Shown here: positions 1 through 34,504 of the stretch, one piece after another
Layout of the letters: every line of letters starts with the position of its first letter
Position numbering within the stretch: the stretch's first letter is position 1
Origin: Acholeplasmataceae bacterium
Lineage (GTDB): Bacteria; Bacillota; Negativicutes; Acidaminococcales; Acidaminococcaceae
Assembly (NCBI GenBank): GCA_012719555.1
Contig: JAAYAE010000007.1
Coordinates: 1-34,504 of the forward strand
Length of the DNA: 34,504 nucleotides
Direction: 5' to 3'
Notes under the pieces: model-generated
The model's database searches: none
What the model saw: the letters and a program-made list of their open reading frames with translations, nothing else
What the model was told of the DNA's origin: nothing
Translations under genes and position numbers: made by a program

Positions 1-4
1 AATT

Positions 5-13
5 TGTTATAAT
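5..13 (+). promoter_or_regulatory. candidate extended -10 promoter element (TGtTATAAT) for the transporter gene; the -35 would lie outside the window
   Basis: TGTTATAAT at 5-13, about 45 nt upstream of the SD/ATG at 60. The -35 cannot be assessed because the window starts here. Confidence 0.4.
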
Positions 14-59
14 GAATGAGTTTAATCTGGTTTTAAATAATGGAAAGAAAGGTGTTTTT

Positions 60-1043
60 ATGAAAAAACTTTGTGCTGTTATTGGGAAATATTTTGGGAT
101 TATCGCGGTTATTTTTCTAATATTGGGAATGACCATACCGGGGGAATTCAAATGGGTGCTTGGTAAAACTGCAGTTATCAGTACCATGTCATTGCTTCTT
201 GGAATAATTATGTTTGGTATGGGTATGACCATGAACATTAGTGATTTCACTTTAGTATTTAAACGTCCCAAGGATTTAGCCATAGGTGCTTTTGCCCAAT
301 TTATCATTATGCCATCATTAGCTTATAGCCTGGCTACCATATTTAATCTTGATCCCGCCTTGACTGCCGGAGTAATTTTGGTTGGTACTTGTCCGGGTGG
401 AACCGCTTCTAACGTTATTACCTTCATGGCCAAAGGTGACCTGGCGCTATCTGTAGCCATGACCACTGTTTCAACTATCCTAGCCCCTATTTTAACACCT
501 TTTATTACCTATCAGCTAATTGGGCAAAAAATTTCTTTTGATCCTATTAGTATGTTCTGGAGTATAATACAAATTGTTATTATACCTATAGCTTTAGGCC
601 TTATGATTAAAACTTTTTTACCAAAAGTTGCAGAAGTTTCTACAACCTACACGCCGGCTATTTCTGCCATTGCAATTTCCCTCATCATTGCAGGAGTTAT
701 CGGTTCCAGCCGTGATAATATTTTAAAAACTCCGGGAACCATCATTTTAGTAGTTATGCTGCATAACTGCCTAGGCTATTTACTGGGGTTCAGCGTTGCT
801 CGCATGATAGGTATGTCCTGGAAAAAAGCCATTGCCCTTTCCATTGAAGTAGGAATGCAGAATTCCGGATTGGCAACCGGCCTTGCGAAAACTCATTTTG
901 CCGCTATGCCTATGGCGACAGTTCCAGGTGCTATCTTTAGTGCTTGGCATAATATTTCCGGAGCTTTGCTGGCCTTTATTTTCAGAAACTATGTAACCCC
1001 TCGCTATGGAGATAAAGAAGCAAAAGACGCTTTAGACAACTAG
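60..1043 (+). CDS. bile acid:sodium symporter (BASS/SBF) family transporter
   Basis: Polytopic hydrophobic 327-aa product with motifs GTCPGGTASNV and EVGMQNSGLA that I recognise from the SBF/BASS family. AAAGG SD lies 7 nt before ATG60. The ORF-track start ATG12 overlaps the putative -10 box, so ATG60 is preferred. Confidence 0.85.
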   Translation: MKKLCAVIGKYFGIIAVIFLILGMTIPGEFKWVLGKTAVISTMSLLLGIIMFGMGMTMNISDFTLVFKRPKDLAIGAFAQFIIMPSLAYSLATIFNLDPALTAGVILVGTCPGGTASNVITFMAKGDLALSVAMTTVSTILAPILTPFITYQLIGQKISFDPISMFWSIIQIVIIPIALGLMIKTFLPKVAEVSTTYTPAISAIAISLIIAGVIGSSRDNILKTPGTIILVVMLHNCLGYLLGFSVARMIGMSWKKAIALSIEVGMQNSGLATGLAKTHFAAMPMATVPGAIFSAWHNISGALLAFIFRNYVTPRYGDKEAKDALDN

Positions 1044-1051
1044 TATAATGC

Positions 1052-1090
1052 AATCCGTTCATCACAAGATGGGCGGATTTCTTTTTATCC
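1052..1090 (+). terminator. weak candidate intrinsic terminator after the transporter gene
   Basis: AATCCG (1052-1057) pairs with CGGATT (1074-1079), a 6-bp stem with a long 16-nt loop, followed by TTCTTTTTAT. This geometry is poor. Confidence 0.3.
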
Positions 1091-1202
1091 TTTGCTACCA
1101 AGCATAGTGTTATTTTAACACAAAGACAGCCCCGGCGCAAAATTCTGCATAATACTATTCTTTGCAAAGTTTTATTGTATAATATATGCTGAGGTGAAAA
1201 AT

Positions 1203-2459
1203 ATGTATAGAATCTTCTTACTTGTATGCTTAATGCTTTTTAGTGCCAATCTAGCTTTAGCCAGTTCTACTCTAATGCCTAATACCACTCTTGCTATGCA
1301 AAATGTTCAATTTTGGCTTACTCCTGAAGGTGAAAAAATTGTTGCGGCCCCAGAACGCATCGTGGCCATGAACAAAGCGATGCTATCTGATACTATGTGT
1401 GATTTAGCCGGCTTTTCTGCCACTGTTAGCGGTTTAAAGCTTAAGGAATATTTGGCTCACTACACAATAAACGATGCTCTCTATGTTAATGGTCTTCCCC
1501 TGTCGGAAACATCAGCTCTAGAGCTAGAAAATGATGCTGTAGGCAATATTAATAGCAATAATCCGGTTAAATACGGAGTAGTTACTATTCGCAGTAACTT
1601 GCGGACTTTCCCCACCCTGGCAGGTGCCTTTGAAACTCCTGAAGATACTCATTTTGATATGTGGCAGGAAACTGCTGTAGACCCCGGTGAACCGGCACTA
1701 ATCCTACACAACAATGCAAAGGGCAATTTTGTTTTTGTACAATTAAAAAGCTATCGGGGCTGGCTGCCTAGAAACCAAGTGGCTGTTACGGACAAAACAA
1801 CTTGGCTTAAGTATGTAGAACCTAGAGAATTTGCCGTAGTTACGGATAGATTAGTAAATATAAAAGGACTAATCTATCAAATGGTAGCCAAACTCCCTTT
1901 GTCCAGCGGTAAATTCCTTGTCCCCCGTCGCAGCAGCCAAGGATATCTAGTCTCTGTAGAAGTACCGGCAAATTTTAATGATGCTGTGCACAAAGGTTAT
2001 TTGCCCTTCACTCGCAATAATTTGCTCCGTATGGCTTTTAAACACCTAGGTGCACCATATGGCTGGGGTGGCATGGAAAACAGCGTAGACTGCTCAGCCT
2101 TCGTTCAGGACGTCTATAAAACCGTAGGTATCCAGCTGCCGCGCAATGGTGATGAGCAGGAAACGGCCTTTCCCGGCGTAAATATGATTAGTCTGAACCG
2201 GGAGGAAAGAATCCGCATTATTAAAGCTTTAGAACCCGGCAGTTTAATGTTTACTCCTTCTCATGTTATGTTATACCTAGGAGAAAAAAATTCCCGTCCC
2301 TATATGATACACACTGCCGGCTCCTACGGGGAACAAGATGCGGAAGGTAATATCTCTAAAAACAGAATAATGCAAACAATAATCAGTGATGTCTACCTTT
2401 TAGGAGGCAGCGGCACCATTATGCTCTTAAAAATGACCAAAGCTAATAACTATAAATAA
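1203..2459 (+). CDS. secreted SH3b-domain NlpC/P60 family peptidoglycan hydrolase (YkfC-like gamma-D-Glu-L-diamino-acid endopeptidase type)
   Basis: Signal peptide LLVCLMLFSANLALA. C-terminal NlpC/P60 core with catalytic Cys in NSVDCSAFVQDVY and His in PSHVMLYLG. GAGG SD lies 8 nt before ATG1203; the track start GTG1194 overlaps the SD. Confidence 0.85.
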   Translation: MYRIFLLVCLMLFSANLALASSTLMPNTTLAMQNVQFWLTPEGEKIVAAPERIVAMNKAMLSDTMCDLAGFSATVSGLKLKEYLAHYTINDALYVNGLPLSETSALELENDAVGNINSNNPVKYGVVTIRSNLRTFPTLAGAFETPEDTHFDMWQETAVDPGEPALILHNNAKGNFVFVQLKSYRGWLPRNQVAVTDKTTWLKYVEPREFAVVTDRLVNIKGLIYQMVAKLPLSSGKFLVPRRSSQGYLVSVEVPANFNDAVHKGYLPFTRNNLLRMAFKHLGAPYGWGGMENSVDCSAFVQDVYKTVGIQLPRNGDEQETAFPGVNMISLNREERIRIIKALEPGSLMFTPSHVMLYLGEKNSRPYMIHTAGSYGEQDAEGNISKNRIMQTIISDVYLLGGSGTIMLLKMTKANNYK

Positions 2460-2507
2460 GTATTTCCTTAAGTAACCACCTTAACAACAAAGGGCAAAAC
2501 CACATAC

Positions 2508-2540
2508 AAAAAGAGCAGTTCCCGGAGGAACTGCTCTTTT
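2508..2540. terminator. bidirectional rho-independent terminator between the convergent hydrolase and ompM genes
   Basis: AGAGCAGTTCC (2512-2522), loop cgga, GGAACTGCTCT (2527-2537): a perfect 11-bp stem with a 4-nt loop. It is flanked by AAAA (2508-2511) and TTT (2538-2540), giving a U-tract on either strand. Confidence 0.85.
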
Positions 2541-2553
2541 AAATGTTCTAAAA

Positions 2554-3777
2554 TTAGAAAGTGATGATAAGTTGAGACCACAAAGTTTTGTGTTTAGTAT
2601 CGGAAAGATCTTTATCCTTCAAATCGAAGTATTGAACGCCAGCTACCATGTTTTTAGCAACAGTGTAGTCAACGCCAACGCCGTAGCCTTTTAAGCCATA
2701 TTGTCCAAGATATGCACCGTTCATTGTGTGAGCGATAACAGTGGAAGCACCTTGGTTGTAATATTTAGCCCATGCACCAAAAGAACCAACTTTGTTAGCT
2801 TTAGCAGTACCATAAGCCAAGGAAATTACATAACCCTTGTTATCCATGTCAAAGTAATCAGTATAGTCGGAAGAACCCTTTAAGTACATAGCACCAATAG
2901 TGGTTTTTCCTGTAGTGTAGTTAGCACCCAAAGTATAAATCTTGTCGTCAGTGCCACCAAGAGTAGTTACTTCGTTAGCTTTTACATAGTTAGCTTCTAA
3001 AGCTACTTGGCCAACATTGCCGCCTAAACCAACGCGGTAGTATTTACCGGCAGCTGGAGTAGTAGAAGTGCTATCATAAGTAGCAGCAGAGGAAGACATT
3101 TTACCAACTTCAGCAGTAACTTTTAGTGTTTTGCCGAAATCTAATTTAACAGCGTCAACGCGGTTATCATAAACGTTACCTTCTGCAATAAAGCCTTCAA
3201 AACGACCGGCAGTTACGCCAACTTGACCAATTTTGCCTGTTAAATAAGCGCGTTGGAAACGAGTAGCTTCATCGCCAGTGCCATTGTTAAGGTTTTGTTC
3301 GTTTTGCAACATGGAAACATAACGGAAGTTGTCATTAACTTCGCCGGACAAGAACAAACGAGTACGGATCTTAGAATAGGAAGCAGGTTTAGGATCAGTG
3401 CTGCCAGCGTAATCAACATAAGTAGCACGAATGTTACCGGTGATTTTTACGTTGTCAGAATTTTTTTCCAACTTAGCTACGCGAACGCCCAAGTTGTCTA
3501 ATTCGTCAGCGAATTCGCCAACCAATTTGTCGTCAGAACCGATAGCGCCTTTTGCCAAAGCTTTAGCTACGATTTGAGCCATTTCATAACGAGTCATTAA
3601 GTTGTTGCCTTTGAAAGTGCCGTCAGGATAACCATCAACTACGCCTGCTGCAGCCAATTTAGCTACGGAAGCATAAGCCCAATGACCAGCCGGTACATCA
3701 GAGAATGGGTTTGCTGCAAAAGCTGTAGCGCTAACGCCAAGAGCCATTGCCATTGCTAATACTAATGTCTTTTTCAT
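2554..3777 (-). CDS. ompM: OmpM-type outer-membrane porin with N-terminal SLH (peptidoglycan-tethering) domain
   Basis: Signal peptide MKKTLVLAMAMALGVSATAFA. SLH domain FSDVPAGHWAYASVAKLAAAGVVDGYPDGTFKGNNLMTRYEMAQIVAKAL. Short coiled coil EFADELDNLGVRVAKLEKN, then about 300 aa with a beta-barrel pattern ending in the aromatic beta-signal LIITF. GGGGGA SD precedes ATG3777; the track start 3843 is a GTG with no SD. Confidence 0.9.
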   Translation of the reverse strand: MKKTLVLAMAMALGVSATAFAANPFSDVPAGHWAYASVAKLAAAGVVDGYPDGTFKGNNLMTRYEMAQIVAKALAKGAIGSDDKLVGEFADELDNLGVRVAKLEKNSDNVKITGNIRATYVDYAGSTDPKPASYSKIRTRLFLSGEVNDNFRYVSMLQNEQNLNNGTGDEATRFQRAYLTGKIGQVGVTAGRFEGFIAEGNVYDNRVDAVKLDFGKTLKVTAEVGKMSSSAATYDSTSTTPAAGKYYRVGLGGNVGQVALEANYVKANEVTTLGGTDDKIYTLGANYTTGKTTIGAMYLKGSSDYTDYFDMDNKGYVISLAYGTAKANKVGSFGAWAKYYNQGASTVIAHTMNGAYLGQYGLKGYGVGVDYTVAKNMVAGVQYFDLKDKDLSDTKHKTLWSQLIITF

Positions 3778-3948
3778 GAAAATATCCCCCTTAAGGAATT
3801 TTATTTTTACAATGCCATAGGGGAGGTCAGCTTCATGTTCCACCGACTATTCGTGCGAGTAACCTTGTTTCCTCTACTCCTAGTTGGAATCACATTCCAC
3901 GTCTCTCTCTGCGGGCACTATAAAGCAATATTAATAATTTACATGGTT

Positions 3949-3977
3949 ATTGTAACACCTGTTTGACGAATTTGCAA
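3949..3977 (-). promoter_or_regulatory. sigma-70-type promoter for ompM
   Basis: Read on the minus strand: -35 TTGCAA (3977-3972), exact 17-nt spacer, -10 TACAAT (3954-3949). It implies a leader of about 165 nt before ATG3777. Confidence 0.65.
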
Positions 3978-4000
3978 CATTTTTTTGTGTAGCACTCTAT

Positions 4001-4411
4001 TTAATCGATTTTTTTCAAATATCTTCTCACTAAAACTACTGCAGCTAGTCCATCCAAATTAACTGGAGGTACCTGCATACCCAAAGGGAATAATTTGCGC
4101 AGTCCCTTGGGTGGATTTAATTGCCAATAAAGCACCCTTGCTTCCTCAGTACTATGAGCTTCATCTATCAGAACAATTTCAACGGAAGGTAAGAGCTCGT
4201 GCAAGGCAGCCTTCATAGCCGCTGCAGTCGTGCCATTACCCATAACGCAAAGGCTAACCTCTTGCTGCCCCAAAAATTCTTCCAGGGCCCCTGTGAAATC
4301 CGCCATCAGTAAAACCTCTGTATTTTTTATTTCGCCGCCTGCTGTCACCAAGGCAACTCCGGTTTTGCTGCTGCCGGGATCAACACCCAAAATCAGCTCT
4401 TTGCTATTCAT
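4001..4411 (-). CDS. YqgF/RuvX-like RNase H-fold protein (putative resolvase-like nuclease), 136 aa
   Basis: N-terminal ILGVDPGSSKTGVALV, central IVLIDEAHSTEEAR and C-terminal NLDGLAAVVLVRRYL are colinear with the RuvX/YqgF motifs (GxDxG..iGvA, DErlTT.eA, D..AA..IL). GGAGGTGA SD. The start overlaps the upstream gene's stop by 8 nt. Confidence 0.6.
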   Translation of the reverse strand: MNSKELILGVDPGSSKTGVALVTAGGEIKNTEVLLMADFTGALEEFLGQQEVSLCVMGNGTTAAAMKAALHELLPSVEIVLIDEAHSTEEARVLYWQLNPPKGLRKLFPLGMQVPPVNLDGLAAVVLVRRYLKKID

Positions 4412-5566
4412 AGCCGCTCACCTCCAGCTTCAATAAAACAGGTCCGGCAACGGCAATATCCCCCTTAGCTTTAGCCGTAATCTCTACCTTGCCCCCAAAC
4501 TTGCGAATAGAAGCGCTAACAATTTCCATTTCAGCAGCATCAATAGCTCCCACCTTGCCTGTTAAAGGGTCCGGCACCACGCCTTGAGCTACCGCAGCTT
4601 TATTAACATCTTTCAAAAAGGCCAATAGTGCCATTTCCACTTGCTGAGAATCTACATCTACGTTAATTTTTTGGCTCAAAATTTCTGCATTATTAGCATA
4701 TACTTTATTGTTGGGTACCATTTCCAAACGGCTGACAGCCATTTCACCGGACAAAATATTTCCTGCGGCGCTAACCCGGACATAAATATTCCCTTTACCT
4801 CTGCTAGAGCTCGCAAAGCACTCTTGACAGTCTCCTTAGACACCCAAAGAATTTGCGTATCTTCTTTGGCTCCTGTCCGTTCCAAAATATGTCCATTAGC
4901 CGCGGCCAAAAACACATCCATTTGTTTTTGATTCTCTTCCGTACTAAGGCCGGCCTTTAGTACACTGGCATAAAGAATTTCTCCGGAACGAAAAACTACA
5001 TCACCCTCACGCATAGCCGTCATGTTTTCCCGCAACTTCTGGGTCGCTGTTTCTAAAGAGCTTACTTCTCCCTTTAGTTTATCCCTAGACGCTTGCAGTT
5101 TATCCATTTGGTTTTGGGCCTGATTTAATTTCTCCTCTGCCGCTTGGTAACTGCTTTCTAATTCTGCTACTTGGTGTTGAGCCTCTTCTTTTTGCCGTGT
5201 CGCCACAGCCAAATCCACAGAGGATTGCTTAATTTGTTTATCCAAATCTGCTACCTTAACTTTTTGAACTTCTAGTTCTCGTAGAATATCTTTTTTATCT
5301 TTATTTAAAGTTACTATCTCTGTCTTTATTTTTTCCATACCAAAAAGTGCCGTACGCACGCTGGCAGAAGATACCATTAAGATTCCCATGGTAGCCGCAG
5401 CTACGGCAATGCCGGTAATAATAGTCATAAGGATAGAAGTATAATGGGGCCTTAGCCCAAAAATAGTCAGCCTCTTTTTGCCAATTTTACTCCCTAGCTT
5501 GTCACCCAAAAATGCAATAGCTCCGCCCATAATTGCTATTATTAAAATTAACTGTGCTCCAAACAT
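4404..5566 (-). pseudogene. DUF3084-family membrane/coiled-coil protein, reading frame broken by an apparent 1-nt deletion near 4791-4797 (ORF pieces 4676-5566 and 4404-4754)
   Basis: N-terminus AFLGDKLGSKIGKKRLTIFGLRPHYTSILMTIITG matches the DUF3084 signature as I remember it from cyanobacterial proteins (GDRLG..VGK.RLSLF.LRPR.TA). After ...ALRALAEVKG the -1 frame continues cleanly as NIYVRVSAAGNILSGEMAVSRLEM... to the stop at 4404. Restoring one A or G in gaggtaAAGGGaat gives a 388-codon ORF. AGGAGGTGAGG SD precedes ATG5566. Confidence 0.65.
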
Positions 5567-5610
5567 TGCCTCACCTCCTAGGTAATAGAAAAATACTAAT
5601 CAATATTTAT

Positions 5611-6699
5611 CTACTGATCTTTTTTCCACATGAGCCACAAACCAAAAGCACCACAAAGAGCATTGGGAACCAAGGCCGCTATAATAGGCGGCAAGGCGCC
5701 TCCGTTGCCTAATCCTGTCATGAAAGTCATAACAGAATAGTAAACAAAAATAATAACTACGCTAATGCCCAAACCCATAGAAGTCCCTGTCCTTTGTCCC
5801 TGCATGCCTAGCGGCACCCCAATAAGGGCGAAAAAGAAACTAGCCAAAGGAATAGAAAATCGCATATACATTTCCATTACATATTTGCTTGTAGGCATAT
5901 ACTGCCTTTCAAGAATACCAATGTATGTTTTTAATTCACCAATAGTCATTTGTTCAGGGGACTTTTGGTCTAGGGTAATAGCCGTGGGTGTGGCCGCAAT
6001 CGGCAATACTTGTTTATCAAAAGTCATATAGCGGTTAACCCCTGCTGCGCCCGTTAAATCAGTGATACTGCCACCTTCCATAATCCAAGTTCCATTTATC
6101 CACTTGGCCATAGGTGTCTTTTGAATACGAGCTAATTTGCCATCTTGAAATTCCTCAATGGTAATATCTTGAAGAACACCCTGCTCTTCATCAAAAGTGC
6201 GAGCATAAGTTAAACGATCAAGCTTATCATTTTTAATGGTTTTAATAACAATGTGGTCCTGAGTCTTCGGTTTAGTGTCATGTTTTATTTCATAATCTAT
6301 AATACGAGCATACTCGGTTTTAGCCGGTGGCACTACTTTTTCTGCCCAAATAACCGAGAACATACTAACAACAAAGCCTGCTATTAGTATAGGTGCCGCA
6401 ATACGCTTAAAACTAATGCCACCGGACCGCATAGCCGTTATTTCACTGCTCCCTGAAAGCTTGTCCATAGTTAACAAAGAAGCTAAGAGCATAGACATAG
6501 GAAAAGTGTAGTTAATGACTTCCGGCATGAGGCAAAAGAACAGCCGAATCAAAGAAGATGCGGAAGCTCCATATTCGGTTAAATATTGAGCCACCCTGAA
6601 GAGGAAGGAACTAGCCACAAAAATCGTGGAAAAAGCTGCCACACCAAAACAGAAAGGTCCTAACATTTGTTTAAGGATATATTTGTCTAAAATGCGCAT
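5611..6699 (-). CDS. LPS export ABC transporter permease, LptF/LptG (YjgP/YjgQ) family; single copy in this cluster
   Basis: 362 aa. Typical N-terminus MRILDKYILKQMLGPF, three TMs, a large periplasmic beta-jellyroll insert, three C-terminal TMs. GAGGAAG SD precedes ATG6699, 13 nt after the lptB stop. Confidence 0.9.
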   Translation of the reverse strand: MRILDKYILKQMLGPFCFGVAAFSTIFVASSFLFRVAQYLTEYGASASSLIRLFFCLMPEVINYTFPMSMLLASLLTMDKLSGSSEITAMRSGGISFKRIAAPILIAGFVVSMFSVIWAEKVVPPAKTEYARIIDYEIKHDTKPKTQDHIVIKTIKNDKLDRLTYARTFDEEQGVLQDITIEEFQDGKLARIQKTPMAKWINGTWIMEGGSITDLTGAAGVNRYMTFDKQVLPIAATPTAITLDQKSPEQMTIGELKTYIGILERQYMPTSKYVMEMYMRFSIPLASFFFALIGVPLGMQGQRTGTSMGLGISVVIIFVYYSVMTFMTGLGNGGALPPIIAALVPNALCGAFGLWLMWKKDQ

Positions 6700-6712
6700 T
6701 AAGTTATCTTCC

Positions 6713-7432
6713 TCACATTTTGAATTTTTCGCCCAAATAAAATTTTCGGGCTGTGGAATCATTGGCAACCATTTCGCTGTCACCTGCTACTAAAATCTCA
6801 CCATTGTTTAAAATGTAAGCATTATCCACAATGCTCAAAGTTTCCCGTACATTATGGTCTGTAATAAGTACCCCAATACCTCGTTGTGCCAAATGGGCAA
6901 CCATAGTCTGAATATCGGCAACCGCGATAGGGTCAATACCGGCAAAAGGCTCGTCCAACAAAATAAACGCAGGGTCCGTGGCTAATGATCTGGCTATTTC
7001 TACCCGCCTTCTCTCCCCACCGGAAAGTGCCGAACCCAAACTATTTCTAATATGTTCAATATGAAATTCTGCAATTAACTCTTGCATTTTTGCCAGACGT
7101 TTTTCGTGAGAAGGCTCTACCGCTTCTAAAATTGCCAACAAATTCTCTTCTACTGTCAAACTGCGAAAAACAGACGCTTCCTGGGGTAAATACCCAATAC
7201 CGGCCAAAGCTCTTTTGTACATGGGCATATGAGTAATATCTTTATCATCAATAAGTACTTGCCCAGCATCAGGTTTTTCCAAACCAACAATCATATAAAA
7301 GGTAGTTGTTTTCCCGGCACCGTTAGGGCCTAAAAGTCCTACAATACTACCCTGTTCCACCTCAATAGACACGTTATCTACCACTTTACGTGAGCCATAT
7401 TGTTTTACCAAGTTATTTGCTTGTATTTTCAA
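6713..7432 (-). CDS. lptB: LPS export ABC transporter ATP-binding protein LptB
   Basis: Walker [10 protein letters not shown], signature [13 protein letters not shown], Walker [13 protein letters not shown]. The N-terminus [17 protein letters not shown] is colinear with E. coli LptB. TTG start with AAAGGAG SD 6 nt upstream. Confidence 0.93.
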
Positions 7433-7481
7433 TGGGTTCTCCTTTTAAGCTGCCAAAGGCAGTCACTACTGTAACTATCTT

Positions 7482-8228
7482 CTAGGCCTCTATATCTTGT
7501 GGTTTTGTTGTTTGAGGCTTAGGTAAGTATACCATTTTAACTTTACCATCTGCTTGTGCAATGCTACCACCTGCACCCCTTAGGGTCAAGCTTTGACCGG
7601 AAACGGTATTTCCGTCTTGGGTTGCGGTGGCATTTCCTATAAGCTCTATAGTGCCGTCATCCTCATTTGTGTTATAAATAGCCTTATCTCCGCTGGCAGT
7701 TAGCTTGCGCACACTGCTATTAATACGTACATTGCCATTGGCATTTGCTATGCCTGCATTCATGTCATAATTAATATATTCCGCATCTAAGCTACTCTGT
7801 CCATTGTCCATTGTAAGTTTGGCCCAATCCCCCACTGTTTCCATGTATTTCCTGCTTTGAAAATATTCCACTTGGTCAGCACGTAACGTCTTATCTTGCT
7901 TAGTTAAAACTGCGTTTCCTATAGCGGTGAGTTGGTCTCCACCGGTATGAATAACTAAAGTATTGCAAGTAATTCTCGCTTCACCTTGAACTCCCTCTAC
8001 GCCGCCTGTTAATTTACCTGCTTCTGACTTTGTATTATATTCGGCATTAGCCGCTCTAACCGTACCTTCATTATTAGTAAGAACCACATTGCCCTTCGCT
8101 ACTGTTTGACTGCTGCGAAAATCATATTCAACTGTATCGCCGGCAACACTGGAAGCGGCATATGTTACCCCCGCTAACGACAAACAAAGCAGAAAGCTTA
8201 AAATTGCGCCTATATTTTTTCTTTTCAT
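7482..8228 (-). CDS. lptA: periplasmic LptA/OstA-N family LPS transport protein (elongated, 248 aa)
   Basis: Signal peptide ...LSLAGVTYA, then repeated OstA-like beta-jellyroll strands (GNVVLTNNEGTVRAANAEY, GNAVLTKQDKTLRADQVEY, GNVRINSSVRKLTASGDKAIY). Its ATG overlaps the lptC TGA (ATGA). Confidence 0.85.
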   Translation of the reverse strand: MKRKNIGAILSFLLCLSLAGVTYAASSVAGDTVEYDFRSSQTVAKGNVVLTNNEGTVRAANAEYNTKSEAGKLTGGVEGVQGEARITCNTLVIHTGGDQLTAIGNAVLTKQDKTLRADQVEYFQSRKYMETVGDWAKLTMDNGQSSLDAEYINYDMNAGIANANGNVRINSSVRKLTASGDKAIYNTNEDDGTIELIGNATATQDGNTVSGQSLTLRGAGGSIAQADGKVKMVYLPKPQTTKPQDIEA

Positions 8229-8776
8229 TGTTCTACCCCTTTCTGCACGAGGGCTTCACCCTCAAGTTTTAAATGCTCCAGCACTGTTTCCATGGTTGCC
8301 TTTTGCGCCGTGGCCACAATATCGTCTTTTGTTATCTTAACATTACCTTCAGCCACTATCTTTTCATCCTTACTGAACCAACTGAGCTTATCAGCATTTA
8401 GCTCTCCACCTGTACTAAATACACCTTTGGGGTGCCCTTCAAGTGTAATAGTTTTAGTCTTCATATCTATTTCACCGGTTTCAGATTCAATTATTATATT
8501 ACTGCCATCTGCTTGATAAAATTTTCCCTTGACGCCTTTGAGCACATTTACATCACGCGCTTTGTCATATATCAGTGAAGCCAAAGTCAGCTCCCATACC
8601 TTTTTTCCATTATCTTCTTCATGCAAAGAAGTATTCTTTAGCTCATGCGGCGCCACTTCCGGTCCCTTGGTTACAGGTTCTTTGACACCGCCTGTACCGG
8701 ACATAAGCCAGCCAAAAATTACTGCCATAATAATCACGGCCCCTGTAATGTAGAGTATGGTTTTTTTGTTTTTCAT
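8225..8776 (-). CDS. lptC: LptC, membrane-anchored LPS transport protein
   Basis: N-terminal TM ILYITGAVIIMAVIFGWL followed by a beta-jellyroll-like domain, positioned immediately upstream of lptA-lptB. GGAAGGG SD precedes ATG8776; the longer track ORF (8866) has no SD. Confidence 0.8.
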   Translation of the reverse strand: MKNKKTILYITGAVIIMAVIFGWLMSGTGGVKEPVTKGPEVAPHELKNTSLHEEDNGKKVWELTLASLIYDKARDVNVLKGVKGKFYQADGSNIIIESETGEIDMKTKTITLEGHPKGVFSTGGELNADKLSWFSKDEKIVAEGNVKITKDDIVATAQKATMETVLEHLKLEGEALVQKGVEQ

Positions 8777-8825
8777 TGCAAACCCTTCCTTATCAGAGGA
8801 ACGTGCATTTCGTTCCCGGCATTTT

Positions 8826-9728
8826 CTAAAGTTTGGAATTGCCCTCCGGCTGTTCCTCACCTTCATACGGTGTATTCCAACGGTGTTGGAACCAAATCCA
8901 GTTATCAGGATATTCTTTAATTACTTCCTCTACAATCTTGGTCATTTTCAAGGTTACGTTATAATCATCGGCTTTTCTATCACCGGTATCTTCATAGTAA
9001 AGAGGATCTTTCACAATAGCCAAATGGCCATAATCCCCAGGTTTGCGCACAATAAAGATAGGGATAATAGGTGCGTTAAACTTTCTGGCAAAATATGCCG
9101 GACCTGCAGGCGTTGAAGCCATTTTACCCAAAAACGGTACCAAAATGCCATTATAACCGCCATCCTGGTCAGCAATAAGGCCTAAAAGTCTGCCTTTTTT
9201 CATTGCCCGTGCGCAGCCCAAAATTTCTCCGGTTCCCCGGGAAAAAATTTCTTGCCCTGCTCCACGGCGCAGTTGATTCATAAAATCACTGTAAACTCTA
9301 TTCGGCTGCGGCTTTTCCACCGCACTTATGGGGAATCCATTCAGCGCTAATGCAGCACCCAACCATTCCCAATTATCCATGTGACAAGCAAGCATGACGA
9401 CACCGTGTCCCTGTTTCATTGCCTCCCACAAAACATCAGGTCTGTCAAAATTCACCAATCCTCTAATATTATCTTTATTTAGCGCCGGCATGTACATAAT
9501 CTCTAAAAAGGTCATCCCTAAGTTAAGAAAAAGTTTATGAACATGTTTTTGAGCTTCTTCGGCACTAATTTCTAAATGCTCTTGCATGGTTTCTTCTGCC
9601 CTAATACGTTGTTTTTTGGCAATATACCAATACAATTTACCACAACAACGGCCTAATCTTACCACAAATTTATAGGGTAAGGCGGAAATAATATTGCTGA
9701 TTGTTTTAAGTACATAATAAAGCCACAT
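8826..9728 (-). CDS. lipid A late (secondary) acyltransferase, LpxL/LpxM (HtrB/MsbB) family, copy 1
   Basis: 300 aa with an N-terminal hydrophobic anchor, the HX4E acyltransferase motif in ACHMDNWEW, and C-terminal EYPDNWIWFQHRW typical of this family. Its ATG overlaps the kdsC TAA (TAATG). Confidence 0.85.
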   Translation of the reverse strand: MWLYYVLKTISNIISALPYKFVVRLGRCCGKLYWYIAKKQRIRAEETMQEHLEISAEEAQKHVHKLFLNLGMTFLEIMYMPALNKDNIRGLVNFDRPDVLWEAMKQGHGVVMLACHMDNWEWLGAALALNGFPISAVEKPQPNRVYSDFMNQLRRGAGQEIFSRGTGEILGCARAMKKGRLLGLIADQDGGYNGILVPFLGKMASTPAGPAYFARKFNAPIIPIFIVRKPGDYGHLAIVKDPLYYEDTGDRKADDYNVTLKMTKIVEEVIKEYPDNWIWFQHRWNTPYEGEEQPEGNSKL

Positions 9729-10273
9729 TACTGGTTATCTCCCTGTCCCTTTGCAGTATAGTCAGCTACTATTTTATCCCAAAGTCCTCGAGAACGTAAA
9801 ATTATTTCGATAATTTCTCTTACTGCGCCGAAGCCTCCTGCATTTTGGGTTATATAGTGTGCATTTTTTTTTACATCAATAGTCGCATTAAATGGTGCCA
9901 GTGCCAGCCCTGCTACACCCATTGCCGGTAAATCATTAAGGTCGTCTCCCATAAAAGCCACTTGTTCTAACTCCAGATTATTTTCTCTCGCTAATTGCTC
10001 CAAAGCCGCTTTTTTGTCTGTCACTCTTTCACAAACAAGGGTAATCCCTAATTCTTTAGCCCGGCGCAGAAGTATCTCACTATGCCTTCCGGTAATAAGC
10101 GCTATCGTTAAATCATTGCGCAAGGCCAAAGTTATACCTAATCCATCTTGCGCATCAAAACGCTTACAAAGCTCACCTTTATTGCCAATGATAATGCCGC
10201 CATCAGTAAGCACTCCATCTACGTCCAATACCAACATTTTGATATCCTGAAAATTTATGTTAGGATTTGTCAT
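9728..10273 (-). CDS. kdsC: Kdo-8-phosphate phosphatase KdsC (HAD-IIIA)
   Basis: HAD motif I LVLDVDGVLTDG, motif IV GDDLNDLP, and the size (181 aa) typical of KdsC. It overlaps the kdsD stop by 1 nt. Confidence 0.92.
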   Translation of the reverse strand: MTNPNINFQDIKMLVLDVDGVLTDGGIIIGNKGELCKRFDAQDGLGITLALRNDLTIALITGRHSEILLRRAKELGITLVCERVTDKKAALEQLARENNLELEQVAFMGDDLNDLPAMGVAGLALAPFNATIDVKKNAHYITQNAGGFGAVREIIEIILRSRGLWDKIVADYTAKGQGDNQ

Positions 10274-11238
10274 TATATAACCCCCTGATGAACCAAGTCC
10301 GTCATATGCAGCAAGCCAATAACATGTTTTTCTGCATCAATAACCGGTAATACCGTAATAGGACGCGGTTTATTACTTTCCATTATATGCAAGGCTTCTG
10401 CTGCTAATTTATCTTTGGTAATAGTTTTGGGAGACTTAGTCATCAATTCAACCACTGGTCTAGTTAAGAAATCAAAACCCTTGCTAAGACCGCGACGAAT
10501 GTCACCATCGGTAAGTACCCCAATCATTTTGTTATCATTGTCGATAACAGAAACAGCCCCAAGGCCTTTATCAGTAATAACAAAAAGGGCATCTTCTACC
10601 AGCATTTCTCCCGTTACAACAGGATTTTCATCCCCTTTATGCATAATGTTCTCCACGGTTAATAACAATTTGCGCCCCAAAGAACCTCCTGGGTGAAATA
10701 CAGCAAATTGATCTGCCGTAAATTTGCGGGCAGAAAGAAGCTCTATGGCCAAAGCATCACCATAAGCTAAAGCCGCAGTAGTACTGGAAGTAGGAGCTAA
10801 ACCCAAAGGACAGGCCTCTCTTGTTACGCCTACATTTAGAACTACATCTGCCTGTCGTCCCAATGTACACTCGCTCTTCCCTACCATAGCAATAATCTTT
10901 GCTCCAATACGTCGCAAAGAAGGAAGTATCTGCAGCACTTCCCCCGTCTCTCCGCTATTAGACAAGGCAATGACAACATCATCTGCCGTAACCATACCTA
11001 AATCTCCATGAATACCCTCTGCAGGATGCAGATAAAAAGACGGCGTACCTGTACTAGCCAAAGTAGCAGCTAACTTCCGGCCGATAATACCTGATTTGCC
11101 CATACCCGTAATAACGGTACGGCCATTACACGCTAAAATCATACTAACAGCTGCTGCAAAATTTTCATCTACCCGAGGTATAAGCTCCATAATAGCCTCT
11201 GCCTCCATTTGTAATACTGCTTTAGCTCGTTCTAGCAA
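10273..11238 (-). CDS. kdsD: arabinose-5-phosphate isomerase KdsD (SIS domain plus two CBS domains)
   Basis: [42 protein letters not shown] is nearly colinear with E. coli KdsD, with C-terminal CBS repeats. TTG start at 11238 with GAAGGTG SD 6 nt upstream. Confidence 0.92.
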
Positions 11239-12062
11239 TGTTTACACCTTCTACCAATTTTATCTATTGCAATTACATCTTCTAATAAATCTTCCAATTG
11301 ATCTAACCGCACCATATTTGCTCCATCTGACAAAGCCTCTGCCGGATTGTCGTGTACTTCCAAAAACAGAGCATCTATGCCCACAGCCGCTGCCGCTCTA
11401 GCCATATGAGGCACAAACTGGCTTTGCCCACCGGAAGTAGTTCCCTGTCCTCCAGGTGTTTGCACACTGTGCGTAGCATCCATAACTACCGGGTAACCCA
11501 ACTCTCTCATAATTGGCAAAGAACGCATATCCGTTACAAGAGTATTATAACCAAAACTAACCCCACGTTCAGTAAGCATTAAATTATGGCTTCCAGCTTC
11601 TTCGACTTTTATTACAACATTTTTCATATCCCAAGGTGCTAAAAATTGGCCTTTTTTCACATTAACTACTTTACCTGTTTTAGCCGCCTGATAAACTAAA
11701 TCAGTTTGTCGGCACAAAAAAGCGGGTATTTGTAAAATATCCAAAACTTCTGCGGCTTTTTCTACCTGAATAGTTTCATGGATATCACTAACAATGGGCA
11801 CACCTAAATCTTTTTTTATTTGCGCCAAGATTTTAAGACCTTCTTCGATTCCGGGACCTCGAAAAGATTTTACCGATGAACGATTAGCCTTATCATAAGA
11901 AGCCTTGAAAACATAGGATAATCCTAGTTTGGCACAGATATTTTTAACCGCTTGCCCAATAGCTAAGCTATGCTCATAGCCTTCTAGGACGCAAGGGCCT
12001 GCCATTAATAATAGCGGATGTCCTTGTCCAACTTCATAATTACCTATTTTAACAATATGCAT
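11232..12062 (-). CDS. kdsA: 3-deoxy-8-phosphooctulonate (Kdo8P) synthase KdsA
   Basis: 276 aa. Motifs [31 protein letters not shown] and DATHSVQ.PGG are characteristic of KdsA. Confidence 0.93.
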
Positions 12063-12123
12063 ATTTTACTCCTTTCGCTGTATTACCAGCCTCTTTCCTA
12101 GCATTAGCTTAATTATATATATC

Positions 12124-12861
12124 TTACTCTTTATTTGTTTGTTCAAATAATTTATTGACAGCCTCTAAATCTTCCTTAGTATCGATACCAATACCTTGAA
12201 AATCACTAGTTAATACTTTTATTTTAAAACCATTTTCTAAAACACGCAATTGTTCCAAAGACTCTATTTGTTCCATAGGAGTTGGGGCCAAAGCTGCGTA
12301 TTGCAAAAGAAAATCTCTGCGATAAGCATAAATACCTACATGTTTATAAACCTTAAAATCCTCAGGTTTTTTACGCGGGTAAGGAATCAAACTGCGAGAA
12401 AAATAGAGGGCGTAATCATGAAAATCCGTTACTACCTTTACCGCATTAGGATTGTCATAATCCTCCGGTGCCATTAAGGTTTTCAGAGTTGCCATAGACA
12501 GCTGGGAGTCTTTGATAAACGCTTCCGCTAACAAATCAATAACCTGCGGCGTAATCATGGGCTCGTCCCCTTGAACATTAACTATAACATCAACATCAGG
12601 ATATTTTAAAGCAACTTCAGCTAAACGATCAGTACCGCTGGGATGTTCTGATGAAGTCATTATAACATTTCCACCGAACCCTTTTACCGTCTCAACAACT
12701 TTTTCATCATCTGTAGCCACCAGCACTTCTTGTGGCAACTTAGCTTGGCAAGCCCTAGTATAAACGTGCTGAATCATAGGCTTACCTGCAATTAAGGCCA
12801 AAGGTTTCCCCGGTAACCTTGTAGATGAAAAACGGGCTGGAATCACACACATAACTTTCAT
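12124..12861 (-). CDS. kdsB: CMP-Kdo synthetase KdsB
   Basis: N-terminus VIPARFSSTRLPGKPL, NVQGDEPMI and the size (245 aa) are typical of KdsB. Its ATG overlaps the upstream TAA (TAATG). Confidence 0.92.
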   Translation of the reverse strand: MKVMCVIPARFSSTRLPGKPLALIAGKPMIQHVYTRACQAKLPQEVLVATDDEKVVETVKGFGGNVIMTSSEHPSGTDRLAEVALKYPDVDVIVNVQGDEPMITPQVIDLLAEAFIKDSQLSMATLKTLMAPEDYDNPNAVKVVTDFHDYALYFSRSLIPYPRKKPEDFKVYKHVGIYAYRRDFLLQYAALAPTPMEQIESLEQLRVLENGFKIKVLTSDFQGIGIDTKEDLEAVNKLFEQTNKE

Positions 12862-15392
12862 TATCTTTTTATCTCCTTTTTGATGGCGTTATAAATTGCT
12901 TTTTCAAAGTCATCCTGACCATATGTAATTTGAATTTCCATATTTAAAACATAGAGAGGAACTTCTCTCTCAAAATAAATGAATTCTGTAGGAATCTTTA
13001 CCGCGTCTTTAGCCGTAGTGACCAAAGCTTTAACTTTTTTATTAATAGCTCTATCCATAATATATTGCATCTCAACCATACCATAATCATGGTGATCCGG
13101 ATAGCGTATTGCTTCTTCAATTTCCAAACCTTCGTTGGTCAGCGTCTGTTCAAAAGAAGAAGGATTCCCAATAGCAGAAAATACCATAACAGACTGTCCA
13201 TCAAGGTCTTCTAGAGGTAAAGCCTGAGTTTTGATGCCTTTGTACCAATCAGCAATTTCTACGTAATTACAAGGCCTATGCATACTCTCAATAATAGGCG
13301 CCTTATGATTATACTTATGCAGAGTATCGCACAAGGTGTCTCTGGAGATACTGGAACTTTGGTCACTTTTTGTCAAAAGGAATAAACCGGCACGATTTAA
13401 GTTTCTTAAGGGTTCACGCAAGGTTCCCCGCGGAAGCAAACTTCCATTGCCGAACATATTCAAGGTATCCACCAAAACTACATCTAAATCACGATATAGC
13501 TGCCAATGTTGGTAACCATCATCCATAATAATAACTTCAGCGCCTAATTTTTCTACAGCGAACTTGCCTGTAATAGCGCGTTCCTTACCAATAATAACCG
13601 GGATACCTGGTAAAGTTTTAGCCATTAAGTAAGCCTCATCACCTGCTTCATAGGCTGTCATAAAAATCTTTTTACCATCTGACACCACGCCAATCTCTTG
13701 CTCCCAATGAGAACGGTAACCACGATTCAAAATAACAACCCTGTACCCCATTTCTTGAATCATAACGGCAACTTTTTGAGCCGTGGGAGTTTTTCCCGTA
13801 CCACCAACTGTAATGTTACCAATACTGATAACGCAGCAATCTAATTTGGCACGTGATAAAATACCTTTTTCATAAAGATAGAGTTTTATTCTTACCCCTA
13901 TCTCATAAAGCACAGAAAAACCCCGTAAAGTTGCCAATACCAGCCAATCAATAAAATTATTATCTTGGCCATGAGACAACTGCATTAAATATTGAGTAAC
14001 TGCGTCACCGGGCCGCATACGCGGACTTACTTCATCATTTATATTTCTGGTATTGACTTTGTAATGAGCATTAACCATACTCTCAGTCGCCGTTATTTTT
14101 AACAACTCCTGTAAATACTCAATAGTTCGCACCGCAGCCCCGCGATTTTCATGAATAACCTGTAAAGAGGCCTTACCCATTCTGGCACGCAGGTCATCAT
14201 CTTTAAAAACTTCCAACAATACATCTGTCAGCTGCCCCGCATCTTCTATTTGCTTACAGGCACCAACTTTAGAAAGAAGTGCAAAAGAATCTTTAAAATT
14301 ATACATATTAGGTCCGACAATTATTGGTTTAGCATGAGCGGCAGGTTCCAATACATTGTGTCCGCCATGCTTAATTAATGTTCCACCCACAAAAACGGCG
14401 TCTCCCACAGCATAAATACGTCCCAATTCACCAATGGTATCAATAATGATAACAGGATATTGCACTCTCGGTGAAGGTTCTTTTAAAAGCTTAGAACGCA
14501 AGCCGGTTTCCAATCCGTATTGCTTTGCCAGCTTCACAATTTCCTCTGTTCTCCCAGGTTTACGTGGTGCTATAACTATTCGCGCTTTCGGGAATTCCTT
14601 ACGGATAACATTAAAGGAGTTAAACAAAGCGGCTTCTTCCGTAGGATGAGTACTGCCACCTACTAGCACGGGATAAGCATCGATAAGTCCCAATTCTTCT
14701 TTATAGCGCATTAAATCTTCAGGAGTAACTGCTGCGTAAGTCTGGTCAAATTTAGTGTTTCCTGTAACATATATCTTACGTTTTTCTGCCCCAAGATGGG
14801 CAATATAGGCCGCATCTATGGAAGACTGCATGCAAAATCTGGTAACAGACCCCAACATGTCAGATAAAATACTAAATAAATAGCGATATGATTTTACGGA
14901 TTTATCAGAAATTCTACCATTAACCATCATAACAGGTATCTTGCGTAATTTAATAGCACGTAGAAAGTTAGGCCACAGTTCAGTTTCTACAGGCATAAAA
15001 ACACGTGGCATAATTCTTTTTACAAAAGACTCTGAAATGAAAGGTAAGTCTATAGGGAAATAGATAATAGCATCGGCTTCCGGAATAATTTGATTGGCCA
15101 TATCATACCCGCCGGTGGTTACTGCTGATACTAGAATTTTCGCTTCGGGCATAGCTTTGCGTATTTCCTTTACCAAAGGACTAGTAGCTACAATTTCACC
15201 AACAGAGGCTCCATGAATCCAAATACAATCCTTGTGTGCTACTGCCGCTATTTCTTCATCGCTAATCCGTCCCATGGACTGTCTAAACCGTCTGGGGAAA
15301 CCCTTTTCTTTGAAGAAACGCCAACTAAAATATGGCAGTATAAAAATAACGAACACTATTAAAATTAAACAATTATAGACTATGTAATACAT
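12861..15392 (-). CDS. waaA-lpxK: bifunctional fusion: Kdo transferase WaaA/KdtA (about aa 1-432, nt 14097-15392) plus tetraacyldisaccharide 4'-kinase LpxK (about aa 466-843, nt 12864-13997)
   Basis: One uninterrupted 843-codon ORF. The N-terminal TM and IWIHGASVGE...GGSTHP...GGHNVLEP resemble WaaA. The LpxK part has the P-loop ISIGNITVGGTGKTP (nt 13787-13809) and DDGYQH. The linker of about 35 aa has no stop and no relic SD/start. Confidence 0.88.
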   Translation of the reverse strand: MYYIVYNCLILIVFVIFILPYFSWRFFKEKGFPRRFRQSMGRISDEEIAAVAHKDCIWIHGASVGEIVATSPLVKEIRKAMPEAKILVSAVTTGGYDMANQIIPEADAIIYFPIDLPFISESFVKRIMPRVFMPVETELWPNFLRAIKLRKIPVMMVNGRISDKSVKSYRYLFSILSDMLGSVTRFCMQSSIDAAYIAHLGAEKRKIYVTGNTKFDQTYAAVTPEDLMRYKEELGLIDAYPVLVGGSTHPTEEAALFNSFNVIRKEFPKARIVIAPRKPGRTEEIVKLAKQYGLETGLRSKLLKEPSPRVQYPVIIIDTIGELGRIYAVGDAVFVGGTLIKHGGHNVLEPAAHAKPIIVGPNMYNFKDSFALLSKVGACKQIEDAGQLTDVLLEVFKDDDLRARMGKASLQVIHENRGAAVRTIEYLQELLKITATESMVNAHYKVNTRNINDEVSPRMRPGDAVTQYLMQLSHGQDNNFIDWLVLATLRGFSVLYEIGVRIKLYLYEKGILSRAKLDCCVISIGNITVGGTGKTPTAQKVAVMIQEMGYRVVILNRGYRSHWEQEIGVVSDGKKIFMTAYEAGDEAYLMAKTLPGIPVIIGKERAITGKFAVEKLGAEVIIMDDGYQHWQLYRDLDVVLVDTLNMFGNGSLLPRGTLREPLRNLNRAGLFLLTKSDQSSSISRDTLCDTLHKYNHKAPIIESMHRPCNYVEIADWYKGIKTQALPLEDLDGQSVMVFSAIGNPSSFEQTLTNEGLEIEEAIRYPDHHDYGMVEMQYIMDRAINKKVKALVTTAKDAVKIPTEFIYFEREVPLYVLNMEIQITYGQDDFEKAIYNAIKKEIKR

Positions 15393-15395
15393 GCA

Positions 15396-17135
15396 TTATC
15401 CCCTTTGTAATTGCGCCGTCTTAAACTGAATGTCATGAAGATGGGCATAAAGGCCATGTTTGGCCATAAGTTCCTGATGAGTCCCTATCTCAGAAATTTG
15501 TCCCTTATCTAAAACTATAATCTTGTGAGCGTTTTGTATTGTGGACAAACGATGGGCAATAACAAAAGAGGTTCGTCCCACCATAAGGCGATCCAAGGCT
15601 TCTTGCACTACTCTTTCACTTTCTGTATCCAGCGCGGAGGTAGCTTCATCTAAAATTAAAATTCTTGGATCTTTAAGAATTGCGCGCGCAATAGAAATAC
15701 GTTGACGTTGACCTCCGGAAATATTAACTCCTCTGTCACCTAGACTGGTATCATATCCTTGAGGTAATTCCAAAATAAAATCGTGGGCATTAGCAGCCTT
15801 GGCCGCCATTTCAACTTCTTCTTTAGTCGCCTCTAACCGGCCGTAGAGTATATTATCATACACACTGCCATTGAAAAGCGTCGTTTCCTGTGGCACGATG
15901 CCTACCTGTGTGCGCAGGGAGGAAACGCTTACATCCTCAATATTATGTCCATCAATAGTAATATTACCACTGGTAACATCATAGAAACGAGGCAGCAAAT
16001 TAGCAATTGTGGACTTGCCTGCACCTGAAGGACCCACTAGCGCCACTACCTGCCCGGGCTCAACTTTGAAAGAAACATCCTGCAAAACAGGTTCGTTCTC
16101 GTTGTAGGCAAAACCTACGTGTTGAAATTCCACTGCGCCTTGAACCGGAGGCAAAACAATAGCATCAGGTTTATCCTTAATTCCATCTTCTAAATCTAAA
16201 ATATAAAATACTCTTTGAGCAGCCGCTAAAGCTTTTTGGATACTGCCAATAACCCTGGTCAACCTTTTAATGGGGTTTGAAATATTAACTGCATAAACTA
16301 AAAATGCCACTAATGAACCCGGCGTAATTTCGCCATGTATAACACTCCTGCCGCCAAACCAGATAATGGCGGTAACACCTAGGGCTGCCACAAATTCAAT
16401 AACCGGTGTTAAAATTGCCATGAGTTTGGCGTTTTTCATATTGGCCTCAAAATTCGCCATATTTTCACGCTCAAACCTATTTATTTCATATTCCTCGCGC
16501 ACAAAAGATTTTATTATGCGAGCAGAAGACAATGTTTCTTGCAAAACAGAGGTAATATCCGCAGTGCATTCTTGTATGTTGTAGCCAGCAACACGAATCT
16601 TTTTGCCAAACACATCCATAAGCAAAAGTACCACAGGGAAAGTACAAAAAGTGAAAAGTGTTAGTTTCCAATCCAAATAAATCATTGCCCCGACGGAACC
16701 AATAAGTATGCACCCCTCGGTAATCATATCAATCGTATTTTGTACCATAGCAGATTGTAGTGCGGAAACGTCATTAGTTACATAACTCATAATGGTACCC
16801 AATTTGTTTTTATCATAAAATGAAGTGCTTAGCTGCTGCATCTTTCGATAAACTGCACCACGAATATCAATAACCACACGTTCTCCAACATAGCTCATTA
16901 AATAATTTTGTCCATAAAAGAATATTCCTCTGGCAAAAAAGATAGCGACGATACCTAAGGCAATTAAATTTAAGAGATGACTATCTCTTTCTGAAAATAC
17001 CTGATCAATAACGTCTCGAATAATCCAAGGAACGTACAAATTGCCACAGGCTGCTAAGGCCGTGCAAAGGGCAGCTAGAAGCAGTCGTGGTAAATAGGGC
17101 TTTATATAGCTAAGTATGCGTAAATATAGGTTCAT
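15396..17135 (-). CDS. msbA: lipid A/LPS flippase MsbA (ABC transporter, fused TMD-NBD)
   Basis: 579 aa with six N-terminal TMs. Walker A GPSGAGKST, signature ISGGQRQRISIARA, Walker B ILILDEATSALD. The position between lpxB and waaA supports MsbA over a generic exporter. Confidence 0.88.
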   Translation of the reverse strand: MNLYLRILSYIKPYLPRLLLAALCTALAACGNLYVPWIIRDVIDQVFSERDSHLLNLIALGIVAIFFARGIFFYGQNYLMSYVGERVVIDIRGAVYRKMQQLSTSFYDKNKLGTIMSYVTNDVSALQSAMVQNTIDMITEGCILIGSVGAMIYLDWKLTLFTFCTFPVVLLLMDVFGKKIRVAGYNIQECTADITSVLQETLSSARIIKSFVREEYEINRFERENMANFEANMKNAKLMAILTPVIEFVAALGVTAIIWFGGRSVIHGEITPGSLVAFLVYAVNISNPIKRLTRVIGSIQKALAAAQRVFYILDLEDGIKDKPDAIVLPPVQGAVEFQHVGFAYNENEPVLQDVSFKVEPGQVVALVGPSGAGKSTIANLLPRFYDVTSGNITIDGHNIEDVSVSSLRTQVGIVPQETTLFNGSVYDNILYGRLEATKEEVEMAAKAANAHDFILELPQGYDTSLGDRGVNISGGQRQRISIARAILKDPRILILDEATSALDTESERVVQEALDRLMVGRTSFVIAHRLSTIQNAHKIIVLDKGQISEIGTHQELMAKHGLYAHLHDIQFKTAQLQRG

Positions 17136-18268
17136 TTATGTTCTCCAGCCTGTTTTAGTATTAATTTGGCTACCCGTTCTACAGCACCGGATTTGCCTAA
17201 TTTTTTTACAACATCTTTTAATTCTTTGCGAATACGTGCATGTTCAGATGGCTCTAAAAAGTTTAAGACTTCTTTGGCCATATTGTCCGGAGTCATTTCC
17301 TCTTGAATTAACTCCGGTAAAATCTGACGACCGGCTACAATATTTGGCAGGCCAATATGAGGAATCCTAACTAAACATCTAGCAATAGCCACCGTTATAG
17401 CCGAGGTTTTATAGCAGATAACTGATGGTAAACCACATAAAGCAGCTTCTAAAGTAACGGTACCGCTAGTAGCCAACGCTACATCAGCTACACTCATAAT
17501 ATCATAGGTATCCCCTTCAACAATATGCACTTCTACTCCGGCCACTGCTATTAATTCCTTTAACATTCCCAAAGGAATTGTTGAAGCTCTGGGGACAACA
17601 AAATCCACCCCTGGATTTTTTGCTTTAATAATTTTTAAAGCTTTAAGCATGGGTGGCAGCATATTTTTAATTTCTTTTATGCGGCTGCCCGGCAATAAAA
17701 GGATCAATGGATGACCATCACGCTTACCTGCTTTCGCTTTGGCCGCAGTTTCAGATATATGTAATTTCACTATATCCACTAGGGGGTGTCCAACAAATTC
17801 TACATCGGCACCGGCTGCTTTGTATAGATCATACTCAAAAGGAAAAATTGATGCCACTTTATTAACTAATTTTGCAACGTCCCTTGCTCTTCCTTTACGC
17901 CAAACCCAAGCAGAAGGCGCAATATAGGCAACAATTGGTATCCCCATTTCTTTTGCCATAGAAGCTATCCGCATATTAAAATCCGGATAGTCAATAGTAA
18001 CAAAACAGTCAGGACGCCTATCTTGCATAAGCTTACGAAAATCTTTTTTTAACTTATATAATTGGGGTAATTTGCGAATTACTTCAACTATGCCCATAAC
18101 GCCATGGTCTTTAATATCAAAAACCACTTCACCACCGGCGGCGCGCATAGCTTCTCCGCCCATACCGTAAATCTCTGCCGTCGGTTCCAAAGCCAAAATA
18201 GCTTTAGTAAGGGCTGCTGCGTGCAAATCGCCTGATGCTTCACCGGCAGAAAGAAGGATTTTAATCAC
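17132..18268 (-). CDS. lpxB: lipid-A-disaccharide synthase LpxB
   Basis: N-terminal ILLSAGEASGDLHAA plus GT-B features, 378-381 aa. The AAGGGAG SD sits 8 nt before GTG18268. The track start GTG18277 overlaps the SD, so 18268 is preferred. The stop overlaps the msbA ATG (ATGA). Confidence 0.9.
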   Translation of the reverse strand: MIKILLSAGEASGDLHAAALTKAILALEPTAEIYGMGGEAMRAAGGEVVFDIKDHGVMGIVEVIRKLPQLYKLKKDFRKLMQDRRPDCFVTIDYPDFNMRIASMAKEMGIPIVAYIAPSAWVWRKGRARDVAKLVNKVASIFPFEYDLYKAAGADVEFVGHPLVDIVKLHISETAAKAKAGKRDGHPLILLLPGSRIKEIKNMLPPMLKALKIIKAKNPGVDFVVPRASTIPLGMLKELIAVAGVEVHIVEGDTYDIMSVADVALATSGTVTLEAALCGLPSVICYKTSAITVAIARCLVRIPHIGLPNIVAGRQILPELIQEEMTPDNMAKEVLNFLEPSEHARIRKELKDVVKKLGKSGAVERVAKLILKQAGEHK

Positions 18269-18335
18269 AAAAAGCACTCCCTTAATTTATTGATAAATAC
18301 TATTGAAGAAAAAATTGCACAAAACATCACACTGT

Positions 18336-18344
18336 ATTATAACA
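18336..18344 (-). promoter_or_regulatory. candidate extended -10 promoter (TGtTATAAT) for the lpxB-to-yqgF-like transcription unit
   Basis: Minus strand reads TGTTATAAT directly after the lpxI terminator U-tract, about 60 nt upstream of the lpxB start. There is no good -35. Confidence 0.5.
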
Positions 18345-18345
18345 C

Positions 18346-18372
18346 AAAAATAGAGTGGACGCTTGTCCACCC
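18346..18372 (-). terminator. rho-independent terminator (possibly partial) after lpxI
   Basis: Minus-strand RNA GGGUGGAC-AAGC-GUCCACUC (6 perfect bp plus a G-U and a G-C extension) followed by UAUUUUUGUG. It lies 9 nt after the lpxI stop. Confidence 0.7.
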
Positions 18373-18380
18373 CAAAATAT

Positions 18381-19202
18381 TCAGCATTTTTTTGCCTGTT
18401 TAGCGACTACCGTTATATTGTGAGCGTCTGCCAACGCAAGCATCTTCTCTCTGTCAACCAGCAAAGTGCGTCCTGCTTCTACAACAAGACCAACAGATCC
18501 AGCTGCAATCATGGCTTCGATGGTTGCGACGCCTACACTTGGCATATCAAAGCGATTATCTTGAGCCGGTTTTGCAGTTTTTGCTACAATAACGTTCTTG
18601 CCTAACGCTCCTCCGCGCAAAATACATTTATCAGTACCTTCAATAGCTTCTACGGCCATAATAGCCTTATTTTTAACCACTACTGTTTGTCCAATATCTA
18701 AACCACCAATTTTTTTTGCCATGGAAAAACCATAGTCCATATCTTCCATTTCTTCCATAGTAGGTTGTCTTTTGCTTAAAACCCCTGCTTCAGGCATCAA
18801 AACTTGTAAAAAGAATGTCTGATCTATAACCTCTATACCTTGTGAAGATAGCTTGTCTACAATAGCCCGCATAATAGTATCATCATGCCTATCCGGCAAA
18901 GAAGATAATAGTTTTACAGCTTGCCAGTCCGGAACTATAGCCCCTTCACTGTATAAAATTTCTTTTGTCACTTTGCCAATCATGGTAACTGCTTTAATTC
19001 CATTTTTACTGAGAATATCCAATATTTTACCCAATTTGCCTATGTGAGTGCTATAAAAAGTATCCGCAACCTTGGATAATTCTTCATCTAAACCTGGAAC
19101 CACACCAATAACTACGGTTTTGTATCCTGCAGCTTTCGCTCCTCTTACAACTTCAACAGGCAAATGCCCCACACCGGCTAATATTCCTAAGGTTTTGTCC
19201 AT
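18381..19202 (-). CDS. lpxI: UDP-2,3-diacylglucosamine diphosphatase LpxI (DUF1009 family), replacing LpxH
   Basis: 273 aa. N-terminal LGILAGVGHLPVEV and C-terminal GGLDIGQTVVVK...AVEAIEGTD and FDMPSVG are as I recall for LpxI. The lpxA-lpxI-lpxB order matches the known LpxI context. Confidence 0.85.
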   Translation of the reverse strand: MDKTLGILAGVGHLPVEVVRGAKAAGYKTVVIGVVPGLDEELSKVADTFYSTHIGKLGKILDILSKNGIKAVTMIGKVTKEILYSEGAIVPDWQAVKLLSSLPDRHDDTIMRAIVDKLSSQGIEVIDQTFFLQVLMPEAGVLSKRQPTMEEMEDMDYGFSMAKKIGGLDIGQTVVVKNKAIMAVEAIEGTDKCILRGGALGKNVIVAKTAKPAQDNRFDMPSVGVATIEAMIAAGSVGLVVEAGRTLLVDREKMLALADAHNITVVAKQAKKC

Positions 19203-19210
19203 AAGGTATC

Positions 19211-20035
19211 CTACTCCTTACTTCCACGAGCCGTCGCACGACAAATACCACGTTCTACATTGCGCAAGAACCGCATAAAATGTTCTACTTCTTCACAACT
19301 ATCAAGCTCTTGTTCCATAACACTTATGGCCTCTTGAAGAGTATATCTGCTGCGGTAAAGAATCTTAAAAGCCTGTTTCAATTCTTCACGGGCTTTTGGT
19401 GAAACACCTGCTCTGGAAAGTCCTACGCTGTTTAGTCCTGATACATGAGCAGGATTTCCTGCTACGATAACGTAAGGTGGTATATCTTGAGTAATCTTGC
19501 TCATGCCTCCGCACATACAATTGCGACCGATTTTTGTGAATTGGTGAACTGCAGTTAAACCGCCGATAACAGCCCGGTCCTCTACAATAACATGTCCCGC
19601 TAAAGTAGCTACATTACTCATAATAACATTATTACCTACTACACAATTATGTGCTACATGAGTATAAGCCATAAGTAACACATTATTTCCCACACGCGTC
19701 TCATTGCCTTCGCCTACGGCGCGGTGAATGGTTGCGCATTCATGCACAACTACACCATCACCTAAAATTGTGCTGGTTTCTTCTCCCTTATATTTCAAAT
19801 CCTGAGGTGCAGCACCAATACTTGCCCCCGGAAAGAACTCGCAATTCTTTCCAATGGTTGTATAACCATCAATAACCACATGTGGATGAATAATTGTGCC
19901 TTCCCCAATAGTTACATGTTCGCCTATAACCGCATAAGGTCCAACTTGTACATTTCTCCCTAAAATAGCCCCGGGATAAACGATAGCTGTCTCATGAACT
20001 TTACGTATTGGCATTACTGCTGAATCAAATCCCAT
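19211..20035 (-). CDS. lpxA: acyl-ACP:UDP-GlcNAc O-acyltransferase LpxA
   Basis: Left-handed beta-helix hexapeptide repeats from IHETAIVYPGA onward and the C-terminal helical domain (LKQAFKILYRS). GGGAG SD precedes ATG20035. Confidence 0.92.
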   Translation of the reverse strand: MGFDSAVMPIRKVHETAIVYPGAILGRNVQVGPYAVIGEHVTIGEGTIIHPHVVIDGYTTIGKNCEFFPGASIGAAPQDLKYKGEETSTILGDGVVVHECATIHRAVGEGNETRVGNNVLLMAYTHVAHNCVVGNNVIMSNVATLAGHVIVEDRAVIGGLTAVHQFTKIGRNCMCGGMSKITQDIPPYVIVAGNPAHVSGLNSVGLSRAGVSPKAREELKQAFKILYRSRYTLQEAISVMEQELDSCEEVEHFMRFLRNVERGICRATARGSKE

Positions 20036-20186
20036 AATTTTCTCACTCCCAATAACTATTTAAAAAAATATCGACTATATAGTCACGCTATCACAGAAAA
20101 ATTTGGCGTGCTAAAATCAAGGTAATTTTGCATATTTCAGCTCATTTACTCTCAAATACTCAATATTTCTACCAAAAACTGCTCTT

Positions 20187-21482
20187 TTATTCTTTAGGAT
20201 CCATAATGGCAAAAAAGAATTCCCCTTCACAAGCTAATTCTCCATCAACGGTACCTCTGCAATTAATTACTCCCATAGTCCCTCTAACCTTAGTAACGAT
20301 GGCTGTGGTGACCAATTGATCGCCGGGAACAACTTGTTTACGAAAACGAACTTTATCAATTTTACCAAAAACAGCAATTTTCCCTCTGTTTTCTTCAGGA
20401 TAAAGCATTGCTACTCCACCCACCTGCGCCATAGCTTCAATTAGCATAATACCGGGCATTATAGGATCTCCGGGGAAATGTCCCATAAATTGAGATTCAT
20501 TCATGGTGATATTTTTTATACCTACTGCTCTTTTCATGGGCTCTAACTCCAAGATGCGATCAACTAAAAGCATAGGATAACGATGTGGAAGAACTTTTTG
20601 AATTTCTCTAATGTCTAGTGTAATCATTTTTTTACTCCTTGCTTCAAATTTATCATTACGATAATCATCTATCTGTTTTGCTACATTAGCATTAAACGCA
20701 TGCCCTGTTTTCATAGCAATAACATGTGCCTGAATCGGCCCCAACAAATATAAATCACCTATAACATCCAAAATTTTGTGCCTAATAAGCTCATCTTTAA
20801 ACCTAGGCACAGACAAAATCTTGTCTGTATCGAAAACAACTACGTTTTCTGTGGTTCCACCCTTACCCATACCCATTTTGCGCATAGCATCCAATTCTTC
20901 TACAAAGGCTACTGTTCTAGCAGGGGCAATATCTTCCAACAATCTATCTTCTGTACACTCTAAGTCAAAAACTTGAGTTCCCAGCATGGGATGAGAATTT
21001 ATAGATGTAAATGTAATCCTATATCCATCATAAGGCAATACACATATGTAGCGATCCTTGTCATAAACTGCAAATGCTTTGTCAACCTTATAAACATTGC
21101 GTTTTTTGTCTTGTGTAACTCTTCCAACTTTCAATATTGCTTGTACAAAGGTATCAGCACTTCCATCAGCTACCGGAGGCTCAGGAGAAGACATCTCTAC
21201 AAAACAATTATCGATTCTTGTCATAGCTAAGGCCGCCATAACATGTTCTACAGTAAAAACTTCAGCGTTATTTTCGCTAAGTGTGGTTGCTTTCAACGTG
21301 GAAGTTATGTTAGCCGTAACAGCTCTGACATGTGGTTTATTAGGCAAATCCGTGCGGATAAAAACAATCCCCGTATCTGCAGGAGCCGGTACTAACTTAA
21401 GTTCTACCGGTTTACCTGAATGTAGTCCAATGCCATTACACGCTACTTCCGCAGCTAGTGTTTGTTGCTGGAAATTTTCCAT
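20187..21482 (-). CDS. lpxC-fabZ: bifunctional LpxC (UDP-3-O-acyl-GlcNAc deacetylase, aa 1 to about 280) / FabZ (3-hydroxyacyl-ACP dehydratase, aa 286-431, nt 20190-20627) fusion
   Basis: LpxC motifs GIGLHSG, TVEHVMAAL and HKILDVIGDLYLLG. FabZ motifs LPHRYPMLLVDRI and FMGHFPGDPIMPGIMLIEAMAQ. One continuous ORF of 431 codons. Confidence 0.92.
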   Translation of the reverse strand: MENFQQQTLAAEVACNGIGLHSGKPVELKLVPAPADTGIVFIRTDLPNKPHVRAVTANITSTLKATTLSENNAEVFTVEHVMAALAMTRIDNCFVEMSSPEPPVADGSADTFVQAILKVGRVTQDKKRNVYKVDKAFAVYDKDRYICVLPYDGYRITFTSINSHPMLGTQVFDLECTEDRLLEDIAPARTVAFVEELDAMRKMGMGKGGTTENVVVFDTDKILSVPRFKDELIRHKILDVIGDLYLLGPIQAHVIAMKTGHAFNANVAKQIDDYRNDKFEARSKKMITLDIREIQKVLPHRYPMLLVDRILELEPMKRAVGIKNITMNESQFMGHFPGDPIMPGIMLIEAMAQVGGVAMLYPEENRGKIAVFGKIDKVRFRKQVVPGDQLVTTAIVTKVRGTMGVINCRGTVDGELACEGEFFFAIMDPKE

Positions 21483-22387
21483 TAAGCCTTTTCCCCTTCC
21501 ATAAACTTCCTGTATCTTTCTTTACCGTCTTTCCAACGATCGTGCACCCAAAACCACATAGCAGGATCCTGCACAATTTCATGTTCAGCAATTACTATCA
21601 GTTGCTCCATTATACCATGCACATCTTTTTTTCTATCCGCCGTTTTAGGAGTATAAAGTGGAGCCCTAATATTAACAGTAAGCATACCATCTGCATCATT
21701 ATGAATAAAAAATGGAATTATAGGTGCTCCATGCAACCGTGATAACAAAGCTGCTCCGGGTGGTACAATTGAAGGCTTACCAAAAAATGTAACAGGCTCA
21801 CCATCTGCCCCTGTATCTTGGTCATATACAATACCTAATAAATTTTTTTCTCGTAAAATTCTATTTATGGCCAGCATACTATTTTCGCCGTGATTATAAG
21901 CAATTTTCTGTCCTACCAGCTCTCGATATTCATTAATAAATTTATCCATACCACTATTATTTTGCTTGCGAGCTACAGACAAAATAGGATAGCCTAAAAG
22001 TGCAACAGATGCTCCCAGCATTTCCCAATTTCCATAATGAGCCGTACACATAATCACGCCCTTATGTTGACTAAAAGCAGCTTCCAAATATTTTTCCCCT
22101 TTAATGGTAATGGTTTCTCGAAAATTGTTTTTGTTAAGTAAAGGAAACCTTAGCACCTCTACAATCATACGTCCAAAACGGATAACACTCTCTTTAACTA
22201 TAACTACCGCTCTTTCCTCCGGTACCCCTAAACAATCCATAACGTTTTGTACTGCCATATATTTTCGCCATTTTGGAACAACAAGCCATGCTATAAAACC
22301 TGTAAAATCAGCAAAAGCCGTGCGCACGAATTTAGGCGAAACGCACATGACCCAGCTCAAAAATTTCATTGCCCAGTATCCTAGCAT
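21482..22387 (-). CDS. lipid A late acyltransferase, LpxL/LpxM family, copy 2
   Basis: 301 aa and a clear paralog of the 8826-9728 product: CTAHYGNWEM (HX4E), IVYDQD, APIIPFF and WFWVHDRWK are all colinear with copy 1. Confidence 0.85.
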   Translation of the reverse strand: MLGYWAMKFLSWVMCVSPKFVRTAFADFTGFIAWLVVPKWRKYMAVQNVMDCLGVPEERAVVIVKESVIRFGRMIVEVLRFPLLNKNNFRETITIKGEKYLEAAFSQHKGVIMCTAHYGNWEMLGASVALLGYPILSVARKQNNSGMDKFINEYRELVGQKIAYNHGENSMLAINRILREKNLLGIVYDQDTGADGEPVTFFGKPSIVPPGAALLSRLHGAPIIPFFIHNDADGMLTVNIRAPLYTPKTADRKKDVHGIMEQLIVIAEHEIVQDPAMWFWVHDRWKDGKERYRKFMEGEKA

Positions 22388-22406
22388 TTATGCCACCCCT
22401 TCTTGC

Positions 22407-23018
22407 CTAAAAAGTACAGTTAATGCCGGCATAAAAATCATTGGAACGCATTCCTATTTCGGCCTGTACAAGCTTACCCACAGGAAGAGCTGCACCATAA
22501 TTAAAATGATGTCCATCATATTCCAGAGCTAAGCTTAAATTTAAAACATCACTATTAACCTTAAATTGTTTTTCCATAGCTATAAATCCATTTTGAAACC
22601 GTCCCGTACCTATACCTACATGTCCTCTAAATCCCCATGGACCTTCCTTAGTCGCAGCTACATAACCAGCACGGTCAAGTTTGTCTCCTATATCTTCTAT
22701 ACCAACAGCAACTGCCGGCGTTAACACTGATTCAGCTATAAGCTGATACTTGGCGCTAAGCATATTGAAATTGTTTTCATGCTTGGGGTTGAAACGGCTA
22801 TAAGACAATTCCAAACTAGGCAAAACTGTCGCATTTACGCCCAAAACATTACCGACTTCAGTCTGTTGCGCCATAACGGAAAACTCTCCTATATTTCGCA
22901 CATGTGCAGAAGGCACGTTAATAACACCGGAAATGGAACTTAATAACATTTTTGCTTCACAAGGCACTGTGAAGATCAAACATCCAACAAGTGACAAAGC
23001 TCCAAAAGCCTTTTTCAT
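22407..23018 (-). CDS. small secreted protein, probable outer-membrane beta-barrel with a YjbH-like N-terminal motif; function unknown
   Basis: Signal peptide ALSLVGCLIFTVPCEA. GVINVPSAHV resembles the G.I.(M/T)PSA motif of the YjbH family. Alternating hydrophobic pattern and C-terminal beta-signal FYAGINCTF. AAGGGG SD. Confidence 0.55.
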   Translation of the reverse strand: MKKAFGALSLVGCLIFTVPCEAKMLLSSISGVINVPSAHVRNIGEFSVMAQQTEVGNVLGVNATVLPSLELSYSRFNPKHENNFNMLSAKYQLIAESVLTPAVAVGIEDIGDKLDRAGYVAATKEGPWGFRGHVGIGTGRFQNGFIAMEKQFKVNSDVLNLSLALEYDGHHFNYGAALPVGKLVQAEIGMRSNDFYAGINCTF

Positions 23019-23032
23019 TTCGTTTTACCCCT

Positions 23033-24061
23033 TTATTTTTTTTCACTTTGCAACGAAGCAACAAGCTTTTCTAATGCTTTCAACCTATCATTAATAGTAC
23101 CTATACGCCTCAATTGAACTTCCTGCTTAAGCCAGTCTCTATGTGGTCTAGCAGGAAACCCAGCACAAATTGAATCATCAGGTATATTATTTGTAATACC
23201 GCTTCTAGCGGCAAACACACAATTGCTGCCAATATGAATATGTCCCACACTTCCCACTTGCCCGGCAAAAGTAACATTGTTACCGACTGTGGTACTGCCG
23301 GATAACCCCACCTGAGCTACTACCATACAGTTCTCTCCCAGAATATCGTTATGTCCTAAATGCACTAAATTATCTATTTTTGTCCCAGACCCAATAATTG
23401 TACTTTCAACAGTAGCCCTATCAATACAAGTGTTATTACCGATTTCCACATCATCACCAATAACTACATTGCCCACTTGCAAAACTTTACTATGTTTACC
23501 ATTTTCCGTAATATACCCAAAACCATCGCCGCCAATTACAGCTCCGGCTTGCAAAATAGTCCTATTGCCAATTACACAACCCTCTCTAACCGTAACGCAG
23601 GAATAAAGCACACAGTTCTCACCAATTTTTACATGCCGTCCTACATAAACATGAGGATAAATAACCGTACCATCACCAATAACTGCTCCACCACCAACAT
23701 AAGCAAAAGGTAAAACAGCCACATCTTTTCCTATAGTAGCCGTAGGATCAATAAAGGCATATTCACTTACGCCCCTCGTTACTTCTTCCGGTGGTCTAAA
23801 CAAAGCCAAAAGCTTAGCAAAAGCTGCCCTAGGATTTTCCACTCTAATAACAGGTTTACCCGTAAATTCAGCGTCCTTAGGTAACACTAAAGCTCCGGCA
23901 GCTGAAAGTCCTGCCGCTTCAACGTTAGGTGGAACAGCAAAAGAAATTTGCTCGGCAGTTGCCTCTTCCAACCCATTAACACCTTTAACAATAAAATCAG
24001 GATTAGCCCCTTCCATCTCTCCGTTTAAAAAGACGGCTAATTCTCCCAGTGTCTTTTCCAT
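23033..24061 (-). CDS. lpxD: UDP-3-O-acylglucosamine N-acyltransferase LpxD
   Basis: 342 aa. N-terminal uridine-binding domain (LGELAVFLNGEMEG..), long hexapeptide-repeat beta-helix and C-terminal coiled helix. GGAGGG SD. Confidence 0.92.
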   Translation of the reverse strand: MEKTLGELAVFLNGEMEGANPDFIVKGVNGLEEATAEQISFAVPPNVEAAGLSAAGALVLPKDAEFTGKPVIRVENPRAAFAKLLALFRPPEEVTRGVSEYAFIDPTATIGKDVAVLPFAYVGGGAVIGDGTVIYPHVYVGRHVKIGENCVLYSCVTVREGCVIGNRTILQAGAVIGGDGFGYITENGKHSKVLQVGNVVIGDDVEIGNNTCIDRATVESTIIGSGTKIDNLVHLGHNDILGENCMVVAQVGLSGSTTVGNNVTFAGQVGSVGHIHIGSNCVFAARSGITNNIPDDSICAGFPARPHRDWLKQEVQLRRIGTINDRLKALEKLVASLQSEKK

Positions 24062-24088
24062 TTCTTTCCCTCCATATTCTTAGCTAGT

Positions 24089-24117
24089 AAAATATTTCGC
24101 GAACCTTTAGGACGCAA
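24089..24117 (-). promoter_or_regulatory. candidate promoter for the lpxD-to-lpxI unit
   Basis: Minus strand: TTGCGT, 17 nt, TATTTT, located between the skp terminator and the lpxD SD. The hexamers are only moderate. Confidence 0.35.
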
Positions 24118-24136
24118 CTGAATATTCGCCAAATAT

Positions 24137-24166
24137 TTTAAAAAAGGCGGACGTTAAAGTCCGCCC
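24137..24166 (-). terminator. rho-independent terminator after the skp gene triplet
   Basis: Minus-strand GGCGGAC-UUUAAC-GUCCGCC (7-bp GC-rich stem) followed by UUUUUUAAAAUAUUU. It starts 12 nt after the stop at 24178. Confidence 0.85.
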
Positions 24167-24177
24167 TTCAGCAACTA

Positions 24178-24585
24178 TTATTTCATTTTTTTGGCAATAT
24201 CTTCTGTAACATCAACGCCGCCTTGTGGGACTGCTTCTTTAACTAAAATAGCACCTAGTTTTTTTTCTTTAGCAACTTCAGCAGCCGCTGTTTCAAAGCT
24301 AGCTTTTAATTTATTTTGCGCGTCAGCTTGTAACACTTGCATTTTGGCACTTTTTTCTTGTACTATCTTTTGTGCTTCTTCTTGACTCTTGCCTTCAGTT
24401 TCTTTCATCATTTCTTCTTGTAAAGCTTTTCCTTTAGTCATTACGTCTTCTTTAATAGTCTTGTAGGCAGAGCTTTCTGTTTCAATTTTCTGCATATCAA
24501 CTACACCAAATTCTGCACTACGTCCACAACCAAAAGATACGGCCGCAAAAGTTGCCAACATTGCTATTACTAATAATTTTTTCAT
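24178..24585 (-). CDS. skp: Skp/OmpH-family periplasmic chaperone, predicted lipoprotein (135 aa)
   Basis: Signal plus lipobox-like AAVSFG-C. Skp-like body strands FGVVDMQKI and GAILVKEAVPQGGVDVTEDI flank a Lys/Glu/Gln-rich coiled coil. AGAGGGA SD. Confidence 0.8.
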   Translation of the reverse strand: MKKLLVIAMLATFAAVSFGCGRSAEFGVVDMQKIETESSAYKTIKEDVMTKGKALQEEMMKETEGKSQEEAQKIVQEKSAKMQVLQADAQNKLKASFETAAAEVAKEKKLGAILVKEAVPQGGVDVTEDIAKKMK

Positions 24586-24604
24586 GTTTTATCCCTCTTT
24601 ATTT

Positions 24605-25522
24605 TTAATTTGCTATATTTTTAATTTCAGTGCAAACATCATCAGTAACATCTACGCCCGAAATATTAGCCTTCACGTCTTTAAGTACTAAAACATATTT
24701 TTTATGCAAGGTAACCTTCTTAAGAGCACTTTCAATGTCACTGTTAATACTATCTAAAAGTTTGTCGTGTGACTGTTTTTTTAAATCAATTTGCTTATCC
24801 ATAGAAGCAATAAGTTTTTCTAACTCTGCAGGTCCTTGTTTTAATTGTTCCGCAGTAGTCCCCTGAATACCCATAGATTTACCTAACAGTTCTGCTTGAA
24901 GTTCTTTGGCATAATCAGCCATGGATTTGTGAGCAGCAACCATCTCAGGAGTCATTTTTTTATCCACCAATTCATTGCGTTTTCGTGCTATTCCAGCCAA
25001 ATCATTTTCTCTAGCTTGCAAAACATCATCTAGCTCTTTAACCACAGCTGCTCTGGCGCTTGTAGTCATTTTTACGCTTTCTAGCTTAATACGCAAATTA
25101 ACAATGGGCAGCCTATATACTTCTTCTACTGCATCTTTATCTTTTGCTAATTGCGCGTCAGCTTCTCTGATTGCGGCTCTTTCCAATTTACGCAACCGAG
25201 CATTTTCTGCTGTTTCACGCTCTGCCATACGAGTGGCAAATTCTGCTTCTGCATAGTTTTGCTTGCCGGTGAGTTTCATCTTGGTAAGATTATCCAAAAG
25301 CTGAAGTTGTTTTCTCCCCAACGAAAGTTGCTCATCTCGCAGGCGTGTAGCTCTTTCTACAGCCTCTGTAGATTGAGTCAGCCTTTTATACTTAGGATGT
25401 GCCTTCATAGCTTTTTGCCAATCAATAACGGCAATAGACGGTGTATCTTTTTTCATGCCTAAATTACCGCAGGCGGAAACTAGCAAGGCGGTAGCTGTAA
25501 ATATACATATAAGCCAGCGCAA
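24605..25522 (-). CDS. double-length Skp/OmpH-like coiled-coil lipoprotein (about 305 aa)
   Basis: Lipobox LLVSA-C. N-terminal IAVIDWQKAM and C-terminal YVLVLKDVKANISGVDVTDDV match Skp body strands, separated by about 250 aa of predicted coiled coil. GAGGAGGG SD lies 5 nt before TTG25522; the track start TTG25549 has no SD. Confidence 0.7.
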   Translation of the reverse strand: MRWLICIFTATALLVSACGNLGMKKDTPSIAVIDWQKAMKAHPKYKRLTQSTEAVERATRLRDEQLSLGRKQLQLLDNLTKMKLTGKQNYAEAEFATRMAERETAENARLRKLERAAIREADAQLAKDKDAVEEVYRLPIVNLRIKLESVKMTTSARAAVVKELDDVLQARENDLAGIARKRNELVDKKMTPEMVAAHKSMADYAKELQAELLGKSMGIQGTTAEQLKQGPAELEKLIASMDKQIDLKKQSHDKLLDSINSDIESALKKVTLHKKYVLVLKDVKANISGVDVTDDVCTEIKNIAN

Positions 25523-25546
25523 GTTATCCCTCCTCAGTAAACAGTA

Positions 25547-25569
25547 CAAAAGCCGAGCAAAAAGCTCGG
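25547..25569 (-). terminator. small hairpin between skp paralogs (weak terminator/attenuator or mRNA stabiliser)
   Basis: Minus-strand CCGAGC-UUUUU-GCUCGG (6 bp) followed by CUUUUG. The U-tract is short, so probably only partial termination. Confidence 0.35.
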
Positions 25570-25580
25570 TCTTAATTGTA

Positions 25581-26060
25581 TTATTTTTTCAATTCAGCAT
25601 TAACATCAGCAGTGACATCTAAACCACCGTAAACAACAGCGCCTTTATCAACTACAACAGCCAATCCTTTTTTCTTGCCTACAGCTACAATAGCTTCATC
25701 AACTTTTTTATTAATTGGAGCTAGAAGTTCTTTATCTTTGGCACTTAATTCCTCTTGATATTGCTTCATTAATTTTTGTTTGTCACTGTCATTCATGTCC
25801 TTACTTTTTTCGGCAAACTCTTTTTGTGCTGTTTCCACGGCACTATTCATAGAATTTTGCACTTCCATAGTTCCTGGTGCATTCTTTATCAAATCCTGAT
25901 AGTCAACAGTCCCTATAGCTGATTCCATGATTAAATTGCCGGAAGAAGTCCCTCCAAGGCCGCTTTGTGTCAAACCTAAGGCAAAGAGCCCTAGAATAAA
26001 AATTGCAGCTATACTCAAAGAAATCACTTTGACATTTTTCTTGTTAGCTAATTCCATCAT
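25581..26060 (-). CDS. skp: Skp/OmpH-family periplasmic chaperone (159 aa, signal peptide/anchor, not a lipoprotein)
   Basis: N-terminal hydrophobic VISLSIAAIFILGLFALGL. Skp-like IGTVDYQDLI ... coiled coil ... GLAVVVDKGAVVYGGLDVTADV. The start could be ATG26060 or ATG26057. Confidence 0.8.
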   Translation of the reverse strand: MMELANKKNVKVISLSIAAIFILGLFALGLTQSGLGGTSSGNLIMESAIGTVDYQDLIKNAPGTMEVQNSMNSAVETAQKEFAEKSKDMNDSDKQKLMKQYQEELSAKDKELLAPINKKVDEAIVAVGKKKGLAVVVDKGAVVYGGLDVTADVNAELKK

Positions 26061-26110
26061 TTTCCTATCCCTACTCTCTCAAAATTACTAACCTATAATT
26101 TAACCTAATA

Positions 26111-26139
26111 ATTATAGCAACAAAGGCCAAGGCTTTCAA
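26111..26139 (-). promoter_or_regulatory. strong sigma-70-type promoter for the skp triplet
   Basis: Minus strand: -35 TTGAAA (26139-26134), 17-nt spacer ending in TGc, -10 TATAAT (26116-26111). This is near consensus with an extended -10. Confidence 0.75.
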
Positions 26140-26145
26140 CCATTT

Positions 26146-27423
26146 TTACAAATTTCCTACTATGCGAAGGTAGGTCTTATCTTTAGAATAAACATATTCT
26201 GTACTTAAAAATTCATGAATTCGATAACGAATACCAAACTCATTACCGCCAGGGCCACTAAAATGTTCTATTCTTATTTTCCATTTCGGAGAAAATTTGT
26301 ATTCAAATTTATAATTATTTTCCCCGGCTGAAATTCTTCTGGAATAACCTATAGAAATATTACCCAATTTACGCATATAGCCAGGGGAAAAATCCCACTC
26401 CGTGGGATTAACAATAACAGAAGCTTCCGCAAAAATTTCATCAGCCCCGGAAATATATTTACCAATATGAGCGACTCCCGAAATATTATGCCCATCTCTT
26501 CCAACATCGCCGTAACCTTCAAACCAAACTTTATAACGCGGTGAATTCAGTTGTGCCTCTACTATGGTGTCAGCTCCCGGAATAATGGTTAGCGTAGGTA
26601 CAATACCGTAAAGTTTAACCGCCTTTTGCTGCCTTAAAACCTTCAAAAGCCTTTCTCGAACGCTTTCCAGATTATCATTAATATACTGTATTGGTAAACC
26701 CCTAAGATTATTCACTTCCCTGCCGAAAATATTTTTGGTCTCTAAAAAAAGGATATTAGGCATGTTATCTGACATTATTTCCAAATGCACATTTTGCACT
26801 AATTTTCCCACAGGGTAAATTACAACTTGTACAACAGCCCTATCTTCCTGCCTGCTTAAATCAATAGCTGCTCTAAAATTAGGCAACGCAACAGCCACAT
26901 CTGCCCTAATCATCTGTCTTAAAACGCCGCCGGCCCAATCAGTTGCATCTACAGAAGCCCCAAGAACCGTGTTCCTTATTTGCGTTTGTAGCTGGGGCAT
27001 TTTTTTCAAAAGTTCTCCAGCCATATTATCATCAACATCAGAAAAACGAATATCTACCTGAACGTCCCCAATAACTTTACCCCAAGGTGACAAAGCTATA
27101 TTGACTTGCGTGGTCGTGCCTAAGACTAAACTTACTTTTTCCACTTGATAACCGGTTAACACCCTGTCGGTTACCTCTTGCAGCAAATTTGAATAATCTG
27201 ATTTTGACTTTTCAATTTGCTCAATTTCCCTGTTCATTAATAACTGTTCTGCAACTACCTGTATACTAGCAGTCATTCTCGCCAGCAAAGTATCACCGGC
27301 GTGATGACCTGCATCTTGAATCTTTACTTGTACCTGCTCAATCGGAGCAGCAAATACTATTGTTGGTAAGAACATGAGAACAAAGAGAAGCCCGAAAAGG
27401 CTATAGCAACTTTTTATCCTCAC
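26146..27423 (-). CDS. secreted protein of unknown function (425 aa) directly downstream of bamA; C-terminal segment resembles the TamB (DUF490) tail
   Basis: GTG start with GGGGGAGGGAAG SD. Signal peptide LLFVLMFLPTIVFA/AP. No family I can name. Tail IGYSRRISAGENNYKFEYKFSPKWKIRIEHFSGPGGNEFGIRYRIHEF aligns with the TamB end IGYSTSFDRQYHSVFAEYNITDKLNLNFSKDEKNRRWYGIQYQMSF. Confidence 0.6.
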   Translation of the reverse strand: MRIKSCYSLFGLLFVLMFLPTIVFAAPIEQVQVKIQDAGHHAGDTLLARMTASIQVVAEQLLMNREIEQIEKSKSDYSNLLQEVTDRVLTGYQVEKVSLVLGTTTQVNIALSPWGKVIGDVQVDIRFSDVDDNMAGELLKKMPQLQTQIRNTVLGASVDATDWAGGVLRQMIRADVAVALPNFRAAIDLSRQEDRAVVQVVIYPVGKLVQNVHLEIMSDNMPNILFLETKNIFGREVNNLRGLPIQYINDNLESVRERLLKVLRQQKAVKLYGIVPTLTIIPGADTIVEAQLNSPRYKVWFEGYGDVGRDGHNISGVAHIGKYISGADEIFAEASVIVNPTEWDFSPGYMRKLGNISIGYSRRISAGENNYKFEYKFSPKWKIRIEHFSGPGGNEFGIRYRIHEFLSTEYVYSKDKTYLRIVGNL

Positions 27424-27449
27424 TTAACTTCCCTCCCCCAATATTTACT

Positions 27450-29381
27450 TTAGAATTGTCCTCCAAAACTAAAGTGGAATCTTCCTCCATCGCCACCATT
27501 TAGCGGAATACCATAGTCTAAGCGCAATGGACCAAGCGGAGAATTAATACGTAAGCCAATACCGGCACTATACTTCATTAATCCCAATTCAAAATTATTT
27601 TCGCCATAATCTTTACTCCAAGCATAGCCCGCATCAGTAAATACCACTCCTTGTACTTTTTTAACTAAAGGAATTCTGTATTCTACACTGCCACGGAGCA
27701 TGCTGTTACCCTTAAATATATCATCGCGGTACCCACGAAGAGTATCACTGCCACCTACAGAAAATCTTTGACTTAGAGGCATATCCCCATTGGCAAAACC
27801 AACGCCTAAGTTCACTGCAATAACATTATTTACACCTTGACGATAGTAGTAACGGTAATCAGCACTATATTTTTGAAAACTAAAATCACCTCCAAAAGAA
27901 GCTACTTCCACAGAATAGTTATTTCGTTTACCTTCGTGTGGATCATAGATATTATCTCTACTATCCAATGTACGAGCAAAAATCACGCTGCGGGTAAGGC
28001 CAAAATTCTGAGCCTGTCTTTCAGCAATAACGTCAGCACTTTGCTGTGTGCCATCAAGATCGTATCCTTCAAAATACTGGTACTTATAGCCGCTAACTGG
28101 TTTAACATAGCTATCATCCCTATTTTTTAGTGTTACAGAATTTGTAATGAACTCATTATCTGTTACACGGCTAAAGGATATTTCTTCACCGCGTCTTTTC
28201 TTATAATAACGAGCAATTTCGTCACTATCACGATTATAATCAACATATTCATTAGTCATATTGTAAATTGTAATACCCATGGTAGTTTGTTTGTTGTCTA
28301 TCCAAGGACGCACATAGGATAACTCGTAGTTTTTGTTATAGACGTCATCGCCGCCAAACTCCCAGCGCAAATTAACCTTATCACCGGTGCCACGGAAATT
28401 CTTATCTCCAATAGAAATCATTCCCAAAATACCATCTGCATCACTGTAGCCGGCACCGATACCAAATGTTCCTGTACTCATTTCTGATACAGTAATTTCT
28501 ACAACCACTGTATTTTGTTGCTGGCCTGGATTTAATTTTATGTTAACATCTTCAAAATAACCTAGATTATAAATGCGTTGCATACTGCGACGGGCTGCCT
28601 TCGCGTTAAAAGGCTGTCCCTTCTTTAGCTTCATTTCTCTGGTAATAACATAATCTTTAGTCTTCGTATTGCCTTTAATTTTGAAATCTTCAACAACGCC
28701 TTCATTAATAAGTATGGCTAAATGACCATCAGGTAATAAACGAATATCGTTGACGCGAGCTAAAATATAGCCCTGCTTACTATATTCGCTTTCAATTCTG
28801 CGTGCCCCTTCATTAACTTTTTTAGTATTAAGCACTTGACCTTTAGGAATATCCACCATTTTTCTTATTTCGGCAGTAGAAATTTTAGTATTACCTTCTA
28901 CATCTAATTGTACAAAAGCTGGGTTTTCCATAATCGTGTAATCAATTTGGACACCTTCAGGTACCTCTCTGAAACTAGGCGTAATTTCATAAAATAATCC
29001 TGTTTCATATAGTGAGCGCATATCTGCCTCAAAGCCATCAGACGTAAATGTCGTCCCCGGCTTCATTTTAAGAACTTCTTTGATTTTCTCTTGATCCAAA
29101 TTATCAATACCAATTAAACTTACTTTGGCAACTAGGCTGCCCACATAAGGTGCCGCTTTAGCTGCATTATCTGCAGCTTTACTTTGCTCCTTTTGTAAGT
29201 TGGCCTCAGGCATCACGGATTTAGAAAGAGGTTCCACTTTCAGCTTTCCTTCAGCAGCTTCAACTTTCGGTTTGTGTTCTAACGGTTGGCTAACGGATAC
29301 CTCAGCGTACACAGGTGAGGTTAAAAGCAAGGATGTCAATATACCTGCGGCTAATGGCTGCCAAATTTTTCTTTTTTTCAT
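27450..29381 (-). CDS. bamA: BamA/Omp85 outer-membrane protein insertase, about 3 POTRA domains plus 16-strand barrel
   Basis: Signal peptide ...LLLTSPVYA. Lys/Glu/Ala-rich linker of about 60 aa. Three POTRA-like units begin at VAKVSLIGIDNL, FVQLDVEGNTKIS and VEDFKIKGNTKTKD. The barrel begins TGTFGIGAGYS, has the loop-6-like RGY in SDTLRGYRD, and ends in the beta-signal RFHFSFGGQF. GGGGG SD precedes ATG29381. Confidence 0.92.
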   Translation of the reverse strand: MKKRKIWQPLAAGILTSLLLTSPVYAEVSVSQPLEHKPKVEAAEGKLKVEPLSKSVMPEANLQKEQSKAADNAAKAAPYVGSLVAKVSLIGIDNLDQEKIKEVLKMKPGTTFTSDGFEADMRSLYETGLFYEITPSFREVPEGVQIDYTIMENPAFVQLDVEGNTKISTAEIRKMVDIPKGQVLNTKKVNEGARRIESEYSKQGYILARVNDIRLLPDGHLAILINEGVVEDFKIKGNTKTKDYVITREMKLKKGQPFNAKAARRSMQRIYNLGYFEDVNIKLNPGQQQNTVVVEITVSEMSTGTFGIGAGYSDADGILGMISIGDKNFRGTGDKVNLRWEFGGDDVYNKNYELSYVRPWIDNKQTTMGITIYNMTNEYVDYNRDSDEIARYYKKRRGEEISFSRVTDNEFITNSVTLKNRDDSYVKPVSGYKYQYFEGYDLDGTQQSADVIAERQAQNFGLTRSVIFARTLDSRDNIYDPHEGKRNNYSVEVASFGGDFSFQKYSADYRYYYRQGVNNVIAVNLGVGFANGDMPLSQRFSVGGSDTLRGYRDDIFKGNSMLRGSVEYRIPLVKKVQGVVFTDAGYAWSKDYGENNFELGLMKYSAGIGLRINSPLGPLRLDYGIPLNGGDGGRFHFSFGGQF

Positions 29382-29391
29382 GTTAAACCCC

Positions 29392-29940
29392 CTAATTTGA
29401 TTCACTTAATCTCTTGCGTGCTACGCGCACTAAATTGCGCATTTCCTGCGTTTCTGCCAACGGCGTATTCTGCGTTACTTTTGTCTTTGAAACATTTTGC
29501 TCTTCTGATAAAGATTCAGGTTCTTTTATTTTGTATTCTGCACCGCTGCCATTTTTAGGCATAGCGTCAACATTTGTAGCTACAACTTCCGCACTTTTAG
29601 GTGATATCAGAGGTTGTGGTTGTGTGATTTGTACGACATTTATCACAGGCTTTACTTGTGTGGCAGCAAGCTCGCTTTGGTTCATTGTGCTTTTAGCCCA
29701 AAACCAACTGCCCACTCCTACCAAAACAAGAATGCCGGCAATACCTATGGCCAAGGTTTGTCTTGCCCAAAAACTTTTAGATCCACGTTTTTCCCGCAAA
29801 AACTGCATCTGAGCTTCTGCTAACATTAAATCCAATTCTCCCCGTGCACCATTGTGAGCCTTAAAGCTTTCCTCAGCATTTTTTAAATTACTTTGCAAAG
29901 TTTTTATCTGGTCACAAATACCTTTTCTTTGCCTTACCAT
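29392..29940 (-). CDS. single-pass membrane protein (182 aa), possible anti-sigma/regulatory partner of the upstream sigma factor
   Basis: Helical N-terminus of about 60 aa, TM TLAIGIAGILVLVGVGSWFWA, then a low-complexity C-terminal region of about 100 aa. No recognisable domain and no ZAS motif. The stop is 10 nt before the bamA start. Confidence 0.55.
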   Translation of the reverse strand: MVRQRKGICDQIKTLQSNLKNAEESFKAHNGARGELDLMLAEAQMQFLREKRGSKSFWARQTLAIGIAGILVLVGVGSWFWAKSTMNQSELAATQVKPVINVVQITQPQPLISPKSAEVVATNVDAMPKNGSGAEYKIKEPESLSEEQNVSKTKVTQNTPLAETQEMRNLVRVARKRLSESN

Positions 29941-30083
29941 TATACCGTCACCGCCTTAAAAACTATACCGATATATAGTCCTAATTAGCACTTATATCTC
30001 CGCCTGCCATTAATGGTGATTTTAAGCTTATTGCTAAACTTTACGTATTCTATCTTCATTTTTCAGACCTTTATCACTAACAG

Positions 30084-30725
30084 TTATATTTTCTTCAAAT
30101 CTGCCATTAACCGTGACAACATACCTCGCACACGTCGCACACCTTTTTTTTGCAGCCGATAAACATGCCCGGTGGTCACATTAATTGCAGCTGCAATATC
30201 TATTGGTCGTTTATCTTCCAAATAAATGGCAGATAGTACTAGTTGTTCTTTATCAGGCAGCCTCTCAATAGCCGCTAAAACTCTTCCTGAAAGAAAATTT
30301 CGCTCCGCCTGCTCAGCAGGAGATGTCTCCTGTGAGATCAACATATCTGACCAAGAAATTCCACTGCCGGCAATGGCCTCACTATCTAAAGATAATGTGC
30401 CGCCACCATATTCTGAATTTAAATAATCTATCATCCTGCCCTTTATACGATGTAAAGCAAAAATACTGAAAGCAACTCCCTTGGTATAATCAAAGCGTTC
30501 CGCTGCTTCCAAAAGCCCAACAGTCCCTTCTTGAATTAGTTCCAATACCTGTTCTGAAGGAAGTTTAAATGATAAGGCCGTCTTAAAAACAAGGGGCTGG
30601 TAGGAACGTATAAGCAAATTATGTGCATCTGTATCTCCGTTTCCGCTCTTTTCCCAAAGAGAAATCTCTTCCTCGCGAGAGAGTAATTTTATTTTTCCCA
30701 ATTCTTCTAAATATTTGCTAAGCAT
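30084..30725 (-). CDS. sigma-70 family RNA polymerase sigma factor (213 aa, group-3-like, not ECF-like)
   Basis: Region 1.2/2: YLEELGKIKLLSREEEISLW, LIRSYQPLVFKTA, LIQEGTVGLLEAAERFDYTKGVAFSIFALHRIKG. Region 4 HTH: LPDKEQLVLSAIYLEDKRPIDIAAAINVTTGHVYRLQKKGVRRVR. GGAGG SD; it starts 21 nt after the tamB stop. Confidence 0.85.
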   Translation of the reverse strand: MLSKYLEELGKIKLLSREEEISLWEKSGNGDTDAHNLLIRSYQPLVFKTALSFKLPSEQVLELIQEGTVGLLEAAERFDYTKGVAFSIFALHRIKGRMIDYLNSEYGGGTLSLDSEAIAGSGISWSDMLISQETSPAEQAERNFLSGRVLAAIERLPDKEQLVLSAIYLEDKRPIDIAAAINVTTGHVYRLQKKGVRRVRGMLSRLMADLKKI

Positions 30726-30746
30726 ATCCTACCTCCTTTCTTTGCT

Positions 30747-33700
30747 TTAAAATGACATCTGATATTGAATTCCATACCATCTTCGATTTTTTTCATCTTT
30801 GGAAAAATTCAGATTGAGTTTATCCGTAATATTATACTCCGCGAACACACTGTGGTATTGTCTATCAAAACTAGTTGAATATCCTATCATGGCATTTTTC
30901 ATAAAATGCTTGCTGACTAATACATTATACTGGTTTCTGTCCTCATTAGTAAAGTTTTCTGCTTTCAAGGCATCAATATCAAACCCAATACTTGACCGTA
31001 CATTGCCATTATAAATTCTAAATTCGTCAAAAGCAAAGGTTTGTTTTACAAAATCTTCTATATCTCCCATAAATGTCATCTGCAACCCTGCGTCCAAAAG
31101 CCCTTGAACATTGGCATTGTTCACACTGCTGTTAACATTGTCATCCGTAGTTTTTAAGGTCAACATGCGTAACAATTCTGTCTGACTCTTTGCGGGATTA
31201 GAACTCAATGAAATATTCAAATCATCTACTGAGCCATCAGCTTTTGCGGTAATATTATAACGACTAAATCTACTGGTAGCCTCAAAGCTTACAGAAGGCA
31301 TTACACTTCCAGGTATTGGCCACGCCACTGAAGCGCGTTTAATGTTAAAAGGTGTTCTAATATAACTTATAGTTCCTTTGGTAGCATCTATACTGCCATC
31401 CACGTTTGTGAATTTTGTGCTTCCTGTAATATGAAGTCCCCCTGCAATCCATAAGTCATACATGTATTTATTGCGCAAATGAATGCTAGGTCCCAGCTCT
31501 ACCGTTACATCAAGACCTATATTAGAATCACTTTGTCCTATATCCGGAATTCCGGGAATATTCAGCAATACATCATCTAATCTTATTGTGGAAGTCAAGT
31601 GCGGCCTGTTACGTTTTTGTGTAACTTCTCCGTGGGCGTTAATTGTACCATTAAAATAAGTCGATACAACTTGAACCTTTTTAGCATCAAAATTTAATAA
31701 ATATGGTGTATTGGAAGCATCATTAAAAGCAAAGTTACCATTGGCTACAAAAAGCCCCTCTTTACCAATATTACTGGATAATTCTTTTAATGTTACTTGC
31801 TTACCGTTAAAAGCAACTTCCATTTTAAAATTGTCCAGCAAAGTAGACATTTCCTTAATTTTAATTGTTCCTTTATCAACAAACACAGAACCATTAATCC
31901 TAGGATCTTCCAAAGTACCAGTAATATCTACATTTCCCTTAGTATCTCCCACCGCCCAATCAATCCATTTAGTAAGAGAAGGCAAAATAGCCAAGTTAGC
32001 ATTATCCAATCTAACGCTTAAATCCATCTGGGCATCTGGGTTTCTACGATTATCTTTAGCTCTTAGCAAATCTTCTGGGAAAGTACCATAGGCACTGACT
32101 TTATAAACATCTTTTTCCAAAAGTAATTGTTCCAGCTTGAACATGTCATCCCGCAATGTCACCATACCATATAAATTATCAAAGGAAACGCCGGCTACCG
32201 TTCCCTGCGTTACCTGTAAAGAAACGTTGCCATTAGGATTATCCAGACTCCCGGTCAACTGTGCAGTAAAGTCCATTTGTCCGCCAAGCTCAACAGGTTT
32301 TGCCATAAAAGCCGTTAATATTGCGGCATTCACCTTATTGCAGCCAATTTCCAGATCAATTTTGCGCCCTTTAAAATCTACCTTACCTTGGGCAGCCATA
32401 AATCCCCCTGTTTCTTCTTCTGCTTTCATATTCATTATCTGCAAAAGTCCTCTTTTGTAGAATAAATCAAAAGCAATATCCTTAAAAGGAACACTGCGAA
32501 TCTTACTTTTGTTAACTTTGCCTGTTATGCTGATCCCACTGCCTTTGCCATCTTTATTGATAACAATTTTACCATCTAATAATCCTTCCATAGCAAATTC
32601 TTCTTTGGCCATCTTAAGTAATGATTTTACATTACCACCTGTAACATTTAACGTCCCTTGAAGTAATCCTTCCCCTAAATCCAACAGCAAGGATGCTTCA
32701 TAATCTCCACCGGCCTTTTGATGGAAGGTACCATTTAATTTATTTCGTGTTCCGCCGCTACTTTCCAAAAAGAAAGCAAGGCCTGTTAATTCTTCCCCAT
32801 TTATTTTAACAGAGTTTGACGTTAGCGCACCGGCAAACATGGGTAAGGCCCTAGTTCCCTTTACCCTACCGCTAAAATCCACCATGCCCTCAACATCCGC
32901 ATAGTTATTAATCTGCGGTATCCGTGCTAAATGTATTTGCCTTGCATCCATTACAAAATCCAAGTTGCCTGCAGCGTCCATGTTGCCATCCAAATCAATG
33001 TTGGTAGTCAAGGTTTTGATTTTGAACCCTTTAAGAGTCAAAACACCAGCATTGTAACTGTATTCACCGGCAACATCATCTACCAAAAATTTCTTACAGC
33101 TGCCATCCCAAGCGTGCATTTTTCCAACAATATTTAAATTATTAATCGCTCCGTAAACGTGGGCTTCATTGGTAAAATTACCTGTTATTTTTGCCGTAGG
33201 TGCAAAATAGTCGGAAATAGGATCTATGCGCACATGCTTTGTCGTAAGGTTAATATCTACTACTGTCTGATCTCCGCTAAAATCAATAAAACCATCAACC
33301 AAGTGCCTACCCTGCTCCATATTCAATTGCAATTGCTTTATCGTCAGCACATTGTCTTTAAAAGATAGAAAACCATTAGCTTCTTTAAATTTTTGTCCGA
33401 AAATTTCCCCTGCGCCTAAAGCTGCCATACCTTCAATATTAAATGAATGTACCGGACCATAGACAGTGAACTCCCCTGATAAAGTACCATAACCATCTTT
33501 ATTTGCTAGTTGCAAGAACGGACTAATAGGGAATTTTGAAATTCTTGCCTTAGCATCAATAATGCCATTTTTCACCGAACCTTTAGCCACCATAGCCCCA
33601 CCATCATCACTAAAGCCGCTAAAATTATTGATAATAACTGATTCTTTATTTATGTCTACATCTACATCTAACTTTTTAAATACGGTTCCACGCCATGTTA

Positions 33701-34504
33701 AGGTCAGCAAGTTGGCAAAAGTACTTAACTTTATGCTTTCGTTAGCCAAAGACCCCTCTAGAGCAATATTACCATCAGCAACAATACTCTCATTAGGTAA
33801 TTGTGCCAAAGGCGCTAAATCAACCTGTTTCATGTCTACATTAGCTAAAATTCTGCTTTTCTTTTGATCATATGTTGCGGCAATAGAAAGCTTGCCTCCT
33901 GAATACTGGGCAGTAGCATCGGAAATTATTATTTTATCATCTTGCATAGACAAGGGAACACTAACATTAGTCAAATTTTCTCCGGCTATTACCAAATCAG
34001 GAGCAAATATATTGCCTTTTACTAAAATTTTATCTTTCGTACCATTTAAAACCAAATTACCGCTAACAGCTCCTGCTACCGGAGAAGCAGGAATAATCTT
34101 AGATACATCAAATTTTTCCAGCTGAATTGCTAAATCCTCAGCAGCAGGATTTTCTCTATTGGTAAAATCTATATTACCATTTATCTCAGCTTTTTCACCT
34201 TTTACTGTAACAGAAAGTTTTTCAGCCGTAATAGCCATTTCATGGAAATTAATCTTGCCATCTAAGGTTACAGGAATCCTGTCATTACCATTAATAATTG
34301 TTCCTGAGGCTTGGGAAAATTTACCGCTGCCGGACATACCCACAGCACGACCATCGTTATGCCACAAAAGATTCATGTCTTTAATATCTCCTGACATATT
34401 GCTTACGGGAATGTAATGTTCAATAAAAGCAGTAAATTGGTCCAATCCAAAGGACTCGGTTTTAATCGCTAATGTTCCGGCTCTGTCTTTATTTATTTTA
34501 CCTA
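30747..34504 (-). CDS. tamB: TamB-like translocation and assembly module protein (AsmA-like/DUF490), 5' partial; the ORF remains open to the window edge
   Basis: More than 1250 aa of repetitive beta-rich sequence with no TM in the visible part. The DUF490-like C-terminal tail ends YGIQYQMSF. The frame upstream of the track start (TTG34445) reads on without a stop through 34504 (..GKINKDRAGTLAIKTESFG-LDQF..). Confidence 0.88.
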   Translation of the reverse strand, partial: GKINKDRAGTLAIKTESFGLDQFTAFIEHYIPVSNMSGDIKDMNLLWHNDGRAVGMSGSGKFSQASGTIINGNDRIPVTLDGKINFHEMAITAEKLSVTVKGEKAEINGNIDFTNRENPAAEDLAIQLEKFDVSKIIPASPVAGAVSGNLVLNGTKDKILVKGNIFAPDLVIAGENLTNVSVPLSMQDDKIIISDATAQYSGGKLSIAATYDQKKSRILANVDMKQVDLAPLAQLPNESIVADGNIALEGSLANESIKLSTFANLLTLTWRGTVFKKLDVDVDINKESVIINNFSGFSDDGGAMVAKGSVKNGIIDAKARISKFPISPFLQLANKDGYGTLSGEFTVYGPVHSFNIEGMAALGAGEIFGQKFKEANGFLSFKDNVLTIKQLQLNMEQGRHLVDGFIDFSGDQTVVDINLTTKHVRIDPISDYFAPTAKITGNFTNEAHVYGAINNLNIVGKMHAWDGSCKKFLVDDVAGEYSYNAGVLTLKGFKIKTLTTNIDLDGNMDAAGNLDFVMDARQIHLARIPQINNYADVEGMVDFSGRVKGTRALPMFAGALTSNSVKINGEELTGLAFFLESSGGTRNKLNGTFHQKAGGDYEASLLLDLGEGLLQGTLNVTGGNVKSLLKMAKEEFAMEGLLDGKIVINKDGKGSGISITGKVNKSKIRSVPFKDIAFDLFYKRGLLQIMNMKAEEETGGFMAAQGKVDFKGRKIDLEIGCNKVNAAILTAFMAKPVELGGQMDFTAQLTGSLDNPNGNVSLQVTQGTVAGVSFDNLYGMVTLRDDMFKLEQLLLEKDVYKVSAYGTFPEDLLRAKDNRRNPDAQMDLSVRLDNANLAILPSLTKWIDWAVGDTKGNVDITGTLEDPRINGSVFVDKGTIKIKEMSTLLDNFKMEVAFNGKQVTLKELSSNIGKEGLFVANGNFAFNDASNTPYLLNFDAKKVQVVSTYFNGTINAHGEVTQKRNRPHLTSTIRLDDVLLNIPGIPDIGQSDSNIGLDVTVELGPSIHLRNKYMYDLWIAGGLHITGSTKFTNVDGSIDATKGTISYIRTPFNIKRASVAWPIPGSVMPSVSFEATSRFSRYNITAKADGSVDDLNISLSSNPAKSQTELLRMLTLKTTDDNVNSSVNNANVQGLLDAGLQMTFMGDIEDFVKQTFAFDEFRIYNGNVRSSIGFDIDALKAENFTNEDRNQYNVLVSKHFMKNAMIGYSTSFDRQYHSVFAEYNITDKLNLNFSKDEKNRRWYGIQYQMSF

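Follow-up and report, generated by a model that had tools for sequence, protein, structure and literature searches.

In Escherichia coli, skp, lpxD, fabZ, lpxA and lpxB lie with bamA in one chromosomal region, and the lpt, kds and waa operons are scattered. In diderm Firmicutes, Antunes et al. (eLife 2016, PMC5007114) described a single locus in which LpxI stands in for LpxH, LptF/G is one protein and two proteins carry an OstA domain, and which also encodes TamB, BamA, three Skp proteins and OmpM; LptD/E and BamBCDE are absent from it, and a COG0816 (YqgF-like) gene and a DUF3084 gene are listed members of the conserved cluster. Acidaminococcaceae genomes already appear in their table. The 'diderm cluster' of Veillonella parvula combines mlaEFD-tolC-tamB, placed before bamA, with LPS synthesis genes, lpt genes and ompM (Poppleton 2017, PMC5491611; Grasekamp 2023, PMC10665443). 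Beskrovnaya et al. (Nat Commun 2026, PMC13018214) have since described a sonB-bamA-sonA-skp1 operon in Acetonema longum and other Negativicutes, in which SonA combines three POTRA domains with a ten-stranded barrel and SonB is a predicted outer-membrane lipoprotein.

Extent and composition of the locus

We analyzed a stretch of 34,504 nt (the window), whose ORF listing shows an uninterrupted run of 30 minus-strand ORFs (2554-34445). Of these, the ORFs at 4676-5566 and 4404-4754 are parts of one frameshifted gene, so the run comprises 29 genes rather than 30, in agreement with the original prediction of about 29 consecutive minus-strand genes starting at 2554. NCBIfam and Pfam HMM scans confirmed all of the functions that it had named. 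Window G+C is 40%, even across its length (37-43%) and with a steady skew, so that a sequence first described as apparently AT-rich is only moderately so. The frequent TTG/GTG starts noted initially did not survive correction of over-extended ORFs, after which about 5 of 29 genes start with a codon other than ATG (lptB, kdsD, the 305-aa skp, sonA and lpxB). As for the strong GGAGG-type Shine-Dalgarno sequences of the original prediction, most of the likely starts have an SD-like core of 4 nt or more ahead of them, and in about 13 of these it reaches at least 5 nt.

Lipid A, Kdo and LPS export genes

All of the clustered lpxA/C/D/I/B/K, waaA, waaM (lpxL-type) and kdsA-D genes were matched by HMMs within 8826-24061, as expected from the predicted full route to Kdo2-lipid A with two LpxL-type enzymes and complete Kdo supply:

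8826..9728, minus strand: LpxL-type late acyltransferase 1 (NF006270, E 2.2e-37, under the equivalog cutoff; Pfam Lip_A_acyltrans in the related locus L092)
9728..10273, minus strand: KdsC, Kdo-8-phosphate phosphatase (TIGR01670, 152 bits, cutoff 107)
10273..11238, minus strand: KdsD, arabinose-5-phosphate isomerase, TTG start (TIGR00393, 332 bits, cutoff 204)
11232..12062, minus strand: KdsA, Kdo-8-phosphate synthase (NF003543, 425 bits, cutoff 242)
12124..12861, minus strand: KdsB, CMP-Kdo synthetase (NF003952, 331 bits, cutoff 193)
12861..15392, minus strand: WaaA-LpxK fusion, 843 aa (NF004388, E 1e-102, and TIGR00682, 198 bits, in one ORF)
17132..18268, minus strand: LpxB, disaccharide synthase, GTG start, 378 aa (TIGR00215, 311 bits; also 378 aa in contig L081)
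18381..19202, minus strand: LpxI, UDP-2,3-diacylglucosamine hydrolase (Pfam LpxI_N, E 3e-37; LpxI_C, E 2.7e-49)
19211..20035, minus strand: LpxA (NF003657, 360 bits, cutoff 226)
20187..21482, minus strand: LpxC-FabZ fusion (NF009667 bifunctional model, 451 bits)
21482..22387, minus strand: LpxL-type late acyltransferase 2 (NF006270, E 3e-41)
23033..24061, minus strand: LpxD (NF002060, 367 bits)

Although every Lpx enzyme on the predicted list is present, two are not free-standing: LpxK (lipid A 4'-kinase, residues 479-813) is joined to the WaaA Kdo transferase (residues 1-433), and LpxC (residues 5-275) to FabZ (residues 289-425). In P. faecium, lpxC and fabZ are two unfused genes. LpxI is an alternative to LpxH, whose absence applies to the window alone.

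The export genes fall into msbA and a complete four-gene lpt block with LptB, one LptF/G and two OstA-domain proteins, again as predicted:

5611..6699, minus strand: single LptF/G permease, 362 aa from an internal ATG (Pfam LptF_LptG, 296 bits; NCBIfam LptG 219 and LptF 159 bits; likewise 362 aa in L092)
6713..7432, minus strand: LptB, LPS exporter ATPase, TTG start (TIGR04406, 369 bits, cutoff 240)
7482..8228, minus strand: LptA-like periplasmic OstA-domain protein (Pfam LptD_N, E 3.9e-16; TIGR03002, 55 bits)
8225..8866, minus strand: LptC (TIGR04409, 53.8 bits, cutoff 38; Pfam LptC)
15396..17135, minus strand: MsbA, lipid A flippase (TIGR02203, 604.9 bits, cutoff 602)

By homology to the Raetz and Lpt pathways of E. 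coli, lipid A would be made at the inner membrane by LpxA, LpxC, LpxD, LpxI, LpxB and LpxK, with CMP-Kdo supplied by KdsD, KdsA, KdsC and KdsB, Kdo added by WaaA and the late acyl chains by the two LpxL-type enzymes. MsbA would flip the product over the inner membrane, and a homodimeric LptF/G with LptB, LptC and LptA would carry it through the periplasm to an LptD encoded elsewhere. Neither an LptD barrel nor LptE was matched among the window ORFs, and the HMM scans were likewise without a hit for bamB-E, tamA, lol or core and O-antigen glycosyltransferase genes, all of which the original prediction had listed as missing from the window. Scores fell below strict equivalog or gathering cutoffs for the two LpxL-type proteins, LptA, LpxI and one Skp. 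Here as throughout the locus, gene content, order and taxonomy are direct observations and the biochemical roles are those that homology suggests.

Outer-membrane assembly and anchoring genes

Most of the remaining genes would serve to build and anchor the outer membrane, among them those for the BamA, TamB and three Skp proteins of the original prediction; the YqgF-like and DUF3084 genes are listed with them as conserved cluster members:

30747..34504, minus strand: TamB, its N-terminus lost at the window end (Pfam TamB, 144 bits)
27450..29381, minus strand: BamA, 643 aa (TIGR03303, 305 bits, cutoff 297; Pfam, three POTRA domains and an Omp85 barrel)
26146..27423, minus strand: SonA-type protein with signal peptide (assigned by position between bamA and skp and by AlphaFold2; no HMM match)
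25581..26060, minus strand: Skp/OmpH chaperone, 159 aa (Pfam OmpH, E 5.7e-17; skp1 has this place in the bamA operon as published)
24605..25522, minus strand: long Skp/OmpH-like protein, 305 aa, TTG start (Pfam OmpH, E 4e-7; 30.8 bits, below the cutoff of 32.4)
24178..24585, minus strand: Skp/OmpH chaperone, 135 aa (Pfam OmpH, E 1.2e-9)
22407..23018, minus strand: small secreted YjbH-N-like protein (Pfam YjbH, 52.8 bits, residues 30-155)
4404..5566, minus strand: DUF3084 membrane/coiled-coil protein, COG4372 (Pfam DUF3084, 98 bits)
4001..4411, minus strand: YqgF/RuvX-like protein, COG0816 (Pfam RuvX, E 1.7e-6; 28.8 bits, marginally below the cutoff of 29.2)
2554..3777, minus strand: OmpM, with signal peptide, SLH domain, coiled-coil stalk and porin barrel (Pfam SLH PF00395, E 6.7e-14; Porin_4, 31.7 bits)

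Contigs from this same organism, 99.96% identical to the window, extend the locus beyond its edge: full-length TamB has 1442 aa and an N-terminal membrane anchor (L081), and mlaD and tolC lie directly upstream of tamB (L081, L082). Three relatives carry mlaE and mlaF, in line with the mlaEFD-tolC-tamB arrangement published for Negativicutes (Grasekamp 2023, PMC10665443). BamA has 643 aa in L081 as well, as does the long Skp its 305 aa; the signal peptide of the latter ends in a lipobox-like VSAC. The YjbH-N-like protein is probably a small outer-membrane protein, and its gene varies by lineage (present in five of the related loci, not in five others).

The two "unknown" genes on either side of bamA fit the SonB and SonA of Beskrovnaya et al. 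(2026), since in the window, as in the published operon, a gene for a small protein with one transmembrane segment is followed by bamA, then by one for a 425-aa protein and by skp. The SonA-type protein had no match in NCBIfam or Pfam scans; its AlphaFold2 model (pLDDT 87.5) has three POTRA-like beta-alpha-alpha-beta-beta units followed by 10 C-terminal beta-strands, with TamA and BamA as best Foldseek matches (E 3.5e-12), so that structure prediction independently reproduces the published architecture (PMC13018214). The likeness to the Acetonema longum proteins F7NM22 and F7NM24 is one of gene position and predicted architecture. The SonA family comprises 241 representative clusters at 50% identity, reaching about 20% identity to the query. 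In the process that homology suggests, the Skp chaperones and BamA, with SonA and SonB, would insert beta-barrel proteins, TamB would move phospholipid outwards, and the SLH domain of OmpM would tether the outer membrane to peptidoglycan.

OmpM, whose longest ORF extends to 3843, matches the solved structures of V. parvula OmpM (8BYS/8BYM) over almost its entire length (E 6e-51), and the check set beforehand, that its N-terminus be an SLH domain, came out positive with the PF00395 match. The YqgF-like and DUF3084 genes are both syntenic in relatives. Alignment located a 1-bp deletion near 4790-4802 that splits the DUF3084 gene into ORFs of 296 and 116 aa; six related loci carry it intact as one ORF of 387-390 aa.

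A further instance of the diderm cluster

Set against the locus of Antunes et al., which the original prediction had cited for such clusters, the window matches item by item in lpxACDIBK, two waaM/lpxL genes, waaA, kdsABCD, fabZ beside lpxC, msbA, lptB, one lptF/G, two OstA-domain genes, tamB-bamA-skp(x3), ompM and the COG0816 and DUF3084 genes, as well as in the lptD/E, bamB-E and O-antigen genes missing from it. It differs in coming from another, uncultured species and in its frameshifted DUF3084 gene. V. parvula likewise has lptD outside the cluster, as we infer for the window organism (PMC5491611; PMC10665443), whereas it carries three adjacent ompM copies and the window one, at the cluster end. 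With E. coli the window shares the enzymology and the bamA-adjacent skp-lpxD-(lpxC/fabZ)-lpxA-lpxB core order; E. coli differs in having LpxH for LpxI, separate LptF and LptG, BamB-E, LptD/E and TamA, Lpp/Pal in place of OmpM, and genes dispersed round the chromosome (PMC5007114).

For the lineage of the locus we used the WaaA-LpxK protein as query and took the 80 best loci from species-representative genomes. All 80 were Acidaminococcaceae-type, at 65-92% identity (about 80% in Acidaminococcus, about 70% in Phascolarctobacterium and 92% in the best match, an Acidaminococcaceae MAG), and most matched the fusion over its full length, a few being interrupted by short contigs. Gene order is collinear gene by gene across 11 loci, and DNA identity to the nearest species-representative genome is about 79%. 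Acidaminococcaceae are placed in the Negativicutes, Bacillota. This taxonomic check upheld the earlier proposal of a Negativicutes/Halanaerobiales-type rather than classical Gram-negative origin.

Several features would also suit a cluster that belongs to a classical Gram-negative phylum or was recently transferred from one as an island: each of the enzymes, taken singly, occurs in all LPS producers, the skp-lpxD-fabZ-lpxA-lpxB order occurs in Proteobacteria too, and a few of the 80 loci bear other names, such as E. coli or Bacteroidaceae. However, because the MAG bins in question share the Acidaminococcaceae gene order at about 70% identity, these loci are most simply explained as mis-binned contigs. 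SLH-OmpM, LpxI, the single LptF/G, the YqgF-like protein, DUF3084, SonA and SonB are moreover hallmarks of Negativicutes loci, and the uniform composition of the window speaks against a foreign island. We consider such an origin extremely improbable, and the 80 of 80 Acidaminococcaceae-type loci refute it in practice. Equally improbable is a source in Halanaerobiales, the other diderm Firmicute lineage named in the original prediction. Halanaerobiales do share the conserved locus (PMC5007114), but they contribute none of the 80 best loci, whose identifiable names are Acidaminococcus, Phascolarctobacterium and Acidaminococcaceae, and they have lol genes, albeit elsewhere in the genome (PMC5007114), whereas the window has none. 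The region is thus almost certainly the chromosomal 'diderm cluster' of an uncultured Acidaminococcaceae Negativicute; we met no evidence contradicting this assignment.

Transcription units

The cluster is closed by an intrinsic terminator, and one of the terminator-like hairpins within it lies between lpxI and lpxB:

2504..2540, minus strand: intrinsic terminator after ompM, closing the cluster (14-bp stem, 4-nt loop, U-run)
18351..18374, minus strand: terminator-like hairpin between lpxI and lpxB (10-bp stem and T-run; consensus match only)

The ompM terminator folds at -25.6 kcal/mol (z -6.05 against 200 shuffles). All 29 genes being on one strand, with many gaps below 25 nt or overlaps of 1-8 nt that fit translational coupling, they could be read as one giant operon with a single transcript. 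We judge this improbable, as hairpins with a T-run occur in gaps of 58-223 nt (lpxI>lpxB, skp>skp and skp>lpxD), and the 159-aa skp has a promoter-like site (26139-26111; 11/12 positions plus a TG extension) just upstream of it. The lpxI/lpxB hairpin is a possible transcription-unit boundary, and the internal hairpins and promoter-like sites together suggest several transcription units instead of one, although promoter and terminator match totals overall were not above shuffled expectation.

A conserved sigma gene beside sonB

In the window, sonA follows bamA and two genes separate tamB from bamA, in contrast to V. parvula, where TamB (Vpar_0526) adjoins BamA (Vpar_0527):

30084..30725, minus strand: sigma-70-family sigma factor, 213 aa (Pfam Sigma70_r2, r4 and r1_2; TIGR02937, 87.8 bits)
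29392..29940, minus strand: SonB-position protein, 182 aa (position as SonB in PMC13018214; alignments)

Regions 1.2, 2 and 4 of the sigma factor were detected; Pfam and NCBIfam scans gave neither region 3, which ECF-type sigmas likewise lack, nor an equivalog model at cutoff. In seven independent contexts the sigma gene has tamB on one side and sonB on the other, and the tamB-sigma-sonB-bamA-sonA order holds across them down to 23% SonA identity.

The SonB-position gene ends 10 nt before bamA. Its product begins with a conserved helix of about 55 aa, which is followed by a single transmembrane helix (hydrophobic, approximately residues 55-85), a linker that varies and, at the C-terminus, another conserved helix; it was modeled by AlphaFold2 at low confidence (pLDDT 58.5) as helices 5-52, 55-85 and 161-181. 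SonB is a predicted outer-membrane lipoprotein in PMC13018214, whereas the window's protein shows no signal peptide and no lipobox, with about 55 charged, highly conserved residues ahead of the transmembrane helix. It looks like an N-in, single-pass membrane protein and not an outer-membrane lipoprotein. In an ECF-like sigma/anti-sigma layout, the sigma gene precedes one for a single-pass membrane protein whose cytoplasmic N-terminal domain is conserved. Here the two genes are neighbours in all seven contexts, and the alignments show a strongly conserved cytoplasmic helix and a variable periplasmic part; Pfam and NCBIfam scans of the SonB-position protein gave no match and no recognisable anti-sigma domain.

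This layout raises the speculative possibility that the two proteins form a dedicated sigma/anti-sigma module that senses outer-membrane assembly and controls the sonB-bamA-sonA-skp operon or a larger part of the cluster. By analogy, such a module might, just as tentatively, be a Terrabacterial counterpart of sigmaE/RseA. The locus of A. fermentans and A. intestini apparently lacks sigma, sonA and sonB, judging from consecutive accession numbers or locus tags, and consecutive numbering suggests that at least the two genes between tamB and bamA are missing from that of V. parvula, where SonA and SonB are reported absent (PMC13018214). The putative module would have been overlooked because this model organism lacks it. 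The sigma factor, sonA and sonB of the locus are neither named nor discussed in Antunes et al. (PMC5007114), the main text of PMC13018214 does not mention the adjacent sigma factor, and we found no description of a sigma gene beside sonB in the searchable literature.

Discussion

The cluster is already known, having been described in 2016 and studied since, and the window is one further instance of it; the original prediction was therefore correct but ordinary, its annotation confirmed and no concept changed. In practical terms, the window can serve the Acidaminococcaceae lineage as a reference copy of the cluster that is clean and almost complete. Only the conserved sigma gene beside sonB carries potentially greater weight. 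The papers that we found do not address regulation of envelope biogenesis by such a pair; if the sigma-SonB pair does regulate BamA-dependent outer-membrane assembly, it would provide a handle on the control of envelope biogenesis in diderm Firmicutes.

An outer-membrane and LPS locus of the described diderm-Firmicute type

The window (34,504 bp) has a G+C content of 40.0%, and its plus-strand GC skew is negative and steady throughout. Two plus-strand genes at its left end are followed in the ORF listing by 30 consecutive minus-strand ORFs (2554-34445), almost all of which were assigned by NCBIfam and Pfam scans. No Rfam family or tRNA was found on scanning the window.

Genes of the window, with the minus-strand run in transcription order (minus-strand assignments from NCBIfam/Pfam)
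30747 to window end, minus: TamB
30084-30725, minus: sigma-70-family factor
29392-29940, minus: 182-aa protein in the SonB position, without NCBIfam/Pfam match
27450-29381, minus: BamA
26146-27423, minus: 425-aa protein (SonA-type), without NCBIfam/Pfam match
24178-26060, minus: three OmpH/Skp genes
23033-24061, minus: LpxD
22407-23018, minus: YjbH-N-like small protein
21482-22387, minus: first LpxL-type acyltransferase
20187-21482, minus: LpxC-FabZ fusion
19211-20035, minus: LpxA
18381-19202, minus: LpxI
17132-18268, minus: LpxB
15396-17135, minus: MsbA
12861-15392, minus: WaaA-LpxK fusion
12124-12861, minus: KdsB
11232-12062, minus: KdsA
10273-11238, minus: KdsD
9728-10273, minus: KdsC
8826-9728, minus: second LpxL-type acyltransferase
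8225-8866, minus: LptC
7482-8228, minus: LptA
6713-7432, minus: LptB
5611-6699, minus: single LptF/G
4404-5566, minus: DUF3084 protein
4001-4411, minus: YqgF/RuvX-like protein
2554-3777, minus: OmpM, an SLH-porin
1194-2459, plus: NlpC/P60 peptidoglycan hydrolase with an SH3b domain and a signal peptide
12-1043, plus: bile-acid/sodium-symporter-family (PanS-like) transporter

As the original prediction held, all nine steps to Kdo2-lipid A and all four of Kdo supply are encoded, and no window ORF matches models for LptD/E, BamB-E, TamA, Lol or core/O-antigen glycosyltransferases, which it had listed as absent. The plus-strand pair (12-2459) converges on the cluster end and lies outside the cluster.

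A large locus kept in Negativicutes and Halanaerobiales was described by Antunes et al. (2016, PMC5007114). It comprises an LPS part (lpxACDIBK/waaM/waaA/kdsABCD, fabZ adjoining lpxC, and msbA), an lpt block of four genes, including one LptF/G and two for OstA-domain proteins, an outer-membrane part (tamB-bamA, up to three skp, and OmpM), and COG0816 and DUF3084 as conserved unknowns. LptD/E and BamBCDE were not found in that study; genomes of Acidaminococcus and Phascolarctobacterium are already listed in its supplementary table. In Veillonella parvula lptD lies elsewhere in the genome (PMC5491611), and the gene is reported to be universal in Negativicutes (Beskrovnaya et al. 2026, PMC13018214); mlaEFD-tolC lies upstream of tamB in all Negativicutes (PMC10665443). 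In A. longum, too, a 16-stranded LptD is encoded outside the cluster. The window agrees on each of these points, so that a known locus has been correctly recognised: the gene run itself is confirmed, and its reading as the already-described diderm-Firmicute outer-membrane/LPS cluster, here in an uncultured Acidaminococcaceae species, is supported.

Between lpxD and the lpxL-type gene lies an inserted gene for a secreted 203-aa protein whose match to the YjbH model is confined to the model's N-terminal part; among related loci it is present in L001, L003, L022, L073 and L088 and absent from L004, L024, L031, L042 and L080. The signal peptide of the 305-aa Skp-like protein (24605-25522) ends in a lipobox-like VSAC, and a weaker SFGC occurs in the 135-aa Skp (24178-24585), which is odd for a lineage said to be without Lol and outer-membrane lipoproteins.

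Host lineage and synteny

Searching with the WaaA-LpxK protein, in a scan of one genome per species, retrieved 80 loci. The closest match was an Acidaminococcaceae MAG (92% identity), followed by Acidaminococcus (~77-80%) and Phascolarctobacterium (~68-73%). All window proteins were compared gene by gene with 11 loci by tblastn and were collinear, with identities of 67-94% to the closest MAG and lower ones in more distant genera. Acidaminococcaceae belong to Negativicutes, within Bacillota. The proposed diderm-Firmicute origin thus held on both counts that might have overturned it, the taxonomy of the related loci and the porin N-terminus, which is an SLH domain by Pfam. OmpM also aligns almost end to end with the V. 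parvula OmpM structures 8BYS and 8BYM (E 6e-51).

Seven of the related loci (L028, L035, L041, L055, L060, L073 and L077) come from oddly named public MAGs, with labels that include Fusicatenibacter, Escherichia coli, Duodenibacillus, Bacteroidaceae, Ruminococcus and Acholeplasmataceae. Because they share the Acidaminococcaceae-type gene order at similar identities, they are most simply explained as mis-binned contigs, and probably represent mis-binned or contaminated bins. In A. intestini (L015) and A. hominis (L010) the cluster is interrupted upstream of lpxB and the lpxI/lpxA/lpxC/lpxD/skp half is elsewhere or displaced, which fits the two accession ranges in the table of Antunes et al. (PMC5007114).

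Corrections to the gene models

In an 843-aa WaaA-LpxK fusion, matched over its full length by most of the 80 related loci, LpxK forms the C-terminal half. The LpxC-FabZ fusion matches a known bifunctional model (NF009667); the two are likewise fused in related loci L001, L003, L004 and L042, are separate genes in Phascolarctobacterium faecium (L084) and L088, and in other loci the match ends with LpxC.

Two contigs of the same organism, L081 and L082, match the window at 99.96-99.97% identity over 13.7-18.4 kb and reveal that TamB, of which ~1250 of 1442 residues lie inside the window, is cut by the window edge; the complete 1442-aa protein has a membrane anchor at its N-terminus. Since a TolC-like OEP gene and mlaD lie directly 5' of tamB in this organism (L081, 1-6677), the cluster extends past 34504. 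Identical copies of the SonA and SonB-position sequences are found on contigs of 164-282 kb.

ORFs 4676-5566 and 4404-4754 (296 aa and 116 aa) are two fragments of one DUF3084 gene, split by a 1-bp deletion near 4790-4802. A single intact ORF of 387-390 aa is present in L001, L024 and four metagenomic contigs that encode an LptB identical to that of the window; the deletion reflects an assembly error or marks a strain-specific pseudogene. With the two ORFs merged, the cluster has 29 genes, the number originally predicted. Exact-sequence look-ups returned no match for the 651-aa BamA ORF or for the 296-aa DUF3084 product; the former is over-extended and the latter unique to the window's assembly.

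The frequent TTG/GTG starts of the original prediction did not survive: judged by the placement of Shine-Dalgarno (SD) sequences and by the gene calls of contigs from the same species, only ~5 of the 29 genes have them. Those in the raw list include over-extensions in OmpM, LptF/G and BamA and artefacts in TamB and the frameshift fragment. Most starts have an SD-like core of at least 4 nt upstream, and ~13 of these cores span at least 5 nt.

Transcription units

Many neighbouring cluster genes overlap or are less than 25 nt apart, and a strong intrinsic terminator lies 3' of ompM (2504-2540). Overall counts of sigma-70 promoter and terminator consensus matches were not above shuffled expectation, and only intergenic sites, in gaps of 58-223 nt, were used, as hints. 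These are a promoter-like site matching 11 of 12 consensus positions in the gap upstream of the first skp, and three consensus matches to a hairpin with a T-run:

25553-25569: skp to skp gap
24149-24166: skp to lpxD gap
18351-18374: lpxI to lpxB gap

The sites hint that the cluster comprises several operons, consistent with the nine predicted in Acetonema longum (PMC13018214).

Only the gaps upstream of lpxA and sonB contain the 9-mer GACTATATA (20073-20084 and 29972-29980; 3 matches versus 0.29 expected), and its lpxA copy lies inside a perfect 12-bp palindrome, GACTATATAGTC. We dropped the palindrome as a conserved operator because, outside the same-organism contig, no related locus has it. 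A FliA/sigmaD promoter upstream of lpxA (TAAA-N15-GCCGATAA) was also rejected, as a by-eye comparison gave no -35 match.

A SonA-type protein and the protein in the SonB position

The 425-aa protein encoded 3' of bamA has 554 homologues in a word-based search and 241 representative clusters at 50% identity; those of full length are all ~410-450 aa and contain no Pfam domains. A confident AlphaFold2 model (pLDDT 87.5, from 24 homologues) has a signal peptide, three beta-alpha-alpha-beta-beta (POTRA-type) units and ten C-terminal strands. TamA and BamA were the top Foldseek matches in the PDB (E 3.5e-12), a local similarity with a low global TM-score (~0.2), as expected because the barrel is shorter. 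We rejected a cryptic TamA, given that the structural likeness is only local and that the barrel is built of 10 strands, not 16; for the same reasons we file the protein as SonA, described as part of a conserved sonB-bamA-sonA-skp1 operon (PMC13018214), whose architecture and position it shares.

The position of SonB in that operon is held by the 182-aa gene. Its product has a highly conserved, charged N-terminus of ~55 residues, followed by a single hydrophobic helix, a variable linker and a short conserved C-terminal helix; it has no lipobox or signal peptide. These features fit an N-in inner-membrane protein better than the published label of 'outer-membrane lipoprotein' (PMC13018214). The AlphaFold2 model is of low confidence (pLDDT 58.5) and neither backs nor excludes an anti-sigma role.

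A conserved sigma factor gene beside sonB

Regions 1.2, 2 and 4 were detected in the 213-aa sigma-70-family protein; NCBIfam/Pfam scans detected no region 3 and gave no equivalog match. In seven contexts, namely the window's organism and L084, L085, L086, L088, L089 and L090, its gene is flanked by tamB and the SonB-position gene; these include P. faecium and contigs whose SonA identity is only 32%, 28% and 23%. The word 'sigma' does not occur in the main text of PMC13018214 or in the text and tables of Antunes et al. (PMC5007114), and further literature searches returned nothing relevant.

Accessions for tamB, bamA and skp are consecutive in A. fermentans and A. intestini, and in two Phascolarctobacterium genomes two accessions separate tamB from bamA and one separates bamA from skp (PMC5007114, table). 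TamB and BamA of V. parvula have adjacent locus tags (PMC5491611), and SonA and SonB are reported to be missing from V. parvula and A. fermentans (PMC13018214). From this accession and locus-tag order in only a few genomes, together with the reported absences, sigma, sonB and sonA seem to share their pattern of presence and absence, all three apparently lacking in A. fermentans, A. intestini and V. parvula.

The sigma factor and the SonB-position protein might form a sigma/anti-sigma pair controlling the bamA operon, an idea we consider rather unlikely: no recognisable anti-sigma domain was found, the domain at the N-terminus is short, and the genes are 23 to ~190 nt apart and uncoupled. In a cluster that is otherwise known, the conserved sigma gene adjoining sonB is the sole thread worth pursuing.

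Follow-up and report, generated by a model that had tools for sequence, protein, structure and literature searches.

In the outer membrane (OM) gene cluster of a member of the Negativicutes, a compact sigma factor and a single-pass membrane protein are encoded between tamB and bamA, and the two may together constitute a sigma/anti-sigma-like envelope switch which tunes the building of the OM. We give this reading about an even chance. The evidence comes from a 34 504-nucleotide stretch of DNA (contig JAAYAE010000007.1, hereafter the window) and from its comparison with related loci, in which the pair is found in the same place.

Organisation of the locus

The genes discussed here all lie on the minus strand, in the order tamB–sigma–sonB–bamA–sonA (Table 1). 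The tamB frame remains open up to the right edge of the window, such that the gene is incomplete here, the TamB proteins of relatives being of ca 1420–1440 aa. The junction between tamB and the sigma gene (median gap 18 nt over 81 loci) is too short to hold a promoter, and the sigma gene is therefore probably co-transcribed with tamB. At the other end, the bamA ATG (MKKRKIW, with SD AGGGGG) lies 10 nt past the sonB stop, and bamA is probably in one operon with sonB; the longest bamA ORF has a GTG start at 29405, which would overlap sonB. The spacer between the sigma gene and sonB has a median length of 162 nt over the 78 Negativicutes loci, in none of which is it shorter than 136 nt, and carries a conserved, promoter-like element. 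In view of this, the sigma gene (with tamB) and sonB–bamA are probably separate transcription units within the Negativicutes. The 143-nt spacer showed no terminator-like site, and an RNA element there was rejected, given the lack of any Rfam match in the window or in four further loci and a fold z-score of −0.43. The SonA equivalent has no Pfam match, and its gene is syntenic in all loci compared.

An earlier, sequence-only reading of this DNA had described a 213-aa sigma factor starting 21 nt after the tamB stop behind its own SD and, beyond a 143-nt spacer, a 182-aa membrane protein ending 10 nt before bamA, with all of which the ORFs, junctions and coordinates agree. Its further view, that the sigma gene is embedded in a tamB–bamA operon, holds in part, in that the gene is probably on the tamB transcript; the conserved spacer makes sonB–bamA probably a unit of its own.

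Table 1. Features of the window, listed in the direction of transcription
Feature	Position	Strand	Remarks
tamB, 3' part	30747..34504	-	Pfam TamB 9.9e-42; stop at 30747
tamB–sigma junction, 21 nt	30726..30746	-	carries SD AAAGGAGG
sigma-70 family protein, 213 aa	30084..30725	-	ATG 30725, stop 30084; Pfam r1_2, r2, r4
sigma–sonB spacer, 143 nt	29941..30083	-	conserved, putative regulatory region
GACTATATA, window copy of GAYTATAWA	29972..29980	-	31 nt upstream of sonB ATG
sonB positional equivalent, 182 aa, single-pass membrane protein	29392..29940	-	ATG 29940, SD GGCGGTGA
bamA	27450..29381	-	Omp85 and POTRA domains; TIGR03303 304.7 against a cut-off of 297
SonA equivalent by position and size, 425 aa	26146..27423	-	A. 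longum F7NM22 is of 426 aa
second GACTATATA, within perfect palindrome GACTATATAGTC	20076..20084	-	40 nt upstream of lpxA ATG
lpxA	19211..20035	-	Pfam; heads the run lpxA-lpxI-lpxB-msbA-kdtA/lpxK-kdsB-kdsA...

The sigma factor

Pfam matches to PF04542 (9e-16) and PF04545 (2e-7) place the protein in the sigma-70 family. Region 1.2 (aa 2–28; Sigma70_r1_2 at 24.5 against a cut-off of 22) is followed by sigma-2 (aa 32–106) and sigma-4 (aa 136–212), between which the AF2 model has a linker of 29 aa in the place of the sigma-3 domain, a domain found neither by Pfam (PF04539) nor in the model. The model itself is a confident one (pLDDT 92.8) with sigma-2 and sigma-4 complete, and a Foldseek search with it returns sigma factors at E 5e-9, the best matches being group 1–3 sigmas. 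Members of the family share 45–65% identity, and nine columns are invariant across 38 of them, concentrated in regions 2 and 4.2. Judged by the model and by these positions, the sigma factor looks intact.

As regards its classification, the generic TIGR02937 is the only NCBIfam model whose cut-off is passed. Matches from NCBIfam, PDB sequences and Foldseek all give FliA/WhiG and group 1–3 sigmas as nearest relatives, and for regions 2.4 and 4 the best alignments are with FliA/WhiG. Membership of FliA/WhiG proper is ruled out by a TIGR02479 score of 84.7, in two separate stretches, against a cut-off of 189.6, and by the missing sigma-3 domain; that of the sporulation and stress families (SigE/K, SigF/G/B, RpoH, RpoS) by scores below the family HMM cut-offs. 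Among the best 25 matches per table, none of the 38 members approaches a named-family cut-off. SigH is absent among the NCBIfam matches listed, and an approximate B. subtilis SigH query aligned with the protein over region 2 only (39 bits). The architecture fits the description of an ECF sigma as sigma-2 and sigma-4 without sigma-3; an ECF assignment is ruled out by the presence of region 1.2 and by best matches that are all group 1–3 sigmas. Some members are labelled ‘sporulation-specific sigma factor’ in IMG.

The domain and HMM analyses thus bear out what had been proposed of the protein beforehand: that it has regions 1.2, 2 and 4 (the strings LIQEG, FDYTKG and AFSIFA are all present), that it lacks most of region 3, and that by sequence it is not ECF-like. 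It also stands outside the named families, no flagellar, sporulation, heat-shock or stress cut-off being passed.

Conservation of the pair

The order tamB–sigma–membrane protein–bamA–sonA–skp–lpxD is kept in all of the ca 80 loci with enough flank, spanning Acidaminococcaceae, Sporomusaceae, Selenomonadaceae and some Veillonellaceae, so that the arrangement is not one of chance. The relatives were gathered by a genome scan built from an alignment of eight sequences, and the 78 sigma–SonB pairs correspond to an effective number of ca 30. Every sigma homologue with enough flank is adjoined by a SonB-like ORF, between tamB and bamA; conversely, searches begun from SonB homologues find the sigma gene directly upstream. 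In other words, the two are adjacent genes co-occurring across genomes, as is characteristic of the sigma/anti-sigma class. The pair is also kept, only 17–53 nt apart, in relatives of 31–37% identity from high-GC organisms (50–72% GC). One further protein of 31% identity (P0202) lies among unrelated genes and probably does not belong to the family. The proposal that the pair is syntenic between tamB and bamA is hence upheld, in the Negativicutes and beyond.

It is against this background that a quite different account of the sigma factor must be set, namely that it is a decayed or redundant flagellar or sporulation paralogue without any OM-specific role, its position being a historical accident. 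FliA/WhiG does give the best named-family scores, and the IMG label points the same way. Yet these scores fall far below the cut-offs, the sigma-3 domain is missing, identity and invariant columns have been kept, and synteny is strict at all loci with enough flank in at least four families. Moreover, the syntenic lineages include Phascolarctobacterium and Succiniclasticum, which are non-sporulating, non-motile gut genera. Decay of this kind is very improbable.

The converse case is that of Veillonella parvula, in which tamB (Vpar_0526) and bamA (Vpar_0527) are adjacent. According to PMC13018214, SonA and SonB are syntenic across the Negativicutes and both are missing in V. parvula and A. fermentans. 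Taken with the tamB–bamA adjacency, this loss amounts to a co-absence in V. parvula, which favours the switch.

The membrane protein, SonB

The membrane protein is the positional equivalent of SonB, lying directly upstream of bamA in the order sonB–bamA–sonA–skp1 and having a TM helix. Its positional match in Acetonema longum is F7NM24, and Sporomusaceae loci hold clear SonB homologues at the position of F7NM24. In PMC13018214, SonB was named in 2026 in A. longum and annotated as a putative OM lipoprotein with a predicted TM helix; SonB, BamA and SonA are described as co-expressed, up-regulated in germination and under a predicted common promoter, and the gene order is given as MlaD–TolC–two genes–SonB–BamA–SonA–Skp...YjbH. 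From the order of accessions, we infer that one TamB gene and one sigma gene (F7NM25/26) would fit there. PMC13018214 makes no mention of a sigma gene beside sonB, and none of the sigma factor was found in the searchable literature. The earlier supposition that the pair is uncharacterised is accordingly borne out for the sigma factor and corrected for its partner, which is SonB by position (PMC13018214).

SonB has one TM within aa ~55–95, with a hydrophobic stretch at aa ~60–84 and a K/R-rich N-terminal flank, from which, by the positive-inside rule, its topology looks to be N-in. The model consists of helices at residues 3–28 and 33–52, the TM helix, a disordered stretch and a helix at 161–181. 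The layout is thus one of a cytoplasmic helical hairpin (aa 3–52), a disordered linker (aa 95–159) and a conserved C-terminal helix (aa 161–181). Within SonB, conservation is greatest in the hairpin, whose mean pairwise identity is 0.48; that of the linker is 0.13, and the sigma factor itself reaches 0.52. A lipoprotein was considered and rejected, there being no lipobox or signal peptide, the first hydrophobic stretch beginning only at aa ~55, beyond a helical domain rich in charge, and Cys9 not being conserved. SonB here therefore looks to be an inner-membrane protein, contrary to its published annotation.

The protein belongs to no Pfam or NCBIfam family, a Pfam search over 30 members gave no consistent match at E ≤ 1, Foldseek found no matching fold, anti-sigma folds included, and every database name among the homologues is ‘hypothetical’. 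On these grounds a known anti-sigma, or indeed any known family or fold, was discarded, as was a zinc-binding or class I anti-sigma (ZAS, RskA or RseA-like). There is no HxxxCxxC motif, and the relatives do not keep the only Cys of the protein, at residue 9. The sequence-only reading had likewise reported a helical cytoplasmic N-terminus, one TM and no ZAS motif, each of which is confirmed.

Periplasm spanners of the TonB/TolA type have a TM helix, a long P/A-rich linker and a short C-terminal docking helix, to which the corresponding parts of SonB bear a resemblance. This likeness lends itself to an alternative, implied by PMC13018214, whereby SonB is a structural or accessory part of BAM or TAM, an envelope-spanning tether or chaperone-like protein which does not bind the sigma factor, the latter being controlled otherwise and merely sharing the cluster. 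The 10-nt distance of sonB from bamA, their reported co-expression, the joint loss of SonA and SonB in V. parvula and A. fermentans (PMC13018214) and the absence of homology to anti-sigma domains are all in keeping with it. What it leaves unexplained is why the cytoplasmic hairpin should be the best conserved part, and why a sigma gene should lie immediately upstream in all sampled lineages, in the distant ones at only 17–53 nt. Further, an anti-BamA co-IP in A. longum gave no accessory partners, to judge from a section heading of PMC13018214. We hold this alternative to be unlikely.

The GAYTATAWA element

A motif search of the intergenic gaps of the cluster returned GAYTATAWA at two operon heads, those of sonB and lpxA. 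At sonB the element lies ca 30 nt upstream of the gene and is conserved across the class; in the window, GACTATATA at this site is a candidate −10-type promoter element. Exact copies on the plus strand of 1.4 Mb of loci fall within the sigma–sonB spacer in 48 of 84 cases, the others being mostly coding ‘DYK’ codons. At 9 bits or more it is present in 31 of the 47 non-redundant loci, as compared with 0–2 loci each upstream of nine other genes; upstream of tolC there are isolated copies only (L052, L065). The lpxA copy sits in a gap of 151 nt, one of the two large intergenic gaps in the cluster, and is the top PWM match in the whole window (17.8 bits), having been left out of the training set. 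Four other loci (L042/L049, L048, L044) have the element at the same position before lpxA. The lpxA run is a candidate second target operon.

The G and A before TATA are 94–98% conserved, and an A stands where T-7 would fall, features atypical of SigA promoters by which the element differs from a housekeeping −10. Upstream of it no clear −35 element is definable across loci; the −35-like signal nowhere exceeds 0.74 bit per position, and there is only a weak A-tract 16–20 nt upstream. The sigma-28 promoter consensus is TAAA-N15-GCCGATAA, and the layout here (A-tract, N15–16, G-x-Y-x-ATAW) resembles it. Scanned for generic sigma-70 promoters, the region gave matches no commoner than in shuffled sequence, and none in the spacer.

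An AT-rich, TATA-like element could possibly also be a housekeeping promoter or the palindromic operator of another factor. The pair would in that case be a true sigma/anti-sigma pair with its regulon elsewhere in the genome, which is possible but doubtful. Canonical −35/−10 pairs do overlap the element in some lineages, as in Succiniclasticum, with its near-perfect TTGCCA-N17-TATAAT; there are palindromic versions, GACTATATAGTC (12-bp, the lpxA copy) and GATTATATATAATC, and in Sporomusaceae an adjacent palindrome, GACCAGAATCTGGCC; and in many lineages a further TATA box, specific to the lineage, follows 10–13 nt downstream. Set against these are the conserved G/A and the A at T-7, the absence of the element in front of those other genes of the cluster that were tested, and a sigma-28-like layout in agreement with the closest relatives of the sigma factor.

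A proposed envelope switch

Under the preferred reading, that of a switch, the pair would be a signalling system dedicated to the envelope, one that has belonged to the OM gene cluster of diderm Firmicutes since ancestral times. The sigma factor, compact, FliA/WhiG-like and devoid of sigma-3, would be produced from the tolC/tamB transcript and be kept inactive at the membrane, in anti-sigma fashion, by the two-helix hairpin (~50 aa) of SonB. The disordered, P/A/Q-rich linker of SonB (~70–100 aa) would cross the periplasm and end in the conserved amphipathic C-terminal helix, such that the tail could read the state of OM assembly from the POTRA domains of BamA/SonA, from TamB or from unassembled cargo. 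Loss of this contact, or cleavage of the tail, would free the sigma factor to transcribe from GAYTATAWA promoters before sonB–bamA–sonA–skp and lpxA–lpxI–lpxB–msbA–kdtA. OMP insertion and lipid A/LPS synthesis would then rise together, and newly made SonB would provide negative feedback.

In favour of such a switch are the co-occurrence of the two genes, the predicted N-in topology, the conserved hairpin and the seemingly intact sigma factor; the spacer-specific element with its second copy at lpxA; and an element unlike the housekeeping −10, of sigma-28-like layout, alongside a sigma factor with FliA/WhiG-like regions 2.4 and 4. Known anti-sigmas acting on FliA/WhiG-type or other group-3 sigmas are for the most part soluble proteins, which counts against it, as does the lack in SonB of any anti-sigma family, fold or zinc motif; the hairpin might just as well serve for dimerisation or as a scaffold. 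The variant GACTGTGTA at the element site of a close relative (L005) and the weak −35-like signal also tell against it. Moreover bamA is essential, and the sigma factor would have to be essential too were bamA to depend solely on it. The co-expression of SonB, BamA and SonA in A. longum and their induction in germination, as given in PMC13018214, favour the switch.

A more far-reaching version is that a new class of sigma factor (FliA/WhiG-like in sigma-2 and sigma-4, with region 1.2 and without sigma-3) and SonB, as an anti-sigma which spans the envelope and has a fold of a new class, would form an ancestral master regulator of OM biogenesis in diderm Firmicutes, co-driving the bamA/sonA/skp and lipid A operons from GAYTATAWA and sensing BAM/TamB through the C-terminal helix of SonB. 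It would be a non-ECF counterpart of sigma-E/RseA, of independent or earlier origin. This version is tentative and, on balance, rather improbable.

Significance

To our knowledge, nothing is known of the regulation of OM assembly in diderm Firmicutes, which, so far as we are aware, are without the Bam lipoproteins, Lol, RseA and RpoE-type systems of Proteobacteria. A pair fixed between tamB and bamA in the sampled sigma-carrying lineages, deep-branching high-GC organisms among them, would be a first handle on such control; that it acts as a switch is about as likely as not, its binding and regulon being what we infer from sequence. V. parvula, the only genetically tractable diderm Firmicutes model that we know of, is without the module, which may explain why the latter was overlooked and would make this organism a clean heterologous host. 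The annotation of SonB is also corrected, from the published OM lipoprotein to what by its sequence appears to be an N-in inner-membrane protein. Finally, the pair bears on scenarios of OM loss and on OM remodelling during spore germination, in which SonB is induced (PMC13018214).

Comparison with known systems

SonB and SonA here share with those of A. longum their position, sizes and, for SonB, a predicted TM helix; they differ in that PMC13018214 gives SonB as a putative OM lipoprotein, whereas the present protein lacks both lipobox and signal peptide, is predicted N-in and has a conserved cytoplasmic domain.

The proposed arrangement of an alternative sigma factor with a single-pass, N-in inner-membrane partner is that of RpoE/RseA. 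RpoE (sigma-E) is held by the anti-sigma RseA, which crosses the inner membrane once, with its N-terminus inside, and through its periplasmic part signals stress in OMP/LPS assembly; the RpoE regulon includes bamA, skp and LPS genes. However, RpoE is an ECF sigma, unlike the FliA/WhiG-like factor here with its region 1.2; the anti-sigma domain of RseA has four helices, where SonB has only a two-helix hairpin and no RseA homology; and rpoE–rseABC lies away from bamA, whereas the present pair lies between tamB and bamA.

By sequence profile the closest systems are FliA (sigma-28)/FlgM and WhiG/RsiG. RsiG sequesters WhiG by means of an antiparallel helical hairpin, a role comparable to that proposed for the N-terminus of SonB, and the layout of the element resembles the sigma-28 consensus. 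In contrast to the factor here, which lacks sigma-3 and misses the family cut-off, FliA and WhiG both have sigma-3; SonB, with its membrane anchor and periplasmic tail, is unlike the soluble FlgM and RsiG; and there are no flagellar or developmental genes around the sigma gene here.

Lastly, CnrY-type class-II anti-sigmas, FecR and Bacteroides Dma combine a cytoplasmic helical peptide, a TM and a periplasm-crossing part, and so couple OM events to a cytoplasmic sigma, in all cases an ECF sigma; the work on Dma is cited in PMC12045153. SonB has no sequence similarity to them, its partner is not ECF-like, and its C-terminus is a short helix, not a folded sensor or barrel domain; what it has in common with them is the layout itself, of small cytoplasmic helices, a TM and a part which crosses the periplasm.

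Locus anatomy and gene content

Re-reading of the open frames on the minus strand gives the same order, sizes and junctions for tamB, sigma, the small membrane protein and bamA as the sequence-only reading had reported (see table). The remainder of the window is a classic diderm-Firmicute OM/LPS cluster, in which bamA is followed by a 425-aa SonA-like gene, three skp genes, lpxD, yjbH, lpxL, lpxC-fabZ and lpxA, then by lpxI, lpxB, msbA, kdtA-lpxK, kdsB, kdsA, kdsD, kdsC and lpxL2, and ends with lptC, lptA, lptB and lptF/G; the source organism is placed in the Acidaminococcaceae, near Phascolarctobacterium. Gene for gene, the window matches the Acetonema longum cluster, which runs from MlaD (F7NM28), TolC (F7NM27) and two unnamed accessions through SonB (F7NM24), BamA (F7NM23) and SonA (F7NM22) to YjbH (F7NM17) (PMC13018214).

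Features of the window on the minus strand
Feature	Position	Length	Strand	Remark
tamB	30747 to window edge		-	reading frame still open at edge
tamB-sigma junction		21 nt	-	contains AAAGGAGG
sigma ORF	30084-30725	213 aa	-	
sigma-sonB spacer		143 nt	-	
GAYTATAWA copy, sonB	29972-29980		-	coding strand
sonB ORF	29392-29940	182 aa	-	stop 10 nt before bamA ATG
bamA ATG	29381		-	
SonA equivalent	26146-27423	425 aa	-	by position and size; directly after bamA
lpxC-fabZ fusion	20187-21482	431 aa	-	one ORF
GAYTATAWA copy, lpxA	20076-20084		-	coding strand; 40 nt upstream of lpxA, in the other large intergenic gap of the cluster
12-bp palindrome	20073-20084			GACTATATAGTC
kdtA-lpxK fusion	12861-15392	843 aa	-	one ORF
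DUF3084 and YjbH-domain proteins (jointly)	4676-5566 and 22407-23018	203 aa (YjbH)	-	

The SonA equivalent has no Pfam or NCBIfam match; in A. longum, SonA is described as having three POTRA domains and a 10-stranded barrel (PMC13018214). It is kept in all Negativicutes loci; the distant locus L085 lacks it and has skp directly after bamA. Two LPS-pathway gene fusions are present in the window, of kdtA (Kdo transferase) with lpxK and of lpxC with fabZ. Two cluster members are uncharacterised, a DUF3084 coiled-coil protein after lptF/G and a YjbH-domain protein after lpxD, the A. longum homologue of the latter being listed as a 12-stranded OMP (PMC13018214).

A sigma factor family lacking region 3

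Pfam matches regions 1.2, 2 and 4 of sigma and finds no match for region 3, and the confident AlphaFold model (pLDDT 92.8) agrees, with region 1.2 helices, complete sigma-2 and sigma-4 domains and, where sigma-3 would lie, a linker of 29 residues; the architecture proposed from the sequence is thus borne out. The structural neighbours of the model are sigma-S, SigA, SigB, SigD, sigma-32 and SigH, with no ECF sigma among them. The family profile, searched against solved structures, best matches a 278-aa sigma (6pfv/6pfj, which we take to be WhiG), then C. difficile SigA and FliA. Moreover, region 2.4 (HRIKGRMIDYL) is closer to FliA (QRIRGAMLDEL) than to the WW-containing housekeeping type. In other words, sigma is ECF-like in size and domain count, yet group-3 and FliA/WhiG-like in sequence, such that the earlier description of it as not ECF-like holds for sequence and fold.

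Among the best NCBIfam matches listed for the window protein and for each of the 38 family members examined, only the generic sigma-70 superfamily model exceeds its cut-off. Assignment to FliA/WhiG was rejected at 84.7 bits against a cut-off of 189.6, and assignments to SigB/F/G, SigE/K, RpoH, RpoS or RpoD scored far under theirs in the window protein and the 38 members; sigma thus reaches no named sporulation or flagellar family. It constitutes a separate family, whose full-length members have ca 200-220 aa. When 50%-identity cluster representatives were searched exhaustively, 36 clusters scored <1e-30, weaker scores being generic sigma matches.

The membrane protein SonB

By position and size, the 182-aa protein is A. 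longum SonB; it is already named in the literature, but not as an inner-membrane or sigma-linked protein. PMC13018214 calls SonB an OM lipoprotein and mentions no sigma factor. The sequence has no signal peptide or lipobox and its lone Cys is not conserved, such that a lipoprotein is not supported. SonB belongs to no Pfam or NCBIfam family, and its database names are all 'hypothetical'.

Alignment of ca 80 positional homologues reveals a conserved N-terminus (hIr.Ak.WL..AE.SF....RGEL.LmLAeAEl), predicted from the charge distribution to lie inside the cell, followed by a single TM segment, a P/A/Q-rich linker that is not conserved and a conserved C-terminal helix of ca 15 aa (em..LvR.AgksLrgq). 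Mean pairwise identities are 0.48, 0.13 and 0.36 for N-terminal domain, linker and helix, and 0.52 for sigma in the same genomes. The model contains a helical hairpin (3-28 and 33-52), the TM helix, disorder at 95-159 and a terminal helix (161-181), and no structural neighbour of it was found.

Synteny and distribution

Scanning GTDB with one genome for each species returned 492 relatives. The best 80 of these belong to Acidaminococcaceae (Phascolarctobacterium, Succiniclasticum, Avacidaminococcus), Sporomusaceae (Sporomusa, Pelosinus, Dendrosporobacter, Anaeroarcus), Selenomonadaceae (Selenomonas, Mitsuokella, Anaerovibrio), and Megasphaera and other Veillonellaceae MAGs. The order tamB-sigma-small TM protein-bamA-sonA-skp-lpxD is held in every locus with enough flank, confirming synteny across Negativicutes, with median gaps of 18 nt from tamB to sigma, 162 nt (minimum 136 nt) from sigma to sonB and 21 nt from sonB to bamA. 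Distant members (31-37% identity, from organisms of 50-72% GC, one labelled candidate division GAL15) retain tamB-sigma-small TM protein-bamA, with a sigma-TM protein gap of just 17-53 nt. In V. parvula, tamB and bamA are consecutive locus tags and the site therefore lacks both genes. Against this pattern of retention, it is very improbable that sigma is a relic paralogue. The position of SonB between tamB and bamA would also suit a BAM/TAM accessory protein unrelated to sigma; searches starting from the TM protein, in turn, lead to a sigma directly upstream, and we consider such a role unlikely.

Loci L087 and L090 carry a distant, compact variant of the module (ca 50% GC in L087), with a much shorter TamB (948 aa in L087), a sigma-SonB gap of ca 50 nt, SonB overlapping or abutting bamA, and lpxD-lpxC-fabZ-lpxA straight after skp. 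The diderm-Firmicute OM cluster also occurs on contigs of MAGs named 'Acholeplasmataceae bacterium' (L008, JAAYVM010000216.1; L014, JAAYIB010000013.1) and 'Bacteroidota bacterium' (L088, GCA_050260415.1, where a SpoIVB-type Peptidase_S55 adjoins tamB); these contigs are probably mis-binned or mislabelled.

A conserved element upstream of sonB and lpxA

Only one block of the sigma-sonB spacer is conserved class-wide, GAYTATAWA; most loci have it 26-45 nt before the sonB start. The loci (1.4 Mb) contain 84 exact plus-strand matches, of which 48 fall in this spacer and most of the others are 'DYK' codons. Of 47 non-redundant loci, 31 have a match of at least 9 bits upstream of sonB, against 0-2 upstream of mlaF, mlaD, tolC, tamB, sigma, bamA, sonA, skp1 or lpxD. 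The coding strand of the window holds two copies, at sonB and lpxA, which are the top scores in the whole window (17.8 bits at lpxA and 17.3 at sonB; next best 12.7) of a position weight matrix trained on relatives' sonB sites, the lpxA site being outside the training set. All four other loci reaching that far have the lpxA-upstream copy. In several lineages, spacers read by eye have terminator-like hairpins directly after sigma, so that in these lineages a separate promoter is required for sonB-bamA.

The G and A before TATA are 94-98% conserved, with a weak A-tract 16-20 nt upstream. This differs from a standard SigA -10. Sigma-28 promoters follow the layout TAAA-N15-GCCGATAA, and the similar layout here, although in keeping with sigma's nearest relatives, is no more than suggestive. 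Caution is called for, as the core resembles a TATA box and in some lineages a canonical -35/-10 pair is superimposed on it; some copies are palindromic, that of L005 is degenerate, and in Sporomusaceae a palindrome, GACCAGAATCTGGCC, lies next to the element. That the pair is real and GAYTATAWA belongs to SigA or another regulator, a reading which partly overlaps the switch model below, is possible if doubtful.

Several further spacer features were observed. The lpxA-upstream copy lies in a perfect 12-bp palindrome, which recurs upstream of tolC in L065 (ca position 3782), and Succiniclasticum sonB sites have a 14-bp palindrome, GATTATATATAATC. Sporomusaceae spacers (L053, L058-L061, L063-L066, L068, L070, L073, L075, L079, L083) conserve a near-palindrome, GACCAGAATCTGGCC, between a T-rich region and the box, ca 12-26 nt upstream of the latter, which resembles the operator of a dimeric regulator and is absent from the window's clade. 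Sporomusa spacers of 320-420 nt (L053, L056, L062, L063, L083) share an insertion in the first ca 200 nt after the sigma stop, beginning GGGAAACTGGCGATAAACGCCCA and ending TCGCCAGTTTCC, so that its ends are inverted over a long range; Rfam yields no match to it, and it could be a MITE-like element or a structured RNA.

A putative envelope switch and its relation to known systems

The most economical reading, to which we give about an even chance, is a sigma/anti-sigma-like envelope switch. The analysis itself establishes the anatomy, family assignment, synteny, topology and cis-element. Sigma would be made together with tamB and, as we infer, be bound and sequestered by SonB through its cytoplasmic hairpin, and the long tail and terminal helix of SonB would sample the OM assembly machinery for a presumed periplasmic signal. 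Freed sigma, if its promoter specificity is for the GAYTATAWA sites, would drive both the lpxA operon and sonB-bamA-sonA-skp, SonB providing feedback. The literature searched does not mention sigma. The pair would be a sigma regulator of envelope biogenesis that is anchored in the membrane, combining a sigma of a new subfamily with a partner without known relatives. By sequence, sigma is nearest to FliA/WhiG, but falls outside that family. Functionally, the nearest system is sigma-E/RseA, which is ECF-based, unlike the group-3-like sigma here, is unlinked to bamA and is not homologous to the sigma/SonB pair.
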